From a virus (taxonomy: Duplodnaviria > Caudoviricetes), in IMG/VR virus record IMGVR_UViG_3300028888_000049: DNA of 64,000 nucleotides; one strand, given 5' to 3'. The translations under genes were made by a program, and so were the position numbers. The notes beneath the pieces are model-generated. The model was not told the DNA's origin, ran no database searches, and saw only the letters and a list, made by a program, of their open reading frames with translations. Positions 1-64,000 of the stretch are shown one piece after another (within the stretch, counting starts at the first letter, position 1; each line of letters begins with the position of its first letter).

Positions 1-501
1 ATATCCCTTTGTACCGTATGCGCCGCCCAGCGTACCTCCTTTACCTCCAGCTGTTTGAGTTCCTCCTGAACCACCATGAGCTTCACCCTTACCGCTACCA
101 TTACCTCCAGTTAAACCACCACCATCACCACCTGCACATTGGTTTGAACTAGATCCGCCACCGCCAGCAACTACAAGTCTTGAGTTAAGTGATGTTGTAT
201 CTGTTATTCCCGCATTATTCGTACGAATATCAGCAGCATTATAAGCTGCTGCAGATGAGGTAGGAATTTCACCAATCATAAAATATAATGTACTCCCAGG
301 TGTTACTTGAAGATCACATTCTACACGTCCTCCTTTGCCAGGAGCTTTACCTGTATTATATCCAGCACTTGCTACACAATCTACATGTATACTAGTTACA
401 CCAGCTGGAACAGTAAATGTTTGAAGACTTGAATTGGACGAAAAAGTTTTAGTTTGTTGTGTTGCAAAATTATAAATTAGACTGGAACCTTTATAGATAG
501 T
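1..501 (-). pseudogene. Glycine-rich adhesin/tail-tip-like ORF; no start codon at its homologous 5' end; runs off the window start
   Basis: Manual translation: TIYKGSSLIYNFATQQTKTFSSNSSLQTFTVPAGVTSIHVDCVAS...RLVVAGGGG...GGDGGGLTGG. An in-frame TAA at 502-504 lies immediately upstream and the first in-frame ATG is at 279. IYKGSSLIY matches IYKGSTLIY of 7719..8192. Confidence 0.65.
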
Positions 502-578
502 TTAACTTTCTTATAGTAGCAAAAATAAAGTTCTATATAGATATAATCTTAAACACATTTTTTAAAGAGAATAAATTC

Positions 579-1244
579 ATGTCTTATACAACAGATCAAA
601 TCATTATACCATCATTAATAAATAATTCTTTATATGTAACATTATATCCAGGTACTTATTACTTATTTATAAAAGGATCAGGAAAAGCAGAAAAAACATT
701 ATACAGAAATAATGGTACTGGTAAAGCATGGAAAGCAACAGCTATAAAAGGTAAAGGTTGGTCTGGTACATTTAAAATAACAAAAGAAACTACAGGACAT
801 TTTTATTCAGGTGATGTTAATGATATAAGTTATTTTGATATATTAGTTAAACCAACAGTAAGCACTGATTTTTCTCAATTAGAAAATGTATTATCACAAA
901 TAACAAATGAAAAATTAAAACAAATAGCAGAAGATCAAGGTGAATATTCAACAGTAGAATCACCATCCTTAGAATATATATCAGAACAATTAAGTATGAC
1001 ACAAGAACAAACACAATCTCTATTATCTGATTATACATATGCACAAGGAAAATATACTCGTCTAATATTAGCAGGAAGAGATATGTATAACTACTTTACA
1101 AATAATAAACAACCTGTTAATATAAGCAAAGATTGGGCTAATAATTTACTTTACACAAACTATACTGGAACTAATACTATGTCAGATTTACCTTCAGATA
1201 TACCAGAAGATACAGGCTTTATATATTTAAAATATAAAGGATAG
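579..1244 (+). CDS. hypothetical protein (possibly virion-associated)
   Basis: 221-aa ORF with the GTTCTA motif at 530-535. Confidence 0.75.
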   Translation: MSYTTDQIIIPSLINNSLYVTLYPGTYYLFIKGSGKAEKTLYRNNGTGKAWKATAIKGKGWSGTFKITKETTGHFYSGDVNDISYFDILVKPTVSTDFSQLENVLSQITNEKLKQIAEDQGEYSTVESPSLEYISEQLSMTQEQTQSLLSDYTYAQGKYTRLILAGRDMYNYFTNNKQPVNISKDWANNLLYTNYTGTNTMSDLPSDIPEDTGFIYLKYKG

Positions 1245-1250
1245 TAACTC

Positions 1251-2114
1251 GTGAAAAAATGGACAGAAGAAATAGAACAATTATTAAAAAATTGCTTAAA
1301 TGAAGGATTTTCAATAAATATATTTGAATCATGTAAATATTACAAAAACGGTATAAATAACTTATTAGAATCACTAACAGATGAAGACTTTGATAAACTT
1401 TTAACAGAAGTAAACTTAGATCTAGATGAATATATTTTACATAAAGCTAAAGATTATTATAATGCAATAACTAAATTTACACCTACTCTACTAAATACAA
1501 AACCAAAACAGTATATATTAGATAGCAAGTTAAATTTAAAACTATTATATGAAGTGAATGAAATTAATAAAATAGGTAAAAAGAATTTAGCAAAATATGA
1601 TCCTCTTTCAAATTCTATTACTTTATTTATTCTAAACGATAAAGGTCTTGTTGATTATATGTCATTAGCTTTACTTTCTGATAAAATGTTCTATGATGCT
1701 ATTGTACATGAATTTACACATAATGTAGATTTTGAAAATATACTAACAAATCATATAGATGCACTTTTTGGTAATAATTTAAGAAACAATAAAGAACCAG
1801 AAAATGGTGTTATGGAAGTAAATGCTTTTTCTACTCAATTAATAAGTGCTTTAGATAAATATGTATATATCAACTTTAATAAAAAAATTGCTTCAATTGG
1901 TAAAAATGCAACAATAGAACAACTACATTCAATAATAAAACAAACACTACAAGAATTTGTGAATAATGAATACAATAGTAATAATGTTATTATCGCACTT
2001 TCTATTTTCAAAAAACTATCAAGAAAAAATAAAAGAAAAGTAATTAAACATGTATATATGTATTTTACAGAACAGTTTTTAAAATCATATCCATTCTTTA
2101 AACCAGACCTATAA
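1251..2114 (+). CDS. HExxH zincin-like metallopeptidase-domain protein
   Basis: AIVHEFTH motif plus downstream EVNAF; paralogue of the next ORF. Confidence 0.6.
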   Translation: MKKWTEEIEQLLKNCLNEGFSINIFESCKYYKNGINNLLESLTDEDFDKLLTEVNLDLDEYILHKAKDYYNAITKFTPTLLNTKPKQYILDSKLNLKLLYEVNEINKIGKKNLAKYDPLSNSITLFILNDKGLVDYMSLALLSDKMFYDAIVHEFTHNVDFENILTNHIDALFGNNLRNNKEPENGVMEVNAFSTQLISALDKYVYINFNKKIASIGKNATIEQLHSIIKQTLQEFVNNEYNSNNVIIALSIFKKLSRKNKRKVIKHVYMYFTEQFLKSYPFFKPDL

Positions 2115-2134
2115 AAAAAAGAAAGGATAAACTT

Positions 2135-2986
2135 ATGATTTTATTTAATCTAATCGAATCTTGTTTATTTATAGAAAATTACAAGATAGCAGAACAAAAG
2201 TATCTTGATAAAATATTAATAGAAGATATTAACAAAATACTACATGAAGCAGATATATTACAAGACAAAATCTATATAGATATAGCTAAAGATATTGTAG
2301 AAGATATTAAAACACAATATATGAACTATATTAATAACAAACCATCTAGATTAGTGAAAGAAGATACATTTACATATACATTAACTCCAAAAAATAATAA
2401 ATATCCAACAATAAGATTAAACTATCATGTACTAATGCTAGGATCTGAAATGATAACTTATATACCATCTCAAGATACTATAGAACTTAATATAATGGAT
2501 TTAGATCAAAACACAAACCTAATCTTCAGTGATATAGCATTACAATTCTTCAAAACAAATAAAATACAAGAAGCAATAGTACATGAATTAACACATAGAG
2601 AAGATCTATATAAAAGATCTACAAATAATACTAACTACGTTAAAACAAAAACACCACAAACAAATAACAACTTCATAAATTACACTAATGATCCTTTAGA
2701 AGTTTCAGCTTTTACAAAACAACTTATCACAAATATAGAAAATTATCTAAAAGATGCATACAATATACGTCTATACTCACAAGGACCAAAAATAAATCCT
2801 CAAGAAATATTTAACACAATAAACGAATATATAAATACACTACTAAATAATAAATCTCTAGGTAATTCTAATATATCAGTCTTTTTAAATGCTCTATCAC
2901 CTAAAAACAAAAAGAAAGTCTATAAAGAACTATTCAAATATTTTAGCCAAATCTTTATTAATCAATATCCAATCATAAATGCATAA
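2135..2986 (+). CDS. HExxH zincin-like metallopeptidase-domain protein
   Basis: AIVHELTH motif plus EVSAF; paralogue of 1251..2114. Confidence 0.6.
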   Translation: MILFNLIESCLFIENYKIAEQKYLDKILIEDINKILHEADILQDKIYIDIAKDIVEDIKTQYMNYINNKPSRLVKEDTFTYTLTPKNNKYPTIRLNYHVLMLGSEMITYIPSQDTIELNIMDLDQNTNLIFSDIALQFFKTNKIQEAIVHELTHREDLYKRSTNNTNYVKTKTPQTNNNFINYTNDPLEVSAFTKQLITNIENYLKDAYNIRLYSQGPKINPQEIFNTINEYINTLLNNKSLGNSNISVFLNALSPKNKKKVYKELFKYFSQIFINQYPIINA

Positions 2987-3066
2987 AAAAGAAATGAGAC
3001 TACAGTAATTAAACCATAATCTCATCTCTCTTATCTCACTCTAAAACGCGAGCTTCCCAAGACTTA

Positions 3067-4125
3067 TTAATTGAAGAATCTCTTACTAAATCTCTTTTCT
3101 TCTTTCGTTTCAGCAATGAAGTTATCTGCGTCCACAGATTCCTTCATACATCCGCAATAAACTCCGTATTTGGAATCGAACGGACGAACACACTCATGAA
3201 CTGCCGGCATTTTGAAAGACTCAACAATCATACGAATCTTATCTTCAGCCAAACCAGCCTCTTCAAGAGTTTTAGTCATTTCTAAGTAATCTGCACCTGT
3301 TTTTTTAGACTCTTCATATTTACCAAGACATGCTTCAACAACATCATCCATATCATCGAATTCCATATCTGTCATAACAGGTTCAGCTTCTGTAGAAAAT
3401 GCATCCATAGATTCAGCATCTTCAAACTCATTCTCTACAAATAATGTACCACGGTTAGTAGCTTTATCGAATTTACCAATGAATTTAGCAGATTCATTCA
3501 AAGCTAACTCAGTCTCACCAGGTTGTAATGAACCCTTACGAGCAGAAACAGCTTCACAGAATGCTTTATAATCTTCAAAAGATTCCATAACAACTTTCTG
3601 ACATTTAATACGAGACATAGTTAAAGGCTCAGCTTCATCAGCAATCAAAACAGACTCACAAGCTACAGTCTTAGCAGGATTAATTCTGTTTTCAGCAATT
3701 TTACCAAGCTTACTGTCTACTGATTCTTCAGCAGGTTCAACTTCAGCAACTTCAACATCATCATTACCTTCTTCATTAGAAGATAAGTCTTCAATAGTAT
3801 CTTCGATATTTCCAGAATCCAAAACCGAATCTAAAGCCGGTTTCTGAATGAAATTTACATCTGCCAACTCATCTGCAGATGCAACTACGTCAGAAACTCT
3901 CTTAGCGATTTCAGGATCAGAGATAACGACGACAGCTGCTGATCCAGTGTTTACACCAAGGTCACCATCTGGAGTCGCACCCATCTCAATCTCATCACCA
4001 ACTTCTAATTCTGTGTCGCCATCCTCTGCTTCTAAAATCATTTTACGAGTTACAATATATTTATTTTTGCTTTCTAATAAACGTTGAAAAGCGTTTCTAG
4101 CAGCTAATCTTTTCAAATATTTCAT
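3067..4125 (-). CDS. acidic protein, probable head/internal virion protein
   Basis: 352 aa with many hydrophobic-X-E motifs (LLES, ILEA, LNES); GTTCTA motif upstream on the minus strand (4218-4223). Confidence 0.6.
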   Translation of the reverse strand: MKYLKRLAARNAFQRLLESKNKYIVTRKMILEAEDGDTELEVGDEIEMGATPDGDLGVNTGSAAVVVISDPEIAKRVSDVVASADELADVNFIQKPALDSVLDSGNIEDTIEDLSSNEEGNDDVEVAEVEPAEESVDSKLGKIAENRINPAKTVACESVLIADEAEPLTMSRIKCQKVVMESFEDYKAFCEAVSARKGSLQPGETELALNESAKFIGKFDKATNRGTLFVENEFEDAESMDAFSTEAEPVMTDMEFDDMDDVVEACLGKYEESKKTGADYLEMTKTLEEAGLAEDKIRMIVESFKMPAVHECVRPFDSKYGVYCGCMKESVDADNFIAETKEEKRFSKRFFN

Positions 4126-4222
4126 TTATAATCACCTTTAAATAGAAAATAAAAAAATTTTTAACAAATATAAACTAGATAAATTTTAATAAGGTAAACT
4201 AGAAAATATTTACTTTATAGAA

Positions 4223-4303
4223 CTATTTATTTTTAGGAAGACTATCATACCATAACATAAATTCTTCCATTGTAAAGAATTCAATCCAATTTAAGTTATT
4301 TTT
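4223..4303 (-). pseudogene. C-terminal remnant of a PD-(D/E)xK-type homing endonuclease
   Basis: Translates KNNLNWIEFFTMEEFMLWYDSLPKNK*, matching the C-termini of 4445..5308 (NNLNYIEWYTIKEFKVWF) and 32981..33838 (KNNITLLEFFTMREFNEWY); no start codon. Confidence 0.7.
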
Positions 4304-4357
4304 CTAGTTCTAATAATTATCCTTTTAAAGTTTTCTAAGGGGATAATTATGCAAATT

Positions 4358-4394
4358 GGAGATTTATAGAATATTCTGTAAGTCTCCTTTTTTT
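4358..4394 (+). terminator. intrinsic terminator-like hairpin
   Basis: GGAGATTTATAGAA/TTCTGTAAGTCTCC stem followed by a T-run. Confidence 0.55.
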
Positions 4395-4444
4395 AGTTCT
4401 AATATATTGCATAATTATTAAAAACAAATATAGGAAACTTTAAT

Positions 4445-5308
4445 ATGATTATAAAAATTACACAAGAAGAATTTGACGAATTATATCTCAAACAGCACTT
4501 ATCAACTCGTGAAATTGCTAAAATTTACAAAGTAAGTATTGCAACATTTTTAAGACATCTTAAGCGTAATAATGTAGAATATATTATAAAGTCAGGTAAT
4601 ACTTCAAATTATAAACGTTGTTGTAAAGAATGTGGAAAAGAATTTATATCACATAGTCCTAGTAGTATGTTTTGTTCTGATATATGTAGTAAGCATTATT
4701 GTAAAAAACATGGTCCAATTCGCAAATTAAAACCTAGAAGAACAAACAATTGTAATCCTTGGAATAAAGGTAAAAAATGCCCTGAATTAGCAGGTAAGAA
4801 TAATCCATTTTATGGTAAAACACATTCTAAAGAAACTTGTGAATTAATATCTAAAAAAGTAAAAGAAAGTCGTAAAAATAGAGATTATACTATAAAGAGC
4901 AAAGAAGAAGTTTATATAGGTATAATGTTATATACTAAATTTCCAAATGTACAAACACAATATATGTCAAAAGAATATCCAAATTTTTGTGATTTTTATA
5001 TTCCAACATACGATTTATATATTGAATATAAAGGATTTTGGACGCATGGTATTCAAGGAGCCAAAATATTTGGTAATTTTGATTCAAACAATCCAGAACA
5101 TTTACAATTATTAGCAAAATGGCAAGAAAAAGCAGTAAATGATAACTTTTATAAAAATGCTATAGATACTTGGACGGTTAAAGATCCGGAAAAGATCAAA
5201 AATGTTAAAAGTAATAACTTAAATTATATAGAATGGTATACTATAAAAGAATTTAAAGTATGGTTTAATGATCAAGACGGTTTAAAACTATTACCATATT
5301 ATAATTAA
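4445..5308 (+). CDS. putative homing endonuclease (HTH + Zn-finger + NUMOD3 + DUF559/Vsr-like nuclease)
   Basis: NUMOD3-like GKNNPFYGKTHSKET; CxxC pairs; nuclease motif CDFYIPTYDLYIEYKGFWTHG. Confidence 0.75.
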   Translation: MIIKITQEEFDELYLKQHLSTREIAKIYKVSIATFLRHLKRNNVEYIIKSGNTSNYKRCCKECGKEFISHSPSSMFCSDICSKHYCKKHGPIRKLKPRRTNNCNPWNKGKKCPELAGKNNPFYGKTHSKETCELISKKVKESRKNRDYTIKSKEEVYIGIMLYTKFPNVQTQYMSKEYPNFCDFYIPTYDLYIEYKGFWTHGIQGAKIFGNFDSNNPEHLQLLAKWQEKAVNDNFYKNAIDTWTVKDPEKIKNVKSNNLNYIEWYTIKEFKVWFNDQDGLKLLPYYN

Positions 5309-5483
5309 TACATATGCCCTGATATTTATGCATCATCTTTATGTAGTAGTTTAATAAGTCAACCTTATACAAAATTCCAATAATTTCAGAGTTCTAACAA
5401 ATAGTAAGTTTAAAATTAATTAAACTACTTTGTTAACAAAGATGAAAATGAATAAAAACTAAAATTAGATAGGATTAATCAAG

Positions 5484-7445
5484 ATGATGCATAAATTCCC
5501 GGGCGTCTATAGCCAAATTAATGATCAGTCTCAGATTCTGACAGATTACTACACGACTTCATTAGGATGTGTAGGTGAAAGTCAGTATGGTGTGATCGAT
5601 CAGCCGGTATTATATACAAGTGCAGCTGAATGGATCAATTTATTTGGTGCTGCTGATAGTAAGTATGGAATGGCTCCGTTCTTTTGTACTTCTATTTCTA
5701 CTGCTATTCCGAATAGTTATTTTGTACGTGTAGTTAATAAAGGTAATCCTGAAGATGAAGATCGTTCTAATAATGCTAAGTGGGGTTCATCTGCTTGTAT
5801 GGTTAGAGGATATACAGGAGAAGCTTTAGAGAGTGCTGGATATTACTACGAAGAGATCAAATCTTTTGAAGAAGCAAGAGATAATGGTATTGATAGTGGT
5901 TTATTCTCACCTACAGATTTAAATACTGCTTTCGTTATCGCAGCTATTTCACCAGATAATCGTAAGTTATACTATACTGTTACTGATACTACTAATACTT
6001 CTTTAAATAGAGGATATGCAATTAGTAATATTACTGTAGTACCTTCTAATGAATCTGGAAGCGGTGAAGAAAGTACTTTAGTTAAATTAGTAACTTCTAA
6101 AGATATTATGGAAGATATCTATGATGGATGTTCTATTGTTGTTAAACGTATGTCTAATAGTGATATGAATGGTACATTTAAATTAACTAACTACGTAGAA
6201 AATGAAGATAATGTAGAATTAACATATATTATCAATAAAGAAATTAATAACGTAGTAGCTAACCATAATGAAAATGTAGCTATCTATCCTTCAGTAGAAA
6301 ATACAACATTTGCTTTAAGTATCTTTGAAAAAACAGGTAAAGTATACCAAGCGGTAGAAACATATAACGAATGTACCTTATTCAATCATAAAGATGGTTA
6401 TGGTAACTCTACTTACTTAGAAGACGTTATCAATGGTACATCTAACTATATCCAAGTATTCGTTAATGAAAACTTCGCTAAAAACGATATCTTAGAACAA
6501 CCTGAAGTATCAGAAAACTATATCCCATTAGAGGGAGGTTCTGCTGGTAAATTTACTAACCAAGAAGAAAAATTTGTAGCTATCGCAAACGCTTTCGAAG
6601 CCTACAGAGATAGAACTCAAGTTACAGTATCTCTCTTGTCTGACTGCGGTTACGTAACAAAATCAGATACAAGAGTACAACAAAAAATGCTCGAAATTGC
6701 TGAGGCTAGACGTGACTGCTTCTGCGTATTCTCTACTCCTACAACAGAAAATACAGTAGACAATATCATCGACTGGAGAAATAACATCCAAGCAATGGAT
6801 ACATACAGAGGTGCTCTCTACGGCTCTACAGTCAAAGCATACGACGCAATCAACGGCAAATCAAACTTCATGGTACCTTCATCACTCTATGCCCTAAAAA
6901 TTATGGGAGAGAATAACCAGTTTGTAGCCGCCGCTGGACTAAATCGCGGTGTGCTAGCTAGTTCAGTGGTGACTCCAATGGGCTTGAGTTTATATGTTAA
7001 TGAGGTACAAGGTGGTAGATTGTATACTGATAACCAAGTTAATATGACGATTAAGTCTCCTACTGGTGGTTATGTAATTTGGGGTCAACGTACATTACAG
7101 AAGCAAGCTAGTGCATTAGACAGAATTAATGTTGCTCGTACTATCATCTATATTGAGACAGTTATGAGAGATGCATTACGCTGGTTCTTATTTGAAGTTA
7201 ATGACTCTTATACAAGAACACAGATTGCATTACAGTTGTCTTCGTTCTTAGATACAGTAGTTGCTGCTAATGGTATTCAAAGTTACAATGTTAAATGTGA
7301 CAATGAAAACAATCCGCAGGCTGTAATTGCGAAAAATCAACTGAATGTTGACGTAACAGTAGTTCCATCGTATGTTATTGAAGCGATTGAGCTTTCAATG
7401 AACATATCGAATGGTATCGCAACTGTTACAGTTAACGGTCGATAA
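5484..7445 (+). CDS. contractile tail sheath protein
   Basis: N-terminal PGVY; C-terminal AAAGLNRG...WGQRTL...DRINVAR...FEVND...VKCDNENN typical of sheath proteins. Confidence 0.93.
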   Translation: MMHKFPGVYSQINDQSQILTDYYTTSLGCVGESQYGVIDQPVLYTSAAEWINLFGAADSKYGMAPFFCTSISTAIPNSYFVRVVNKGNPEDEDRSNNAKWGSSACMVRGYTGEALESAGYYYEEIKSFEEARDNGIDSGLFSPTDLNTAFVIAAISPDNRKLYYTVTDTTNTSLNRGYAISNITVVPSNESGSGEESTLVKLVTSKDIMEDIYDGCSIVVKRMSNSDMNGTFKLTNYVENEDNVELTYIINKEINNVVANHNENVAIYPSVENTTFALSIFEKTGKVYQAVETYNECTLFNHKDGYGNSTYLEDVINGTSNYIQVFVNENFAKNDILEQPEVSENYIPLEGGSAGKFTNQEEKFVAIANAFEAYRDRTQVTVSLLSDCGYVTKSDTRVQQKMLEIAEARRDCFCVFSTPTTENTVDNIIDWRNNIQAMDTYRGALYGSTVKAYDAINGKSNFMVPSSLYALKIMGENNQFVAAAGLNRGVLASSVVTPMGLSLYVNEVQGGRLYTDNQVNMTIKSPTGGYVIWGQRTLQKQASALDRINVARTIIYIETVMRDALRWFLFEVNDSYTRTQIALQLSSFLDTVVAANGIQSYNVKCDNENNPQAVIAKNQLNVDVTVVPSYVIEAIELSMNISNGIATVTVNGR

Positions 7446-7468
7446 TTGATTTTTAACATAATTTTTCA

Positions 7469-7504
7469 GAAAGTCCTCAATTAATTTTGGGGATTTTCTT
7501 TTTT
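7469..7504 (+). terminator. intrinsic terminator after sheath gene
   Basis: GAAAGTCCTCAA/TTGGGGATTTTC stem followed by a T-run. Confidence 0.7.
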
Positions 7505-7519
7505 ATACAGTTCTATATA
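7502..7519 (+). promoter_or_regulatory. GTTCTA-type (putative late) promoter; 18-bp identical copy at 8221-8238
   Basis: TTTATACAGTTCTATATA occurs upstream of both 7719 and 8292; the GTTCTA core recurs upstream of about 20 genes. Confidence 0.65.
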
Positions 7520-7524
7520 ATGTA

Positions 7525-7623
7525 GTAATAGCGATATATTTCGTTATCGTTTTATTTCTAATACTAATAAATTAAAGTAACGATTTCTTTTCAAATGAGT
7601 TTTTGTAAGTAATAGCGATATAT
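7525..7623. repeat. 16-bp direct repeat AGTAATAGCGATATAT (about 7525 and 7608)
   Basis: Seen directly in the leader of 7719..8192. Confidence 0.7.
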
Positions 7624-7718
7624 AGCAGAAATACTCATAAATAATAACAATATATAGTATTTAGAAATATAGTATAAATTATTCCAAATAACGTTAGTTT
7701 TAAGGAATAATTATAGCT

Positions 7719-8192
7719 ATGTCATTATATAAAGGAAATACAGAAATAGGAGCAATATATCATGGAAGTACTGAAATAAGTAAAATATATAAAGGCAGTA
7801 CTCTAATATATGAAAAAGTAAGTAAACCTTTATACTATTGTTATAAATATAATCAAGTTTATTATAACAATACATATGTTTTAACAATATATAAATCACC
7901 TGATAATAATACACTTTATATGAACAGTAATGCAACAACTACTAAAGATGTAAAAAGCAATGTAATAACATATCGAACATACACAACAAATTCTAATTCA
8001 TTAACTCAATTAACTGCTAAAACAAAGTTTTTTACAGTAAAGAATTATAGAGGTAGTATTGTAATGAGTTTGATTTTTCATAAGTCTAAAACAATTACTG
8101 ATTCTAATTGTGTACTTTCATTTTATGACGAAAATGATGAGCTTGTTGATATTACTCTTAATAGAGATAGTAACAATGATTTATATTCATAA
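7719..8192 (+). CDS. tail-fibre partner/tip protein with (I/L)YxG N-terminal repeats
   Basis: MSLYKGNTEIGAIYHGSTEISKIYKGSTLIY, an N-terminus type found next to tail-fibre genes. Confidence 0.55.
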   Translation: MSLYKGNTEIGAIYHGSTEISKIYKGSTLIYEKVSKPLYYCYKYNQVYYNNTYVLTIYKSPDNNTLYMNSNATTTKDVKSNVITYRTYTTNSNSLTQLTAKTKFFTVKNYRGSIVMSLIFHKSKTITDSNCVLSFYDENDELVDITLNRDSNNDLYS

Positions 8193-8291
8193 ATAAAAAT
8201 ATTTTGTCATTTATTATTTGTTTATACAGTTCTATATAGAGTATAATTTTTTAATGATAACGTTATTTTTTAAAAATTGTAGAGGTAATAA

Positions 8292-8720
8292 ATGTCAGAT
8301 AATACTGAAGATACTTGGGTATTTAATTATGGAGATAAGATTGAGTATTTAGATTGTACTCGTGATCTTCATTTTGAAGCTGCAAGACGCTGGGCAATGG
8401 ATCACGGTGTTAGTTTCGAAGAAGATGAAAGCTTACGTACTCATAAAATAGTACAAGAAGAATATACTGAAATGGAAACTAAAACTAAAAAAGTAATTGT
8501 ACCAGCCGTTACTCATGAAGAAGAAGTTGAAGAAACAGATGAAGAAGGTAATGTTGTTAAAAAGACCATTACAGTAGTTGATTCTGAAGAACATGAAGAA
8601 GAACAGATGAGTGAAGAAGAAGTTACTAAAACTCGTGATGTTGATCAATTATGGCGTTATTGGTTTATTGGTACATTACCAGAACCTGCAAATGAAGATG
8701 AAGAAGAATCAGGTAATTAG
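8292..8720 (+). CDS. acidic protein, possible tail-fibre accessory
   Basis: 142 aa, Glu-rich; RBS GAGG; C-terminus resembles that of the 16887..17159 remnant. Confidence 0.6.
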   Translation: MSDNTEDTWVFNYGDKIEYLDCTRDLHFEAARRWAMDHGVSFEEDESLRTHKIVQEEYTEMETKTKKVIVPAVTHEEEVEETDEEGNVVKKTITVVDSEEHEEEQMSEEEVTKTRDVDQLWRYWFIGTLPEPANEDEEESGN

Positions 8721-8750
8721 CTTTTAATATTTTTTCAATTACTCCTAGGA

Positions 8751-8783
8751 AAGACTTAACTTTAGATAGTTAGGTCTTTTTTA
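8751..8783 (+). terminator. intrinsic terminator directly upstream of site A
   Basis: AAGACTTAAC/GTTAGGTCTT stem followed by Ts. Confidence 0.65.
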
Positions 8784-8798
8784 TTATATTATTTAGGT

Positions 8799-8842
8799 CT
8801 ACTTTGTGTCGTTTATATGAATCTATAATATACCTAAACTAG
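8799..8842 (+). other. putative serine-invertase recombination site A (AA core 8820-8821)
   Basis: CTActttgtgtcgtTTATAtg-AA-tcTATAAtatacctaaacTAG; 8820-8844 is a perfect inverted repeat of 20379-20403. Confidence 0.7.
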
Positions 8843-8862
8843 AGCGTAGGAAATAGACACAA

Positions 8863-10995
8863 ATGCCAACATCACTCTCAAATATCACTGTTAAAGATTC
8901 TGCACATTCTCTTGTAATCAAATCAAACGATATTACTATTGATGGTACTAGTATACTTGGACAAAATAATTTTGTCACTCTTGATACAGCACAAACGATT
9001 TTGGGTAAAAAAACATTTAGTACTGAAATTATTCAAAATAAATCAACAAGTGGATATACAGGTTTTTATTCACAAAATACGGCTATTACAAGAGGAACCA
9101 CTCCTTCTTCAAATTCTGGTATTACTATAGGATTACAAGATTCAACGGGATTAAATTCATCTGGAAGATTAGCTGCATTTCAATTACAGTATAATACAGA
9201 TGGTAATATACAAGCGTCTATGATAGCTGGTGAACCAGTCTCAGGTAGTAGTGATAATGCGAGAATTAGTTTATTTAATACTGCTACGGGTACAGCTTAT
9301 ACATCAGCTCCAACACCTATGGAAGATACAACCACATCAAAACAAATTGATACTGTAGGTGCAAGAAATACTAAATTATATAAAGGAATTACTAACTGTA
9401 TTACATATATCCCGCAAGACATTAAGTTAGAGATAAACTCAAATGGGAAAGCTGTATTAAAGGCAGGGAGTAAGGTTTATGTACCGAATGGGTTTACAGG
9501 AACAACACCAAAATTTGATGTTAATACTATTGCTAGTGATATTACTTATAATTTTCAATCATCACAGAATGGAAAATATTTACTAGCAAACCATAACAAC
9601 GGACAAAATGCTGGCTGGTCTAAAGCTAACCTAGCGGAAAGTGGAACGAGTACAGAATCAAATACTTCATTTTATTATAGAACAGATGATAATAAAGTAT
9701 ATTATCTAAATGATTCTTCAGGCGGTATTTACACACTTCCTTTGGCTATTGTAAATTTAACAAATGGTGTTGCAACTATAGATCAAGTCTTTAACGGCTT
9801 TGGTTATATTGGTTCAACAGCATTTGCACTTCCTGGAGTTAAAGGACTTATACCTAATGGCAGAAATGAAGATGGAAGTTTGAAGAATATTGAGTTTATA
9901 ACAAGTACAGTATATACGAGAAATTTAACACAAACTGGTACATACTATATGGGATTAACAGTATCAGGAATTGCAGTGTCAAATTTAACAAATAGCTCAT
10001 ATAATGAAAATGAAAACATAAATTATTCAGGGACAGTTAAATGGTTTGCTTCTCCATATTGTATTTGTCTTTTATCATCAGGTGTCATTACATCTCTCAC
10101 TCCTAAAACCCCATTCCACGCAGTTGATTATAATGACTTTTCAGACTTGAAAGATATTGTAGATAACACTGTGAAGCTGACAGGTAACCAGACCATTAAT
10201 GGGGCTAAAACATTTACTGCTTCACCCGTTATAAGTAATAACATTACTGATACTTCATTATTTTTTAAAGATACAGGTATTGCTTCAAATTCAACAGTAC
10301 CTACAGCTGACAGATTACGTTCTTTTAGAGTTATGGCGAATGACAATACGATATTAGGAGACGTAAGATTCGTTAGACAGTCATCAGGAAATGTAACATC
10401 ACAACTAACTTGTAGAAAAGTTATAGATGGAACTCAATATAATTCTGCAGTAACAGCAAATGTTTCATCAACAGGTATTATATACGGAACTTGTCCAACG
10501 CCTCCGGCTGTTTCTAATACAACTGATGCTTATATAGCAACAACAGCATGGTGTAATGACCCAATAAAAAGTACTAATGTAGTTCATAGAAATGGTAATG
10601 AAACCATTGGTGGTACAAAGACATTTAATACTACTTATACATCATTCAAAGGAACAGCCATTGATATTACAAATGCAAAAACTACACAAAATGATGTAGG
10701 GATAAACTGGCTAGATAAAAATGGAACAGTTTTAGGACAAAATCATATTAGAACAGACACTACAGGCTCTGTTGCAAATAGTATGTATATCAAAGCTCAT
10801 AATAGCAATAGTTGGGTGAGTATCACTGTCGGTTTTGATACTAATGATAATGTCTATACACATGCTCCGACGCCAGCTGTTTCTAGTAATAATACTAATA
10901 TAGCAACTACGGCTTATGTAAACAATAAGTTTCAAGTTGTATCTGCACTACCAGCTTCTCCTGATAGTAATGTTTTCTACTTTATACCAGCTTAG
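8863..10995 (+). CDS. tail fibre / receptor-binding protein paralogue A
   Basis: Shared N-terminus MPTSLSNITVKD; fibre repeats (GNETIGGTKTF, IATTAYV); C-terminus VVSALPASPDSNVFYFIPA. Confidence 0.85.
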   Translation: MPTSLSNITVKDSAHSLVIKSNDITIDGTSILGQNNFVTLDTAQTILGKKTFSTEIIQNKSTSGYTGFYSQNTAITRGTTPSSNSGITIGLQDSTGLNSSGRLAAFQLQYNTDGNIQASMIAGEPVSGSSDNARISLFNTATGTAYTSAPTPMEDTTTSKQIDTVGARNTKLYKGITNCITYIPQDIKLEINSNGKAVLKAGSKVYVPNGFTGTTPKFDVNTIASDITYNFQSSQNGKYLLANHNNGQNAGWSKANLAESGTSTESNTSFYYRTDDNKVYYLNDSSGGIYTLPLAIVNLTNGVATIDQVFNGFGYIGSTAFALPGVKGLIPNGRNEDGSLKNIEFITSTVYTRNLTQTGTYYMGLTVSGIAVSNLTNSSYNENENINYSGTVKWFASPYCICLLSSGVITSLTPKTPFHAVDYNDFSDLKDIVDNTVKLTGNQTINGAKTFTASPVISNNITDTSLFFKDTGIASNSTVPTADRLRSFRVMANDNTILGDVRFVRQSSGNVTSQLTCRKVIDGTQYNSAVTANVSSTGIIYGTCPTPPAVSNTTDAYIATTAWCNDPIKSTNVVHRNGNETIGGTKTFNTTYTSFKGTAIDITNAKTTQNDVGINWLDKNGTVLGQNHIRTDTTGSVANSMYIKAHNSNSWVSITVGFDTNDNVYTHAPTPAVSSNNTNIATTAYVNNKFQVVSALPASPDSNVFYFIPA

Positions 10996-12395
10996 GCAGG
11001 AATGTAATAAAATACGTTAGAGTCCGGGCTAGCAGGTAAAGCTGAAACTACCTGATGTTTATTATTAACATATGCAGTTGTCGCAGCAGTAGCCTCATTT
11101 GAAGAAGTAGCAGGTGTAGGTAAGTTCACTTTACTATTAAATATTGCGACGCTATTACCATCTGACAGAACTTGTAAAACTAATTGAGAATAAGCTGAAC
11201 TCGTTTTGCCGTTTGCTCTAATCGCAAAGATTCTATTTTCACTTGTATCTACATTTAAATTAATATATCCTAATTGAGTAGAAGAAGCATCATACCACTC
11301 TATAAATCTTTGTGTACTTGTAGAAGTTGGTGTTCCATTAGTATAGGCTTTATTAAATAGTCTTATTTGTGCATATGAATTTGATGTGTTACCATTACCA
11401 AGTATTATTTGATTGTGTGCTGTGACCCAATTACTCATATTAAATTGTGAAAGATCACTGTGTAGTTTTTGTAATTCTAAACCTTTAGCACCATTTGATA
11501 AATAATGTATCCCTAAATAAGCAAGACGAGTGTTATTATTTCCTCTAAAATCATAACCTACATATTGATTTGATGAAGGAGTAGAACCTGGAGTAATACT
11601 ATTATTTTGAGCAATAAAATTAACTGGTCCAGTAATAGCCGCTACATAATTACTTATATCAAAATGTGCTGAAGAGGCTATTTGTGGAGAATTTTGATTT
11701 TTATGAGCTATTAAATCTAAATAAGTATAATATTGTGTACTGTTAGAAGGATCACCGTTTTGAACACATAAATGACAACCTACTGCATCATTAGTATATT
11801 GTCTCATTTGCATAAAAAATGTTCTACTACCGTTTTTATCAGCTTGTATATAATAATTATTTCCCCATGTATCTGCTGTTAAGGTTTTTGTTTTATCTAT
11901 AGTAGTATTAATCTGCTGTATACTTAAATTACTAAGACGTGATTGTACCCAAGCAGTAGTAGCAATTCGTGAGGTACTGTCTGATACTGAAGAAGGAGTT
12001 GGAGCTTCTGCATAAGATGTTCCGTCTGATTTTATACCTACTCGAATAGCAGCATAACCATTTCCATTTTGTTGTCTTGCGTATAAACTTTTTCTATAAG
12101 TACCATCTGTTAAATGTTCGCATTCTAATCCACCTAACCAAATATTATTTTTATCTGTAAATCCAATGGAACTAATAGTTTGTTCAGATGGAGCAGTAGT
12201 CCAATCATCATTCATACCTTTCTTATAAAATACTTCTCTGAACCATTTATGAGCTTTTATATCTTGATCAGTATCTAGTGTGACAAAATTATTTGTAGCA
12301 AGAATAGATGAACCATTTATAGTAATATCATTAGCTTTAACTATAAGTGTGTTAGTACCATCTTTTACTGTAATATTACTTAAACTTGTTGTCAT
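10992..12395 (-). CDS. tail fibre / receptor-binding protein paralogue B
   Basis: Same N- and C-terminal motifs; stop codon overlaps that of A. Confidence 0.85.
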   Translation of the reverse strand: MTTSLSNITVKDGTNTLIVKANDITINGSSILATNNFVTLDTDQDIKAHKWFREVFYKKGMNDDWTTAPSEQTISSIGFTDKNNIWLGGLECEHLTDGTYRKSLYARQQNGNGYAAIRVGIKSDGTSYAEAPTPSSVSDSTSRIATTAWVQSRLSNLSIQQINTTIDKTKTLTADTWGNNYYIQADKNGSRTFFMQMRQYTNDAVGCHLCVQNGDPSNSTQYYTYLDLIAHKNQNSPQIASSAHFDISNYVAAITGPVNFIAQNNSITPGSTPSSNQYVGYDFRGNNNTRLAYLGIHYLSNGAKGLELQKLHSDLSQFNMSNWVTAHNQIILGNGNTSNSYAQIRLFNKAYTNGTPTSTSTQRFIEWYDASSTQLGYINLNVDTSENRIFAIRANGKTSSAYSQLVLQVLSDGNSVAIFNSKVNLPTPATSSNEATAATTAYVNNKHQVVSALPASPDSNVFYYIPA

Positions 12396-12416
12396 TTTTC
12401 GTCTATTCCTTGTACT

Positions 12417-12460
12417 CTAATTCAGATATATTATAGATTCGTATAGAGTGTTAAAAATAG
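12417..12460 (-). other. putative recombination site B (core 12438-12439)
   Basis: Minus strand CTAtttttaacactCTATAcg-AA-tcTATAAtatatctgaatTAG; 22/25 identical to the gene-proximal half of A/C. Confidence 0.65.
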
Positions 12461-12486
12461 ACTTAATTTAACTTAAAGTATTGTTT

Positions 12487-12798
12487 TTAATGAATAATGA
12501 AGCCTGGAGATAGAACTACTATTTTACCTTTTTTATTTTTAGCATATAAAGCGGATTTTGGTTTACCATGATCTATCCAATATTTAACAAGTAAAATATG
12601 AAAATGATTAAAAGGATTATGAGATTTTTCAAAATGAGGACAACTGCAAGTTTTAAGATCTGCAGATACAAAAAAAGAAGAGACTAAAACTGAATTTATT
12701 TTTTCATGTACAAAGTATCCATTTATTTCTTCATCTACGATACTTTCTTCAATAAGATACATATTAATTCCTTTTTCCTTTTTATAACAATAATACAT
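12487..12798 (-). CDS. small SWIM-like Zn-finger protein
   Basis: CSCPHF...HFH; GTTCTA motif at 12804-12809. Confidence 0.55.
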   Translation of the reverse strand: MYYCYKKEKGINMYLIEESIVDEEINGYFVHEKINSVLVSSFFVSADLKTCSCPHFEKSHNPFNHFHILLVKYWIDHGKPKSALYAKNKKGKIVVLSPGFIIH

Positions 12799-12888
12799 TA
12801 TATTAGAACATTAATTTTCATAAAAAATTATAAAGAAAAAGAGTGTATTAACGAAAACACACTCTCTAACAAACATATTAATTAAAAA

Positions 12889-13527
12889 TTACATAAGACC
12901 TATACATAAACCGAATGTAAAGCCATGTAAAATTTCAGCTAAATTTTTAGGCTCATTTATAGTTAATTTTACAAACATAGAATTAGTATATAATGATGGA
13001 AATTTAGCAAAAAGTTTATGACAACTTAAATAAATAGGATACATACATAAAATAAGAATTAACCATAACCAAGAATGGTATAAAATCATAGCAGGTAATA
13101 AACCAACTAATGCACGCATACTACTATAAATCCAGTCATATACACCATAGTATTTATGAATATGATAAGGTAAATGTAACAGATCTTCTACAACCCAATT
13201 TATAAAACGAACGATCTGATTACATAAAGGACGAAACCATAAGCTGTAAGAGTCGCGATTTTGTACTCCACTTTGGCCAGAATCTATGATCTCTCCTATT
13301 GACCTAGACCAGTACTGTACTATGATATACAGAGATGTAGCAGCAATAGAGAAAGCTTTCCAGAATTCGTTATTAATAGTTACACTCATCTGTATATGCA
13401 TTAGTACAAAACCAAGAGCCATAATTCCGATCATTTCTTGAGTAGCTCTAGAAAGTATCTTTTTAAATTTACCTTCTCCAAAAAGACGTCTCCAAAGAGC
13501 CCAAAACATTCCACATAATAAACTCAT
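12889..13527 (-). CDS. integral membrane protein
   Basis: Several hydrophobic segments; RBS GGAG; GTTCTA motif at 13565-13570. Confidence 0.7.
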   Translation of the reverse strand: MSLLCGMFWALWRRLFGEGKFKKILSRATQEMIGIMALGFVLMHIQMSVTINNEFWKAFSIAATSLYIIVQYWSRSIGEIIDSGQSGVQNRDSYSLWFRPLCNQIVRFINWVVEDLLHLPYHIHKYYGVYDWIYSSMRALVGLLPAMILYHSWLWLILILCMYPIYLSCHKLFAKFPSLYTNSMFVKLTINEPKNLAEILHGFTFGLCIGLM

Positions 13528-13727
13528 TATTTTTAACTCCAGTATTAATAATATATATACTTATTAGAACTATTCAAAAGCTTGTTTTAATTAGCATTTT
13601 GTTATATAACTATTAGGTCTCATTTTAAGCTCATACAGTGATGATATGTCATTTTACTATAAGTTATAAAGAAAAGACCCAAAACGTTAATTCTGGGTCA
13701 TTTTAGTAACTATTTTTGTTATATTTA

Positions 13728-14123
13728 TTATGAATCTTTTTTGCTACAGATATGATGTGCTAGTTTTTTAGCAGATTGTTCCAAAGGATAGAGAATTCCA
13801 CCTGTTGTTTTTAAGAATTCGTAGATTTTTTGTTCTACTTGTTCTTCGTTATTTGAGTCTTCTGTTATTTCTTTAGGACTCATTACTTTTTTAATATAAT
13901 TCCATACTTTTTGTGTAACTTCTTCTTGTTGTTCATCTGATAGTTCATTAAAAGAATGTGAATGATAATTTGCTATTTCATTAAGAAAATCTTTTACGCT
14001 TTCATAATCTTTAGCCTTTAATATCATATTACTTTCAATGTAGTTTAACTTTTTAATGATAGTATTTGCGATTCTGCTTAGAGGATTAATTGCTTCCATA
14101 AATGCTTGACGTGTAATAGACAT
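13728..14123 (-). CDS. hypothetical protein
   Basis: 131 aa, coupled to the upstream ORF. Confidence 0.7.
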   Translation of the reverse strand: MSITRQAFMEAINPLSRIANTIIKKLNYIESNMILKAKDYESVKDFLNEIANYHSHSFNELSDEQQEEVTQKVWNYIKKVMSPKEITEDSNNEEQVEQKIYEFLKTTGGILYPLEQSAKKLAHHICSKKDS

Positions 14124-14950
14124 TAGAATTCTCCTTTAAGACTTTTTAGATAATCAATAACTTCATTAAGTTTATCTTTAGCTTCTTGTGAATATACTGT
14201 CAATACCATATCTTCTATTTTCATGATATCAAAGTCTAAATCACTATTTCTATCTTCTTGTCTTTCAACAGCAGGATCTTTACTATTTACTAATATATTT
14301 TCTATTGCTTCAATAGTTCCTTGTTCTAATCCAAAGTTTATTTTTACTCCCCAAAGATATTTATCTACTTCTTCAGCAGTCATGTCTTGAGGAAATCTGT
14401 CAAGCATATTATAAACTTCTTCTTTCTGTCTATCATCTAATGCAACAGTTTGAAAGATAGCATATTCAACTTTATCTTTATTATAAAGTCTATTTTCAGC
14501 TACATTCTCTTCAAAAGCTTGCACTGATTCTGTTAGAGATTCTTTTACAGTTTTATCTTCTTTTTCTTTATTATCATCTGTATTTTCTTCAGACGTAATT
14601 TCAGAATTTTCAGTATCTTTACCTGTATTAGCTTCTTCTACACCATCTTCAAATGCTTTTTTAATAGTATCTACTTTAGACATTTGTGTTGTTAATTGAG
14701 CAAGATGTTTTACTTCTTCTCTTTTAATATCTTCTAATGTATCGTGAAAAAGCTCTACTAATGATTTTGTAGTTACATTTTCTTCTAAAGCTAATATTTG
14801 GTCATACTCATTACAAGCAGAAGTTTCACTAGAAATAGCTCCCATAATAGCTTGCTTATACTGTTCATCATAAGTGATATCTACAGTATTTGTATCTAGT
14901 GGATTTACTTCTGCTTCAGTCAGAGTTTTCTTTTTAGGAATAAATCTCAT
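14123..14950 (-). CDS. protein with N-terminal ferritin-like four-helix motif
   Basis: AISSETSACNEY...LEDIKREEVKHLAQL (E...Y...EExxH pattern). Confidence 0.55.
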   Translation of the reverse strand: MRFIPKKKTLTEAEVNPLDTNTVDITYDEQYKQAIMGAISSETSACNEYDQILALEENVTTKSLVELFHDTLEDIKREEVKHLAQLTTQMSKVDTIKKAFEDGVEEANTGKDTENSEITSEENTDDNKEKEDKTVKESLTESVQAFEENVAENRLYNKDKVEYAIFQTVALDDRQKEEVYNMLDRFPQDMTAEEVDKYLWGVKINFGLEQGTIEAIENILVNSKDPAVERQEDRNSDLDFDIMKIEDMVLTVYSQEAKDKLNEVIDYLKSLKGEF

Positions 14951-14967
14951 AACATTACTTCTTTTTT

Positions 14968-15678
14968 TTATTTTTGGACTGGATTTGCAGCACTCGATTT
15001 GTTTACAAAGTATGTATTATCGTCACCTAATTCTAGAGAAACTGTAGAAACAGTAATATTTTTAGGTAACTTATTCTTATCTACTTGCGATACTTTATAA
15101 GCATTGTTTTTCTGATCATCTAATACTTGATCTACATGAATACCTTCTGAACCTTCACCAATTTCGTTCTTCAAAGTATTTAAAACATCAGAAACGTTAA
15201 TTCGCATGTCCTGCTGGTAATCTTTAGGACCTGCGAAATCACTTGCCTCAGATAGATATGCTAAACAGTCTTTACCTTCTAAAATCTCGTTCATGAATTT
15301 ACCATAAGTACCTTCGCCAAACATGTGATGTAGCATATGTTCTACTTTGTCTTCACCTTCTTCGCAGTGATCATCTTCACAAGGGTTATCAATTTCTTTT
15401 ACTGAAATATTTACTAATTCATTTGTAACATCAGCATCATGATCAACTGGACCTTCAGCTTTATTTTCAAAGTTAGTATCGTTTGACATTTCAGCTGTAT
15501 TTACGAGATTTTGAGCATCTGTAATTTCTTCTTGTGCAAATTCACCCGGAACTACATTAGCCATACCCATATCATCGAATGACTGTACACCATTCTGTTT
15601 AATCATATCAGCAGTACTTTCAATACCTTCTTTTAATACTGATTTAGCTGCTTCTAATAATTCGTTCTTAAGATTCAT
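14968..15678 (-). CDS. acidic protein, probable head/internal protein
   Basis: LLEA, LKEG, ILEG, LSEA motifs. Confidence 0.6.
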   Translation of the reverse strand: MNLKNELLEAAKSVLKEGIESTADMIKQNGVQSFDDMGMANVVPGEFAQEEITDAQNLVNTAEMSNDTNFENKAEGPVDHDADVTNELVNISVKEIDNPCEDDHCEEGEDKVEHMLHHMFGEGTYGKFMNEILEGKDCLAYLSEASDFAGPKDYQQDMRINVSDVLNTLKNEIGEGSEGIHVDQVLDDQKNNAYKVSQVDKNKLPKNITVSTVSLELGDDNTYFVNKSSAANPVQK

Positions 15679-15833
15679 TTATTTTTATCCTTATTAAAAA
15701 CTCGAGTATATTTGTAGGGATTATTATGTTTTTCTTTTAAAGACTTACGCTTTTTATCTTTTTCATATCTTTGCATATATTCAACGAAGCGCTTATATGT
15801 AAATTTAGAAGATATTTCGTTATCGTCTTTCAT
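15675..15833 (-). CDS. small basic protein (52 aa; not in the ORF track)
   Basis: MKDDNEISSKFTYKRFVEYMQRYEK...; stop overlaps the ATG of the 15678 gene; GTTCTA motifs at 15861 and 15878. Confidence 0.45.
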   Translation of the reverse strand: MKDDNEISSKFTYKRFVEYMQRYEKDKKRKSLKEKHNNPYKYTRVFNKDKNK

Positions 15834-15902
15834 AAGTTAAACCTTTCTTTTACTTTTATTTAGAACTTCATCATAAATAGAACTTAATTATAACGCTAAT
15901 TT

Positions 15903-16838
15903 TTATTCTTTTTCATATTGGCATGGATCTGGAAATAATGTATATAGTAATCCATTAAGTTTAGGAAAATTTCGCCAGTTATCCGTTACATCATCAAAAA
16001 CTGATAGCCAACACTCATTAAGATAGTCTTTCGTAAGATCTCTTCCTAATGGAATTTTTACATCTTTTATAAGTCTTTGATTTTCAACAGTTTTTGTAGG
16101 ATATAAATTTCTATAAACTGATCTTTTATGTAGTACTTTTTTTGTATTTTGAAATTCTTTTATTTCTGGTCTGTTAAGAAATTCTAAAAAATCTTTTTTG
16201 TTAATTAATATTGGCCAGTGCGATTCATAGTTAAACTGGTTTTTACAATTCATTTGAGTAAGAAGTTCTTCTGCATAAGAAAACGCATATTGCCATCTAG
16301 ATTTCTTTTCTGTTTTACTGTATCTTTTTATTTCATCTAATAGTGTACCTAAGTATACGTTAGTATTTTCTTCCCAATTAGTTATTTGTTTTATAGCAAA
16401 GAAATCATCATTCATAAGAATAAAATTATCAGAAATATCTGGACATGTACAAGCAGTAGTATAATTAACCATACTGTTTTTCCATTTATTTCCTGTTTGT
16501 TCTGTATGTATATATTCTACATTTTGTACCCAAGAAGGCTTATATCCTATAATCCATATTTTACGATATTTACAGAATTTAGAAACAGAACGTAATGACA
16601 TTCTTAAATCAGGATTGATCTCTCCTTCTTTTACAATATAGACTAAATCATATAATGTATCTGTATCAATAGGATCTTGCTTAATAATATTACAATCTTC
16701 TATTTGCGATTTAAAAAGTACTTTTACTCTATCCGTATGTATTTTTTTTAATTTTTCTCTTTCTTTTGCTAATCTACGTAAATAAGGAGCTAATGTACAT
16801 CCTAAACTACTCATTATATTCTCCAGTAATATATACAC
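15903..16838 (-). CDS. Stealth-family (sugar-phosphotransferase)-like protein
   Basis: DLVY...DLRMSLRSV.KF...IWIIG..PSW...ISDNFILMNDDFF, a Stealth CR1/CR2-like pattern. Confidence 0.7.
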   Translation of the reverse strand: MYILLENIMSSLGCTLAPYLRRLAKEREKLKKIHTDRVKVLFKSQIEDCNIIKQDPIDTDTLYDLVYIVKEGEINPDLRMSLRSVSKFCKYRKIWIIGYKPSWVQNVEYIHTEQTGNKWKNSMVNYTTACTCPDISDNFILMNDDFFAIKQITNWEENTNVYLGTLLDEIKRYSKTEKKSRWQYAFSYAEELLTQMNCKNQFNYESHWPILINKKDFLEFLNRPEIKEFQNTKKVLHKRSVYRNLYPTKTVENQRLIKDVKIPLGRDLTKDYLNECWLSVFDDVTDNWRNFPKLNGLLYTLFPDPCQYEKE

Positions 16839-16886
16839 TATTTATAATGTATAGAACTGAAAAATACAAACAATAAGCGAATAAAT

Positions 16887-17159
16887 TTATTCGGAAAAAT
16901 CACCTGATTCTTCATCTTCAGGATAAGGTAAATTCTCTTCAATCCATGCTGTTACTTCTTTATCAAGAATTAAATAAGCTTCTTCATCTTCAGCAGTCCA
17001 ACTACCATTAGCTTGTCTTCTTTGTCTTTCTAATGTTTTATCATCAATGTGTTCTTTACGATATTGGATACGTTGTTGTTCTATTTCTTCGTGTGTAGGA
17101 ATATGAGGTTCATTTTCAACAGATTCTAAATAATCACCTCTATCTTCAAAAGAATGGTT
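16887..17159 (-). pseudogene. 5'-truncated tail-fibre assembly chaperone-like gene
   Basis: 90 open codons (NHSFEDRGDYLESVENEPHIPTHEEIEQQRIQYRKEHIDD...WIEENLPYPEDEESGDFSE*) with no in-frame start; directly after fibre C. Confidence 0.65.
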
Positions 17160-17166
17160 TTATACA

Positions 17167-20100
17167 TTAAGCTGGAATATAATAAAATACATTTGCATTC
17201 GGACTAGCTGGTAATGCAGAAACTACTTGATGCTTACTGTTACAGTAAGCTGTAGTAGCTATTTTGGTACTGTTATCAGATACTGCTGGTGTCGGAGCTT
17301 CAGTATAAAAAGAACCAGAAGCGTTGCATGATATTCCCAGAGTAGCACCGCTATTAGTTCCAGCAACAGGCGATTTTACAAACAAACGTGAAGAAACACT
17401 CCCATCTGTGTACATTCCTGTATATACTGAACCCATTTCAACATTATTTTTATCAGTAATTCTAGAACCGCCATAACAGTTTGAGCTAGGAGCAGTGCCT
17501 TGCGTATAAACGCTAGATTGATATCTTACACGCATATCACCGTCTTTTAAAACTATTGGAACATTACTAAAAGTCTTAGTACCTGCAATAGTTTGATTTC
17601 CTGTTAATTTAACACAGTCAGAAGTATCGCCACTAGCACTTCCGTATTCTTGGAATTTACCATTAGTATAAGCATATATTTTATCTTGTGGACAGAAATA
17701 GCATTGGTAAGTAGAGTACGTATAACCGATAGGAATGTAAAATTTATTATCAGCACTACTCGGAACAGTTGTCGTTACTAATGTTGAATCAATTGTCGCT
17801 GTTACACCATTAAGAGCAGATAATACTAAGTAGACTGTTGCATATTGAGTACCTGTCCAAGATGAATTACCTGTTATATCTCTGACACTTCTACCTGATA
17901 TTGCTCTAAAATTATTAGTACCTGTACCTGATGCACTAATAGCTGAGCCAGCCACCAGAATTGGATAGCTTATATCAAAAGTAATTCCACTGCCTATGTT
18001 TTTATAACCAGCAGAAGTTCCTACAATAGCCCTCCCTGCTGTAATAGCCGTTGCGGCTTTAATATTATTAGCAATTTGAAGTCTATCAGTAGTATTACTG
18101 TCTAAATCGCCTATTAATTGATAATATGTGCCATCATAAACAAATACGTATGTACGATTAATTCTTAAATATCCTTTATTAATAGCACTGCCACGATACT
18201 GAATAGCTTTTGCACCTGTACTATTAACATTAAGTGTCGGATTGTCTGCACCATTGGCTTCTGCTGTAAACTTAACAAAAATAACTGCACCAGTTTCTAA
18301 CTTAAATCCCGTACACGCAACTACTTTTTCTTGTGTAGCTGCTGCTGTATCACAAGTACCATAATGAGTAATATTAGCAGAACCATCAAACTCAACACCA
18401 TCTATCGTTCGTTTAGTAGTTAGCTTAGCAGCAGAACCAGTAATACTACCAGACGATGTGATATATCCTTGAGCCTTAACGAAAGCAGTAGTAGCGATTT
18501 TAGTTGAGTTATCAGATGTAGCAGGTGTAGGAGCGTAAGTAAATACATTTTTATTTTGGTCGTAACCAATTGTTAATTTCGCGTCATTTGTTGAACCTGA
18601 TGTTGGTTCAAATACTGCTAAATTTAATGTGGAAACTCCGTTTGAGTTATAATCATGATAGATTTGAGCCATTTTATTAGTTTGAGCAGTTCCATTTTTA
18701 TCATAAACAGTTCCAAACCATCCATCTATTGTACTTGTTGGAGCTGTACCTTTACTTATACCAGAATATTGCATGTAAAGATTAGGTTGAGTCATCTTTA
18801 TTGTTGGAGTACTAGTAAAAGTCTTATTCCCAGCAATAGTTTGGTTACCAGTAAGCTTAACAACATCACTATCAGCAGCTTTTGCATTCAAAGCGTTTTG
18901 TAAGTCTGTTTGATTTGATAATGTACCTGTAACTGATCCCCAAGTAGCTTGACCACCAGAACTATATCCTTGTGCTTTAACCCAGGCAGTAGTAGCAATC
19001 TTTGTGGAGTTATCAGAAGTAGCTGGTGTAAGTGTAGTTAAATACTCACTAGTATCTCCTAAAAATAATTTTTTCCAAGAAGTCCATGTTCCATTTTTAC
19101 AAGACCTAAAATATATACAACTCTCCTTAGCACCATAATATTTTTGAAAGATAATGTGATCAGTTGACGAAAAATTCCTTATCATAGATGTTTCTAATAA
19201 AAAGGTATCTTGGTCTGCTATTGGTTTGTCTGTTATGTTAGCACTCGCACCATTAGAAGTACAATAATAATATAATGTTTCACTACTACCAGTTGAAACA
19301 CAATCATTTAAACTTATTGTTTGGAAAGATATATTTTTACCTCTAAATACACCATTGAAATATAGTGCATCATTTATAGTTTTATTTCCATTTATAGTTT
19401 CATCACCGCTTCTGTGAACAACGTTTGTAGATGTTGCTGGATTATTTACCCAACCCATTGTTGCTAAAAGGGTATCTGATGTTGAGGAAGTTGAATATAC
19501 TAAATTATAGTTATAAGTATTTGATAAATTTCCTCCACCTGTATATATTAATGCGAAATTTTGACCATCATCAGCAATCATATTTCTAAGGTCAGCATAT
19601 GAAGTATTTTCGCCATATTTGTGTGCTCTAAACCAATAGCCTGTTTGTGATTTACCTTCTTGCGAATTATAGCTACGATAATTATATAAAGAAGTAACAG
19701 AATTATTAGTTAAATCTGTTGCTTCTAAAATAACATGCGCTGAGGACTTAGTAAGTTCAGAAAAATCACTATACCCTTTTAGTTTATATATAGCACCACT
19801 TGTTAATGTTAAGTTTCCACTCTTTTCTTCATTACCAGTTCTATGAATAACATTTGTACTGGTATCTGGATTGTTTACCCAACCTTTAGTTGGTACTTCT
19901 GTATCTGTTGTTGCACTAACGACTCTCGTTAAGGATAAGTTTGTTCCATTACCATTAATACTAGCCGTAAATGCTCCATTATCACGATTTTGAACTTCAA
20001 TATACCCTTCTTTATTTGAAGTTGCATTAACAGTATTTAATCTATTATATAAAGCACCATTGACATAATATGATGATTGATTAACACTACCCTTTCCATT

Positions 20101-20346
20101 AGTATCAGTTAAATTAAATAAAGCAGTTCCCCCACTACCTAAGTTAGCTGTTCTTTGAATGGCAGAACTAAAGGTTTTAACACCAGATATACTTTCATTA
20201 CCAGTTTTGTGTACTACATCTGCATCGTTAGCTTTATTATTTATCTGTGTTTGTATACTAGTACCATCTATTGTGATGTCGTTTGATTTAACTATGAGTG
20301 TATGACTTGAATCTTTTACTGTGATATTTGATAAAGAGGTAGGCAT
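17167..20346 (-). CDS. tail fibre / receptor-binding protein paralogue C (1059 aa)
   Basis: Shared N- and C-termini; multiple TPATSDNSTKIATTA and VKLTGNQTIAG repeats. Confidence 0.88.
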   Translation of the reverse strand: MPTSLSNITVKDSSHTLIVKSNDITIDGTSIQTQINNKANDADVVHKTGNESISGVKTFSSAIQRTANLGSGGTALFNLTDTNGKGSVNQSSYYVNGALYNRLNTVNATSNKEGYIEVQNRDNGAFTASINGNGTNLSLTRVVSATTDTEVPTKGWVNNPDTSTNVIHRTGNEEKSGNLTLTSGAIYKLKGYSDFSELTKSSAHVILEATDLTNNSVTSLYNYRSYNSQEGKSQTGYWFRAHKYGENTSYADLRNMIADDGQNFALIYTGGGNLSNTYNYNLVYSTSSTSDTLLATMGWVNNPATSTNVVHRSGDETINGNKTINDALYFNGVFRGKNISFQTISLNDCVSTGSSETLYYYCTSNGASANITDKPIADQDTFLLETSMIRNFSSTDHIIFQKYYGAKESCIYFRSCKNGTWTSWKKLFLGDTSEYLTTLTPATSDNSTKIATTAWVKAQGYSSGGQATWGSVTGTLSNQTDLQNALNAKAADSDVVKLTGNQTIAGNKTFTSTPTIKMTQPNLYMQYSGISKGTAPTSTIDGWFGTVYDKNGTAQTNKMAQIYHDYNSNGVSTLNLAVFEPTSGSTNDAKLTIGYDQNKNVFTYAPTPATSDNSTKIATTAFVKAQGYITSSGSITGSAAKLTTKRTIDGVEFDGSANITHYGTCDTAAATQEKVVACTGFKLETGAVIFVKFTAEANGADNPTLNVNSTGAKAIQYRGSAINKGYLRINRTYVFVYDGTYYQLIGDLDSNTTDRLQIANNIKAATAITAGRAIVGTSAGYKNIGSGITFDISYPILVAGSAISASGTGTNNFRAISGRSVRDITGNSSWTGTQYATVYLVLSALNGVTATIDSTLVTTTVPSSADNKFYIPIGYTYSTYQCYFCPQDKIYAYTNGKFQEYGSASGDTSDCVKLTGNQTIAGTKTFSNVPIVLKDGDMRVRYQSSVYTQGTAPSSNCYGGSRITDKNNVEMGSVYTGMYTDGSVSSRLFVKSPVAGTNSGATLGISCNASGSFYTEAPTPAVSDNSTKIATTAYCNSKHQVVSALPASPNANVFYYIPA

Positions 20347-20380
20347 TATATAAGTCCTTGTTTTGTCTATATTTTTATCT

Positions 20381-20424
20381 CTAGTTTAGGTATATTATAG
20401 ATTGATATAAAAGGAAAGAAGTAG
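20381..20424 (-). other. putative recombination site C (core 20402-20403)
   Basis: Minus strand CTActtctttccttTTATAtc-AA-tcTATAAtatacctaaacTAG; upstream half identical to F, gene-proximal half identical to A. Confidence 0.75.
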
Positions 20425-20515
20425 TAATATAATTTAAAAGAAAATAAATAAAAATCCACTGAAATCCAAAAATATATAACAAACACATACTTTAGCATAT
20501 AAAACTTTTTTAAGC

Positions 20516-20544
20516 TTTACAAATGTTAAAGATAACTATATAAT
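20516..20544 (+). promoter_or_regulatory. sigma70-like promoter of the invertase
   Basis: TTTACA-N17-TATAAT; similar TTTACA elements at 34013, 37726, 44855. Confidence 0.65.
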
Positions 20545-20600
20545 ATATATCGTAAAAACAAAAATATTAACTTTAATTTTTAGAAAAAGGAAATAATACA

Positions 20601-21242
20601 ATGACAGTATATGCATATCTACGTGTTTCAACACAACAACAAGATGAACAAAATCAAAGACTTGGTATTGATAAAAAAGCAGAACAACTAAATCTAACAA
20701 TAGATAAATACATTATAGATAAGAAATCAGGAGCCATTGATCCTAGTGAAAGAAACTTAGGTAAACTACTTAAAAAACTAAAACAAGGAGACATACTACT
20801 TATCAGTGAAATATCAAGACTATCACGTAAACTATTCTCTCTTTTCAGCATCATAAAAGTACTACTAGAGAAACAAGTCACTATCTATTCAGTAAAGGAT
20901 GGATATACACTAGATGCATCCATTCAGTCAAAGATACTTGCGTTCGCATTTGGTATTTCAGCCGAATTGGAACGCCAATTACTTTCTCAGAGGACTAAGG
21001 AAGCATTGGCTCATAAAAGAGAGCAGGGTGTTATATTAGGTCGTCCTAAAGGTTCGAAGTCTTCATATCACAAACTTGATTCACATAAGACAAGATTATT
21101 GAATGATTACGAAAAAGGAGCAACTATAACATCACTTGCAAAAAGGTATAAAGTCTCTCATAAAACTGTAAAGAAGTATGTAGATCGTTATAGAGGCATT
21201 TATCATCTTAAAGTTGAAGAGCAAGTTACTGAAGAGATTTAA
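20601..21242 (+). CDS. serine recombinase / DNA invertase, Mpi (multiple promoter invertase)-like family
   Basis: Catalytic YLRVST, SEISRLSR, IQSKILAFAFGISAELERQLLSQRTKEALA, LGRPKG and a C-terminal HTH. Confidence 0.9.
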   Translation: MTVYAYLRVSTQQQDEQNQRLGIDKKAEQLNLTIDKYIIDKKSGAIDPSERNLGKLLKKLKQGDILLISEISRLSRKLFSLFSIIKVLLEKQVTIYSVKDGYTLDASIQSKILAFAFGISAELERQLLSQRTKEALAHKREQGVILGRPKGSKSSYHKLDSHKTRLLNDYEKGATITSLAKRYKVSHKTVKKYVDRYRGIYHLKVEEQVTEEI

Positions 21243-22185
21243 GTAGAAGTTCTTTATCTTCATCCCAACAGTAGTGGAAGTTTTTACAAGTATATTTAAA
21301 GCTTCCACTATTTTTATTTTTATTACACGCTCTATAAACAGATGATTTTTTTACTCCTATTTTTTCTGCTAATTTGGCGCCGTTTGTGTAAATTTTATCT
21401 TCTTCTAAACAATAGACTTTTGAAAACTTTTTATTTATAGGAATAGTAAATGTATCTTTATCTTTTAAATAACACCAATGATAACCTTCTGCTGTATGTT
21501 TTATTCCTGCACAAACTTTTTGAATGGCTGTTCTACAATTAAATTCTTTTTCAGCTTCTGCTATAGTATTGAATATTCTATTTAATTCTACACAATATAC
21601 AGGAGTTTTATTAGATTTATCTTCTCTTGGTGTATATGTATCTATATCCTTTTCATAACACCAATGCATATTAGCAGAAGTAGTATATTTCTTTTCGCAA
21701 CAAGCAATTATTCCAGTATCTGTAAAATTATATTCTGGATATTTTTCACAAAATTCTTTATATGTAAGAGTTTCGTTTAATTCAAAACAATGATATTTAC
21801 TAACAGTACGTCTTTCATTAAACTCTTTAAATTTTGTACTATTTTTAAGACCTTCACTTATATGTTTTTTAACTTCTTCTGTATATGCTTTTGATTCTTC
21901 TCCGCCCGAAGTTGAATTATAACCTTCATTCATAGAATTATAATGTTTTATCCAATAAATTTCTTTTTGACTTAATTCTTCTTGTGAATTGCCTTCATCT
22001 ATTTGTTCAATAATAAAGTTATCTTTACCATATTTGCGAATAGCATTATGAAACTTATTGTGATAGATATTAGCATTTGCTTTATTAATATGTTGTTTGA
22101 AACGTCTTTTTAACTTTTGACGTGTTTGTCCTATATAGACTTTATTATTTACTAAGTTTGTAATTTTGTAGATGATACCGTACAT
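21226..22185 (-). CDS. GIY-YIG homing endonuclease with NUMOD-like repeats
   Basis: IIYKITNLVNNKVYIGQT...GYN; repeated VYCxE...IxxxC...HWC units. Confidence 0.85.
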   Translation of the reverse strand: MYGIIYKITNLVNNKVYIGQTRQKLKRRFKQHINKANANIYHNKFHNAIRKYGKDNFIIEQIDEGNSQEELSQKEIYWIKHYNSMNEGYNSTSGGEESKAYTEEVKKHISEGLKNSTKFKEFNERRTVSKYHCFELNETLTYKEFCEKYPEYNFTDTGIIACCEKKYTTSANMHWCYEKDIDTYTPREDKSNKTPVYCVELNRIFNTIAEAEKEFNCRTAIQKVCAGIKHTAEGYHWCYLKDKDTFTIPINKKFSKVYCLEEDKIYTNGAKLAEKIGVKKSSVYRACNKNKNSGSFKYTCKNFHYCWDEDKELLLKSLQ

Positions 22186-22187
22186 TT

Positions 22188-22502
22188 TTAATATTTTCCG
22201 TAGTGAATATAGTCAAATAAATCTTTTTCAATCCCTTTAAGTTTATTTTCATCTTTTACAATATCGGAATGTACATTTTCTACAATAGTTGTAATTTTTG
22301 AGACGAATCCAGAGCCGATTGCAATAAGTGATCCATATATTGCCATAATTGAGAGAATTATAGATAAAATATCTGAAATTAATCCAATTTTATCATTTAA
22401 ATTCATTTTTTGAGTATTCTTCATTAAGATTCCTCCTATTTTTGTTAGTTCTAATAATATAAATAGAACCGAAATATTTTTTATTTTTATAAGTAAATAC
22501 AA
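22188..22502 (-). CDS. small membrane protein (start probably at internal MKNTQK)
   Basis: One TM segment; RBS GGAGG before the internal Met. Confidence 0.55.
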   Translation of the reverse strand: MYLLIKIKNISVLFILLELTKIGGILMKNTQKMNLNDKIGLISDILSIILSIMAIYGSLIAIGSGFVSKITTIVENVHSDIVKDENKLKGIEKDLFDYIHYGKY

Positions 22503-22530
22503 AGATAAATTTAAAAAATAAGCAGTTCTA
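22448..22530 (+). promoter_or_regulatory. two GTTCTA motifs pointing toward site D (candidate late expression site)
   Basis: GTTCTA at 22448-22453 and 22525-22530. Confidence 0.5.
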
Positions 22531-22653
22531 AAAAGTAATATATGACAAGTTTTCTACTTTATATTGTTATTAAAAATTCTTGAACTTAAAAATACGGATA
22601 TGCAGTATATATTAAGGATGGTTAATAACGGTATATTGTAAAAAAGGATAATA

Positions 22654-22697
22654 ATTAACTAGGTAAATTAAACCAACATTTAACATTATAAATCAAG
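22654..22697 (+). other. putative recombination site D (AA core 22675-22676)
   Basis: TTAAAcc-AA-caTTTAA; 22675-22707 is a perfect 33-bp inverted repeat of 25716-25748 that begins exactly at the AA. Confidence 0.7.
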
Positions 22698-22708
22698 GAC
22701 TTAGATAG

Positions 22709-23926
22709 ATGCCAACTTCTCTTTCAAATATTAAGGTTACAGATGGACAAAATAATCTTGTAATTACAGGAAACGATATAACAATAAATGGTACATCTAT
22801 TTTAGGACAAAACAATTATGTTACATTAGATACTACTCAGACTATTACAGGAGTAAAGACTTTTAGTAATACTATAAAAAGTACAAGACAAGGAGATGGT
22901 ATTTTTTTAACTAGAAAAAGTAGTACAGATAGTACAGGAGATGCATTTGTAGATTTAAAATTTTTTGATACATTAGGTAATAGAAAAGGTGGAGTTAGAA
23001 ATATACTTGAAAATGGAAATACTACTTGTTTATATGTAACAAACGAAGCTGGAAATGCTATTAAAAATACATTAAACCTAGTATATAATGAATCATCTGA
23101 TAGAGTATATACAAGTATAATTAATCCAGAAATTAATTCTCTTAATTTAAGAACAAACCAATATAATTGGGGTACAAATCCAACTACTGGTACAGATTTA
23201 CTATCACATAATTTTAGAGATAATACCGATACTCCTGTTGTTTCTAATAGACCATATTTATCATCAAATGGTGATCGATATTATTTTATATCTGTTATTA
23301 ATAAAGAAAAAACAAAATATACTGAATTAGCTGTTGGTTGGGATGCATCTGGAAATGCAAATACTGTTGCTCCAATTCCAACGTCTACTACTTCTACATC
23401 TTCTAGACAAATAGCTACTACTGGATGGGTAAATACAGTTGGTAATAATGTTGTGCATTTAACTGGTAATGAAACTATAACAGGAGCTAAATGGGTTAAT
23501 AATAGTTATATAATAAGAGGTAATGGTGAAATTCAATTTACAGATACAACCGGATATACACCATCCAATCCACCTTCTGAAAGTAAAGCTTTTGGTACAT
23601 TACGCTGGGGAGTAGGCTGTACAGCTGGTAATACTAGTTGGTTAAGTGGTGGTTCTGAATTATTAAAAATACAACCAATTATATCATCACAAGGAAAAGT
23701 AAATGTTGCTTTCGTAGTGTTTGATAGTTCTGGTAATAGTAAGGAATTATTAGACTTATATTCTACTGCGGATGGAAGTGATGCTGCAGCTATAACTATT
23801 ACACCTTCTAATGCAGATAATTCTAGAAAAATAGCTACGACTGCGTATGTAAATAATAAGTTACAAGTCGTATCAGCTTTACCAGCATCTCCTGATAGTA
23901 ATACATTCTATTTTATTCCTGCATAA
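22709..23926 (+). CDS. tail fibre / receptor-binding protein paralogue D
   Basis: Shared N- and C-terminal motifs. Confidence 0.85.
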   Translation: MPTSLSNIKVTDGQNNLVITGNDITINGTSILGQNNYVTLDTTQTITGVKTFSNTIKSTRQGDGIFLTRKSSTDSTGDAFVDLKFFDTLGNRKGGVRNILENGNTTCLYVTNEAGNAIKNTLNLVYNESSDRVYTSIINPEINSLNLRTNQYNWGTNPTTGTDLLSHNFRDNTDTPVVSNRPYLSSNGDRYYFISVINKEKTKYTELAVGWDASGNANTVAPIPTSTTSTSSRQIATTGWVNTVGNNVVHLTGNETITGAKWVNNSYIIRGNGEIQFTDTTGYTPSNPPSESKAFGTLRWGVGCTAGNTSWLSGGSELLKIQPIISSQGKVNVAFVVFDSSGNSKELLDLYSTADGSDAAAITITPSNADNSRKIATTAYVNNKLQVVSALPASPDSNTFYFIPA

Positions 23927-23983
23927 TAATTATTAAAAAGTTCTATACATATATATCATTAAAAAATAAATGAGAATGTATAG

Positions 23984-24460
23984 ATGCCTATATGGAGAAG
24001 AATATTACAAGGAACTAAAAAAGTATCTCCTGCTGTACAAAGAAATGTATCTAATATAGCAAGAATATCTAACTTAGATTTAAGATATGATGAGGGTGTA
24101 AAAACTTTAACTTTTTATGCTAATGTAAAATCATCTACGTTTAATACATTCTATTCTGTTATTATTACATTCAAAGGTGTAGAAAGAACAGATGGTTTAA
24201 CAGAAGATGAAATTAACAAAGGATTTCAACCAAAACCTACACTATCAAAAAATGAAGTAATGATCCGCTGTTCTTGTAATAATTACAGATTTCGTTTTGA
24301 TCAAGCTAACAGAAAAAATAAAGTAGGTACTGGTGCTAGATTTCCAATATATAGAAGAAAAACAAATAGAAAACCATATAATCCACATATGATAGCAGGT
24401 ACATGTAAACATGTTATAGAATTATTAGATTATCTTCAAAAAAATGGTTTTATACACTAA
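23984..24460 (+). CDS. SWIM-type Zn-finger protein
   Basis: CSC...CKH; GTTCTA motif at 23940-23945. Confidence 0.65.
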   Translation: MPIWRRILQGTKKVSPAVQRNVSNIARISNLDLRYDEGVKTLTFYANVKSSTFNTFYSVIITFKGVERTDGLTEDEINKGFQPKPTLSKNEVMIRCSCNNYRFRFDQANRKNKVGTGARFPIYRRKTNRKPYNPHMIAGTCKHVIELLDYLQKNGFIH

Positions 24461-25713
24461 GCCGGAATATAATAAAATACATTTGCATCTGGACTGGCTG
24501 GTAATGCAGAAACTACTTGATGCTTATTATTACAATAAGCCGTAGTCGCGATTTTCGTACTATTGTCTGATACTGCTGGAGTAACATCTAAACTTATATA
24601 ATCATTATTAAGATATATTTTGCGATTATTTCCTGTTGTTCCATCTTGTGGTCTTAATTGGATACCTGTTGCATTGTTTGTTCCTTGTATTACTAAACAC
24701 CCTCCTACATTACCATCTCCAACTTTTACATCATCACCTATATTGTTCAAAATATTGTTTGCAAATTGAACAGCACTACTAAATGCTTTAGTACCACTAA
24801 TAGTCTGATCACCATTCAATGTTACATAGTTTGATAAACTTTGATGAGAAGTAAGATATCCTTGTGCTTTGACAAATGCAGTTGTTGCAATCTGTGTAGA
24901 GTTATCAGAAGTCGCGGGAGTAGGGGCGTAAGTATAAACCGTTCCATCTCTTTTTGCTATAACTCTGATTGCTGCGTCATATGCTACATCCGAAGAATTT
25001 AAATTCGTCGCAATCATAGATGCTTGTATTTCATTACTTGTTGTTTGTGTTACATAAAAATTACCAATTTGTGCATTGTTTTTATCTCTAATGAGCCAAC
25101 TAGTATATTGAGTAGATGACGGAGCTGTTCCTCTTGTAATAGTTGAACTTTTTCTTATTGCATCCATACTATGTATTGTGTTTTCACTAAAGGTTTTAGT
25201 ACCTGTAATAGTTTCATTTCCTGAAGTATGTACTATTCCATTTCCGGCTGTTTTAACCCATGCAGTAGTAGCGATCTTAGTACTATTATCAGTTACAGCA
25301 GGTGTAATAGCTGTAGTATAACCATTATCGTTAGAATCACAACCAATATTTAGCATTCCTTTATTATTACCGTTTTTATCATAAACTAAAAATCTAATTT
25401 CCCTTTCAGTAGAAGTATCTCTTAAATATATATCACTCAGTACTAAAGCATTTTTATCAAGAAACTTACAGTGTGTATAATTTGCTGTAGATGGATTTAC
25501 AGTTCTATCCATACCAGTATTTTTAAACTGAATAAAAACAGTATCAGTACCTCTAGTAATTGATTTTACACCTGTAATCTCTTGGTTTGTATCTAACGTT
25601 ACAAAGTTATTAGTAGCTAATATACTACTTCCATTAATTGTAATATCATTAGCCTTAACAACTAATGTATTTTGTCCATCTTTTACCGTTATATTACTTA
25701 ATGAAGTAGTCAT
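24457..25713 (-). CDS. tail fibre / receptor-binding protein paralogue E
   Basis: Shared N- and C-terminal motifs; N-terminus nearly identical to B. Confidence 0.85.
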   Translation of the reverse strand: MTTSLSNITVKDGQNTLVVKANDITINGSSILATNNFVTLDTNQEITGVKSITRGTDTVFIQFKNTGMDRTVNPSTANYTHCKFLDKNALVLSDIYLRDTSTEREIRFLVYDKNGNNKGMLNIGCDSNDNGYTTAITPAVTDNSTKIATTAWVKTAGNGIVHTSGNETITGTKTFSENTIHSMDAIRKSSTITRGTAPSSTQYTSWLIRDKNNAQIGNFYVTQTTSNEIQASMIATNLNSSDVAYDAAIRVIAKRDGTVYTYAPTPATSDNSTQIATTAFVKAQGYLTSHQSLSNYVTLNGDQTISGTKAFSSAVQFANNILNNIGDDVKVGDGNVGGCLVIQGTNNATGIQLRPQDGTTGNNRKIYLNNDYISLDVTPAVSDNSTKIATTAYCNNKHQVVSALPASPDANVFYYIPA

Positions 25714-25725
25714 ATTATCTAAGTC

Positions 25726-25769
25726 CTTGATTTATAATGTTAAATGTTACTTTAATTGACTTATTTTAG
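25726..25769 (-). other. putative recombination site E (core 25747-25748)
   Basis: Minus strand CTAaaataagtcaaTTAAAgt-AA-caTTTAAcattataaatcAAG. Confidence 0.7.
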
Positions 25770-25783
25770 AAATTATATATAAT
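25756..25783 (+). promoter_or_regulatory. sigma70-like promoter between the E and F cores, pointing at fibre F
   Basis: TTGACT-N16-TATAAT. Confidence 0.5.
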
Positions 25784-25786
25784 GAT

Positions 25787-25830
25787 CTACTTCTTTCCTT
25801 TTATATCAACATTAAAAATATTATAGGACT
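25787..25830 (+). other. putative recombination site F (AA core 25808-25809)
   Basis: 25787-25809 CTACTTCTTTCCTTTTATATCAA is a perfect inverted repeat of 20402-20424 and ends exactly at the AA; the gene-proximal half resembles D/E. Confidence 0.7.
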
Positions 25831-25841
25831 TAGACAAAAAT

Positions 25842-28103
25842 ATGCCTACATCTGCTTCAAACATAATTGTGAAAAATGGTACAAAAAATACAGTAGTATC
25901 TGCTGATGATATTAATATTAACGGTACTTCTGTAATTACTACTTTAAGTTCTAAACAAGACGTTTTAACTCCTGGTACCGGAATTGATATTACCAATAAC
26001 GTTATCTCCTCTACATTAAACTCTGCACAATGGGGTAATATTACCGGTACCATCTCTAATCAAACAGACTTACAAACAGCCTTAGATAATAAACAAAATG
26101 TAGCAACTGCTGTAAATTATGACAACATCACTAACTGTATTACATATATTCCACAAGATATTAAACTTGAGCTGAATAATGGTACTCTGACATTAAAAGC
26201 TGGTTCTAGAGTTTATGTACCAAATGGGACTAATACTTTTGATGAAGTTGTGATTAGCGAAGATATTTCACTTAGTAATAAAACTTCTACTAGAAAGATA
26301 CAATCATTAATTTTAATGAGGATTAATAAATCGAGTTTGGAGATTTGGAATGTAAATGATAGTTATTCTGGTACGACTCAACCAACGGCTACATATCAAT
26401 GCTGGTATAATACAACCAATAATACAATAAAGTCATCAGTGAATGGTGGTAGTACATACGGTGTTAATTTGTCTTTACCACTTTGTATTGTTTCTGTTGA
26501 TTCAACGGGTATGACATCTATAGACCAAGTCTTTAATGGCTTTGGATATATTGGCTCAACAGTCTTTGCTTTACCTGGTATACAATATTTATACTCTAAT
26601 GGTAGAAATGAAAATGGAACATTAAAGAATATTACTAATACAACATCCTCTGTTCTGACTTTTACTTGGAATCCGGGTTTATGGGGTAATAATTTCCCCG
26701 TTGTATTAGATTTGTATGGTGTTGAGTTTTTGGGTAATGAGAATACTTTTATTGGGGGCGAAAGACCAGAAAATCCCTCAGCTTATACACGTTGGTATAA
26801 TAAAGAAGAAAATCAATGGTACATTTATGTTACATACTGGGATAAAGCATATTTGTGCATTTATTCTTATGTTGACCTCTCTAACGGCAAAGTTGTTGGG
26901 TTTAGAACAAAAACAGCCTTTCATGCAGTAGATTATAATGACTTCTCTGACTTGAAAGATGATGTAGAAGCTAACACTAATACTTTAGAGTATAAACAAG
27001 ATGAAGCCACTGCTGTCAACTATGACAACATCACTAACTGTATAACAGAAATTCCACAGAATATACAACTTGAGTTGAATAATGGAACGCTGACACTAAA
27101 AGCAGGAAGTAAAGTATATGTGCCAAATGGTGCAGGTGTGTTTACGCTTGTTACAACTACATCAGATGTTTCAAGAAGCGAATTTGGTACAACAACTGGA
27201 AATAATCTATATTTAGAGGGAGTATACGGAGGTGGTACTATTTCGGCTATTTCTTGGTCTCTACAAAGCAATACATCAAGTGGCACAACATCACCAGCAT
27301 CAGGTATATTCTATAATACAAGCACAAATTATATAAATAGGTATGTTGAAGGAGAAGCAAAAGACCAAAGAAGTTTTCCGCTTGCGCTAATAACACTTGA
27401 TAATGGAACACCGACAAGTATAGACCAAGTCTTCAATGGCTTTGGTTATATTGGCTCAACAGTCTTTGTTCTTCCTGGTGTTAAAGGATTAATTCCAAAT
27501 GGTAGAAATGCGGATGGTACACTGAAGAGTATTGAGTTAAGTTTTTCAAAAGTTGTAACACAGACAAACAATGTTACATATTCCGGAGATATAGCTATAA
27601 CTTCGGATTATTTTGATTTGGCACAAGGTAATATGTATAATGAAAAAGATAATAGAAATTATCTTTCTGATGGTGTAACACCATTTAATAGGTGTATTGC
27701 GGGAAAATTTGTTAAGGGAACAAACGGTGTCATCACTTCTCTTACTCCTAAAACAGTCTTTCGTGCTCTTGACTACAACGACAGCTCTACAATATCAGGT
27801 TGGTCTATGCCATCAAGTAGGTATATAGACTTAACCCTTGGCGCTAGTGGTGCAAATTATACAGCTCCGGCAAATGGGTGGATATTTTTTGCAAAAGCCT
27901 CCGATTCATCAGGTCAGTTTAATGCTATTACTAATAGTACAGGCGGTGGTTTAAGAAGCGACTGTACTGCATCTAGTTCAGGACAGTGGGCGACTGTTAA
28001 CTGTCCTGTAAAAAGAGGAGATATATTTAGTATTGAGTATACAACATCAGGAGAAACAAAAAGATTCCGTTTCATTTATACTGAGGGAGAAAGTTCTAAT
28101 TAA
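25842..28103 (+). CDS. tail fibre paralogue F (duplicated ITNCIT-module, different C-terminus)
   Basis: N-terminus MPTSASNIIVKNG; two copies of the ITNCIT.IPQ.I.LEL...IDQVFNGFGYIGST module; C-terminus SMPSSRYIDLTLGASG..YTAPANGW. Confidence 0.85.
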   Translation: MPTSASNIIVKNGTKNTVVSADDININGTSVITTLSSKQDVLTPGTGIDITNNVISSTLNSAQWGNITGTISNQTDLQTALDNKQNVATAVNYDNITNCITYIPQDIKLELNNGTLTLKAGSRVYVPNGTNTFDEVVISEDISLSNKTSTRKIQSLILMRINKSSLEIWNVNDSYSGTTQPTATYQCWYNTTNNTIKSSVNGGSTYGVNLSLPLCIVSVDSTGMTSIDQVFNGFGYIGSTVFALPGIQYLYSNGRNENGTLKNITNTTSSVLTFTWNPGLWGNNFPVVLDLYGVEFLGNENTFIGGERPENPSAYTRWYNKEENQWYIYVTYWDKAYLCIYSYVDLSNGKVVGFRTKTAFHAVDYNDFSDLKDDVEANTNTLEYKQDEATAVNYDNITNCITEIPQNIQLELNNGTLTLKAGSKVYVPNGAGVFTLVTTTSDVSRSEFGTTTGNNLYLEGVYGGGTISAISWSLQSNTSSGTTSPASGIFYNTSTNYINRYVEGEAKDQRSFPLALITLDNGTPTSIDQVFNGFGYIGSTVFVLPGVKGLIPNGRNADGTLKSIELSFSKVVTQTNNVTYSGDIAITSDYFDLAQGNMYNEKDNRNYLSDGVTPFNRCIAGKFVKGTNGVITSLTPKTVFRALDYNDSSTISGWSMPSSRYIDLTLGASGANYTAPANGWIFFAKASDSSGQFNAITNSTGGGLRSDCTASSSGQWATVNCPVKRGDIFSIEYTTSGETKRFRFIYTEGESSN

Positions 28104-28139
28104 TATCTTTAAATTTTAATAACTTAGGATATTAATTAT

Positions 28140-28793
28140 ATGATTTTAATTTATATGATAACCAATATGATAAATAATAAAAAATATATAGGTCAAACAA
28201 AGCATTCTTTAAAATGGAGATTTTATAATCATTGTCAAAAAAGCAATGGATGTAAGAAACTTTGTCATGCAATTCAAAAATATGGTAAAGAAAATTTTAT
28301 AATAACAAAAATAGATGAAGCTCCCACAAGAGAAGAAGCAAACATTAAAGAGCGTTATTATATTTCTTATTATAATACACAAATAGAAGGGTATAATATA
28401 GCAGAAGGCGGATTTAATGCTAAGTCTACAAGGCGTAAAAGAGTAATCTGTTTAGAAACTGGTGAAAAATTCGATAGTATTACAGATTGTGCTAAAAAAT
28501 ATAACGCAAACAAAGTAGATTATATAGCCAGAGTTTGTCATGGAAATAAACCTACTTTTAAAGGTTATCATTTTGCATTTTTAGATAAAGACGATAAACC
28601 CAGGTTAGATAAAATAAGATTAAATGCACCAAAATCACACAAAAAGACATTATGTATTGAGACTGGAGAAATATTTAAAGATTCTAAAAGTGCATCTGAT
28701 TGGTTAGGAGTTCATCGTAATGCAGTATCAATGTGCTGCAGAGGATTATGTAAAACAATTAAAGGTTACCATTTTAAATATGTGGAGGAATAA
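28140..28793 (+). CDS. GIY-YIG homing endonuclease
   Basis: LIYMITNMINNKKYIGQT...GYN; CLETGE repeats. Confidence 0.85.
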   Translation: MILIYMITNMINNKKYIGQTKHSLKWRFYNHCQKSNGCKKLCHAIQKYGKENFIITKIDEAPTREEANIKERYYISYYNTQIEGYNIAEGGFNAKSTRRKRVICLETGEKFDSITDCAKKYNANKVDYIARVCHGNKPTFKGYHFAFLDKDDKPRLDKIRLNAPKSHKKTLCIETGEIFKDSKSASDWLGVHRNAVSMCCRGLCKTIKGYHFKYVEE

Positions 28794-28798
28794 TATAA

Positions 28799-29146
28799 AT
28801 GTATAAAGCAATTAAAGATAACAAAATTATAGCAATTAACGAAACAGGTGAATTTCCTTGTCTTATTTATGATGAAGTAGTTGAAGATACAGAACACACC
28901 TGTGAAGATTATAAGCATTATAATGGTGAGTTTACACTTCACAATATCGAGAAAGACAATGAAGAAATGAAACAAGCTCGTGCCAATGCTTATACAGTTG
29001 AAGTTGATCCTTTAATGTCTGAATATAACCGCAAAAAGACTTTCAATCTGTTTGAAGAAGGTGAAGAAGAAGAACTTATAAAAGCTATTCAAGATAAAGT
29101 AGTCGAGATTAAAGAGAAATATCCATATCAAGAGAATAATATATAA
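28799..29146 (+). CDS. tail-fibre assembly chaperone-like protein
   Basis: Follows fibre F; R..AY..EVDPL...IKEKYPY pattern. Confidence 0.6.
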   Translation: MYKAIKDNKIIAINETGEFPCLIYDEVVEDTEHTCEDYKHYNGEFTLHNIEKDNEEMKQARANAYTVEVDPLMSEYNRKKTFNLFEEGEEEELIKAIQDKVVEIKEKYPYQENNI

Positions 29147-29149
29147 AAA

Positions 29150-29515
29150 TTATTCTGCTTTATTATCTACAGTATCTATAATACTTGCTGCTAATACTGC
29201 TATAAGTAATTTGCATTGATTCCAGATTTGCATAGCACTAGATAATTGTAAGTTTTCTGCATTCTTTTTGTTAATGACTAACTTATCAATATACTTATTT
29301 AATTCTACTAATGTTACTTGCATTTCTGGATTATGTTCATAGAGTTTATGTTCTACAGCATAATTATAGAGTACAAAACCTTTTTGAATAATATCATTTA
29401 ATGCTTTAATAGATGTTTCTGTTGTAATATTTTTACCTTCATCTGTTTTATATTTATCTTCATATAGATTAATTTCATCTAATAGTTGTTCTGAAAGTTT
29501 ATAAGCCTTTTCCAT
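29150..29515 (-). CDS. hypothetical protein
   Basis: 121-aa ORF. Confidence 0.65.
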   Translation of the reverse strand: MEKAYKLSEQLLDEINLYEDKYKTDEGKNITTETSIKALNDIIQKGFVLYNYAVEHKLYEHNPEMQVTLVELNKYIDKLVINKKNAENLQLSSAMQIWNQCKLLIAVLAASIIDTVDNKAE

Positions 29516-29518
29516 TTT

Positions 29519-29791
29519 TTATTTTCCTTGCATAATGTTAAGAATTAAATTAAGATCATTGTTTTTATAAAAAGAAACAAGTACATTTGCTATAACGAAA
29601 GCCTGTTCTTTATCTAATGTAATTTTTGTATTTGATTTCTTTTCTGTAATAGCCAATAAATTATTTTTATTATCTGGTTGTAATGAAATTTCTATATCTT
29701 GTAAAGTCATGTCTTTAAATTTTACTATTTGTTCTTCAATTGGAAATTGAACAATAGATTCTTTAGATTTCTTTTTAAAAATATTAAACAT
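29519..29791 (-). CDS. hypothetical protein
   Basis: 90-aa ORF; GTTCTA motif at 29827-29832. Confidence 0.65.
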   Translation of the reverse strand: MFNIFKKKSKESIVQFPIEEQIVKFKDMTLQDIEISLQPDNKNNLLAITEKKSNTKITLDKEQAFVIANVLVSFYKNNDLNLILNIMQGK

Positions 29792-29890
29792 CAGAAAAAT
29801 AATCTCCTATTTTTGTTAATATTTTATAGAACTAGAAAAATTTTAAGGATTCTATATAATAATTAAAAAATTTTTCTAAAAGGTGATAAT

Positions 29891-31453
29891 ATGCCAATTT
29901 ATAATACTAATAAATTTTGGAATTATATAACAAATGAACCTTATGGTGTGATTCTTAAATGTAAAGATATATTAACAAGAAAAGATTATAACTTTGATAC
30001 TAAGACTTATGATATATCCTATTATTATAATAACATATCATCTTTCACTGTAGAAAACTTTAGATATGATACTATACGATTTCCAGCTGGTCTTACTAAG
30101 TATGTATCTGAAAAAGCAGGAATATCTATTGAAAATTTACCAATAGATCCTATTTACAATTACACAGAAGAACAAGTACTAGAATATGCAAATAAAGTAA
30201 AAGCTATAAATCCAAAATATGAAGTACGAGATTATCAAGTAAAAGCCTGTCTTACCTCTCTTAATAATTTCAGAAGTCTTATTGTAGCAGGTACAGGATC
30301 AGGCAAAACTTCCATAATGTCATTGTTATGCCTCATCCTGTATGAGTCTAAAATACTTATAATGAATGGTAATAACTTCATTTTACAACAAATATATGAT
30401 AGACTTATATCATTTGGAGAAACTGATATTAGTTGGAATCCATCGGAAGATCCAGATTACTCTAAAAGAATTGTTATTATGAATACGTCATTATCAGATA
30501 GTAGACTAAATACACAAGATCAAAATTATATCAAATATCTATCTACAGTTAATGTAGTAATACAGGATGAGGCACATCATTTTCAGTCATTAACAGCTTT
30601 TGAACCTTTATTCTATACAAATCCAGATAAATTAGAACGTATTGTAGGATATACTGCATCTCCATTCAGAGAATATAAAAATCCTTATAAAAATTCAGAT
30701 GACTTTAGACTTATTGGCTTATTAGGAGAACCAGCATTTACATATGATATGAAACAATCTATAGCTGACGGTAATATTGCTCAACCATATGGATATTTCA
30801 TACGCTATCAGAATAAAATTCCTTTTATACCAGAACAATTTAAAGACAATTATTATATGAAATATCGTGTATCTATAACTTATAACAAAGCTCGTAATAA
30901 AGCTGGTTTTGAAATGATAAAATACTTATATAAACATAACATCATTACATTTATATCATTAAACAATATCAAACCTGCTCAAAGATTATTAGAAAAATTA
31001 GCTAAAGAAAATGTACCTGCTATTATTATATGTGGTGATAATAAAATCTATAGAACTACAACCTCTAAAAAAGGAAAAGTTAAAATAGTAGAAGAAGATG
31101 GTAATACAGATACTCTTAAAACAGAATTACAGAATGGGCTAAAGATTGTTATAGGAACTTCAGTGCTTGATGAAGGCGTAGATATAGACATGTTTCAAGC
31201 CACAATTCTTTACACAGCTGGGAAGACTCCTATCTCAGCTTTGCAAAGAGTTGGTAGAAGTGTCAGAAAGAAAGTAAATGGTATGAATGTTTCTTTAGCT
31301 ATAGACTTCAGAGATGAAGGTGGATTACAAACATTCAAAGATCATTATTTACAGAGAAGAGAACTAATGGAAAATTCTGGAGTTAAAATCTTAAATGATG
31401 TACATGATTTCTTAGAGTTAGTAGAGAAGATTGAAAATGCCAAAGACGAATAA
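29891..31453 (+). CDS. SF2 DEAH-box helicase (UvsW-like)
   Basis: RDYQ, GTGSGKT, DEAHH, TAS, QRVGR motifs. Confidence 0.9.
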   Translation: MPIYNTNKFWNYITNEPYGVILKCKDILTRKDYNFDTKTYDISYYYNNISSFTVENFRYDTIRFPAGLTKYVSEKAGISIENLPIDPIYNYTEEQVLEYANKVKAINPKYEVRDYQVKACLTSLNNFRSLIVAGTGSGKTSIMSLLCLILYESKILIMNGNNFILQQIYDRLISFGETDISWNPSEDPDYSKRIVIMNTSLSDSRLNTQDQNYIKYLSTVNVVIQDEAHHFQSLTAFEPLFYTNPDKLERIVGYTASPFREYKNPYKNSDDFRLIGLLGEPAFTYDMKQSIADGNIAQPYGYFIRYQNKIPFIPEQFKDNYYMKYRVSITYNKARNKAGFEMIKYLYKHNIITFISLNNIKPAQRLLEKLAKENVPAIIICGDNKIYRTTTSKKGKVKIVEEDGNTDTLKTELQNGLKIVIGTSVLDEGVDIDMFQATILYTAGKTPISALQRVGRSVRKKVNGMNVSLAIDFRDEGGLQTFKDHYLQRRELMENSGVKILNDVHDFLELVEKIENAKDE

Positions 31454-31535
31454 AAATACACTATACAGAAAATTAATTTTCAAAGTAGTGATTTAATAAT
31501 ACTTCTATAATAATGTAAATAACAAGTTTAATTTT

Positions 31536-32978
31536 ATGGAGAAAATAATGTCAGAAGAATCTAAAATACCTGAAGAAATTTCATTTGAAGAAGAGTTTGA
31601 TCTGAATATACAAAGAAAGTTTTTAGGATTATTGGTATTAGATAAAACATGGGCAGAATTAAATGGCATTAAAATAATTAAACCAGAATATTTTGAAGAT
31701 ACAGTACTATATAATATATGTAAATGGATTCATAAATACTACGATAAATATAAAGATATACCTACAAAGTTAATATTAAAAGAAACAGCAAAAGATTATG
31801 TAAACGCAAAATCAGAAAACTTACAAAGATTTTTCTTATATTCAGATGCTCTAGAAGATATTTTTTCAATAGATGGTGGTAGTGCATCTTTACAATACTA
31901 TCAAGATAAAGCTATTGCATTCATTAGACAGCAAACATGGAAGCAAGCTATATCTAAAGCAGGTAAAGTTTTTTCTTTGCATAATTATGAAGTTGCAATG
32001 AACTTATTTAAACAAATTATGAGTATAGGATCAGAAAACGATCTTGGTCTAGAACTTAATAAACTTACAGCTGATGAATTCTTATCTCTTGTTGGTAATA
32101 CATATGATACTTCTAATATGATAAAAACAGGAATAGCTTCTTGGGATGCAGGTTTAGGTGGAGGTTTTGTGAAAGACAACATACACTTGATTTGCGCAGC
32201 TCCTGGAGGTGGAAAATCGCGTATGATGGCTTACTTAACACGAGTTGCATTAGAAAATATGAAAAAAGTTATATTTATTACACTCGAGTTAACTGAAACA
32301 GAAACTATGGCAAATATTCAAAGTGCTATTACTGGTATGACTATGTATGATATGTTAAAACCTGAAAATAGAGCTGAATTTGAAGAAAAGACTGCAATGT
32401 TTCAGAATACATTTGCTTCAGACTGTTTTGTTAAATTTTATAAACCATCGACTGTAACTGCTGATACTATTCAAAATTACATCTATAAAGTCATACAATT
32501 TAAGAAAGAAAAAGAAGGTGTAGATTGGAAACCTGATGTTATTTTCTTAGACTATCTTGATAAATTACTACCAACACAGAAAGTTAAAGGTAATATTTAC
32601 GAAGATATCGGTGGTGTAGCTGATGACTGTAAAAACCTCGCTATCACTTTTAGTTGCCCTGTTATTTCAGGATCACAATTAGGTAGAATCTCTTGGAATC
32701 TTAATGGAGATGAGGTCATAAGTATGGCAAATATAAGTGAAAGTGCTAGAAAGGCTCACTTAGCTCATTCAATAACAACAATCAACGTTAATCCTGGCGA
32801 AAAAGAACTTGGTAAAGCACGCTTATTCATGGCTAAATCTCGTAATGGACAACCTGGAAAGACTATTTTCATAGAACAGAATCTTGGCAAATGTTTAATG
32901 TATGAAGTCGATCCTTGGGATCCGAAGACATTACAAGGTACTACTATTTATACCATTAAAGGAGCAAATCAGCAATAA
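31536..32978 (+). CDS. DnaB/gp41-like replicative helicase
   Basis: Walker A APGGGKS, ITLE, IFLDYLD, SQLGR, KSRNG. Confidence 0.88.
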   Translation: MEKIMSEESKIPEEISFEEEFDLNIQRKFLGLLVLDKTWAELNGIKIIKPEYFEDTVLYNICKWIHKYYDKYKDIPTKLILKETAKDYVNAKSENLQRFFLYSDALEDIFSIDGGSASLQYYQDKAIAFIRQQTWKQAISKAGKVFSLHNYEVAMNLFKQIMSIGSENDLGLELNKLTADEFLSLVGNTYDTSNMIKTGIASWDAGLGGGFVKDNIHLICAAPGGGKSRMMAYLTRVALENMKKVIFITLELTETETMANIQSAITGMTMYDMLKPENRAEFEEKTAMFQNTFASDCFVKFYKPSTVTADTIQNYIYKVIQFKKEKEGVDWKPDVIFLDYLDKLLPTQKVKGNIYEDIGGVADDCKNLAITFSCPVISGSQLGRISWNLNGDEVISMANISESARKAHLAHSITTINVNPGEKELGKARLFMAKSRNGQPGKTIFIEQNLGKCLMYEVDPWDPKTLQGTTIYTIKGANQQ

Positions 32979-32980
32979 AA

Positions 32981-33838
32981 ATGGTTAAGTATAAGCTAAA
33001 AGAATTTACTTGTAGAATATGTGGAAAGAAATTTAAAGCGCGTTTTTCACATAATATGACTTGTTCCATTAAATGTAAAAGTAGAGCACGTAAATTAGAT
33101 TCTTATCCACCTACTGGAATTAGAAAGTGTGATTATTGTGGAAAAGAGTATTACTATATTCATGGAATGCCTAACTGGAATAAAAATGGAGCCTATAATA
33201 AAAGAGGATCTTTTGAATCTAGTAAATATTGTTGTTATGAATGTGGTAAAGCCGTTTCTAGAAATAAAAGTAAACAATCTAAATATGATAAGTATGGAGA
33301 TCCAAATTATAATAATCTAGAAAAATACAAAGAAACATGTCAAATCAAGTATAATACAGATAATACATTAAAAGTACCTGAAATAAAGGCTAGAAGAAAT
33401 GCTACTAATTTAAAAAATTTAGGAGTTGAATATCCATTACAAAATGAAGAAATATATAAGAAAACTTTAAAAAATAATAAAACGCATATTACAGAGACTA
33501 AAATATTTAATCTTATAAAAGAAATATATCCAGATGTAATAAGAGAATATAAATCTGATAAATATCCATGGTTCTGTGATTTTTATATTCCGTCTTTAGA
33601 TCTTTATATTGAATTTCAGGGACATTGGTCTCATGGTTTAAAACCTTATAATCCAAATGATCCAAATGACAAATTACAATTAGAGAAGTGGATTGAGTGT
33701 GAATATAAAAAATCTATAAAAATATGGACAGTTATTGATCCACTCAAGCGCGAAACAGCTAAAAAGAATAATATAACACTATTAGAATTTTTCACGATGC
33801 GTGAATTTAATGAATGGTATGCTAAACAAAAACCATAG
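32981..33838 (+). CDS. putative homing endonuclease (Zn-finger + DUF559/Vsr-like), paralogue of 4445..5308
   Basis: CDFYIPSLDLYIEFQGHWSHG; CxxC clusters. Confidence 0.75.
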   Translation: MVKYKLKEFTCRICGKKFKARFSHNMTCSIKCKSRARKLDSYPPTGIRKCDYCGKEYYYIHGMPNWNKNGAYNKRGSFESSKYCCYECGKAVSRNKSKQSKYDKYGDPNYNNLEKYKETCQIKYNTDNTLKVPEIKARRNATNLKNLGVEYPLQNEEIYKKTLKNNKTHITETKIFNLIKEIYPDVIREYKSDKYPWFCDFYIPSLDLYIEFQGHWSHGLKPYNPNDPNDKLQLEKWIECEYKKSIKIWTVIDPLKRETAKKNNITLLEFFTMREFNEWYAKQKP

Positions 33839-33854
33839 ATTTTTATAAAGATAA

Positions 33855-33883
33855 AGGGTAGGTCTATTGTTGGATCTACCCTA
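33855..33883. terminator. hairpin terminator
   Basis: AGGGTAGGTC/GATCTACCCT stem. Confidence 0.6.
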
Positions 33884-34066
33884 TTATTATAGTTCTTAAG
33901 AAGTCGTTCTCTGGGTACTATATCTTCACCAATAATTTTACTGAGACATCGTTCGCAATAGGTGACTATAATGTGTTTTTACCTTTATTTATAGAACTAC
34001 TGTAAAAATTGCTTTACATTAATTATTTTGAAAGTTATATTATATATTATTTGAAAAGGATTATAT

Positions 34067-34438
34067 ATGATAGATAAAGTTAAATTACAACAGCTGTTAA
34101 TTGAAGGTAAAACGCTTGATGCATTAAGATTATATGCAGGTGGTGATCATATTAAAAGCAATATGATATTTAAAACACTATATAAAATTGTAAATTTATT
34201 AAATACGCATCTTGGCGAGTTTTTGTATGTGTATCACATTAGTGATAAAGAACTAAGAAAGTTTATAAATGAAAATAAACACTATTTTAGAAATGATAAT
34301 CAACAGATTATTATAGCAGAAAATACAATCTGTATTCCTAGAAATTCAGAATTTTATTTCTTGTTAAAAGCTTATAATTTCGATATAGCAACTGTTGTAC
34401 ATGCCTATAAAGATAAACAAAATGAGTTTGAAGAATAA
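34067..34438 (+). CDS. hypothetical protein
   Basis: TTTACA-N17-TATATT promoter at 34013-34041; RBS AAGGA. Confidence 0.7.
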   Translation: MIDKVKLQQLLIEGKTLDALRLYAGGDHIKSNMIFKTLYKIVNLLNTHLGEFLYVYHISDKELRKFINENKHYFRNDNQQIIIAENTICIPRNSEFYFLLKAYNFDIATVVHAYKDKQNEFEE

Positions 34439-34868
34439 TTTAAAAATTTTAAGAGTTAAAGCAATGATGCCAATAACTATAATGTATACAAATGATAATA
34501 CCTATATTCAAGACTGTATAAAAGAACATAAAGCCATAATCTATTATATTATAGATCATTATAGTAAAGATACTTTTATGTCTTATGATGATTTATTTTA
34601 TATTATTGTTAATTTTAAAAATTATGTAGCTAAAAATAGAGGATATGATAGTTTTTATTTAAATTTTTTATGTTTAGATGAAGATATTATTGATAAGAAA
34701 GATGTTTATTTCGAAGAATATCAAGAGTATTTATCTCCTGCTACTATTGGAGCATTAGCTTTATGTATTGAAAGATATAAGTTTTATAAAAAATGCACAC
34801 TTCCTCTTTATTTTTTAATAAAATTGTTTTACAAATGTAAAAAAGCTATTTATAAAGGTAATAAATAA
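34395..34868 (+). CDS. hypothetical protein
   Basis: ORF in operon. Confidence 0.6.
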   Translation: MYMPIKINKMSLKNNLKILRVKAMMPITIMYTNDNTYIQDCIKEHKAIIYYIIDHYSKDTFMSYDDLFYIIVNFKNYVAKNRGYDSFYLNFLCLDEDIIDKKDVYFEEYQEYLSPATIGALALCIERYKFYKKCTLPLYFLIKLFYKCKKAIYKGNK

Positions 34869-34944
34869 TGCATTGGATAATTGAACTTGTAATGGATATT
34901 ATTGCTGATATTATAGCCAATTTATTCACTCAAAGGAAAAAGAA

Positions 34945-35271
34945 ATGATATGGTTTACTAATTGGAAGAAAAAGTATCAAGATTTAGTAGATAGACAGAT
35001 TGCTACTTTAGATTTAATTGAAGATTATCTATATGAAGCCAAATTACAACCATGCGAAATTAAGAAACTTTGTAAAATATATCTTACGTTAAGTATAGAA
35101 GACGCAAAGCTTATGATACAATTACATAAAGATTCGTTGAATAAAAATTTAAATTCTGATACACCAAATTATATTAAAAGATATAGAGGTACACAACTCT
35201 GTAAAAAAAGAAATGTATATGTACCAATTCTTGAAAAAGAACTTAAGAAATTAGAAAAAGGAAAAAAGTAA
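34945..35271 (+). CDS. hypothetical protein
   Basis: ORF with RBS. Confidence 0.65.
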   Translation: MIWFTNWKKKYQDLVDRQIATLDLIEDYLYEAKLQPCEIKKLCKIYLTLSIEDAKLMIQLHKDSLNKNLNSDTPNYIKRYRGTQLCKKRNVYVPILEKELKKLEKGKK

Positions 35272-36411
35272 ATGCATATTATAAATGATATTCAATTAGA
35301 TTATTGTGATGTATTAATTGCAGCTCAAACTACAACAGTTAATCATAGAGGAGATGTCAATATCAAAAGACATTTTAAAAATTTATTAGATTTCGATTGT
35401 TGTCCAATTATGAATGCTAATATGACTCAAACAGGTACATTTGAAGTTGCTGAAAAATTAATTGAAAATGGTATGATTGGTTGTATTCATAAATTTTATA
35501 CAGGTGAACAAATTAAAAAATTTTTAGATTCTGGTAAAGTTGGATCACTTGGTACAAACCGATTTTTTATTACTATTGGTTTACGTAATCAAGATGAAGA
35601 ATTGATGAAGTTAAAGTATTCAGGTTTAGATAAATATTTTTGGTCCATTATGATCGATGTACCGAATGCTTATATTCCTGCAGTTGAAGATTTAGTTAAA
35701 CGTGTACGTAATGAATTTCCTGATAAAATTATTGCTGTTGGTAATGTTTGTACTGGAGATAGAACACAAGAATTAATCAAAGCTGGTGCGACATTTATAA
35801 AGCTAAATGTGGGTCCATCAAAAGTTTGTCGCACAAGATTTGAAACTGGATGTGGTCGTCCTGCTCTTTCTACTGTTATTGAGTGTGCAAATGCAGCTCA
35901 TCAAGTTGGTGGATTAGTTATTGCTGATGGTGGATTTAATGAAGTTGGTGATTTCGCTAAAGCATTTGTAGCGGGAGCTGATGTTTGTATGTCTGGATGT
36001 TTCTTTGCTGGATGTGATGAAGCAGCAGGTAATATAATTAAAAAAGTTTATAAAACAAATGAAGTAGAAGTTATTACATGTAATAAAAATAATGAAAATG
36101 TTAATCCTTTAGATTACGATTATGATGTTTGTGATATAGTCGAAACAGCCCCAGTATATGAAATCAAGAAATTTAAAGAGTATTATGGCATGAGTTCTTT
36201 CAGAGCACAACAAGAGAATTATGGTCAAGTAACAAAAACTGGTACTTCAGAAGGTGTTGAAAGTAAATTAATTCCGTATACAGGACCTGTTATTGATACT
36301 ATAAATAAGATTAAAGGCGGATTAAGAAGTACTGGTAGTTATATTGGTGCTAAAAATATTAAACATTTTAGTCGTCAAGGTATATTTTATAGAACAAATA
36401 GGGTACAATAG
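35272..36411 (+). CDS. guaC: GMP reductase (IMPDH/GMPR family)
   Basis: LDYCDVLI, ANM, GNVCT, VGPSKVCRTR, IADGG, YYGMSS, SEG, GGLRSTGSYIGA. Confidence 0.88.
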   Translation: MHIINDIQLDYCDVLIAAQTTTVNHRGDVNIKRHFKNLLDFDCCPIMNANMTQTGTFEVAEKLIENGMIGCIHKFYTGEQIKKFLDSGKVGSLGTNRFFITIGLRNQDEELMKLKYSGLDKYFWSIMIDVPNAYIPAVEDLVKRVRNEFPDKIIAVGNVCTGDRTQELIKAGATFIKLNVGPSKVCRTRFETGCGRPALSTVIECANAAHQVGGLVIADGGFNEVGDFAKAFVAGADVCMSGCFFAGCDEAAGNIIKKVYKTNEVEVITCNKNNENVNPLDYDYDVCDIVETAPVYEIKKFKEYYGMSSFRAQQENYGQVTKTGTSEGVESKLIPYTGPVIDTINKIKGGLRSTGSYIGAKNIKHFSRQGIFYRTNRVQ

Positions 36412-36554
36412 TGAGGTCAGTATGTCTATAGAAAAATTAGAAATGATTTTAAGAACTATTTTTATGTGTGTTTGTATTATGTCTTTTGCATATTGTCAAG
36501 CAAAAGTTGAAAGTACAAAAAATAAAACTGTTATTGTAGAAGATTGTAAAAATA

Positions 36555-36941
36555 TTGAAAGGTAAAATAATGAATAAACAAGAACAAAATAGAACGATTC
36601 ATAGAGTTATTAGTGTATTTGGTGCTAAAAATCAAAAAATGCAAGCTATTGAAGAACTCATTGAGCTTCAAAAAGAAGTTTTTGAAAATGTACATCGTGA
36701 AACTAATAACAGACAGAATATTCTTGAAGAAGTAACTGATGTTGAAATTATGTTAGCACAGTTAAAAGAAATTTATGGTTTTGACGAGAAACAACTTGAA
36801 GATATGAAAGATTATAAATTATCTAGATTAAATCGTACTATTGATAAGTATTTAAGATCTCAACAAGAAGATCAAAATGTAGAATCTGATAATAATGAGA
36901 TTCATATCTTACGTAAAATTTCTAATGAAGGAAAAGAATAA
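36555..36941 (+). CDS. MazG-like nucleotide pyrophosphohydrolase
   Basis: IEELIELQ...ILEEVTDV acidic motif. Confidence 0.7.
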   Translation: MKGKIMNKQEQNRTIHRVISVFGAKNQKMQAIEELIELQKEVFENVHRETNNRQNILEEVTDVEIMLAQLKEIYGFDEKQLEDMKDYKLSRLNRTIDKYLRSQQEDQNVESDNNEIHILRKISNEGKE

Positions 36942-36944
36942 AAA

Positions 36945-37187
36945 ATGATAGAAGAACGGTGTGTGTTTTTAGAAAATGGATTTGTAGGTGATAATGAATG
37001 GATTTCTGTAGATAATAAAGAAAATCCTAAAATTACTGCTGTCAATTGGCTAAGAACACACCCAGAATTCTATTCACCAATTCGATTAGATGAATCTAGA
37101 ATTTTAGCTGTTGTAGTACGTACACCAAATGACAAAGAATATTTATATCAAATAGAAGTTACTGCTCAATTTAAAATTGTTGGTTAA
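36945..37187 (+). CDS. hypothetical protein
   Basis: 80-aa ORF. Confidence 0.6.
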   Translation: MIEERCVFLENGFVGDNEWISVDNKENPKITAVNWLRTHPEFYSPIRLDESRILAVVVRTPNDKEYLYQIEVTAQFKIVG

Positions 37188-37231
37188 ACAAGTTCTAATA
37201 GTTAAGTTAATACTACTATTAGGCAGAATTT

Positions 37232-37717
37232 ATGAGACTCTATACAGATGCTAGTACTAGAGGTAAAATTTCTGGAATAGCATATGTCGCAACGACAAGT
37301 AAAAATGTAGAACTTTATAAAGCTGGTGTTACGATAGATCAACCGGATAATAATACTGCTGAGCTTTTAGCTATTCTCTATGCTATAGATGATACACAAC
37401 CATTACTTCAAGAAAATGAACATACAACTATTTTAACTGATTCTACATATGCAATAAATGCAATTAGAACAGGTAAATGTAGAGAAAATGAAAAGCCTCT
37501 TGTTCATAAAATTCAAGATATGATGACTTATGGTAAGTATGCATTGTGGCATGTTAAAGGACATTGTCAAGACGGCACTGTCCTTTCTTATTTTAATAAA
37601 AGAGCTGATAAAATGTCTAAAGTAGTTAGAAGATTAGAAGAAAAGAGATTAGAAACAGAAAAGAAAAAGAAAAAATTCTTATCTGTATTAAAGAATCAAA
37701 CACAATTGGACCGTTAA
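37232..37717 (+). CDS. rnhA: ribonuclease HI
   Basis: LYTDAS, NNTAELLAI, TDS, HVKGH, N..AD motifs. Confidence 0.88.
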   Translation: MRLYTDASTRGKISGIAYVATTSKNVELYKAGVTIDQPDNNTAELLAILYAIDDTQPLLQENEHTTILTDSTYAINAIRTGKCRENEKPLVHKIQDMMTYGKYALWHVKGHCQDGTVLSYFNKRADKMSKVVRRLEEKRLETEKKKKKFLSVLKNQTQLDR

Positions 37718-37801
37718 TTTTTAGCTTTACATCTGAAATAATGATGTTATAATGAATAAGTTCTAAATAAGATAATGTTTCTCTATAGGGGATTGTGATC
37801 A

Positions 37802-38104
37802 ATGATAGATAAAAATATATTAACTAAAGAGATAATTCAAATAGTAGCTGAAATTGCTGGAATGAATAAGAATAATATAACTCTTGATAGCAATTTAAAA
37901 AATGATTTAGGACTTGATAGTCTTGATACGATAGATTTGATTATGGATTTAGAAAATAAATATAATATATCTATATATGATGATAATGCTATAGATCAAA
38001 CATTTACTGTAAAGGATGTTATTGATTTAATTATAATGGAATATGAGGAAACTGAAAATGTCGAAAAGAAAAGAAACAATAAAAATAAAAAGTCAAAAAC
38101 CTAG
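37802..38104 (+). CDS. acpP: acyl carrier protein
   Basis: DLGLDSLD phosphopantetheine-attachment motif; LENKYNISI...TVKDVI. Confidence 0.85.
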   Translation: MIDKNILTKEIIQIVAEIAGMNKNNITLDSNLKNDLGLDSLDTIDLIMDLENKYNISIYDDNAIDQTFTVKDVIDLIIMEYEETENVEKKRNNKNKKSKT

Positions 38105-38243
38105 AAATTTTGAATTAATAGAATTACAAATTAAAGGTTTAATGAGAACAAGAGTTATTAGAAATAAAAAGAAAGATGTTAAAAAATTTAATTGGAAAAA
38201 AGATTGTGCGGATTATTTAAATTTTATACTTTATAGAGCTTAA
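38043..38243 (+). CDS. small basic hypothetical protein
   Basis: Lys/Arg-rich; start probably at internal MSKRK. Confidence 0.45.
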   Translation: MRKLKMSKRKETIKIKSQKPRNFELIELQIKGLMRTRVIRNKKKDVKKFNWKKDCADYLNFILYRA

Positions 38244-38273
38244 ACAATCCGCATTTTTTGTTCTAATATTAGT

Positions 38274-38675
38274 GTGTATTTTAATTATTATAAGGGACTT
38301 AATAAAATGAATTACAGACATTTCACAGGTTTTAATGAAAATTCTAAATTTGAAAAACTATCAGGTGATATTCAAAGAGCTATAGAAACACAGACTAATA
38401 TAGACTTAGAAGCTAGAAAAATATCTCAGTATTTTAGAAAAACTTTTTCAGATGAAGATGTACAAGTAACATTTTTTAATAAAACTTGTGAAGAATATGC
38501 TAATAAAGATGAAAACGAATTAAAGAAATTAGTTATAAAAGAATCTAAAGCTTTGTATTTTCATCAATTAACAAAAGATAGATTTGAATATTATGACAAT
38601 TTAGCAAAATTAGAAGCTAAAAAATTAGATAATATGATTAAATATAGAGTAAACGATCATTTTAAGGAATATTAA
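38274..38675 (+). CDS. hypothetical protein
   Basis: GTTCTA motif at 38260-38265. Confidence 0.65.
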   Translation: MYFNYYKGLNKMNYRHFTGFNENSKFEKLSGDIQRAIETQTNIDLEARKISQYFRKTFSDEDVQVTFFNKTCEEYANKDENELKKLVIKESKALYFHQLTKDRFEYYDNLAKLEAKKLDNMIKYRVNDHFKEY

Positions 38676-38729
38676 TTGTGATTGACTTAACGAAATTACA
38701 AGAACTGTCAAAAAGAAGGAAATTAGCAG

Positions 38730-39335
38730 ATGAGAAAAATCTCAAATAAAGAATGTGAATCGTTGTTAAATACTTTATTATATCAATCACAAACTAATAA
38801 TTTAGCAGCATTTACAGATAAAATAGGAAAATATTCATTTTATAATACAATAACTAATGAACATATTTTCTATAAAACTTATGAGGAAGCTTTAAATAAA
38901 ATAATAAAACTAAAATGTTTTAAAGAATTACTGCAGAAAGACTTTTTATTACAATTAATAATATTATCTAAAAAATTAAAAATAGATCTTTTTTCAAGAT
39001 ATTTTTATTATGATGATTTATCAAAAGAATTAACAAATTTGCCAGTACAAATTTGGATTTGTAATCTTGGTAAAAAATATTTGCCTAGAATTTTTATTCA
39101 AAACAATTCGAATACATTGGAATATTTAAATAATATATTAGAAGTAAGTCTTTATCCAAAAATAGAAATAAATGATCGCTTTAATTTTGGAAATAAATTA
39201 GCAAAAGATACAGAAGCTACGCTCTTAAATTGGATTAATAATCATAAAAAGGATCTAATAAATGCAACAAAATCTGAAAAAGATTATGTACTATTCGTTA
39301 GATCATTAGAAAAGGAGAAAAATAATGGTAAATAA
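38730..39335 (+). CDS. hypothetical protein
   Basis: 201-aa ORF. Confidence 0.65.
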   Translation: MRKISNKECESLLNTLLYQSQTNNLAAFTDKIGKYSFYNTITNEHIFYKTYEEALNKIIKLKCFKELLQKDFLLQLIILSKKLKIDLFSRYFYYDDLSKELTNLPVQIWICNLGKKYLPRIFIQNNSNTLEYLNNILEVSLYPKIEINDRFNFGNKLAKDTEATLLNWINNHKKDLINATKSEKDYVLFVRSLEKEKNNGK

Positions 39336-39891
39336 GAAAGAGTTAGAAGCTCAAACTCTTGAAGAACAAACTATTAAATCTTTAAAGAAAATTGCATATA
39401 GATTTGCATGGAATTTTGATAGGTCTTTTGCAAAGTTATTATTACCTGTCTTAAAAGCATATGTTTATGATGCTTCTAAATCTATTGACTTATCTCATTT
39501 AACAATGCCTTCTTTTATTAAAAAAAGATATTATGATGCTTCATTATCTTCTAAACTTGATAAAAAGATTCATGATCATTATCTTAAAAAATCTCTACAT
39601 TATTTAAATAGTTGTATTGATGTATTGCAAGATATATTAGATGAAGATACAGAAACTTGGAAAGAAAAATGGAAATATAAGGAATACTTTCCTATAGAAT
39701 ATGAAAAAATTCCAGTAAAAGTAAACAATAAAACTGTGTTTAATATTAAAATTAAACCAGAATTTGAAAAGAATAGAAAAAAGAATACAAAAATTTTAAG
39801 TTATAATAATTTTCGCTTTACAAAATGTTTAAGATGGCGTAATAAATATTTATATTGGTTAGTTAAAAATCTTAAGCATTTGTGGTGGTAA
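39325..39891 (+). CDS. hypothetical protein
   Basis: 188-aa ORF ending in a LWW motif. Confidence 0.65.
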   Translation: MVNKKELEAQTLEEQTIKSLKKIAYRFAWNFDRSFAKLLLPVLKAYVYDASKSIDLSHLTMPSFIKKRYYDASLSSKLDKKIHDHYLKKSLHYLNSCIDVLQDILDEDTETWKEKWKYKEYFPIEYEKIPVKVNNKTVFNIKIKPEFEKNRKKNTKILSYNNFRFTKCLRWRNKYLYWLVKNLKHLWW

Positions 39892-40112
39892 AGATGAGAT
39901 TATATTGTATTGGAATAATTATCGCTGTTGTTGTTACTTGTGTTGGAACAGGAATTTTAGGTTCTAAGATAAGTGATGTTATTCAAGAGAATCGAGTTAT
40001 AGATCAATTACATGCTCAAGGCTATAAGTTAGTAAGAGCAAATAAAGCAGATCTTCCTTCTCTTGGATATTCAAAATGTGTTGAAGTAAATTATACTTAT
40101 TATTGCAAATAG
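39882..40112 (+). CDS. small membrane-anchored protein
   Basis: N-terminal hydrophobic helix. Confidence 0.55.
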   Translation: MVVKMRLYCIGIIIAVVVTCVGTGILGSKISDVIQENRVIDQLHAQGYKLVRANKADLPSLGYSKCVEVNYTYYCK

Positions 40113-40121
40113 GAGATTAGA

Positions 40122-40382
40122 ATGAAAAAATTATTTATTTTAGCTTGTTTTTTAATTACTGCATGTACTAGTGCTCCAGAAGTTAAACCAGTATATCAAG
40201 CACAAACAAGACCTGTATATAATACAAATTGTTGTACATCATCGCATACTGTTCGTAAGCCTGTGGAAATTATCTATGAAGATACTACTTATACTACAGT
40301 TTATGAACCAAAGACATATACCTCAACTAAAAGAGTTTCAATGCCTTATAACGATTGTACAATTAAATCTTTATGTCGTTAA
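40122..40382 (+). CDS. lipoprotein
   Basis: MKKLFILACFLITAC signal peptide/lipobox. Confidence 0.7.
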   Translation: MKKLFILACFLITACTSAPEVKPVYQAQTRPVYNTNCCTSSHTVRKPVEIIYEDTTYTTVYEPKTYTSTKRVSMPYNDCTIKSLCR

Positions 40383-40401
40383 GCTAAACGATGTAATAAA
40401 G

Positions 40402-40638
40402 TAAAGTATTTATTATGGCGGAAGTATAGACGCTAGATGGAGAGTAGAGAGAAGCTCGGGTGCCGGATTATTTGAGCTTCGAAGATGAACGATAAAACAG
40501 AGAATGCACGCGATGTGTGAACTCATCCATGGACTATTCAGCTAATAGTGTTTTGCATTCCAAAACAAAGACTACTCGTTCTATGGGGTGATTTTTAACC
40601 AATAATTTTAAATCTGGCCATAGATAATAAATACTTTA
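40402..40638 (+). ncRNA. candidate structured ncRNA with tRNA-like cloverleaf core and enlarged arms
   Basis: 14-bp closing stem, D-arm-like hairpin and several internal helices in a GC-enriched intergenic region (details in findings). Confidence 0.55.
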
Positions 40639-40674
40639 TATTTCAGTTCTAATAATGTTGAGAAGGGTGATACG

Positions 40675-41097
40675 TTGAAAAGAATTGATAAAGGCATGAA
40701 TGAAAAATACTACATCCATCTCGAACCACTTTCATCTGATAGTTATATGTATGGTGTATTATCAATAGTCGATAATACTCCTTTTGATTATAGTGTCAGT
40801 GAACTTGTTGGTAAACGAGAAGAAGTTTTAGATACAGTTGCTAAAAAGATAATAGCAACTAATAGTACATTATTAGATAGAAACATTTTTAATTTAAAAT
40901 TTTCAGAACTAACTGATACAAAATATATGATTCATCATATCCAAAAAGATGATTTCTATAAAGACTATAGAGTTAACATAACTCCAGCTGTATTTTTATC
41001 CGATATGAATAAAGTAAGTGCAATAAAAGTAATGGTTCAGAAAAATATCCTGAACCGAAGACTTTTTGAAAATTGGAAAAATAATCAGAAAGATTAA
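40675..41097 (+). CDS. hypothetical protein
   Basis: GTTCTA motif at 40646-40651. Confidence 0.6.
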   Translation: MKRIDKGMNEKYYIHLEPLSSDSYMYGVLSIVDNTPFDYSVSELVGKREEVLDTVAKKIIATNSTLLDRNIFNLKFSELTDTKYMIHHIQKDDFYKDYRVNITPAVFLSDMNKVSAIKVMVQKNILNRRLFENWKNNQKD

Positions 41098-41312
41098 TAT
41101 AAAGCGTTTGCTAACTTATTTAATCTATCAAGATCTGGTAATTCATCGTTTTTAACATAATATGCAACAATATAATCATTAACAGATTTAAGTACGCGCT
41201 CATTATAACGAGCTTTCTTAAGTTCTTCAGCTGCAGTTTCTTCTGCAGATTTTTCTTTAATATCTTCAATCTGTTCTTCTGTAATAGGTGTTGTTTCAAT
41301 ATTTTCAGTCAT
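41094..41312 (-). CDS. hypothetical protein
   Basis: 72 aa with RBS. Confidence 0.6.
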   Translation of the reverse strand: MTENIETTPITEEQIEDIKEKSAEETAAEELKKARYNERVLKSVNDYIVAYYVKNDELPDLDRLNKLANALY

Positions 41313-41325
41313 TTAATATTTTCCT

Positions 41326-41676
41326 CTACTTAAATTTAAATGCTAATGGATCAGAATCATAACGAATTCTATTCCATGTTATTATGTTTTTCACTTTATT
41401 TAAATCTGAAGTGCTTATCTTAAACCACTCTCCAACAGAATCACTTTTAAAAGATTTTAGATCTCTATGTACAAGTTTTTCTATTTTTAAAAGATGATTT
41501 CTTTCGCATTCAAATTCTTCAGTGAATAATAATGTAAGTTTATTTTGATTTCCTGTTTGAAGTTGTTTTAATCTTCTTTTAGGATTTTTAGATATACCTA
41601 CTTTAATATATCCCTTATCATTTGAGATAATATACATATATTGATAGTTTTTAATATCTTCATCTATAAACTTCAT
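41326..41676 (-). CDS. GIY-YIG/T5orf172-domain protein
   Basis: MYII...IKVGISKNPKRRLKQLQTGN...GEWF. Confidence 0.8.
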   Translation of the reverse strand: MKFIDEDIKNYQYMYIISNDKGYIKVGISKNPKRRLKQLQTGNQNKLTLLFTEEFECERNHLLKIEKLVHRDLKSFKSDSVGEWFKISTSDLNKVKNIITWNRIRYDSDPLAFKFK

Positions 41677-41723
41677 AGCAATAAGAACTATTTAGTTTAT
41701 AGACTTTTAGAAAAAAAATATGA

Positions 41724-42071
41724 TTATATGGAAACTTTTAAAAGAAATTTTAACTTATCTATATTTTTAATTGGAAGTGTAATATTTATTCTAAAGCCAG
41801 TATCGTTTGTTAAGCTTCCTCTACTAAATCCATATACGAAATTACGTGGATATTCTGTAATACTAATATCTTTTATAATACCATCTTCTATTAATTCATT
41901 AAGAAAATCCATATCATGAGATGTATATTGTTGTACACAACAACTTTCTAATATATAAGTAATATCTGAATTATTTTTTGTGGAAAAGTATTCAGAGATT
42001 ATATATTCTAGAATATTTTTAAAAAAGAACTTTTTTAATAAAATCTTTAACTCATCCAAATCAATCATCAT
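41724..42071 (-). CDS. small paralogue family member
   Basis: C-terminal IDKLKFLLKV motif. Confidence 0.6.
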   Translation of the reverse strand: MMIDLDELKILLKKFFFKNILEYIISEYFSTKNNSDITYILESCCVQQYTSHDMDFLNELIEDGIIKDISITEYPRNFVYGFSRGSLTNDTGFRINITLPIKNIDKLKFLLKVSI

Positions 42072-42472
42072 AAATCCTTAATTAAAGAATCAATATCAGT
42101 ATTTAATTTTCCGTATAATCTTAAGTAAAATATTATTAGATCTAAATTTGCATTATCTTGAAAAGATATATCAATATGTAGTATCTTTTTAGTTTTATCA
42201 ATCCAAGTATATTTTGTTTCAATTAGAATATGATCTTCAAAATATTCATATATCTTTTTTAATTTTTTAATTAAGATATGTTGAACAGCTGGTACTCCAG
42301 TCCAAATTTTAGCATTTCCATTAATAGAATCTATTTGACTTTTAAAAATTTCATCATATCTAAAAAAGCGTGAACTAGGTTTTCTAAGAGCAGAATCTAT
42401 ATCATCTTTTGTTCCTAGTATATTTATAATAAAGCTTCTTAAAATTAAAATCTTTTTATCAGAATTTGTCAT
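42068..42472 (-). CDS. small paralogue family member (weak)
   Basis: LDLIIFYLRLYG. Confidence 0.55.
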   Translation of the reverse strand: MTNSDKKILILRSFIINILGTKDDIDSALRKPSSRFFRYDEIFKSQIDSINGNAKIWTGVPAVQHILIKKLKKIYEYFEDHILIETKYTWIDKTKKILHIDISFQDNANLDLIIFYLRLYGKLNTDIDSLIKDL

Positions 42473-42588
42473 AAATCCTCCACAATTTTTATATATAATA
42501 TAACATTAAATATCCTTTTGTAAAACCAATTTTCGGCTTTATTTTTAAAGTTCTATATAATAAATTCAAATCTTGAAAGAGAGTTATA

Positions 42589-42789
42589 ATGAAAGTATTA
42601 AAACAATTTGTAGATAGTAATTCGATACATAATTATGTAATTTTTAAAATATCAGAATGTACAGAAAAAGCTTTAGAAGAAAAATGTAATCTTATATTAA
42701 AACAACAATCTTTAAATTGGAAACGATTAAGACTAGAATATTCAGAAAGTCTTAAAGTATTTACAATGATTTATTATTACGAAAAATAA
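42589..42789 (+). CDS. hypothetical protein
   Basis: GTTCTA motif at 42550-42555. Confidence 0.55.
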   Translation: MKVLKQFVDSNSIHNYVIFKISECTEKALEEKCNLILKQQSLNWKRLRLEYSESLKVFTMIYYYEK

Positions 42790-42837
42790 GGGACCTAATT
42801 AAAGATCCCTTATATTTTTATTAAATGATATTACGAA

Positions 42838-43272
42838 TTAGAAATCGTAACGAATAGCTGCGTTAACAACAATCATTCCATCTTTGCGTTGGAAAGCTTT
42901 TGTCTTTGAATAACGAATAGCAACCGGTTCACTTAATTCAACATCTTCATGTCCAGCAAAACCAGGAACTTTCATTTCACCAGCGATTTCTGCAATATCA
43001 GCATATGTCAAAGGATTTGCAGGTAATTCATCAGCATTATGATTGTTATAAGACAATGTTACATAATGAGATTCAGCAGCACCAGAAGCAGAACCAGATT
43101 CTTCAGAAACTACTTCATAAACAGATGCACAGATTACCATATAATTTTCTTTGTCTTCTACTTTTTTAATTTCGCCAGAAGCAATCAATTTACTCTTCAT
43201 CATCGTTGTATTCCTTATATTTAAAACTACGCCTTGTGGAAAATAATTAAAGTGGCGCGTTACTTTAATCAT
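42838..43272 (-). CDS. hypothetical, possibly structural (start probably at internal MMKSK)
   Basis: GTTCTA motif at 43278-43283; hairpin at 42788-42812 downstream. Confidence 0.6.
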   Translation of the reverse strand: MIKVTRHFNYFPQGVVLNIRNTTMMKSKLIASGEIKKVEDKENYMVICASVYEVVSEESGSASGAAESHYVTLSYNNHNADELPANPLTYADIAEIAGEMKVPGFAGHEDVELSEPVAIRYSKTKAFQRKDGMIVVNAAIRYDF

Positions 43273-43382
43273 AATTATAGAACATTAAAAAATTATATAA
43301 AATTGACATAATTAAATTACTGTTTTATTTGGTTAGTTCTACTATAATAACAGAATAGTTTTTTATTTAGGACGTATTAATC

Positions 43383-43985
43383 ATGTCAAGACTAAATACA
43401 TTTTGTGGACGCTTTGTTTGGTGTATTCCTGCTTTAATTGTTGCTATTGGTATATTTTATTTTATTAATTTATTTGATAGAATTTATTCCAGAGATTTAA
43501 ATAGACAGCTTGATGAGAAATATCAATTAGTAAATCTTATAGAAGCTCTTCATAGTAACGAAAGCATGGCTAAAATTGTAGAAATAATGGATGGATTTCA
43601 GGATACGTATATTTATGTATTAGAAGTTGAAGATAGTAAAGTAATCGAAGATTTTCATACAGTAAATTGTCCGTATCGTTTTTCAAAACACCCATTTGAA
43701 ATGGCTGAAATAAAAAACAAAATTAAGAAAAATAAGCGTGGATCTTTTGCAACTATTGTTAAAAATACTGGAAAAATATATTGGGAATACCGTTGGATCA
43801 ATATTTCAGATAAAAACTATCTTCTATTAATGGGAATTTCTAATTATCCCACGGATGTATTGGATAAAGAACTTCAAATTTCAATCGGAACACTTTTATT
43901 AATTACAGCTTTATTAAACTGGGTTCTTGTTGGATATGCTAAATACTTGAGAGCTGGTTGTTGTAAAATAAAAAGGAAAAAATAA
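43383..43985 (+). CDS. two-TM membrane protein with periplasmic domain, first gene of the lysis cluster
   Basis: TM helices near both termini. Confidence 0.65.
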   Translation: MSRLNTFCGRFVWCIPALIVAIGIFYFINLFDRIYSRDLNRQLDEKYQLVNLIEALHSNESMAKIVEIMDGFQDTYIYVLEVEDSKVIEDFHTVNCPYRFSKHPFEMAEIKNKIKKNKRGSFATIVKNTGKIYWEYRWINISDKNYLLLMGISNYPTDVLDKELQISIGTLLLITALLNWVLVGYAKYLRAGCCKIKRKK

Positions 43986-43986
43986 C

Positions 43987-44304
43987 GTGAATACTCCAGA
44001 AAGTCATGAGCCAGAATACCTTACAATGTTTATGTGTTTTATTTTGGCATTGTTGGGTGGAACTGCTAGAGAACTATCTAAACAGGAAGAATGCTTCAAC
44101 TGGAGGCGTTTCTTGTCAAATATCTTTGTCTCTGGTTTTTGCGGACTTTTAATTGGATTATTTGCAACCGATTTTGAACATAAAAACTGGTTAATGTTTC
44201 TTGCTGGTGTTAGTGGTACAGCTGGTGTAGCTTTCTTAGATTTCTGTTGGGAAGTTCTGAAATCTGTATTGACTAAAGTAGCTGAAAAAGTAGATACTAA
44301 ATAA
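43987..44304 (+). CDS. holin
   Basis: 105 aa, about 3 TMs; LALLGGTAREL...VSGFCGLLIG...AGVSGTAG. Confidence 0.75.
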   Translation: MNTPESHEPEYLTMFMCFILALLGGTARELSKQEECFNWRRFLSNIFVSGFCGLLIGLFATDFEHKNWLMFLAGVSGTAGVAFLDFCWEVLKSVLTKVAEKVDTK

Positions 44305-44317
44305 AAAGGATCATACT

Positions 44318-44626
44318 ATGAAAAAAGGATATTGGATTACTTTAAGTATATTTTTAATTCTCACAATCATATTTGGTTTTATGTGGTATATAAATGCCTC
44401 CGAGAAGAATAAAGCTCGTGAGGAGCTAAAAAATGCACAAATAACGATAGATAATCTTACAACTGATAAAGAAAAGTTAGTTACATATATTACAGAAAGA
44501 GATAATGAAATTAAAAGATTACAATCTGAATATAAAGAAAAATTAAAAAATATTCCTAAAGATACTTGTGGAGATCAGAAACCGTCTAAAGAACTTTTAG
44601 AATTTTTTAGGAAGAATGTACAATGA
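44318..44626 (+). CDS. inner-membrane spanin (Rz-like)
   Basis: N-terminal TM + coiled coil + C-terminal Cys; follows the holin. Confidence 0.65.
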   Translation: MKKGYWITLSIFLILTIIFGFMWYINASEKNKAREELKNAQITIDNLTTDKEKLVTYITERDNEIKRLQSEYKEKLKNIPKDTCGDQKPSKELLEFFRKNVQ

Positions 44627-44844
44627 AATATATACTTACTTTAATATTAGTTTTAATACTTTGTTCTTGTTCTGTTTGTAAAAATAACGTTATACAAACA
44701 AATCAATTCATCCAAACTAATTACGATTTTAATTGTCTTGATGATAATAAAACTCTTTCTGAAATAATTTTATGTTATCAAGAACAAGATAAAGCTGAAA
44801 AATTACAAAATAATATTACCAATAAGCTTTTAAAAACAAAATAG
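44623..44844 (+). CDS. outer-membrane spanin lipoprotein (Rz1-like)
   Basis: Lipobox LCSC; overlaps the i-spanin stop. Confidence 0.6.
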   Translation: MKYILTLILVLILCSCSVCKNNVIQTNQFIQTNYDFNCLDDNKTLSEIILCYQEQDKAEKLQNNITNKLLKTK

Positions 44845-44903
44845 AATTTTCGACTTTACAATTACCTTCAAATATTATACATTATAATTATAGGAGGTAA
44901 ATA

Positions 44904-45179
44904 ATGTCTGATTTATTAGATTCTTTAAAACAATCTATATCTTGCTATTTTGGTAGGACTGTATTTGTAACAACTACAGACGATAATTGTATTTTAATAG
45001 CAATTCCTTTACATATCCCTAAGATAGAGTTCGTTTTTTCAGAAATATTAAGAAATTGTAATATTCCATTAGTTAGATATTCTCATAAAGGTGGTTTTCA
45101 TTTTTATAAAATCTCTAATGAATATCAAAATGAATTAGCTAGATTACCATTTTTTCTAAAGGTTTATAAAAATGTATGA
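44904..45179 (+). CDS. small paralogue family member
   Basis: ILRNCNIP...YKI...LARLPFFLKVY. Confidence 0.65.
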   Translation: MSDLLDSLKQSISCYFGRTVFVTTTDDNCILIAIPLHIPKIEFVFSEILRNCNIPLVRYSHKGGFHFYKISNEYQNELARLPFFLKVYKNV

Positions 45180-45555
45180 TCCAGAATTTGCGCAACTATG
45201 TAACAAAACATTAAATTCGTATTATTCTTGCAATAGTATACTTTTATTAGGTAGTTTGCCTAACACTCCTATGACAGATTATTATCAAATTTTATTTACA
45301 GCACCGTATCATGAGAACAATTGGAGATATTATCATTTTAAAAAAGTATTAGATGATAATGATATTCCATATGATGAACCCTGTAATGTTAAACCAATAA
45401 AAAGTAAAAATGATAAGAATGAAGATGTTTGGGAACAAAATGACTCTTATGTTATTGTTATTCATAATAAATATAAAACTAAATTAGAAAGGATATTTTT
45501 TCTATTTAAAATACAAGGTAAATGTAGTGTATTACGAGAAAGTGATGAGTCTTAA
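45172..45555 (+). CDS. small paralogue family member
   Basis: VLDDNDIP...YVIVI...LERIFFLFKIQG. Confidence 0.65.
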   Translation: MYDPEFAQLCNKTLNSYYSCNSILLLGSLPNTPMTDYYQILFTAPYHENNWRYYHFKKVLDDNDIPYDEPCNVKPIKSKNDKNEDVWEQNDSYVIVIHNKYKTKLERIFFLFKIQGKCSVLRESDES

Positions 45556-45961
45556 TATGACAGATGAAGAATATAATAAAAGAAAACAAGAAAATTTCAA
45601 AAAGCATCATGACCAACGAGAAATGTATAAAAAGCAATTATTAGTATTATTGCAAATAAGTGGTTATGATGTTAATACTATTTATTCTCCAGTTCACCTT
45701 ATTGAAGCATTAGATAATATTGGATTCGTAAAAATAAAATCCACATATCATATGAATAAACAAAATAAAAGAGAATTTGAATTTCCATTACGATTTTCCA
45801 TGAATAATTATGAATTTGAAATGGACGTTGATATTAAACTTAAAAAACCAAAAGCTAACTTTTCAATAAATGGTGAAAGACAATGGTTAGATATTTGGTA
45901 TAAGAGACTTTATGAATGTCTTAAAGGTAATGAAATTAAAACGGACTTAGAAGAATGGTAG
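45527..45961 (+). CDS. hypothetical protein
   Basis: ORF in operon; weakly similar to the next ORF. Confidence 0.6.
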   Translation: MYYEKVMSLNMTDEEYNKRKQENFKKHHDQREMYKKQLLVLLQISGYDVNTIYSPVHLIEALDNIGFVKIKSTYHMNKQNKREFEFPLRFSMNNYEFEMDVDIKLKKPKANFSINGERQWLDIWYKRLYECLKGNEIKTDLEEW

Positions 45962-46236
45962 ATTACAAACAAGCTTTGACACTCCATTGCAGAATTCAAG
46001 GGTATACTCGATTAAACTATAGAAAATGTCTAAAAGATATAGCACAAACATATCCACATTTAGCAACTTATAAAAGAATAGGAAAAGAACACTATATATT
46101 CACCTTTAAAGACCAAACTTTAACTATTTGGATTCATTATATGCTAAGTGGACGTACTGATTTTAAATTAAACGATAAAGATATAACTCGCGAAGAAATG
46201 TATCAGTTTTTATACTCAGTACTACAAGAATTATAA
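45955..46236 (+). CDS. hypothetical protein
   Basis: 93-aa ORF. Confidence 0.6.
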   Translation: MVDYKQALTLHCRIQGYTRLNYRKCLKDIAQTYPHLATYKRIGKEHYIFTFKDQTLTIWIHYMLSGRTDFKLNDKDITREEMYQFLYSVLQEL

Positions 46237-46260
46237 AAAGTATATACTCAGTTTCTACTT

Positions 46261-46533
46261 TCATGAATATATTTTTGTTAAGAGTTTAATTCTATCAAGA
46301 TCTTTTTCTGTGAAGATAATTCGACTCCCGAAAGGTGAACAAGTACAAAACATCTGATCCTTTAATGTAAAACCCATACTCCATAATTCATTTATTATAT
46401 CATCAAAAAACCTTACAGTAACAATTCCTAAATAAATTCTACTATTATCGTTTATATAATATGATTGCTCATTAACAGTCATGAAATATGAGTTATTTAA
46501 TAATTCAAAACTAATATTCATCTTTATAAACAC
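46261..46533 (-). CDS. small paralogue family member
   Basis: ELWSMGF...DLDRIKLLTKIY. Confidence 0.65.
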   Translation of the reverse strand: MFIKMNISFELLNNSYFMTVNEQSYYINDNSRIYLGIVTVRFFDDIINELWSMGFTLKDQMFCTCSPFGSRIIFTEKDLDRIKLLTKIYS

Positions 46534-46846
46534 CCTTTATCTTTAAATACATAATTAATCTATTATATTGCTTTTTATTAAGGTTATAAACTTCATAATT
46601 ACTATGCATCATTTGTTTGAATGAAAACACCTTTGGTTTACTATCTTTATTTAATATACCTAATTGTACAAAATAATCAAATAACCTACTAAAATATGAA
46701 TAACTTAAATATAATGTGGATTTTGTAAACTTAGCAATATATACACAATATGTAGACTCCTTAACAGAAAATCCTAAATTGATAAAATTCTTATTTTTCT
46801 CAAAATGACCCATTTTTATAATATCAAAAGTATCTGGAAAAGACAT
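46511..46846 (-). CDS. small paralogue family member
   Basis: YFVQLGI...QYNRLIMYLKIKG. Confidence 0.65.
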   Translation of the reverse strand: MSFPDTFDIIKMGHFEKNKNFINLGFSVKESTYCVYIAKFTKSTLYLSYSYFSRLFDYFVQLGILNKDSKPKVFSFKQMMHSNYEVYNLNKKQYNRLIMYLKIKGVYKDEY

Positions 46847-46860
46847 TAGTTTTACTCCTA

Positions 46861-47172
46861 TTAACTTGTCTTAACATCACCTGCAATCTTAGCATACATA
46901 CATAATCTATTATAATCATCTTTAGTTAATTCTATCCAGTATTTACCACTAATAGTATTAATTCCTAATTCTTCTAATTTAGCTTTCACAGCATTAACAT
47001 CTGATGTATTGAATATCTGACATACATAACTATTACCAAATCTCTGAGCAAAATAATATGTATCATCACAAATTGTCTTATCTACTGTGGCTTTGATTAC
47101 TCTCATTAAAAGTGTTTCATCTTTACTATATCTATTGATAAAAAATTCTATATCATAAGCATCTTTTTCCAT
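46861..47172 (-). CDS. small paralogue family member
   Basis: KLEELGI...DDYNRLCMYAKIAG. Confidence 0.7.
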   Translation of the reverse strand: MEKDAYDIEFFINRYSKDETLLMRVIKATVDKTICDDTYYFAQRFGNSYVCQIFNTSDVNAVKAKLEELGINTISGKYWIELTKDDYNRLCMYAKIAGDVKTS

Positions 47173-47188
47173 CTTTATTTTCCTTTTA

Positions 47189-47668
47189 TTATATTGAATT
47201 CCATTTCATAGATTTTTTATCATATAACAACTCATCCATTTTCTTTTTTATTTCGATAGGATCATCTATATTTCTAAATATTACTTTAGAAGCACCAATA
47301 CCACTAAATATAATATCACCATAATCAAATATTCTACCTAATACAGTTTGTCTTACTTCTATACCTTCTAATTTATCATTCTTTAATTCATCTGTATGTA
47401 TAGATATTATCCCTTCTTTATAAACTACTCTTTTATTAGTTATAATCCTTTCAGTCATAAATAAACTTAAAAATCCATAAACAGAATAACAAAGTAATAG
47501 AAACGTACCTAATATAAATAAACCACCTCTTTGATTTATAGCTATATCAAAAGTTAAATATCCACAAACAAATGTCATAACCCACCAGTATAAGAAATTA
47601 ATCCAATGTAATTCAACTTCATACTGAATCTTTTCTTGAATACCTAAACTTCGATCTATATATCTCAT
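47189..47668 (-). CDS. membrane protein with bacterial PH (bPH_2) domain
   Basis: 2 TMs then ITNKRVVYKEGII...IEVRQTVLGRIFDYGDI. Confidence 0.8.
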   Translation of the reverse strand: MRYIDRSLGIQEKIQYEVELHWINFLYWWVMTFVCGYLTFDIAINQRGGLFILGTFLLLCYSVYGFLSLFMTERIITNKRVVYKEGIISIHTDELKNDKLEGIEVRQTVLGRIFDYGDIIFSGIGASKVIFRNIDDPIEIKKKMDELLYDKKSMKWNSI

Positions 47669-48045
47669 TTCTCTACTTCCTCATATTTGTATATCTCTAA
47701 AGGATTTGTATAATCTATGTTATATGTTGTTTTCAATAATAAAAGCTTATCTCCATCTTGCTTACTTATTCTAATACTATAACTATCTCCATGCTCATGC
47801 TTTACTATAACTACATTCTGTAAATTCAAAATCTCAACTAATACACTCTTTGCTAGATTTACAATAAACTTTTGACGAACAAAATCACTGCTATAAAACA
47901 AATCTTCATCTCTAAGAGTTTTCTCAAATAATATATAATAGTTTCCTAAATTGGTAAAACAAATCTGTAAACCAAAACGGTTATATGTACATACTAAACT
48001 TATACTTTCAATACAATATGTTCTTAACAAATCATCTAAAGTCAT
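47665..48045 (-). CDS. small paralogue family member
   Basis: VLVEILNL...YSIRISKQDGDKLLLLKTTY. Confidence 0.65.
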   Translation of the reverse strand: MTLDDLLRTYCIESISLVCTYNRFGLQICFTNLGNYYILFEKTLRDEDLFYSSDFVRQKFIVNLAKSVLVEILNLQNVVIVKHEHGDSYSIRISKQDGDKLLLLKTTYNIDYTNPLEIYKYEEVEK

Positions 48046-48380
48046 ACTAAATCATCCTCTATCTTAATATATTCATACATCTTCAATAATAAGACTAATT
48101 TATTATAGTTATCTTCATCTAATTTTAATCCTGAGCCAACCCTAAATTGATCTATAATTACATGTACACCATATTTCAATAAAGTTGCATATACATTAAA
48201 ATAAAGTTCTTCTTTACTAATTATCTTTTCTTCTGGTATTTGATTCGTAATAAATACACAAATATAATAATATTTACCAGTACGCGGTAAAAACTCACTA
48301 TTCGTATTAAGTGCTAATTTCCAATAAAAATCGGTACGATTATAATACAGTTCAATATTTGCTACTTTTTTATTACTCAT
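48042..48380 (-). CDS. small paralogue family member
   Basis: TLLKYGV...NYNKLVLLLKMY. Confidence 0.7.
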   Translation of the reverse strand: MSNKKVANIELYYNRTDFYWKLALNTNSEFLPRTGKYYYICVFITNQIPEEKIISKEELYFNVYATLLKYGVHVIIDQFRVGSGLKLDEDNYNKLVLLLKMYEYIKIEDDLV

Positions 48381-48754
48381 ATTAGTTTTCCATCATACGT
48401 CTTTACTAAAAATATTAACTTCTCATACATTTCTCTAGTCATAATAATATATAATCCATTATATTGTGCATCTAAATCATATTTCTTAAATATATCAATA
48501 AAGGCCATAGCTATTTCTATATTCATACAATCACTTTGAACATATTGCTGTCCTAAAAAATCTGTATAAAGATGTGACCTAATTATAGACATATCTCTCA
48601 AACCAGTAAATGTACCATGACCTGTTGATAACGGTTGTGAATAGTTAATGCAAAGTACAATTCCATAAGTAGATCTATATTCAACACTATAACTAACACT
48701 TGCGTCTGTATTTTCCTTAAATATTTCACTTATTATCATAATACATACTTCCAT
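48377..48754 (-). CDS. small paralogue family member
   Basis: IFKKYDL...MYEKLIFLVKTY. Confidence 0.7.
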   Translation of the reverse strand: MEVCIMIISEIFKENTDASVSYSVEYRSTYGIVLCINYSQPLSTGHGTFTGLRDMSIIRSHLYTDFLGQQYVQSDCMNIEIAMAFIDIFKKYDLDAQYNGLYIIMTREMYEKLIFLVKTYDGKLI

Positions 48755-49040
48755 TATTTAACTTTAATAGAAACTTTAACTTATCTAACTCACTCTGCTC
48801 TATATATAATGCATTAATATGCGCATTACTATCATATGGCATAATAACACTCTTTATATTTATCTTACGTAGAATATCTTTAAAATACTCATTCAGACTA
48901 TTATTATTCTTACTATCAAATACAAAAGCACAAACACAATAATACTTAGAATATACTACGTTATATGTACGTATAATAACATGGTCAACTTCAGTCCTAA
49001 TAACTATCTCATCATCATTATTATAATGTATATATATCAT
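48726..49040 (-). CDS. small paralogue family member
   Basis: ILRKINI...ELDKLKFLLKL. Confidence 0.7.
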   Translation of the reverse strand: MIYIHYNNDDEIVIRTEVDHVIIRTYNVVYSKYYCVCAFVFDSKNNNSLNEYFKDILRKINIKSVIMPYDSNAHINALYIEQSELDKLKFLLKLNNGSMYYDNK

Positions 49041-49041
49041 A

Positions 49042-49470
49042 TCACACTCTCTCCACTAACTTTATTTCTTTACTATCAACTGAAATATCAAAATTATTAT
49101 CATATAACTTTAATAAAAACAATAAATTATTATACATACTCTTTTTAATCCATAACGTCTTATATAATCCAAAAAACTTCTTTCTTATTTCTATACTAAT
49201 ACCAATACTACTTAATATACTAATTAACTCATTTAAATGTCTCTTACTCATTGCTTTCCTATTTGCAAAAATCCTATAACAATCATCTATACATTCACAC
49301 ATCTCATATTCATCAATAATATATAAACAGTTACAATACTTCACACCATCTAAACTATGCTTTCCCACTAAACTATATTTGTCTTCCCATTCATAAAATT
49401 CAAACTCATAATATATATCACGTCTATCACTAAAATAATCACGTAGTCCTATTTCTATTCGTCTAATCAT
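49042..49470 (-). CDS. small paralogue family member (start set at MIRRIE after an AAGGGG RBS)
   Basis: ILSSIGISIEI...LWIKKSMYNNLLFLLKLY. Confidence 0.65.
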   Translation of the reverse strand: MIRRIEIGLRDYFSDRRDIYYEFEFYEWEDKYSLVGKHSLDGVKYCNCLYIIDEYEMCECIDDCYRIFANRKAMSKRHLNELISILSSIGISIEIRKKFFGLYKTLWIKKSMYNNLLFLLKLYDNNFDISVDSKEIKLVERV

Positions 49471-49992
49471 TATATTCCCCTTATATATAAAATATAACCA
49501 TATATAAGAAAAAAGTAAAACCAAAAATCATAACTCCTCACTCTCTATATCCATCAATTCATCTGCTCCTAGACATAAAAAAAGAAAATATATACAGAAC
49601 ATATACAAAAAGAGTATGCTATCAGATAAAAAACGATAGCAAGAACAAAAATACAAGAAAACCTGTATATAAGGACAAACAAAAGAAATAGGAGTACAGA
49701 CTAAATACAGACAGAATACAAGAACAGTGAGACAACAGAACACAGAGACATAGGCATAACCACACAAAACTAACCATCAGAAAACAGACAAGGGCCTATA
49801 ACGAACACACCAGAAAACAGAAAACGCCGAGACACCTACTGAATACTCAAGGATATGATAACACTTACGAAACTGTGAAAAACACCAGAAAACAGAAAAC
49901 ACCTACTGAGTTGGAATTAGACAAAAAACTGCCTATACGTAAAGGCCCCTGTCTGCCGTCCGCCGGCTCCGGTATATATTATATCGTGTTAT

Positions 49993-50491
49993 ATTTTAGT
50001 GGAAATAACCGGTTATTATAGATACTATAATCTATATAAATATAAAAAGATCCACTGAATATTTTTGATTTTACATTTTATAAATAATCCACTAAAATAA
50101 AATTATAATAAATAAAAAGATAATAAAAATCCACTGAAATATAATTTAATATTTTATAATCAAATAATAAATGATAATTAAATAAAATCAAATCATTTAT
50201 AAAAAATAAAAATAATATTTATAGAGTTGTTATATTTTATATTTATATAGATTATATAATAACTCTATAAATTATAATAATATATCCACTAAAATTATAT
50301 TTAATAAATTATAATCAATAAATAAATAATATAAAAATTAAATTTATTTATATTTTAGTGAAAAAATAATATTTATAGAGTTAGTAATAATTATATAAAT
50401 AATAAAAATAATATCCACTGAAATAAAGTTGAATATAAATAAGTATAATAAATGATGATTAAAAAAATCAAGTCGTTTATATTTTAGTGGC
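49993..50491. repeat. AT-rich region with 8 iteron-like TCCACTRAAAT repeats in both orientations (candidate origin/terminus)
   Basis: Copies at 49993(-), 50051, 50088, 50130, 50285, 50352(-, variant), 50414, 50481(-). Confidence 0.75.
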
Positions 50492-50627
50492 AAGTATGTA
50501 CTATAGATATATAATCTATATGCAAGTAGTAAGTATATTAGTTGTGTATAGACTATATATCTGAGTAGATGTATAGAGTGCTAGAGATAGTGCTATTGTA
50601 TTAACTTTAATTTTAAGGAGACGTAAT

Positions 50628-50984
50628 ATGTCAAAAGTTCAATCTAATTCTGTTGTTAACACTGTAGCTGGTTTCGATTTAGATAAGGCTTTAGAAGTAG
50701 CTCAGGCAACTGAAGCTAAGACTCATGGTGGAGCTAGAGGAGCTGGTGAGTTTCAGACTTTAGTATTAGCGATGCTCGATAAGGCTGGAGTATTGACGAT
50801 CAATCAGATCAAAGCTGGTTTAGAGTCAGTAGGGTTTAAGGATGTTCATGGTAACTCAGCAACAAGTAAGTATATTGCTGATAGAATCTGGACATATGCT
50901 AAGAAAGGTAAATGTGCATTTGGTGATGTCAGTGGTCAGTATATGAGCAATGCTCATCGTGCAGAAAATCCGAAAGCTGAGTAA
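50628..50984 (+). CDS. hypothetical protein, possible winged-helix DNA-binding protein
   Basis: Strong RBS TAAGGAG; LTINQIKAGL...YIADRIWTYAKKG. Confidence 0.65.
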   Translation: MSKVQSNSVVNTVAGFDLDKALEVAQATEAKTHGGARGAGEFQTLVLAMLDKAGVLTINQIKAGLESVGFKDVHGNSATSKYIADRIWTYAKKGKCAFGDVSGQYMSNAHRAENPKAE

Positions 50985-51083
50985 TATCAGTGAGCGGTGC
51001 TAGTGGGGGCGGTGCTTATCTTAAGTGATGAGTGCCGCTCATTAGCTAGTAATATAAGACATATATAGTAGTATAAGATTTGT

Positions 51084-51115
51084 GAGCGGTGTTCGTAATA
51101 GATACCGCTATTTTT
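51084..51115 (+). terminator. intrinsic terminator
   Basis: AGCGGT...ACCGCT stem followed by TTTTT. Confidence 0.6.
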
Positions 51116-51137
51116 GTATATAAGAAAGGAGACGTGA

Positions 51138-51371
51138 GTGATGTCTAAGAATAAAATTAAGAATATCTATGAGATGAAGCAGAATAAAGCTGGTGAATGG
51201 TGCTTATATGATAATTTGAATGGAGTAGTAATGATGCGACATCCAGATAAAGCTACAGTAAGTATGATGATGTTGAAGATGTATCGAGATCTAAGTATAG
51301 CTGTGCATGCAGTACCAACGATAAGTAGTGCTAATCTTAAGTATATAGCTAACAGTAGTTGGGGTATGTAG
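51138..51371 (+). CDS. hypothetical early protein
   Basis: RBS AAAGGAG. Confidence 0.6.
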   Translation: MMSKNKIKNIYEMKQNKAGEWCLYDNLNGVVMMRHPDKATVSMMMLKMYRDLSIAVHAVPTISSANLKYIANSSWGM

Positions 51372-51495
51372 AAGATATTATGTGAGCACTGAAGATTCAC
51401 CAGCAGTGTTTTTAGTGAATATTGCTGGTGTTTCTTGAATGCTTAAACAGTATTCAGTAATGACATTAACACTAGATGAAAGGAGATAGTGAGAT

Positions 51496-51888
51496 ATGTT
51501 CAGTAATCAGAAACTAATAGATGCTCAAGAGGTTGCTAAGACTGATGAGTATGAAGTTGATGAGCAAGGTTTTGCTGTAATAAAGGATAGTATAAATCCA
51601 GACAGTAGATCTTTGTTAGATGATAGTCAGTTTAAGAGTAATGGTACTGATGGTGTGAATGATGTTAATGAAGCTAATAAAGTAATTAATGAATTTCCGA
51701 CATTAGAAGATGTTACGAATAAAACTGAGGATAAATCGAAGGAGAATATTGGTAGGACTGTAGAACAACAGTTACGAGAACTTATTATGAGTAATAATGT
51801 ACCGTATTTAATTGAAAGCGGTAAGTATAGAGATGCTAAGATACTTGGTAAGTTACAATTACTGTATTTAGAGTCTCTTGGAGTATAA
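51496..51888 (+). CDS. hypothetical early protein
   Basis: RBS AAAGGAG. Confidence 0.65.
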   Translation: MFSNQKLIDAQEVAKTDEYEVDEQGFAVIKDSINPDSRSLLDDSQFKSNGTDGVNDVNEANKVINEFPTLEDVTNKTEDKSKENIGRTVEQQLRELIMSNNVPYLIESGKYRDAKILGKLQLLYLESLGV

Positions 51889-52010
51889 TTTCAGTAAAAG
51901 CTCGTTAAATGGTCGTACGTGAGCGAAATTAGTTTTTATATATAGTTATATATATTGAATTGATTTCGTTTATGTACGGTCAAAAAAAGCTTATTTATGG
52001 AGGTTTTAGC

Positions 52011-52319
52011 ATGAATAATAAGATAGAGTATATGAAATTCGCATCAGATTATAGGTCTATTGAGGAATTTCTTAAGACGACATCTGGACGTATGTCTGTA
52101 GTTGTAGATGCATCGATATATGGTTTTAATACATATAAGTGGTTAATGTTCGAATTTTACTTAGGATTAGATGATAACAATAATCAAGTAATATACATGA
52201 ACATTATCGAGAAGACTGCTAAAGGTGATACTCTATTGAATAAGTATCCTGTTAAACCTACAGTAGATTTCTTGAATGAAGTTAATAAGTTTATCGAAAG
52301 AATAAAAGATGAAGAATAA
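52011..52319 (+). CDS. hypothetical protein (start set at MNNKIE)
   Basis: RBS GGAGG. Confidence 0.6.
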   Translation: MNNKIEYMKFASDYRSIEEFLKTTSGRMSVVVDASIYGFNTYKWLMFEFYLGLDDNNNQVIYMNIIEKTAKGDTLLNKYPVKPTVDFLNEVNKFIERIKDEE

Positions 52320-52386
52320 AAACTTTTTACCAGATGAAAAAGAAGATGACTTTAGTTACGACTTTCCACTGTTTAATTAAAGTCAA

Positions 52387-52485
52387 TTTTAGAATATATT
52401 AATTTAATATTAATATATTATAAAATCAGAAACAGAGGTTGTCTCACTTCAGAATATATTAATTTAATATTAATATATTCTGAAG
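52387..52485. repeat. two tandem 39-bp near-perfect palindromes
   Basis: 52387-52425 and 52447-52485 share AGAATATATTAATTTAATATTAATATATT. Confidence 0.8.
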
Positions 52486-52518
52486 CTTGTTAAGTAATAA
52501 AACGAAAGGAAGTATGAA

Positions 52519-52833
52519 ATGAAAACAGGAATGTATATCTATGTAATTAAGTCTGATACTAATGAGTATGGTGAGCGTCATATTCAGAGTGTAGAGAAAG
52601 ATTTAGCTATACATCATAAGTCAGGAGTATTTGTAACAGAAAAGAATGGTCTTGTTAAAGATACTAATGTTATGTTAACGTATACCGCTAAACAATTACA
52701 GAAATTAGTATTTGAAAATGCTTATAACGGTTATTGTAGTAAGAAGTTATATAACCAATTCAGAACTCAAAAGCTTATTGAAGATACATTATTACGTAAT
52801 CAAATGATGTCTGCACAAAGAGTTGCTGCTTAA
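52519..52833 (+). CDS. hypothetical protein
   Basis: RBS AAAGGA. Confidence 0.65.
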   Translation: MKTGMYIYVIKSDTNEYGERHIQSVEKDLAIHHKSGVFVTEKNGLVKDTNVMLTYTAKQLQKLVFENAYNGYCSKKLYNQFRTQKLIEDTLLRNQMMSAQRVAA

Positions 52834-53112
52834 TTATAGACGAAAAAATAGACAAAAAAGAGTATTTTTTCATTTATTATAGACGAAAATAAATGAATGT
52901 CATAAACTGAAGGAGGTTAATCATGAAAAAAGTATTCTAGATATGATACAATGATATGATAACGATATAATATTCTATTACTTTTTACTTAAACTTTGGA
53001 TTAACTATACTGAAGGAGAGTAAGATGTGCGAAAGACCTAGGTGAGTATGTCTATTATTATGTATATATGTTATATTAACGATATTTAATAATAAAATAG
53101 GAGATTAAAGAA

Positions 53113-53664
53113 ATGACAAAAACATTATTACCGTATAAAAGAACATTAGAAGCAAGAAAGTTATATAATAACGCTGTTAAAGAGTTTACTGCTTCTTATG
53201 ACTTAACTAAGATCAAAGATGAAAAAGAAGACTTCGACGATATATTAAGTACTAAAGTATATGATAAAATCATGATTAAAGGTTATAATGACATATACGA
53301 AATTGTAGACAAGATTATTCATGAAGAAAATCCTGAAATATCTAAAGATAAAGATATACCATTTCACATGTTTTCTTATGTATTAAATAGTGATACATAC
53401 TTAGACTGCGATTGTCTTGATTGTGCATATGATACAGATATTATTACAGAACTAAAATCATTACTATCACCATTAAAACCTGTATTAGAAGAAAACAGCG
53501 ATTATCCTGAAGAAGAAGTTAATAAAGTATTTGACTTTGCTCTAGTAATCGTTGATAGTATTGCTCATAAATACGGTGAAAGAGGTCAATACTTCCTAGA
53601 TTGGTGGGGTAATACTGACGGAACGATAGAACTAGTCGACCAAATAGCTAATGGAACAATATAA
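53113..53664 (+). CDS. hypothetical acidic protein
   Basis: RBS AGGAG. Confidence 0.7.
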   Translation: MTKTLLPYKRTLEARKLYNNAVKEFTASYDLTKIKDEKEDFDDILSTKVYDKIMIKGYNDIYEIVDKIIHEENPEISKDKDIPFHMFSYVLNSDTYLDCDCLDCAYDTDIITELKSLLSPLKPVLEENSDYPEEEVNKVFDFALVIVDSIAHKYGERGQYFLDWWGNTDGTIELVDQIANGTI

Positions 53665-53875
53665 CTTATAACAAAACGTTATAATTACTAAATTTCACAC
53701 TTTATTATTAAATATCAATAACTTAGGTAAAATAATCTATACTTCTCGAATAGTTAACTGAGAAAAAAGGATCATTTTCCCTATATACGAAATACAAACA
53801 AAACATCACAAATCGTTATAAATTGACTTAACGATATTACAAAATGTTATAACTTAAAAATGAAAGGAAAATACT

Positions 53876-54412
53876 ATGTCTAAACAATACATCATTACTG
53901 ATCCATGTTACATCTTATCTGATACTGTATGGCAAAACATCTGTAAATCCTGTAAAGACGATGACTACTATAACGGTACATTCGATAATAAAGTAACAGA
54001 AGAACTAAACAAACTCGCTAATACCACTACTGCTAAAGCTTCTACTACAGGATTCGGTGATTGGCAAAACTGTATACACTCCGATAATCCTACAGAAGCT
54101 AATATCATCCAATCAGACTTCTTTGCTGACTCAGGTATGGTATGCGTCGTAGAATATAACGATATCATCAAACAAGCTCTAAAAGATAAAAACAATGACC
54201 ACTTAACAGACGAAAATACAGGTAGTGCTGCTGTCATAGAAATACAAGACGATTCAGATATAGATATCGAAATGGATACTTCTGATACTAACTGGACTCA
54301 AGTAAAAATCAGCACTCCTAACGAAAACTTCTGGTCTACATATCCATATAACGACGATGACGAAGAAGAAGATGAAGATTATTGCGACTACGATCCAGAA
54401 GATGACGAATAA
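53876..54412 (+). CDS. hypothetical protein with ITDPCY / T.FGD / F.ADSG.VCV motifs
   Basis: Motif set recalled from conserved phage hypothetical proteins. Confidence 0.7.
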   Translation: MSKQYIITDPCYILSDTVWQNICKSCKDDDYYNGTFDNKVTEELNKLANTTTAKASTTGFGDWQNCIHSDNPTEANIIQSDFFADSGMVCVVEYNDIIKQALKDKNNDHLTDENTGSAAVIEIQDDSDIDIEMDTSDTNWTQVKISTPNENFWSTYPYNDDDEEEDEDYCDYDPEDDE

Positions 54413-54575
54413 AAATAGAATAAAACAAGAACAAACAAGACTTTTTGTCTAAAAAATGGACGAAAAAAGTTTTTAATAATTTCAAGTACTTAGATAAAAA
54501 TCCCTATAAGGAAAATAAAACAGAATTGTAGGGATTTTTGTCTATTTTGTCCAACAAGAAAAAGGAGATAAAATC

Positions 54576-54770
54576 ATGCTTAAAACTTATGGTGATCTTA
54601 AAAAATACTTCAATAACATCCTAGAAGAAATCGAAGATGTACCTGATTCTAAAGAACTACATGTATCCTGTAATACATATAGACAATACGGTACTCTACT
54701 TTCTATTCCAGGTCAAGGATACATCAACCTAAACGAACTAACACCAGAAGATGAAGACGAAGAAGACTAA
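54576..54770 (+). CDS. hypothetical protein
   Basis: RBS AAGGAG. Confidence 0.6.
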   Translation: MLKTYGDLKKYFNNILEEIEDVPDSKELHVSCNTYRQYGTLLSIPGQGYINLNELTPEDEDEED

Positions 54771-54784
54771 AGGATATACACACC

Positions 54785-54967
54785 ATGAAACAACTATTAT
54801 ATACTATCTCATCTATCACAATACTTTCAATTCTTATCCTATGTATACTTACTCCTGAAAAAACACTCCAAGGAGAATATACTGATGCTGTAAAATACTG
54901 GTCTAACAACACCTACTACACCATGAACTTTATCGACCCACTCTTTATCCCTTTGCAACACAACTAA
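54785..54967 (+). CDS. small membrane-anchored protein
   Basis: N-terminal hydrophobic helix. Confidence 0.5.
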   Translation: MKQLLYTISSITILSILILCILTPEKTLQGEYTDAVKYWSNNTYYTMNFIDPLFIPLQHN

Positions 54968-55305
54968 CCTAACTGCCATAAATATACAGCAAGTTAGTCT
55001 CACTAGATACATGCATATAAGAATTAAAGAGCGGGTAGATGTCAGTGTCAGTCCTTGTGGTTAGTGTGTCTAAGTCCTCTGTGCATTATCCTGTAGTTAG
55101 TCTCAGACACATTGTCTGTAAGTCTGTAGTCCTTGCACATCTCTTATATGTCTTGCAGTAAGTCTTGTTATATATCTTAGACATATTGTCTATTGTGTTA
55201 GATACGTACTGCAAAATGTATGTTAAGTCTGTGTGTGTCTCTTATATGTATATATGTTATCTCATTATGTTTTATTATTATGTATATGTTTTTGAAAGGA
55301 GGTGT

Positions 55306-55641
55306 ATGATGAATAAGAATAAGATATCTGGTGAAGATTTATATAGTATGATAAGCGGTTATAGTTATGAGACTAGATGGGATAGAAAGCAGTTTATTTG
55401 TGTATATATAGATGATTTAGAAAGAAAAAGTAGGTTTTTAATATTTAGATTAAAGAAAGAAAGAGATGATGTGTATATGGTTATGTTGAATTATTTGAAG
55501 TATGATGAAATAAAAAGATTGTTTAAGTGTATAGGAATTAAGATTAAAGAAGAATATAATAGAAAGTATATAACAAGTGAAGATTATGATAAGTTTATGT
55601 TATTATTAAAGTTAAGAGGTGTAAGGAGATGGGATAGATAG
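55306..55641 (+). CDS. small paralogue family member (start set after an AAGGAGG RBS)
   Basis: LFKCIGI...YITSEDYDKFMLLLKLRG. Confidence 0.7.
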   Translation: MMNKNKISGEDLYSMISGYSYETRWDRKQFICVYIDDLERKSRFLIFRLKKERDDVYMVMLNYLKYDEIKRLFKCIGIKIKEEYNRKYITSEDYDKFMLLLKLRGVRRWDR

Positions 55642-55663
55642 TAGTTATTAGGAGTTATATGTT

Positions 55664-55990
55664 ATGTGTGATGATATAGAGTTAGTAAGAGTAATGGATG
55701 TAACAAAGACTGATGGAGATAAAATAGTATATATATGTTTTGAAGGAGTATGTAAATATCTAGAGGTTTGTTGTAGATATAATAGAAATATAAGAAAGTA
55801 TGAGTTTGATAGTTTTGAGTTTAGAGGATATAATAGAGGAATATTGAATAAGATATATGATATTACTGGAGAGAAGGTAGAGAAGTATTATAATAAGTAT
55901 TATATTAGTAAGGAAAGTATAAGGAAGATAATAGCGTATAGTAGAATAATAGGTATATATGGATGGAAATATGGAGGTTGTTATGGTTAA
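55664..55990 (+). CDS. small paralogue family member
   Basis: IYDITG...YYISKESIRKIIAYSRIIG. Confidence 0.65.
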   Translation: MCDDIELVRVMDVTKTDGDKIVYICFEGVCKYLEVCCRYNRNIRKYEFDSFEFRGYNRGILNKIYDITGEKVEKYYNKYYISKESIRKIIAYSRIIGIYGWKYGGCYG

Positions 55991-56363
55991 GTATTCAGTT
56001 GGTATAATTCCTTGTGGTAAGATTTTGTTAGATAGTGATAAAGGAAAAGTATATAGAGTAACAGATAGTGAAAGTGTACATATATTTGATTGTTGTGGTG
56101 ACGTAGTAATAAGTGTGGATAAAGTAAAAAGAGCCACAAGAGATACATTTAGGTGTGAAAGAAGTGTAGAGGTATGTATACAAGGTAATGGATATGATGT
56201 AATAGTAAGTGAAGATGGATATATAGAACGTAGGAAATATTTTGAAAGAATTGAAGACGTGTATAATTTAATGAAAAAAGAAAGATGTAATGAGAAAAGT
56301 ATTAAGTTATTTAGAGTATTATTAGATAAATATAATAAGGGTGAGATAGAGATAAGGAGGTGA
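55959..56363 (+). CDS. hypothetical protein
   Basis: ORF in operon. Confidence 0.6.
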   Translation: MDGNMEVVMVKYSVGIIPCGKILLDSDKGKVYRVTDSESVHIFDCCGDVVISVDKVKRATRDTFRCERSVEVCIQGNGYDVIVSEDGYIERRKYFERIEDVYNLMKKERCNEKSIKLFRVLLDKYNKGEIEIRR

Positions 56364-56366
56364 GTT

Positions 56367-56699
56367 ATGAGTGAAAATGAATATAAAAAACTTGAGGAAT
56401 TAATAAAATGGTTAGAAGATAAGTTAGCAAGTAAAAACTTATTAAGTCATAGTTTTGGTATATGTCTTTCTGTAGAAGATAAAAAAGATGGTGGTTATTA
56501 TGTTGGTTTATGTTTAGATGATTATCGTACGAGTTATATAAGGTTTCGTGATTTTGGAGTTAGACGTAAAAAGTTTTTAGAGACGTTGGTTGGTGAAGAG
56601 TTAGAATATTTTGAGGAAAAAGGTATAGCTACTATGAATGTTAGATTAGATGAAAAACATATAAAGAGGTTATCTATGTTACGTAGTATCTATCATTAA
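56367..56699 (+). CDS. small paralogue family member (weak)
   Basis: VRLDEKHIKRLSMLRSIY. Confidence 0.6.
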   Translation: MSENEYKKLEELIKWLEDKLASKNLLSHSFGICLSVEDKKDGGYYVGLCLDDYRTSYIRFRDFGVRRKKFLETLVGEELEYFEEKGIATMNVRLDEKHIKRLSMLRSIYH

Positions 56700-56738
56700 A
56701 TGGAGTATTACTTTATAGTTTAGACAGGAGGATATGAT

Positions 56739-57500
56739 ATGGAAAAAGATATTGAAGTAAAGTTAAATGAGATGAATGCTAAGATAGATAGTATTTGTAG
56801 ATTTTTAGGAATATCTAATGATATAATTGAAGTGTCAGATATTAAGAAACATTATTACGAAGTATGGGTTAGAGATGCATATGGTAAAGTAATGATGAAT
56901 ACACATTATAAGTTAGAAGAAAATGCTGAAAAATTAAAAGATTATATCATGACATATAAAAAGAATTTAGGTGTTGTGGTTGAGATAACTAAAGAAGATA
57001 ATAAGTATTTTAGTAGTCCTTTAACATATATTATGACTGGTACTGTAGTACAATCTAAAGCACAGTTAGAAAAGAAAGATGAAGAGTTATTAGAATATGA
57101 TAAAAAGATGTTTGATACGATTGTTAATGATATGAAGAAAACTATCTATAAAGTAGAAGCTATTATAGATGATATTGAATCTGGTACAATGTATGTAAAT
57201 AAAAAAGATTTAGTATTTATGAAAGATGTGTATAAATGTTTAGGATTATTTAATGAAAAGAATAGTAAGATTAATGTTGAGAAGCTTACTTATAGTATTG
57301 AGTCAGTTGATGTGAAAGATTATGGTAGAGATGTTTGGACAGTACGACGTATAGCACGCTTATTAGGTTTTGTAGGGCGTTATGCTAAAAGTGATAATAA
57401 ACGTGTTAAAGAATTTATTGATAAGTATAATTTAAAAGATGATAATAGTCATAAGAAGTTATCATTAAAAGAATTTATAGACATAGTATTTCATGACTAA
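56739..57500 (+). CDS. hypothetical protein
   Basis: 253 aa, RBS AGGAGG. Confidence 0.7.
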   Translation: MEKDIEVKLNEMNAKIDSICRFLGISNDIIEVSDIKKHYYEVWVRDAYGKVMMNTHYKLEENAEKLKDYIMTYKKNLGVVVEITKEDNKYFSSPLTYIMTGTVVQSKAQLEKKDEELLEYDKKMFDTIVNDMKKTIYKVEAIIDDIESGTMYVNKKDLVFMKDVYKCLGLFNEKNSKINVEKLTYSIESVDVKDYGRDVWTVRRIARLLGFVGRYAKSDNKRVKEFIDKYNLKDDNSHKKLSLKEFIDIVFHD

Positions 57501-57666
57501 TGACATAACGAAGGAGAGCAGTGATATGAAATCATATAAATTTTTTGGAAAAGGTTATAAGTGTCTAAATTATGTTTATAAGTTAGATGAGGTTAAGTTA
57601 TTACTGTAATATTGGACAAAGTCTTTTGTCTATTTTTCAGTAAATTAAAAAGAAAGGAGGTAAGCA

Positions 57667-57888
57667 ATGTATATTGTTGAAGTTGTTGAATCTTTTGAAA
57701 TAGTTATATCACGAGATGGATTTGGAGAAGTGATTGAAGTAGAATCTCATGAATCCCGTAAAGTTGTAGGAATCTTTCGTGATCGTGACCGTGCTGAGAA
57801 ATGTCGTCGTTTACAACCTGAGTTTGTTGAAGATCATCAGAGTTTGGAACCTCAAGTTATAATTCGTGAAATTGATTCTGATTTATAA
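57667..57888 (+). CDS. hypothetical protein
   Basis: RBS AAGGAGG. Confidence 0.65.
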   Translation: MYIVEVVESFEIVISRDGFGEVIEVESHESRKVVGIFRDRDRAEKCRRLQPEFVEDHQSLEPQVIIREIDSDL

Positions 57889-58057
57889 TGAATTGAAAGG
57901 AAGTTATAATGAAAGGAAGAGTTAAACGAAAATTAAAAAGAATAGCTAATATTTTAAAGAAAGCTTTTTTACAAAAGAAATATATAAGTGAAATTCAATA
58001 TAAACCACGAGAACCAATGGAATATATTTGCGTACCATTAACCACTAAAAGAAAGGA

Positions 58058-58324
58058 GTGATAACTATGGGTAAACTAATATGGGTAGTATATAGAATTG
58101 TAAAACATGGTTATAAAGAAAAAGCTTCATTGATATATCTCTGTAAAACCAAAGAGCTAGCAGATTATGCTGCAAGTAAACTCAATGAAAAATATAAACA
58201 GACTATAGAAAATTGTAATAACTCCGGTGAAACATATATGTCTTTTTATGTTAGTAGCTATAGACCATTGTGTATTACTAAAAAATTTATTAATGAAACT
58301 ATGGATTTTACAAACGCATTTTAA
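58058..58324 (+). CDS. hypothetical protein
   Basis: RBS AAGGAG. Confidence 0.6.
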   Translation: MITMGKLIWVVYRIVKHGYKEKASLIYLCKTKELADYAASKLNEKYKQTIENCNNSGETYMSFYVSSYRPLCITKKFINETMDFTNAF

Positions 58325-58342
58325 TTAGAAAGGAGGTAAGTA

Positions 58343-58756
58343 ATGACTAAATTATATGTAACAGCAGATGAACTTAAGAAAGCTGCAGACTATCTTACTT
58401 CTATTAAAGAACGAGGTGGCTGTTATTATTGGAAAATATACGCCAATACAGATGACAATAAAGATATATACATTGTCTTAGGTTGGACACAATATGAATA
58501 TGATAGTGGCGATACTAAATATTATGATAAAGGATATAATTTAGCGGTTAAAGTTGCATATCAACCATCTAATAGCATAATGCAATGTAGTTATGATGTA
58601 GACTTTAGTCTTCCATACAATCCAGACACTGGTGAAATAGATAATGATTTTGAATATCTATTAACCGATACAACAGACTTTAATTCTGTAGCAAAAGATT
58701 TAAATAGTAATGCTTCATGGTTAATTAAGCATTGGAAGGAGTTAGGTCATGAGTAA
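58343..58756 (+). CDS. hypothetical protein
   Basis: RBS AAGGAGG. Confidence 0.7.
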   Translation: MTKLYVTADELKKAADYLTSIKERGGCYYWKIYANTDDNKDIYIVLGWTQYEYDSGDTKYYDKGYNLAVKVAYQPSNSIMQCSYDVDFSLPYNPDTGEIDNDFEYLLTDTTDFNSVAKDLNSNASWLIKHWKELGHE

Positions 58757-58964
58757 ATGGACTGATGCTAAATTAAAACGTCAAGTTATTGAAGAATGGA
58801 AAGACTGTTACGAATGTGGACATTTTCCTGATTTTATATGTGATCAACCTAACGTTAGTGAAGAAGAGTTAGAAGATTATGCTAAAGAATATGATATGAC
58901 TTTAGAAGAATTTAAAAAGTATGTCGATTATTTTCTTTCATATAACGAAACTAGAACATTTTAA
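58749..58964 (+). CDS. small acidic hypothetical protein
   Basis: Coupled ORF. Confidence 0.6.
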   Translation: MSKWTDAKLKRQVIEEWKDCYECGHFPDFICDQPNVSEEELEDYAKEYDMTLEEFKKYVDYFLSYNETRTF

Positions 58965-58976
58965 GGAGTAAATACT

Positions 58977-59354
58977 ATGAGTAATATTGTATATTGTATT
59001 ATTGTACGAGATAATGGTTGGGATGATGACGAATTGAATGGGTCTACTAAAGATTATTATAGAGGTGAACGAGCAATTCGTTTAATTAAAAGTTTTATAA
59101 ATGATTGTTGTAAATGTAGTGAAATAGAAAGTATCTATAAAGTCCATCCAGATGATGTTAAAAAGTTATCTAAATCTAGTATTTTAACTTTTGAAGATGC
59201 TGAAAATTGTGTTAGAGAAATATTAGAAGATATATATGAAGCTGATAAAAAATTACTAGATAAAATTATGACAGAAGAGTATTATAAAAAGTATAAAAAA
59301 TATTTAGATAGAGATACAATTGAAAGATGGAAAGAGGATAAAGATAATGAATAA
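58977..59354 (+). CDS. hypothetical protein
   Basis: Leader TAAGGAGTAAATACTATGAGT, identical to that of the 59706 gene. Confidence 0.65.
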   Translation: MSNIVYCIIVRDNGWDDDELNGSTKDYYRGERAIRLIKSFINDCCKCSEIESIYKVHPDDVKKLSKSSILTFEDAENCVREILEDIYEADKKLLDKIMTEEYYKKYKKYLDRDTIERWKEDKDNE

Positions 59355-59700
59355 GATTAACAGTGTATTAGATCAGAAAATACAAGATCAACTTGAAAGT
59401 TATCCTAATCTTAAAAAGTATGTTGAACATTATATAGAAACTGATGGTGAACCTGAAGATGAAGGATGTATCTCTAATCTTGTTTGTTATTTTAAGTTAC
59501 AATGTCTTAAACATAATTTAAACGAGACAAAAGTATTTAAGTGGAATAAGAAAATTTCTGATGATTTCTATACTTGGGGTACTAATTCACGTTGGTCTAA
59601 TACTTTTGATACCTTTTTATACTATAATTTTCAATATGTTGTAGAAATTGGTATTAGTTTAGCTGAAAAATATGGTGATATTGATGTAGATAAGGAGTAA
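59320..59700 (+). CDS. hypothetical protein
   Basis: Start probably at 59347. Confidence 0.6.
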   Translation: MKDGKRIKIMNKINSVLDQKIQDQLESYPNLKKYVEHYIETDGEPEDEGCISNLVCYFKLQCLKHNLNETKVFKWNKKISDDFYTWGTNSRWSNTFDTFLYYNFQYVVEIGISLAEKYGDIDVDKE

Positions 59701-59705
59701 ATACT

Positions 59706-60194
59706 ATGAGTGAATATTCATATATAGAAGTTTATTTAAACTATCCTGGCTGTGAAGATGAAGAAATAGGTCCTGGTGAAGAATACTTTAAAGTAGATCC
59801 TAATGATAAAGATACAATAAAAGCTTTAAAGATATTAAAACCTTATTTTGAGGATAAAGAAGAAATATATTGTGCAGAAACAGATGGTAATAAAATGACA
59901 ATTAAAAAGAAAGTATCTAAAGTAAAAATTAAAAGGTATGATTCATATATAGATATATTAAAAGCGGATTGGCTGTTTCCTTCATATGATACTGGATTAA
60001 TATGTTGTAATAAAATTGATCCTTTTATTGATTTGGTTTCTGAATTTGGTTATCTTCATCCAATAGTAAAAGAGACTTTTAAATATATCTATGAAATCGA
60101 TTCGAATTTTTTAAATGAATATATGTCTTGGGCAGAATTAAATGGAACTAAACAAGACACTAATATTTTTGTTAATTCATTGAAATTAAAATAA
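59706..60194 (+). CDS. hypothetical protein
   Basis: RBS AAGGAG. Confidence 0.65.
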   Translation: MSEYSYIEVYLNYPGCEDEEIGPGEEYFKVDPNDKDTIKALKILKPYFEDKEEIYCAETDGNKMTIKKKVSKVKIKRYDSYIDILKADWLFPSYDTGLICCNKIDPFIDLVSEFGYLHPIVKETFKYIYEIDSNFLNEYMSWAELNGTKQDTNIFVNSLKLK

Positions 60195-60208
60195 AAGGAG
60201 TTAATACC

Positions 60209-60448
60209 GTGAATAAATATGTTGTTATATATACAGATCATGGTTGTACTTGTGATGGTTTAGCAAGAATCCTCGGTACATATAATACTAAAGAAGAAGC
60301 TCAAGCTAGTATGACCAAAGATGTTAATCAGTACTTAATAGATAATACTGATTATGAATTAGATGTTGATGAAACTTCTCATCGTATTGTTACTAATAAT
60401 ATTGGTGAAGATGCTTGTACTTGGCAAGTTTTAGAAGTAGAAGTATAA
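60209..60448 (+). CDS. hypothetical protein
   Basis: RBS AAGGAG. Confidence 0.6.
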   Translation: MNKYVVIYTDHGCTCDGLARILGTYNTKEEAQASMTKDVNQYLIDNTDYELDVDETSHRIVTNNIGEDACTWQVLEVEV

Positions 60449-60481
60449 ATTGTAAGTAATCTTTAACGAAGGAGAGTATCG

Positions 60482-60742
60482 ATGTCTAAGGAACAAATTA
60501 AAACTAATGAAGTAGAATTACGTTTTATAAATACGCTTACTCATGATAAACATAATCCGTTAACTTGTGGATTTTGTTTAAGTTATAGTGGTATTGGTGA
60601 AGATATAAAGTTAGTTGAACATAATGGGTTTAAGAATTTAAAAGCAGAAGACATTGATGCTTTCCGTAGAGTAGCAGATATGTTAGAAGCTATGTATAAA
60701 TTAAAAGGAACTGACTATTTAGAGGAGATGAATAATGCGTAA
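60482..60742 (+). CDS. hypothetical protein
   Basis: RBS AAGGAG. Confidence 0.6.
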   Translation: MSKEQIKTNEVELRFINTLTHDKHNPLTCGFCLSYSGIGEDIKLVEHNGFKNLKAEDIDAFRRVADMLEAMYKLKGTDYLEEMNNA

Positions 60743-60947
60743 GTTGTTATTTATGTGTTTATTGTTATTAGCTTCTTGTGATAGTGGTGGCGAAGAAGCA
60801 CAATATCCTGAAACAAATTCTTGGAGTACTTATTGGATTGTTTGTATTGATGGTAAAGAATTTATTGAAGGTGCTAAAAGATTATCTATTAATTTAGATA
60901 TAGATACTGGTAAACCTATTCCGTGTAATGTAAAAATGAGGAGATAA
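60735..60947 (+). CDS. small lipoprotein
   Basis: MRKLLFMCLLLLASC lipobox; CIDG...GKPIPC. Confidence 0.65.
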   Translation: MRKLLFMCLLLLASCDSGGEEAQYPETNSWSTYWIVCIDGKEFIEGAKRLSINLDIDTGKPIPCNVKMRR

Positions 60948-60950
60948 ATA

Positions 60951-61280
60951 ATGTCAGATGAAATGTTTACATATTCTGCTAGTGGTTATGTATATGGTAC
61001 AACTTGGGATGGTCATAAAGGAGCATATACAGCAAGAAATTATAGTGACTATGATCATGAAGATGAATTAAAAGCAGCAATTAAAAAAGATTTTGAATCT
61101 GGTGCTTTAGATTCTGGTTTTGGTTTTCAGCATTTAGATGCAGCTAATATGACAATTACCATTAGAGATACAATAGTAGTTAATGGTAAGTTATATCATC
61201 GAAATGATGAAGAATCATATATTCTAGGTAAAGATGAAGATGTTGAAAAATTAAATGACATCTTATCATATGCGGAGTAA
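60951..61280 (+). CDS. hypothetical protein
   Basis: RBS GAGGAG. Confidence 0.65.
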   Translation: MSDEMFTYSASGYVYGTTWDGHKGAYTARNYSDYDHEDELKAAIKKDFESGALDSGFGFQHLDAANMTITIRDTIVVNGKLYHRNDEESYILGKDEDVEKLNDILSYAE

Positions 61281-61285
61281 AGAAA

Positions 61286-61684
61286 ATGAGTAAATATACA
61301 GAACTTAAAGATAAAATGAGTAAATATCATAATGATGGTATTGAGTATGTTTTTGGTTTAGATCAATGGCGAGATTATTTGAAACGTCATAATCTAACTG
61401 AAGAAGAAGCTAAAGCTACATTAGTTGGTGATGGTTATGGAGGTGTTGGTACTAAAGAAGCTTTTGCTAAAAGAGATAAATACTTTGAGGAAGTTCAAAA
61501 AGAAATCTCAGAACAAAGTAATCCTGAAGAAATCTTTGAACATGAATGGTGGAATCATGAGTGTGGATATTCTGGTGATTATACAGAAGCTTTAAGGATT
61601 ACAAGATGTTATTTTAAACATTATACTCCTAAAGAATCTTTTATAAATAAATTACAGAAACGATTTAATGAATGTAATTGTTAA
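61286..61684 (+). CDS. hypothetical protein (E..NHE.GY motif)
   Basis: 132 aa. Confidence 0.65.
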   Translation: MSKYTELKDKMSKYHNDGIEYVFGLDQWRDYLKRHNLTEEEAKATLVGDGYGGVGTKEAFAKRDKYFEEVQKEISEQSNPEEIFEHEWWNHECGYSGDYTEALRITRCYFKHYTPKESFINKLQKRFNECNC

Positions 61685-61974
61685 GTAATATTATTTATTT
61701 TTTTTGTTTTTGTCTATTTTTGTTTATTAGTTTTAGTAACTCATACTTAAAGAAAGGAAAAATACAAAAGAAAACAAGTCGAGAAAAAAATAAAAAATAA
61801 AAATCAAAGAAACATTAATTAGAATATCTAAAAATCATAAAAATAAGAAAAAATTATAAAGTTATGCACAGTTATTTTTCTGAAAGGAGTTAAATATGTC
61901 AGTAACTATATTATTTCCAAAAAAAGTTGTATATATTTACAAATTGTTAGTACTTCATTAGTAAATATATATTA

Positions 61975-62529
61975 TTGTATTTATCGTTAATTAAACATAG
62001 AAGGAGGACTTTAATAATGAAAATACCACAAAGATTATTACGGTTAACTTCAGAGCAACTTGAAGCAAAATTAGAAGAATTACGTAGAGAGTTTGCTGAG
62101 TTAACTAAAGACCATAAAAGACAGCATGGTCGTAAAGGTAATGTTTCAGATAATATTATGGAAGAGATTGTAAGATTAACTAATAATATAGCTTCTGTAA
62201 AAACTAGAAAAAAGAACAGAGACCTTGATAAATCTAGGGATAAAGTTTATAAAGAATCTCTTGGATTACGTTCTGAAGATGAAGCAGATAAGCATGGTAT
62301 AAAACCTGTTGATGAAAGGAGATACATTAAATGCTTTAAGAGTGGTTATATAAATGCTCCTGTTTATAGAACATACATTAAAAGAATGACTGGATTATCT
62401 TTAAATCAAATGTATGTATTACAAGAAAGAACTGGTTATATTCCAACACCTAAGATTAGTTTTAATGAAGCTAAGAAAGATGAGCAAACATTATATGATA
62501 GTGGTGAAATATATAGTAAAGTATTATAA
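61975..62529 (+). CDS. hypothetical coiled-coil protein (start probably 62017)
   Basis: RBS AGGAGG before MKIPQR. Confidence 0.6.
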   Translation: MYLSLIKHRRRTLIMKIPQRLLRLTSEQLEAKLEELRREFAELTKDHKRQHGRKGNVSDNIMEEIVRLTNNIASVKTRKKNRDLDKSRDKVYKESLGLRSEDEADKHGIKPVDERRYIKCFKSGYINAPVYRTYIKRMTGLSLNQMYVLQERTGYIPTPKISFNEAKKDEQTLYDSGEIYSKVL

Positions 62530-62586
62530 TCCACTAAAAAATAATTTTCTTAATATTAACATCTAAATTAAACTGAAGGAGAGTGT

Positions 62587-62895
62587 ATGATGTTTAGTAA
62601 AGATAAGGTAGAAGGTCCTATAAGTAAATCTCAAATGAGTAAACTTATTAATCTTATGCTAGAATCTAAAAGAGCTAAAGAAAAATATGATGCTTATAAA
62701 GAAGAAATTACTAAAGACCTTAAAGATGGTGAATATGTTATTCCAAATGTAGGTAAAGTTATTAAATGTACTTATGTTAAATATCTGTTTGATAAAACAG
62801 AATTTTATAATAGTCATCCGAATATTAATTTAGATGATTATCAGAAAGAGGTAGTAACTACTAAATTAGATATTAAAAATCTATCTAATATTTGA
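62587..62895 (+). CDS. hypothetical protein
   Basis: RBS AAGGAG. Confidence 0.65.
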   Translation: MMFSKDKVEGPISKSQMSKLINLMLESKRAKEKYDAYKEEITKDLKDGEYVIPNVGKVIKCTYVKYLFDKTEFYNSHPNINLDDYQKEVVTTKLDIKNLSNI

Positions 62896-62967
62896 ATTTT
62901 TGGTTTTACATTCTATTATTATTTATTCTAATATGTCTAATGTAATTTAATGAAAGGAAAAACAATT

Positions 62968-64000
62968 ATGGCTAATAAAAATATTCAAGACTCTAATCTT
63001 ATGCCGAAGTTTCAAATTGATACAATTAGATCTGAAGATGGAAGTCAAGTAATTCCAGGTATCAAAAAGATGTATGAAATTGCTTATGCTTTAAAAGATT
63101 CTATTATGCTTTGGGGTGCTCCTGGTATTGGTAAGTCTCAATCAGTTCAACAATGGAATCAAGAAATGATTGAGAAGATGAAAGAGGAAGGTAAGAAACC
63201 TTGGTATCCATATGTAGTAGATGTTCGGTTATCTATGAAAGAACCTGTAGATATGGTTGGTGTACCTATTCCAGTTAAAGATGATAATGGTAAAGTAACA
63301 ACACAATGGGCAACTCCTTCGATGTGGCCTACAGAAGAAGATGCTAAGAACTATTCTGGTGGTATCATCCTGTTAGATGAAATCAATCAAGGTCAAGCTG
63401 CGATTCTTAATGCTGCATTCCAGTTGATTCAAGATAGAGCTTTAGGTGAATATAAAGTACCAGAAAACTTTATGATTATGGCTGCAGCTAATCCTCCAGC
63501 TTATAACTCAACTGTTACAGAATTATCTGTTCCGTTAGCAAATAGATTTAGTCACTTTAACATTGTACCTAACTTCCAATCTTGGTTGGATTACAGAATC
63601 AATCATGGTGGTAACGTAGATGTTATGGCTTACTTAAAATCTCAAGCAACTAATATGTTCTTTGATGAAAAGACTATGACAAGATTAGTTGGTGAACTTG
63701 GAAACGCTATGTTTACAGATATTACAATTACTCCTCGTTCTTGGGAAGTAATTGAGAAGTTATTAGCATTACCTGGTTTTACTTTAGAGGAAAAACAAAG
63801 ATATGCAACGGGTCGTTTAGGTTTGCCTGAAGCTAATAAATACTTTATGTGGTTAAAGAATAAACAAAAGTATCAAGATTGGCGTGAAATCTTAATTAAA
63901 GGTCAGCCGTTTAAATCAGAAGAAGCTTCAGAATATTGGGTAACTCAAATGAATTGTATCTCAAATATTGTAGCAGAAGCAGATGATACTAAATGTAGAA
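62968..64000 (+). CDS. AAA+ ATPase (MoxR-like), 3'-partial; not in the ORF track
   Basis: Manual translation MANKNIQDS...LWGAPGIGKS...LDEINQ...AAANP...PLANRF...TPRSW. Confidence 0.85.
   Translation, partial: MANKNIQDSNLMPKFQIDTIRSEDGSQVIPGIKKMYEIAYALKDSIMLWGAPGIGKSQSVQQWNQEMIEKMKEEGKKPWYPYVVDVRLSMKEPVDMVGVPIPVKDDNGKVTTQWATPSMWPTEEDAKNYSGGIILLDEINQGQAAILNAAFQLIQDRALGEYKVPENFMIMAAANPPAYNSTVTELSVPLANRFSHFNIVPNFQSWLDYRINHGGNVDVMAYLKSQATNMFFDEKTMTRLVGELGNAMFTDITITPRSWEVIEKLLALPGFTLEEKQRYATGRLGLPEANKYFMWLKNKQKYQDWREILIKGQPFKSEEASEYWVTQMNCISNIVAEADDTKCR

Follow-up and report, generated by a model that had tools for sequence, protein, structure and literature searches.

Phage tail-fibre switches on record exchange fibre tips through gene fusion and are found mostly in temperate phages. 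In Salmonella, the Hin/hix H-segment is an invertible segment with an outward-facing promoter and the gene for its serine invertase; it has only two 26-bp sites with an AA core, and turns one operon with a repressor ON or OFF. Mpi of Bacteroides fragilis flips small promoter segments across the chromosome in trans. Multi-site fibre shufflons of phages include Min of the plasmid-prophage p15B and bifidophage Rin, which, like Gin of Mu and Cin of P1, fuse variable C-termini in frame to one constant N-terminus, and Min, Gin and Cin are serine enzymes (PMC6109161). In the Vpma/Xer1 system of Mycoplasma agalactiae, surface proteins are encoded by six whole paralogous genes, conserved in leader and N-terminus, which have recombination sites in their 5' UTRs and an adjacent recombinase, and inversion sets a silent gene behind the promoter; the enzyme is a tyrosine recombinase acting on identical 21-bp sites, with one unique promoter, in a bacterial chromosome (PMC2268961).

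The best explanation for the locus described here is that a T4-like jumbo myophage from the sheep gut (contig of at least 263 kb) carries a multi-site DNA-inversion locus, and we give a probability of about 0.68 to the whole model of an inversion locus with leader sites and flank-dependent expression of six fibre genes, lettered A to F. Like Min, Gin, Cin and Rin, it pairs a phage-borne invertase with neighbouring tail-fibre genes and has several crossover sites and multiple inversions, and as for the first three the enzyme is a serine recombinase, relatives of which run such fusion cassettes. Unlike all four, its sites lie in leaders and whole genes move, and it covers 17 kb with unrelated cargo, with the recombinase inside the flipped DNA of a jumbo myophage genome. 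Six whole genes, leader sites and a neighbouring recombinase are shared with Vpma/Xer1 (and Vsp/Mbr and Vsa/HvsR), but this is a phage locus with degenerate dyad sites, possibly more than one active flank, and a serine rather than a tyrosine (Xer1/Mbr) recombinase. As in Hin/hix, the flipped segment between C and D holds a serine recombinase gene and an outward candidate promoter and the core is AA, whereas there are six sites rather than two; as with Mpi, inversions are non-coding and occur at several sites, whereas Mpi works in trans on small, chromosome-wide promoter segments. The first-pass annotation knew of no phage system on record with this architecture. We found the combination in no paper, but multi-site fibre shufflons (PMC6109161) and the whole-gene, leader-site design of Vpma (PMC2268961) were already known, and it is only the combination of a multi-site phage fibre switch with whole-gene promoter capture that appears to be undescribed.

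The window, meaning the whole 64,000-nucleotide stretch that was analysed, includes a tail sheath gene at 5484. Sequencing runs with a low share of words did not count towards the habitat. There is no close cultured phage, the best matches having 40-43% identity for the recombinase and ~30% for the sheath, and viral and metagenome scans using the recombinase, the sheath, the fibre N-terminus and the D-left motif as queries did not find a close relative. A Ca. Enterousia bin with a related recombinase is a mere lead on the host. The fibre-like genes are:

8863..10995, + strand: gene A, 710 aa
10992..12395, - strand: gene B, 467 aa
17167..20346, - strand: gene C, 1059 aa
22709..23926, + strand: gene D, 405 aa
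24457..25713, - strand: gene E, 418 aa
25842..28103, + strand: gene F, 753 aa, C-terminus unlike the others

All six of the paralogous fibre genes that had been proposed were found as ORFs at their positions and strands, and the ~35-aa N-terminus said to be common to them was confirmed. A C-terminal motif and internal repeats are common to A-E, F excepted, while A and F have in common a ~260-aa repeat of 44% identity. Tail-fibre likeness in sequence or fold was found in PHROG tail/tail-fibre matches for C, E and the fibre family, in BppL_N repeats, and in BFVD long-tail-fibre matches, which have low TM-scores and E-values of 1e-5 to 1e-3; in the PDB, neither sequence nor fold gave a significant match. 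Matches in the Atlas are weak fibre-like leads. A 3+3 model that paired the C-terminus common to the fibres with the N-terminal part of the 7719 protein, as a putative common tip protein, scored 0.04.

Ahead of each fibre gene lies a crossover site:

8798..8843, + strand: site A, 22-bp arm, AA core at 8820-8821, 22-bp arm
12416..12461, - strand: site B, core at 12439-12438
20380..20425, - strand: site C, core at 20403-20402
22653..22698, + strand: site D, core at 22675-22676
25725..25770, - strand: site E, core at 25748-25747
25786..25831, + strand: site F, core at 25808-25809

The AA core of the dyad site predicted ahead of every fibre ATG lies 34-57 nt upstream in all six cases, and such a site 30-60 nt upstream was found for 6/6 fibre genes and 0/81 other ORFs. 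Its consensus is T-A-W-A-NN-AA-NN-T-W-W-A, in many copies flanked by CTA...WAG. By itself the short pattern is weak, with 13 matches vs 5.6 expected; with the outer CTA, correctly attributed to most sites, it has five matches (A, B, C, E, F) vs 0.34 expected (0/100 shuffles). Three sites face + and three face -, as had been read (first A of the core at 8820+, 12439-, 20403-, 22675+, 25748- and 25808+), and the six cores together cover 16,988 bp between the outermost, in line with the ~17 kb first estimated. The arms are rather divergent, with 9-14/22 dyad matches. The right half of site E equals that of D over 33 bp, the left arm of F matches C-left over 21 bp, and sites E and F stand back to back, 60 bp apart. 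In-frame stops between core and ATG, noted earlier in leaders A, B and D, were confirmed there and extend to all six leaders, in which the core-to-ATG phases are 1,2,0,1,2,1, so that all three phases occur. Because of these stops and the mixed phase, the locus is not a coding-fusion system, and no in-frame joining of a constant N-terminus to variable C-terminal cassettes was found; it consists of whole paralogous genes with a recombination site in the 5' UTR, and of an invertase beside fibre genes with several oppositely oriented sites.

The recombinase and the other genes carried between the sites are as follows, with related phages denoted by L numbers:

20601..21242, + strand: Mpi-like small serine recombinase of 213 aa, located within the invertible C-D segment
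20516..20544, + strand: sigma70-like promoter match (11/12) 5' of the recombinase, a consensus match only
21226..22185, - strand: GIY-YIG homing endonuclease, a passenger missing from L012, L013 and L033
22188..22424, - strand: small ORF of the C-D segment, 78 aa as called in L002, kept in all close relatives
12487..16838, - strand: cargo genes between sites B and C (SWIM-finger protein, Stealth-domain gene, unknowns conserved in related phages)
23984..24460, + strand: conserved phage gene with its own AGTTCTA motif, which moves together with D

An inversion of the Stealth gene in L070 lacks an AA site and was excluded as a site event. The recombinase gene starts 198 bp from site C (the earlier estimate was ~200 bp) and encodes a catalytic serine domain (Pfam Resolvase, PF00239, 104.9 bits) and a C-terminal HTH (weak matches), with the YLRVS catalytic motif intact and Y6, R8, S10, R73 and R76 invariant in the alignment. 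The assignment to the Mpi family did not hold, since the score against the NCBIfam Mpi model (NF009949) was 224.6 bits vs a cut-off of 272; the enzyme is thus Mpi-like but no member of that family. The recombinases of the phage relatives score 205-224 bits on the same model, which is the best family match here, at full length (E 1e-66).

The AA-NN-TTTAA site recurs next to recombinases 55-58% identical to this one, where it belongs to fusion cassettes of the ordinary Min/Cin type. At 10 of the 14 loci scanned, collar-domain cassettes hold AA-CN-TTYAA sites whose left arms are A-rich mirrors, and the fusion-type site was present in none of ten loci that lack the recombinase. Sites of this type have been re-paired among L034, L035 and L039, and in L013 both site types lie beside one recombinase; in L008 and L029, which have related recombinases, the fusion-type site was not found.

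It had been proposed that inversion at the AA core would place an intact fibre gene behind another flank and that fibre order would be permuted in related phages. Both proposals are borne out by relatives in which halves have been re-paired at the sites, for C and D within 2-3 bp. In L033 (~94% identical), a single 3.7-kb contig holds both reciprocal C x D junctions; either crossover narrows down to CAA at positions -1..+1, and parent-specific bases segregate 23:0 and 0:22 around the core. The C x D swap recurs in L071, L005 and L012, the last with a recombinase of 80% identity. C-left is joined to F in L003/L004, A-left to B-right in L021/L022 and D-left to an A-type half in L003, and the recombinase-side C-left is followed by C, D/E or F right halves depending on the phage; L003/L004 and L021/L022, possibly one data set assembled twice, were counted once. 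The junctions narrow to CAA or AA in L033, L071, L005, L012 and L003, which places the crossover inside the 2-bp core of the dyad site on comparative rather than biochemical grounds. Assembly artefacts, or homologous recombination between similar leaders with the recombinase as a bystander, would fit the A x B and C x F junctions, whose halves share at least 20 bp, and the D/E ambiguity with its 33-bp repeat. However, at five loci from different studies the halves share no more than 2-3 bases where C x D or D x A crossed over, C and D have only 3 bp in common at the crossover, which is too little for either process, and in other phages, too, this site is found with the recombinase clade; this explanation is largely refuted and highly improbable. 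That this recombinase carries out the observed re-pairing is very likely.

Phages that are ~94-95% identical show three or more differences at the same core, while their recombinase is intact, with 98% conservation among them. Two junctions in L003 and one in L021, all from the same sample, are incompatible with a single inversion isomer of the window layout, a hint of mixed isomers or of segment content that differs. At sites A, B, C and F, the probable source run has single contigs that read straight through, and no other join is listed; the depth is ~16, and contigs drop rare forms. Contigs of four runs were compared over 8500-28400, in a joint table made noisy by a low likeness threshold, and none of the joints listed falls at a site. 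Contig breaks at D and E in that run were rejected as evidence of switching, the 33-bp identical repeat accounting for them, and one piece ending exactly at 20402 was left out of the junction count, as its continuation could not be read. All six assemblies of the L013 lineage (L013-L018) share a single orientation, and the E-F arrangement is unchanged in L073/L074, so that switching may be rare. The permutations could even be rare historical events fixed in lineages, with the system slow or dormant and no working phase switch, to which the divergent site arms would also be suited. Against this stand the intact, conserved recombinase, the at least three states of one core among near-identical phages and the three junctions of one sample, and we regard dormancy as quite unlikely.

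In the inversion model, strand exchange by the Mpi-like recombinase would take place at the AA core, within each fibre gene's untranslated leader. The ribosome site and ATG would ride in the right half, so that inversion would alter the upstream part only. The core unit would be a Hin-like flip of a 2.3-kb segment, with recombinase and promoter, between fibres C and D, which further site-gene pairs would extend; inversions alone would allow 320 possible arrangements, with any of the six genes reaching D-left. The flanks would be unequal in transcription potential, and D-left would be the main ON position by virtue of two copies of a phage promoter motif. Two flank features bear on this:

22447..22531, + strand: promoter-like AGTTCTA motif in two copies directed towards site D, at -227 and -150 relative to its core
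8746..8783, + strand: T-tailed hairpin resembling a terminator, immediately before site A, kept in L019-L028

Of 106 AGTTCTA copies, 63 have an ORF on the same strand starting no more than 150 nt further on, against a 10% background, and single-base variants of it, as well as the AATCTA of the A, B and C leaders, are at background. The D-left copies lie 184 and 261 nt before the ATG, the median among matches within 150 nt being 44 nt. They are conserved in L003, L012, L013 and L033, surviving as a pair amid diverged sequence in L013, and the pair is retained even where a relative's recombinase has only 73% identity. AGTTCTA is probably a late promoter that sets expression, and D-left is likely to be the main ON flank and a candidate main expression site. 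Judged from their motifs, A-left, after the terminator, is a probable OFF flank, and C-left and E-left, which lack AGTTCTA, are likely to be OFF as well. B-left may be ON by read-through from the 12487 gene, and because both B-left and F-left may be active besides D-left, there may be more than one expression site.

An alternative accepts recombination at the sites but has most or all fibre genes expressed anywhere, from their own leader promoters or by read-through, with inversion shuffling or importing cassettes between co-infecting phages as in an integron. It would be consistent with the TATAAT-like hexamer in the A, B and C right halves, with the sigma70-like match in the E-F spacer that faces F, and with L019, L020 and L070, which hold fibre genes foreign to the window behind the same sites. 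However, genes show no enrichment of the AATCTA variant ahead of them, L073/L074 have a changed -10 in the E-F match, a terminator stands ahead of A and conserved promoter motifs stand ahead of D only, and the fibre gene bodies vary through ordinary repeat recombination too. We therefore consider position-independent expression unlikely, if less so than dormancy.

The purpose of the proposed inversions would be a varied fibre set and hence varied host recognition, and it is somewhat probable that host range changes through fibre switching. More tentatively, a coding-fusion invertase may have been converted to a Vpma-like expression-site system in which six complete fibre genes are switched by late-promoter capture in living populations, with combinatorial fibre sets from two or three ON flanks and up to 320 genome isomers. 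Relatives keep the likely steps, from fusion cassettes, through a two-gene promoter flip with fusion sites (L013), to the six-gene array. The locus supplies a serine invertase that tolerates sites which are degenerate and far apart, and it accounts for the fragmentation of these phage genomes in assemblies. Here a large phage moves entire fibre genes of differing structure, using the chemistry of the fusion switches, and if expression follows the flank, this would be antigenic-variation-style switching in a virus and would give rumen and gut phages a means to track phase-varying hosts.

On re-examination, the six fibre-like genes of the window (A to F), their common N-terminus and the AA-core dyad element ahead of each start (sites A to F) were as the first-pass annotation had described. 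A short form of the site pattern is mildly over-represented (13 matches, 5.6 expected), and an extended form has 5 matches against 0.34 expected, falling on five of the six sites and at no other position. A site lies 30-60 nt upstream of the start in 6/6 fibre genes and in 0/81 other ORFs. In-frame stops between core and ATG, previously noted for A, B and D, are present in all six leaders, and the core-to-ATG spacings represent all three phases; coding fusion at these sites is therefore excluded. With moderate confidence, the A-F products resemble tail fibres: they contain BppL_N repeats, PHROG tail-fibre matches extend throughout the family, and at fold level there is a weak likeness to long tail fibres. 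The protein encoded at 7719-8192 has an N-terminal conserved tip-type segment, M-x-(I/L)-Y-K-G (36 relatives), and similar genes lie directly 3' of fibres in two compared contigs (L013 and L070); the protein is a possible distal subunit common to A-E, via their C-termini.

Contigs encoding close homologues of the window's recombinase and flanking genes (L-numbered) were compared by classifying the upstream flank (left) and gene-bearing (right) half of each site, split at its core. C-left, on the recombinase side, is joined to C in the window and to an F-type gene in L003/L004. In L005, L033, L071 and L012 it is joined to a right half of D/E type, after which L071 and L012 have a D-type gene and its neighbour. 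D-left precedes D in the window; in L033 it stands before C, in L012 before a C-like gene and in L003 before an A-like gene. A-left precedes A in the window, is joined to the leader and start of B in L021/L022, and stands before a seventh type of fibre in L019, L020, L023 and L027. In L033 (about 94% identical) both reciprocal C x D inversion products occur on a single contig; a base-by-base comparison places each crossover within the trinucleotide CAA, to either side of which the parent-specific bases sort cleanly. Since so little sequence is common at the crossover, chimeric assembly and homologous exchange are ruled out for these junctions. The permuted pairings and this crossover bear out the proposal that inversion joins intact fibre genes to other upstream flanks. 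The A x B and C x F pairings are consistent with inversion, and are mapped less precisely because their halves are alike. Segment content also varies between lineages: at 1119 L012 has a third site and fibre gene in direct orientation after its homologue of window gene 23984, a position taken in the window by the convergent gene E.

Switching may be infrequent. Single contigs span each of sites A, B, C and F in the run that is probably the source, and contig breaks at D/E are explained by a 33-bp repeat. The L013 lineage has a single orientation across six assemblies, and two relatives share the window's E-F arrangement.

The window's recombinase belongs to the resolvase/invertase group, and its catalytic motif is intact. 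Mpi, the family to which it had earlier been assigned, gives the best NCBIfam match, but the score is under the family cut-off. Of the more distant members of its clade, at 55-58% identity, most adjoin sites that share the core and right arm of the window's sites and have an A-rich mirror left arm. These sites fall within collar-domain cassettes, in register for coding fusion, and such fusion-type sites are re-paired among L034, L035 and L039. L013, whose recombinase is 73% identical, carries a leader-type switch of two genes around the enzyme; beside the same recombinase it also has fusion-type sites, in a collar tip gene and in a promoterless cassette (139 and 730). Together, these sequence relationships suggest that the window recombinase performs the inversions. 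In a human-gut phage of ~200 kb (L034/L035/L039/L044, about 14790-19760; recombinase 57% identical), a Min-like collar-domain shufflon with five sites lies about 4-9 kb from the enzyme, and its nested inversions carry along metallophosphoesterase, VanY-like and HNH genes. L067, which pairs a 58%-identical recombinase with a fusion-type site, belongs to the bin of a Candidatus Enterousia (alphaproteobacterial) MAG; this is a weak host lead, since the near-identical L066 is binned as Clostridia.

A contig of 263,463 bp also encodes the recombinase and matches the window exactly over 11.7 kb; by this match, the window is a portion of a jumbo phage genome. The best-matching sequencing run is a sheep gut metagenome, which may be the source of the phage; no close cultured relative was found. 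Two helicases lie downstream of the fibre locus, and other features are as follows.

Features in and around the fibre locus (window coordinates)
5484-7445: contractile sheath gene, ~30% identity to large T4-like myophages
15903-16838: phage-borne Stealth-domain (CR2) gene
21226-22185: GIY-YIG homing endonuclease 1, optional inside the invertible C-D segment
28140-28793: GIY-YIG homing endonuclease 2

In L070 a Stealth-domain (CR2) gene (2579-3490) is flipped relative to its neighbours without AA sites. Window 49767-50628, a long AT-rich non-coding stretch at a local minimum of cumulative GC skew, has five copies of ATCCACT(A/G)AA and is a probable replication origin with iteron-like boxes; one further copy lies at 20454, upstream of the recombinase.

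Inversion would alter the sequence ahead of each fibre gene. AGTTCTA is a strongly oriented upstream motif common to this large-phage group (window 530-43283 and nine related loci), with 63/106 copies within 150 nt upstream of a same-strand ORF against a 10% background, at which its single-base variants stay. Since in the window it stands upstream of the sheath gene and its neighbours and becomes rare past 44 kb, we read it as a candidate phage late promoter element, different from T4's TATAAATA. Two of the copies, at -227 and -150, point towards site D; both are retained in 4/4 relatives with D-left, including L013 despite its diverged surrounding DNA. A-left is preceded by a strong T-tailed hairpin, C-left and E-left are without AGTTCTA, B-left ends a same-strand gene run with AGTTCTA motifs and no clear terminator, and F-left has a sigma70-like match with a non-conserved -10. 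These differences in motif, hairpin and possible read-through point to promoter capture as the best model: D-left would be the main ON position, with perhaps one or two further ON flanks. By enumeration, 320 isomers are reachable through inversion alone, and every gene can reach D-left.

The simplest history would be that a fusion-type invertase site was taken over by gene leaders, beginning with a two-state C/D flip that was later expanded. The E-F pair, with an E-left similar to D-left and an F-left that copies C-left, looks like a duplicated C-D unit without the recombinase.

Min (p15B) and Rin (bifidophages) are multi-site phage fibre shufflons acting by coding fusion (PMC6109161). The Vpma locus of Mycoplasma agalactiae comprises six complete genes whose recombination sites lie in the 5' untranslated region; the recombinase encoded next to them is a tyrosine enzyme, and there is a single promoter (PMC2268961). 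The window locus would work like Vpma, with whole genes and leader sites, but with Min-type chemistry, and departs from each family in a defining feature. The literature search, of incomplete coverage, turned up no phage in which whole genes are switched through leader sites, and the first-pass annotation had likewise known of none. The locus is real, a known kind of switch in an apparently undescribed layout, and by analogy with Gin, Cin and Min it would serve the phage as a host-range switch.

Follow-up and report, generated by a model that had tools for sequence, protein, structure and literature searches.

The question raised by this 64,000-nucleotide stretch of DNA (the window), which belongs to an uncultured 263-kb jumbo phage, is why long inverted identities in front of its tail fibre-like genes stop at the same AA dinucleotide. 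Positions 20379-20403 (the gene-proximal half of site C) are the exact reverse complement of 8820-8844 at site A (25 bp), 20402-20424 (the upstream half of site C) that of 25787-25809 at site F (23 bp), and 22675-22707 that of 25716-25748 at sites D and E (33 bp), exactly as the initial annotation had it. These blocks rank as the three longest exact inverted repeats in the 64-kb window, each ending at the AA core, and none of 300 dinucleotide shuffles contained a non-overlapping exact inverted repeat of at least 23 nt. When the sites are aligned on the core, the exact runs to its left and right measure 0 and 23 nt for A/C, 21 and 0 nt for C/F, and 0 and 31 nt for D/E, which bears out the claim that the homology boundaries fall on the AA dinucleotide. 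The further claim of three independent boundaries fails because site C alone supplies both the A/C and the C/F boundary, one with each half, so that these two are not independent events. The sorting of the six sites into left-arm (L1 to L3) and right-arm (R1, R2) classes stands for the half-site identities A/C, C/F and D/E, but L1 is a weak label (the A and B left arms match at 15 of 25 positions, compared with 16/25 for A/C and 17/25 for A/F), and L3 (16/25 between the D and E left arms) and the placement of F in R2 (13/25 matches to the D/E right arm, longest exact run 4 nt) are loose classes.

The six sites are imperfect dyads, three in direct and three in inverted orientation: A (8806..8835, plus strand, core 8820-8821), B (12424..12453, minus, core 12438-12439), C (20388..20417, minus, core 20402-20403), D (22661..22690, plus, core 22675-22676), E (25733..25762, minus, core 25747-25748) and F (25794..25823, plus, core 25808-25809). 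The core reads AA in the gene direction at 6/6 sites, T3 and A6 are conserved in 12/12 arms, and T5 and A7 in 11/12. The short dyad motif by itself is not rare, with 26 relaxed matches in the window compared with 16 in shuffles, and five strict matches compared with two. At a distance of 32-55 nt, each core precedes the start codon of one of six paralogous fibre-like genes: A (8863..10995, plus, 710 aa) and B (10992..12395, minus, 467 aa), which converge with a 4-bp overlap and form the invertible cassette S1 (8822-12437), C (17167..20346, minus, 1059 aa, matching PHROG tail and virion proteins), D (22709..23926, plus, 405 aa), E (24457..25713, minus, 418 aa, matching tail fibre PHROGs) and F (25842..28103, plus, 753 aa). 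Cassette S4 (22677-25746) additionally holds a 158-aa passenger gene (23984..24460, plus) with its own promoter motif.

All six ORFs are complete (405-1059 aa), and their products have a common N-terminal module, which, together with the C-terminal docking motif common to A-E (F differs at the C-terminus), suggests that they are probably interchangeable tail parts. PF18338 repeats score above the cut-off in A, C and E; a viral Foldseek search gave a tail fibre match with an E-value of 4e-5 and a low TM-score, and a fibre fold model of moderate quality (pLDDT 68, pTM 0.42) had no significant match in the PDB. The predicted partner of the docking motif is a 157-aa protein (7719..8192, plus), for which the docking model, a prediction rather than a measurement, scores 0.83 compared with 0.36 for the best control, with at least 96% of contacts agreeing between runs and a partner pLDDT of at least 47; of 78 solved complexes, 51 attained the docking mark, as did two of 108 mismatched pairs.

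Sites C and D form the left and right ends of the 2.27-kb segment S3 (20404-22674), which carries the putative enzyme of the system, a 213-aa Mpi-like serine invertase (20601..21242, plus). It has the features of a small serine recombinase, namely, a catalytic domain with Ser10 and RLSR motifs (PF00239, 104.9 bits, cut-off 23.3; Ser10 aligns with that of gamma-delta resolvase) and an intact C-terminal HTH, and its best family match is the Mpi equivalog NF009949 (224.6 bits, E 1e-66, below the curated cut-off of 272). A sigma70-type promoter match precedes the gene (20516..20544, plus, 11/12), and both its -35 and -10 elements are kept in relatives. The GIY-YIG homing endonuclease gene (21226..22185, minus) is an optional passenger of S3, replaced by a strong hairpin in three related contigs (L025, L003 and L014), and a 78-aa ORF with one hydrophobic segment (22188..22424, minus) is conserved in S3. 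Two outward copies of an AGTTCTA motif (at 22447 and 22524; 22447..22530, plus) face site D and are invariant in six aligned relatives, which also have conserved blocks upstream of that site. The motif scores 16.3 and 14.8 at site D but at most 7.3 at the other five sites (training minimum 11.2); 25 of its 67 matches are intergenic compared with 10 expected, the promoter label being given from position alone. The leader before site D has no Rfam match, and a check for structured RNA found double changes in six of 32 pairs, in AT-rich sequence. S3 is the only segment in which conserved putative phage promoters of this type face a site, and its probable role is therefore that of a mobile promoter cartridge docking with a single complete fibre gene.

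A terminator-like hairpin (8746..8783, plus, -17.2 kcal/mol), of which the stem is kept and the loop changed in the related contig L028, lies directly upstream of site A, so that position A is probably silent. The 59-bp mini-spacer S5 (25749..25807) has the two arm types of S3 without the invertase or the promoter motif and is proposed to be a parking spacer; a sigma70-like promoter once considered in S5 was dropped because its -10 element is not conserved. Neither the interval from the promoter at 12809 to site B nor, in the window strain, the minus strand from 22469 to site C yielded a terminator, so that more than one gene may be transcribed.

Public contigs of related strains show this locus rearranged. 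They hold the recombinants expected of such a system, in which the junction falls on the AA and the homology there does not exceed 2-3 nt, and one of these contigs is an exact reciprocal inversion between C and D. In L025, the left end of S3 is joined to the D/E arm and its right end to the C arm followed by a C-type gene, with crossover intervals of 2 and 3 nt. Further partners of S3 are found in L022, L020, L026 and L003 (at site C, other partners occur in L020-L022, L025 and L003), and the intervals are again 2-3 nt in L022, L003 and at the right end in L020. Site D is joined in relatives to C-type, A-type, F-type and D/E-type partners, and the leader at position A in L028 is the one at position D in L020. 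The combination L3-R1, for which the initial annotation had proposed a search, occurs in L025, L020 and L003, and L2 is joined to the D/E arm in L025 and L022, in each case breaking at the AA. Ordinary repeats can explain the contig ends of L002, L022, L023, L025 (left) and L026 (left), which were left out as evidence of mixing, and the junctions of the left end of S3 with F in L020 and L021 could be assembly joins via the 23-bp repeat.

Within a single run, SRR30829485, one contig (L032) is the entire A/B cassette with both ends 1 nt outside the core, and another (L035) ends after 11 nt common to the A and B arms. A k=31 graph of the cassette, built in silico with flanks from two sources, reproduces both contig ends only when both orientations are included; thus, as read from the contig ends, the A/B cassette is present in both orientations in this run. 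The proposed record of past crossovers, therefore, is a record of crossovers at the core but not of past ones only. The recombinants breaking at the AA and the invertase adjoining site C support strand exchange at a fixed core. Crossovers set the boundaries on this core, although strand exchange alone does not produce the identical half-sites, which were made by duplication or gene conversion.

The locus is probably a multi-site DNA inversion switch for whole tail fibre-like genes that includes S3 as an expression cartridge. The invertase would bind the imperfect dyads, with TWTAA at positions 3-7 on each side, cut at the asymmetric AA core and connect left arms freely with the right arms of sites in the opposite orientation, so that right arms, with the ribosome-binding site, would travel with the gene and left arms would stay with the spacers. 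S3, with its invertase and two outward promoters, would be the main expression cartridge, expressing whichever gene is docked at its right end, and the remaining genes would be stored silent behind the terminator at position A, at the back of S3 or at the 59-bp spacer; position B may also allow expression, by read-through. Given that related genomes show the predicted rearrangements, the phage most likely switches which host-binding fibre is made, and this switching probably changes host recognition. A bolder version can be offered only tentatively: the cartridge of promoter and invertase would dock on any of six or seven complete fibre genes via sites with little in common beyond the 2-bp core, the 59-bp promoterless copy of the cartridge ends would park unused genes, and the same sites would admit fibre cassettes from related phages, combining a phase switch with an integron-like library.

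An unlikely alternative has several expression positions, with three mostly binary switches (A/B, D/E and C/F) in which one left arm is active and the other silent, such that a virion would display a combination of two or three fibres. The look-alike pairs of left arms, the flipping of A/B between its own two sites in one run, the terminator at position A but not at position B, the 25 reachable pairs of genes at positions D and B and the different C-terminus of F-type proteins all fit this scheme, but cross-pair junctions (C-D, D-F and D-A) are common, the sigma70-like match in S5 lacks the -10 in L033 and L034, and the phage promoter scores at site D only. Still less probable is that the inversions are real but have little effect, all fibres being expressed by read-through and the sites chiefly allowing co-infecting phages to acquire, lose or swap cassettes. 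Cassette number indeed varies between strains, with a seventh site and a paralogue lacking from the window in L035 and the convergent B gene missing from L028, and fibre bodies are mosaic between strains. Conserved promoters at one site, a terminator at another and a conserved promoterless mini-spacer, however, suit regulated expression, and intramolecular inversion reaches every tested pair of S3 junctions, each one to three inversions away from the window arrangement (320 arrangements are reachable by inversions alone).

It is very improbable that normal promoters or leaders were simply duplicated and then shuffled by homologous recombination or by errors of assembly. The A-C right arms do resemble the 3' part of the AGTTCTA motif, all arms carry a ribosome-binding site, and repeat-mediated joins could account for L020 and L021. 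Yet neither homologous recombination nor a k=31 misjoin could operate on crossover intervals as short as 2-3 nt, independent ENA and Logan samples repeatedly contain the new combinations, and the leaders are identical whereas, immediately downstream, only 14-15 of 30 third codon positions agree; L025, L022 and the L032/L035 pair already contradict this explanation.

The inversion switch favoured here combines features of several known systems. As in Hin/hix, where the enzyme gene lies within the inverted promoter segment, the invertase gene is part of S3. In Min of p15B, Gin of Mu, Cin of P1 and the three-isoform shufflon of FRphi, a phage serine invertase acts on several crossover sites to yield tail fibre variants by multiple inversions (PMC6109161; PMC13418256). 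The present locus resembles Min, Gin and Cin in having a phage serine invertase and imperfect dyads around an asymmetric 2-bp core at which the crossover occurs. Those systems and FRphi fuse a constant N-terminal part to variable C-termini, whereas here whole genes move and no fusion protein is formed; compared with Min, Gin and Cin, the core lies outside the fibre gene, before the start codon of each of six complete ORFs, the invertase resides inside a moving segment and is closest to Mpi, and the carrier is a 263-kb phage. At the Vpma/Xer1 locus of Mycoplasma agalactiae, six whole genes have sites in their 5' untranslated regions, silent genes are moved behind a unique promoter, and there are terminators and an adjacent recombinase (PMC2268961). 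In Vpma (as well as vsp and vsa) and at this locus alike, the genes involved are whole and the recombination sites lie in their 5' leaders, but Vpma employs a tyrosine recombinase on a bacterial chromosome, with sites that recombination leaves unaltered, whereas here a serine enzyme acts in a phage and the sites have little in common apart from the core and a 5-bp dyad. Vpma has a single unique promoter; at the present locus the AGTTCTA motif faces site D only, and read-through may occur at B and C. Mpi of Bacteroides fragilis, the best enzyme family match, likewise inverts promoter-bearing DNA, but its targets are small, individual promoter segments reached in trans (PMC6109161; PMC2268961), whereas the six sites of the present locus lie in a single region of 17 kb and recombine across pairs. 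The Rin shufflon of bifidobacterial prophages, with a tyrosine recombinase, 11-bp rix sites inside the gene and a constant N-terminus (PMC6109161), is similar as a multi-site receptor-binding protein switch in a gut phage. Both a Vpma-type tyrosine recombinase and Rin are excluded by the serine recombinase, and in the literature searched, outside of which most subscription papers fall, no paper describes this architecture.

The carrier has no close cultured relative (sheath and helicase at most 31% identical). IMG/VR searches with the invertase, gene E, the L3 arm, the N-terminal module and the 158-aa gene gave no matches, and a JGI metagenome search detected distant resolvases only. In a 225-kb phage (L029), a 55% identical invertase lies beside fibre genes and leaders are directly repeated, with no matching dyad system in the part covered. 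A GTDB search found one alphaproteobacterial invertase (51%), and no host is assigned because the same genome lacks a match to fibre E.

Such loci break metagenome assemblies, and this one shows why; the places where contigs end can serve as evidence of switching. The phage fibre switches found in the literature swap fibre tips within a gene, in temperate or cryptic phages, whereas here whole genes of 405-1059 aa move in a 263-kb phage, and public data show the rearrangement. Recombination within a natural set of mismatched half-sites, as in this locus, offers a test of the minimum that a serine invertase requires outside the core and of the way in which deletions are avoided when three sites are direct and three inverted.

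The window is a portion of a 263-kb phage contig, for which no close cultured relative was found. Six AA-core dyads, sites A-F (core starts at 8820, 12438, 20402, 22675, 25747 and 25808), lie 32-55 nt upstream of six fibre-like paralogues, genes A-F, that encode proteins of 405-1059 aa. Each site is an imperfect dyad with TWTAA at positions 3-7 outward from the core, T3 and A6 being invariant across the 12 arms (half-sites); in the gene direction, all six cores read AA. Under the established chemistry of serine recombinases, an asymmetric core permits left-to-right joins only. Sites A, D and F face one way and B, C and E the opposite way, and together they cut the locus into S1 (genes A and B), S2, S3 (20404-22674, with the invertase gene), S4 (22677-25746, with gene D, a passenger gene and gene E) and the 59-bp S5 (25749-25807). 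By computation, inversion between opposite sites can reach 320 arrangements, a number that stays the same if S5 is never flipped by itself, and no gene needs more than two steps to arrive at the right end of S3. The invertase, encoded between sites C and D (20601-21242, plus strand) with its own sigma70-type promoter match, is a 213-aa serine recombinase with an intact Ser10 and HTH; Mpi is the closest family, with a score under the family cut-off.

Among exact inverted repeats in the window, the 33-, 25- and 23-bp identities between half-sites rank as the three longest, and a separate exact inverted repeat of at least 23 nt occurred in 0 of 300 shuffles of the window. The initial annotation had described these identities (A/C, C/F and D/E) and placed their boundaries at the AA; all three are exact, and the core-aligned matches extend 0 nt left and 23 right for A/C, 21 left and 0 right for C/F, and 0 left and 31 right for D/E. 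The looser arm classes of that annotation (L1, L3 and F as R2) are alike at only 13-16 of 25 positions. Elsewhere in the window, AT-rich intergenic DNA contains a 22-bp exact (50026-50047/50235-50256) and a 43-bp imperfect (52388-52484) inverted repeat.

The predicted exchange at the core, with other left-right combinations in related phages, is borne out by several public contigs. Both ends of S3 vary among contigs with invertases 97-98% identical to that of the window. One of these, L025, is the reciprocal C-D inversion: the left end of S3 is linked to the D/E arm and its right end to the C arm with a C-type gene, the crossover intervals being 2 and 3 nt; the left junction recurs in L022, from another sample. 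The right end of S3 is joined to an A/B-type arm in L020 and to the F arm in L026, and in L003 (invertase 80% identical) S3 has the reverse orientation with respect to the D-like and C-like genes. The leader at position A in L028 is the one at position D in L020, and in L014 (invertase 73% identical by BLAST) both S3 arms are kept with the AA, between two paralogues. For the joins of the left end of S3 to F in L020 and L021, misassembly through the 23-bp repeat is possible; the other joins cannot have arisen in that way, because their parents have only 2-3 nt in common and three of these joins were assembled with k=31. Recombination at the sites is almost certain.

In sequencing run SRR30829485, the A/B cassette forms a single contig (L032), both ends of which lie one base outside the core, and its flanking left arms have exactly one base in common. 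The two contig ends have no more than 14 nt in common, which is not enough for a repeat-caused break. L035, the neighbouring contig, extends through the core and 11 nt more, the stretch in which the A and B arms agree. In a k=31 graph, one orientation gives a single unbroken contig, and the presence of both reproduces L032 and the end of L035 exactly. The two orientations may reflect ongoing flipping or two co-occurring strains. The right-end junction of S3 is unbroken in the same run (L025), a pattern that drift of silent cassettes, with selection on the expressed one, would produce. L035 also has an insertion (3560-5262) relative to window positions 15891-15906, with a 16-bp overlap between the alignments on its two sides. 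It contains a seventh AA site and a seventh paralogue, the latter of 436 aa with a C-terminus of F type, as well as a small gene resembling that at 28799-29146.

The promoter-like motif AGTTCTA occurs in sense orientation upstream of many genes (for example, at 530, 4396, 5391, 8229, 23940 and 37192) and is enriched between genes (25 of 67 matches, against 10 expected). A scoring matrix trained on other genes gives 16.3 and 14.8 for the copies 150 and 227 nt upstream of site D, both invariant in six relatives; no score at the remaining five sites exceeds 7.3. A conserved terminator-like hairpin precedes position A. In relatives that lack the homing endonuclease, the invertase gene is followed by a strong hairpin plus T-run, which could shield the left end of S3. 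Read in this way, S3 would be a promoter-invertase cartridge. S5, conserved at 58-59 bp and with the same two arm types as S3, contains no supported promoter and would be a spacer in which genes are parked. Read-through from the putative promoter at 12809 may reach position B, because no terminator was found between the two. A single main expression position is probable.

S3 also includes a 78-aa ORF (22188-22424, minus strand) with one strong hydrophobic segment, a possible regulator or membrane protein, which is kept within the invertase segment in all relatives and the promoter motif of which overlaps back-to-back with the motif copy at 22447. The long leader from the promoters to site D (22531-22674), with blocks invariant as far as L014 and weak folding evidence, is a candidate enhancer or RNA hairpin. 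Two GIY-YIG homing endonucleases are encoded within the locus (21226-22185 and 28140-28793); the former overlaps the invertase stop codon, is split in L026 and occupies the place of the hairpin found in L025, L003 and L014.

All six paralogues have in common a 30-residue N-terminal module (present in only ∼22 protein clusters in a library of 1.84 billion), and A-E a C-terminal motif; the fibre-like proteins contain PF18338 repeats and match tail and tail-fibre PHROGs. A structure model of gene E (24457-25713, minus strand), of moderate quality, matched viral tail fibres, with no significant match in the PDB. Modelled with the protein of 7719-8192, the trimeric E C-terminus scores 0.83, compared with 0.36 for the best control. 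The former mark was attained for 51 among 78 solved complexes and for 2 among 108 mismatched pairs; at least 96% of contacts are the same between runs, and the partner pLDDT is at least 47. The modelled interface consists of the A-E motif (residues 408-418) and the first 33 residues of the partner. The common N-terminus and this predicted docking suggest interchangeable parts that would compete for the same docking points.

The fibre bodies are mosaic between strains (L032, L025, L020 and L021), with A-like proteins of 608 versus 710 aa and B-like ones of 494 versus 467 aa, a second layer of variation through module exchange. After gene C, an open stretch without ATG (about 16885-17155, minus strand) resembles the small protein of 28799-29146 and may be what is left of a fibre assembly gene. 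S2 encodes a Stealth CR2-like protein (15903-16838; PF11380 below cut-off), and S4 a 158-aa protein (23984-24460; 81% identity in L003), with its own promoter motif and with CxC and CKH motifs that possibly form a zinc site.

Min, Gin, Cin, Rin and the FRphi shufflon vary the fibre C-terminus (PMC6109161, PMC13418256, PMC6906374), a defining feature that the window locus lacks. In the Mycoplasma vpma system, sites in the 5' leaders let Xer1 bring whole genes in behind a unique promoter (PMC2268961). The phage locus would match this logic, but Xer1 is a tyrosine recombinase, in contrast to the serine recombinase of the phage. A 225-kb phage (L029) may have a related switch: fibre genes there lie next to an invertase with 55% identity, and their leaders are directly repeated (L029:1075-1397 and 5544-5866), the similarity setting in abruptly ∼36 nt ahead of the start codon. 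Literature searches found no published account of the present architecture. The locus would thus work like Vpma with Min-type chemistry, and it belongs to neither. The switch is likely to play a role in host range.
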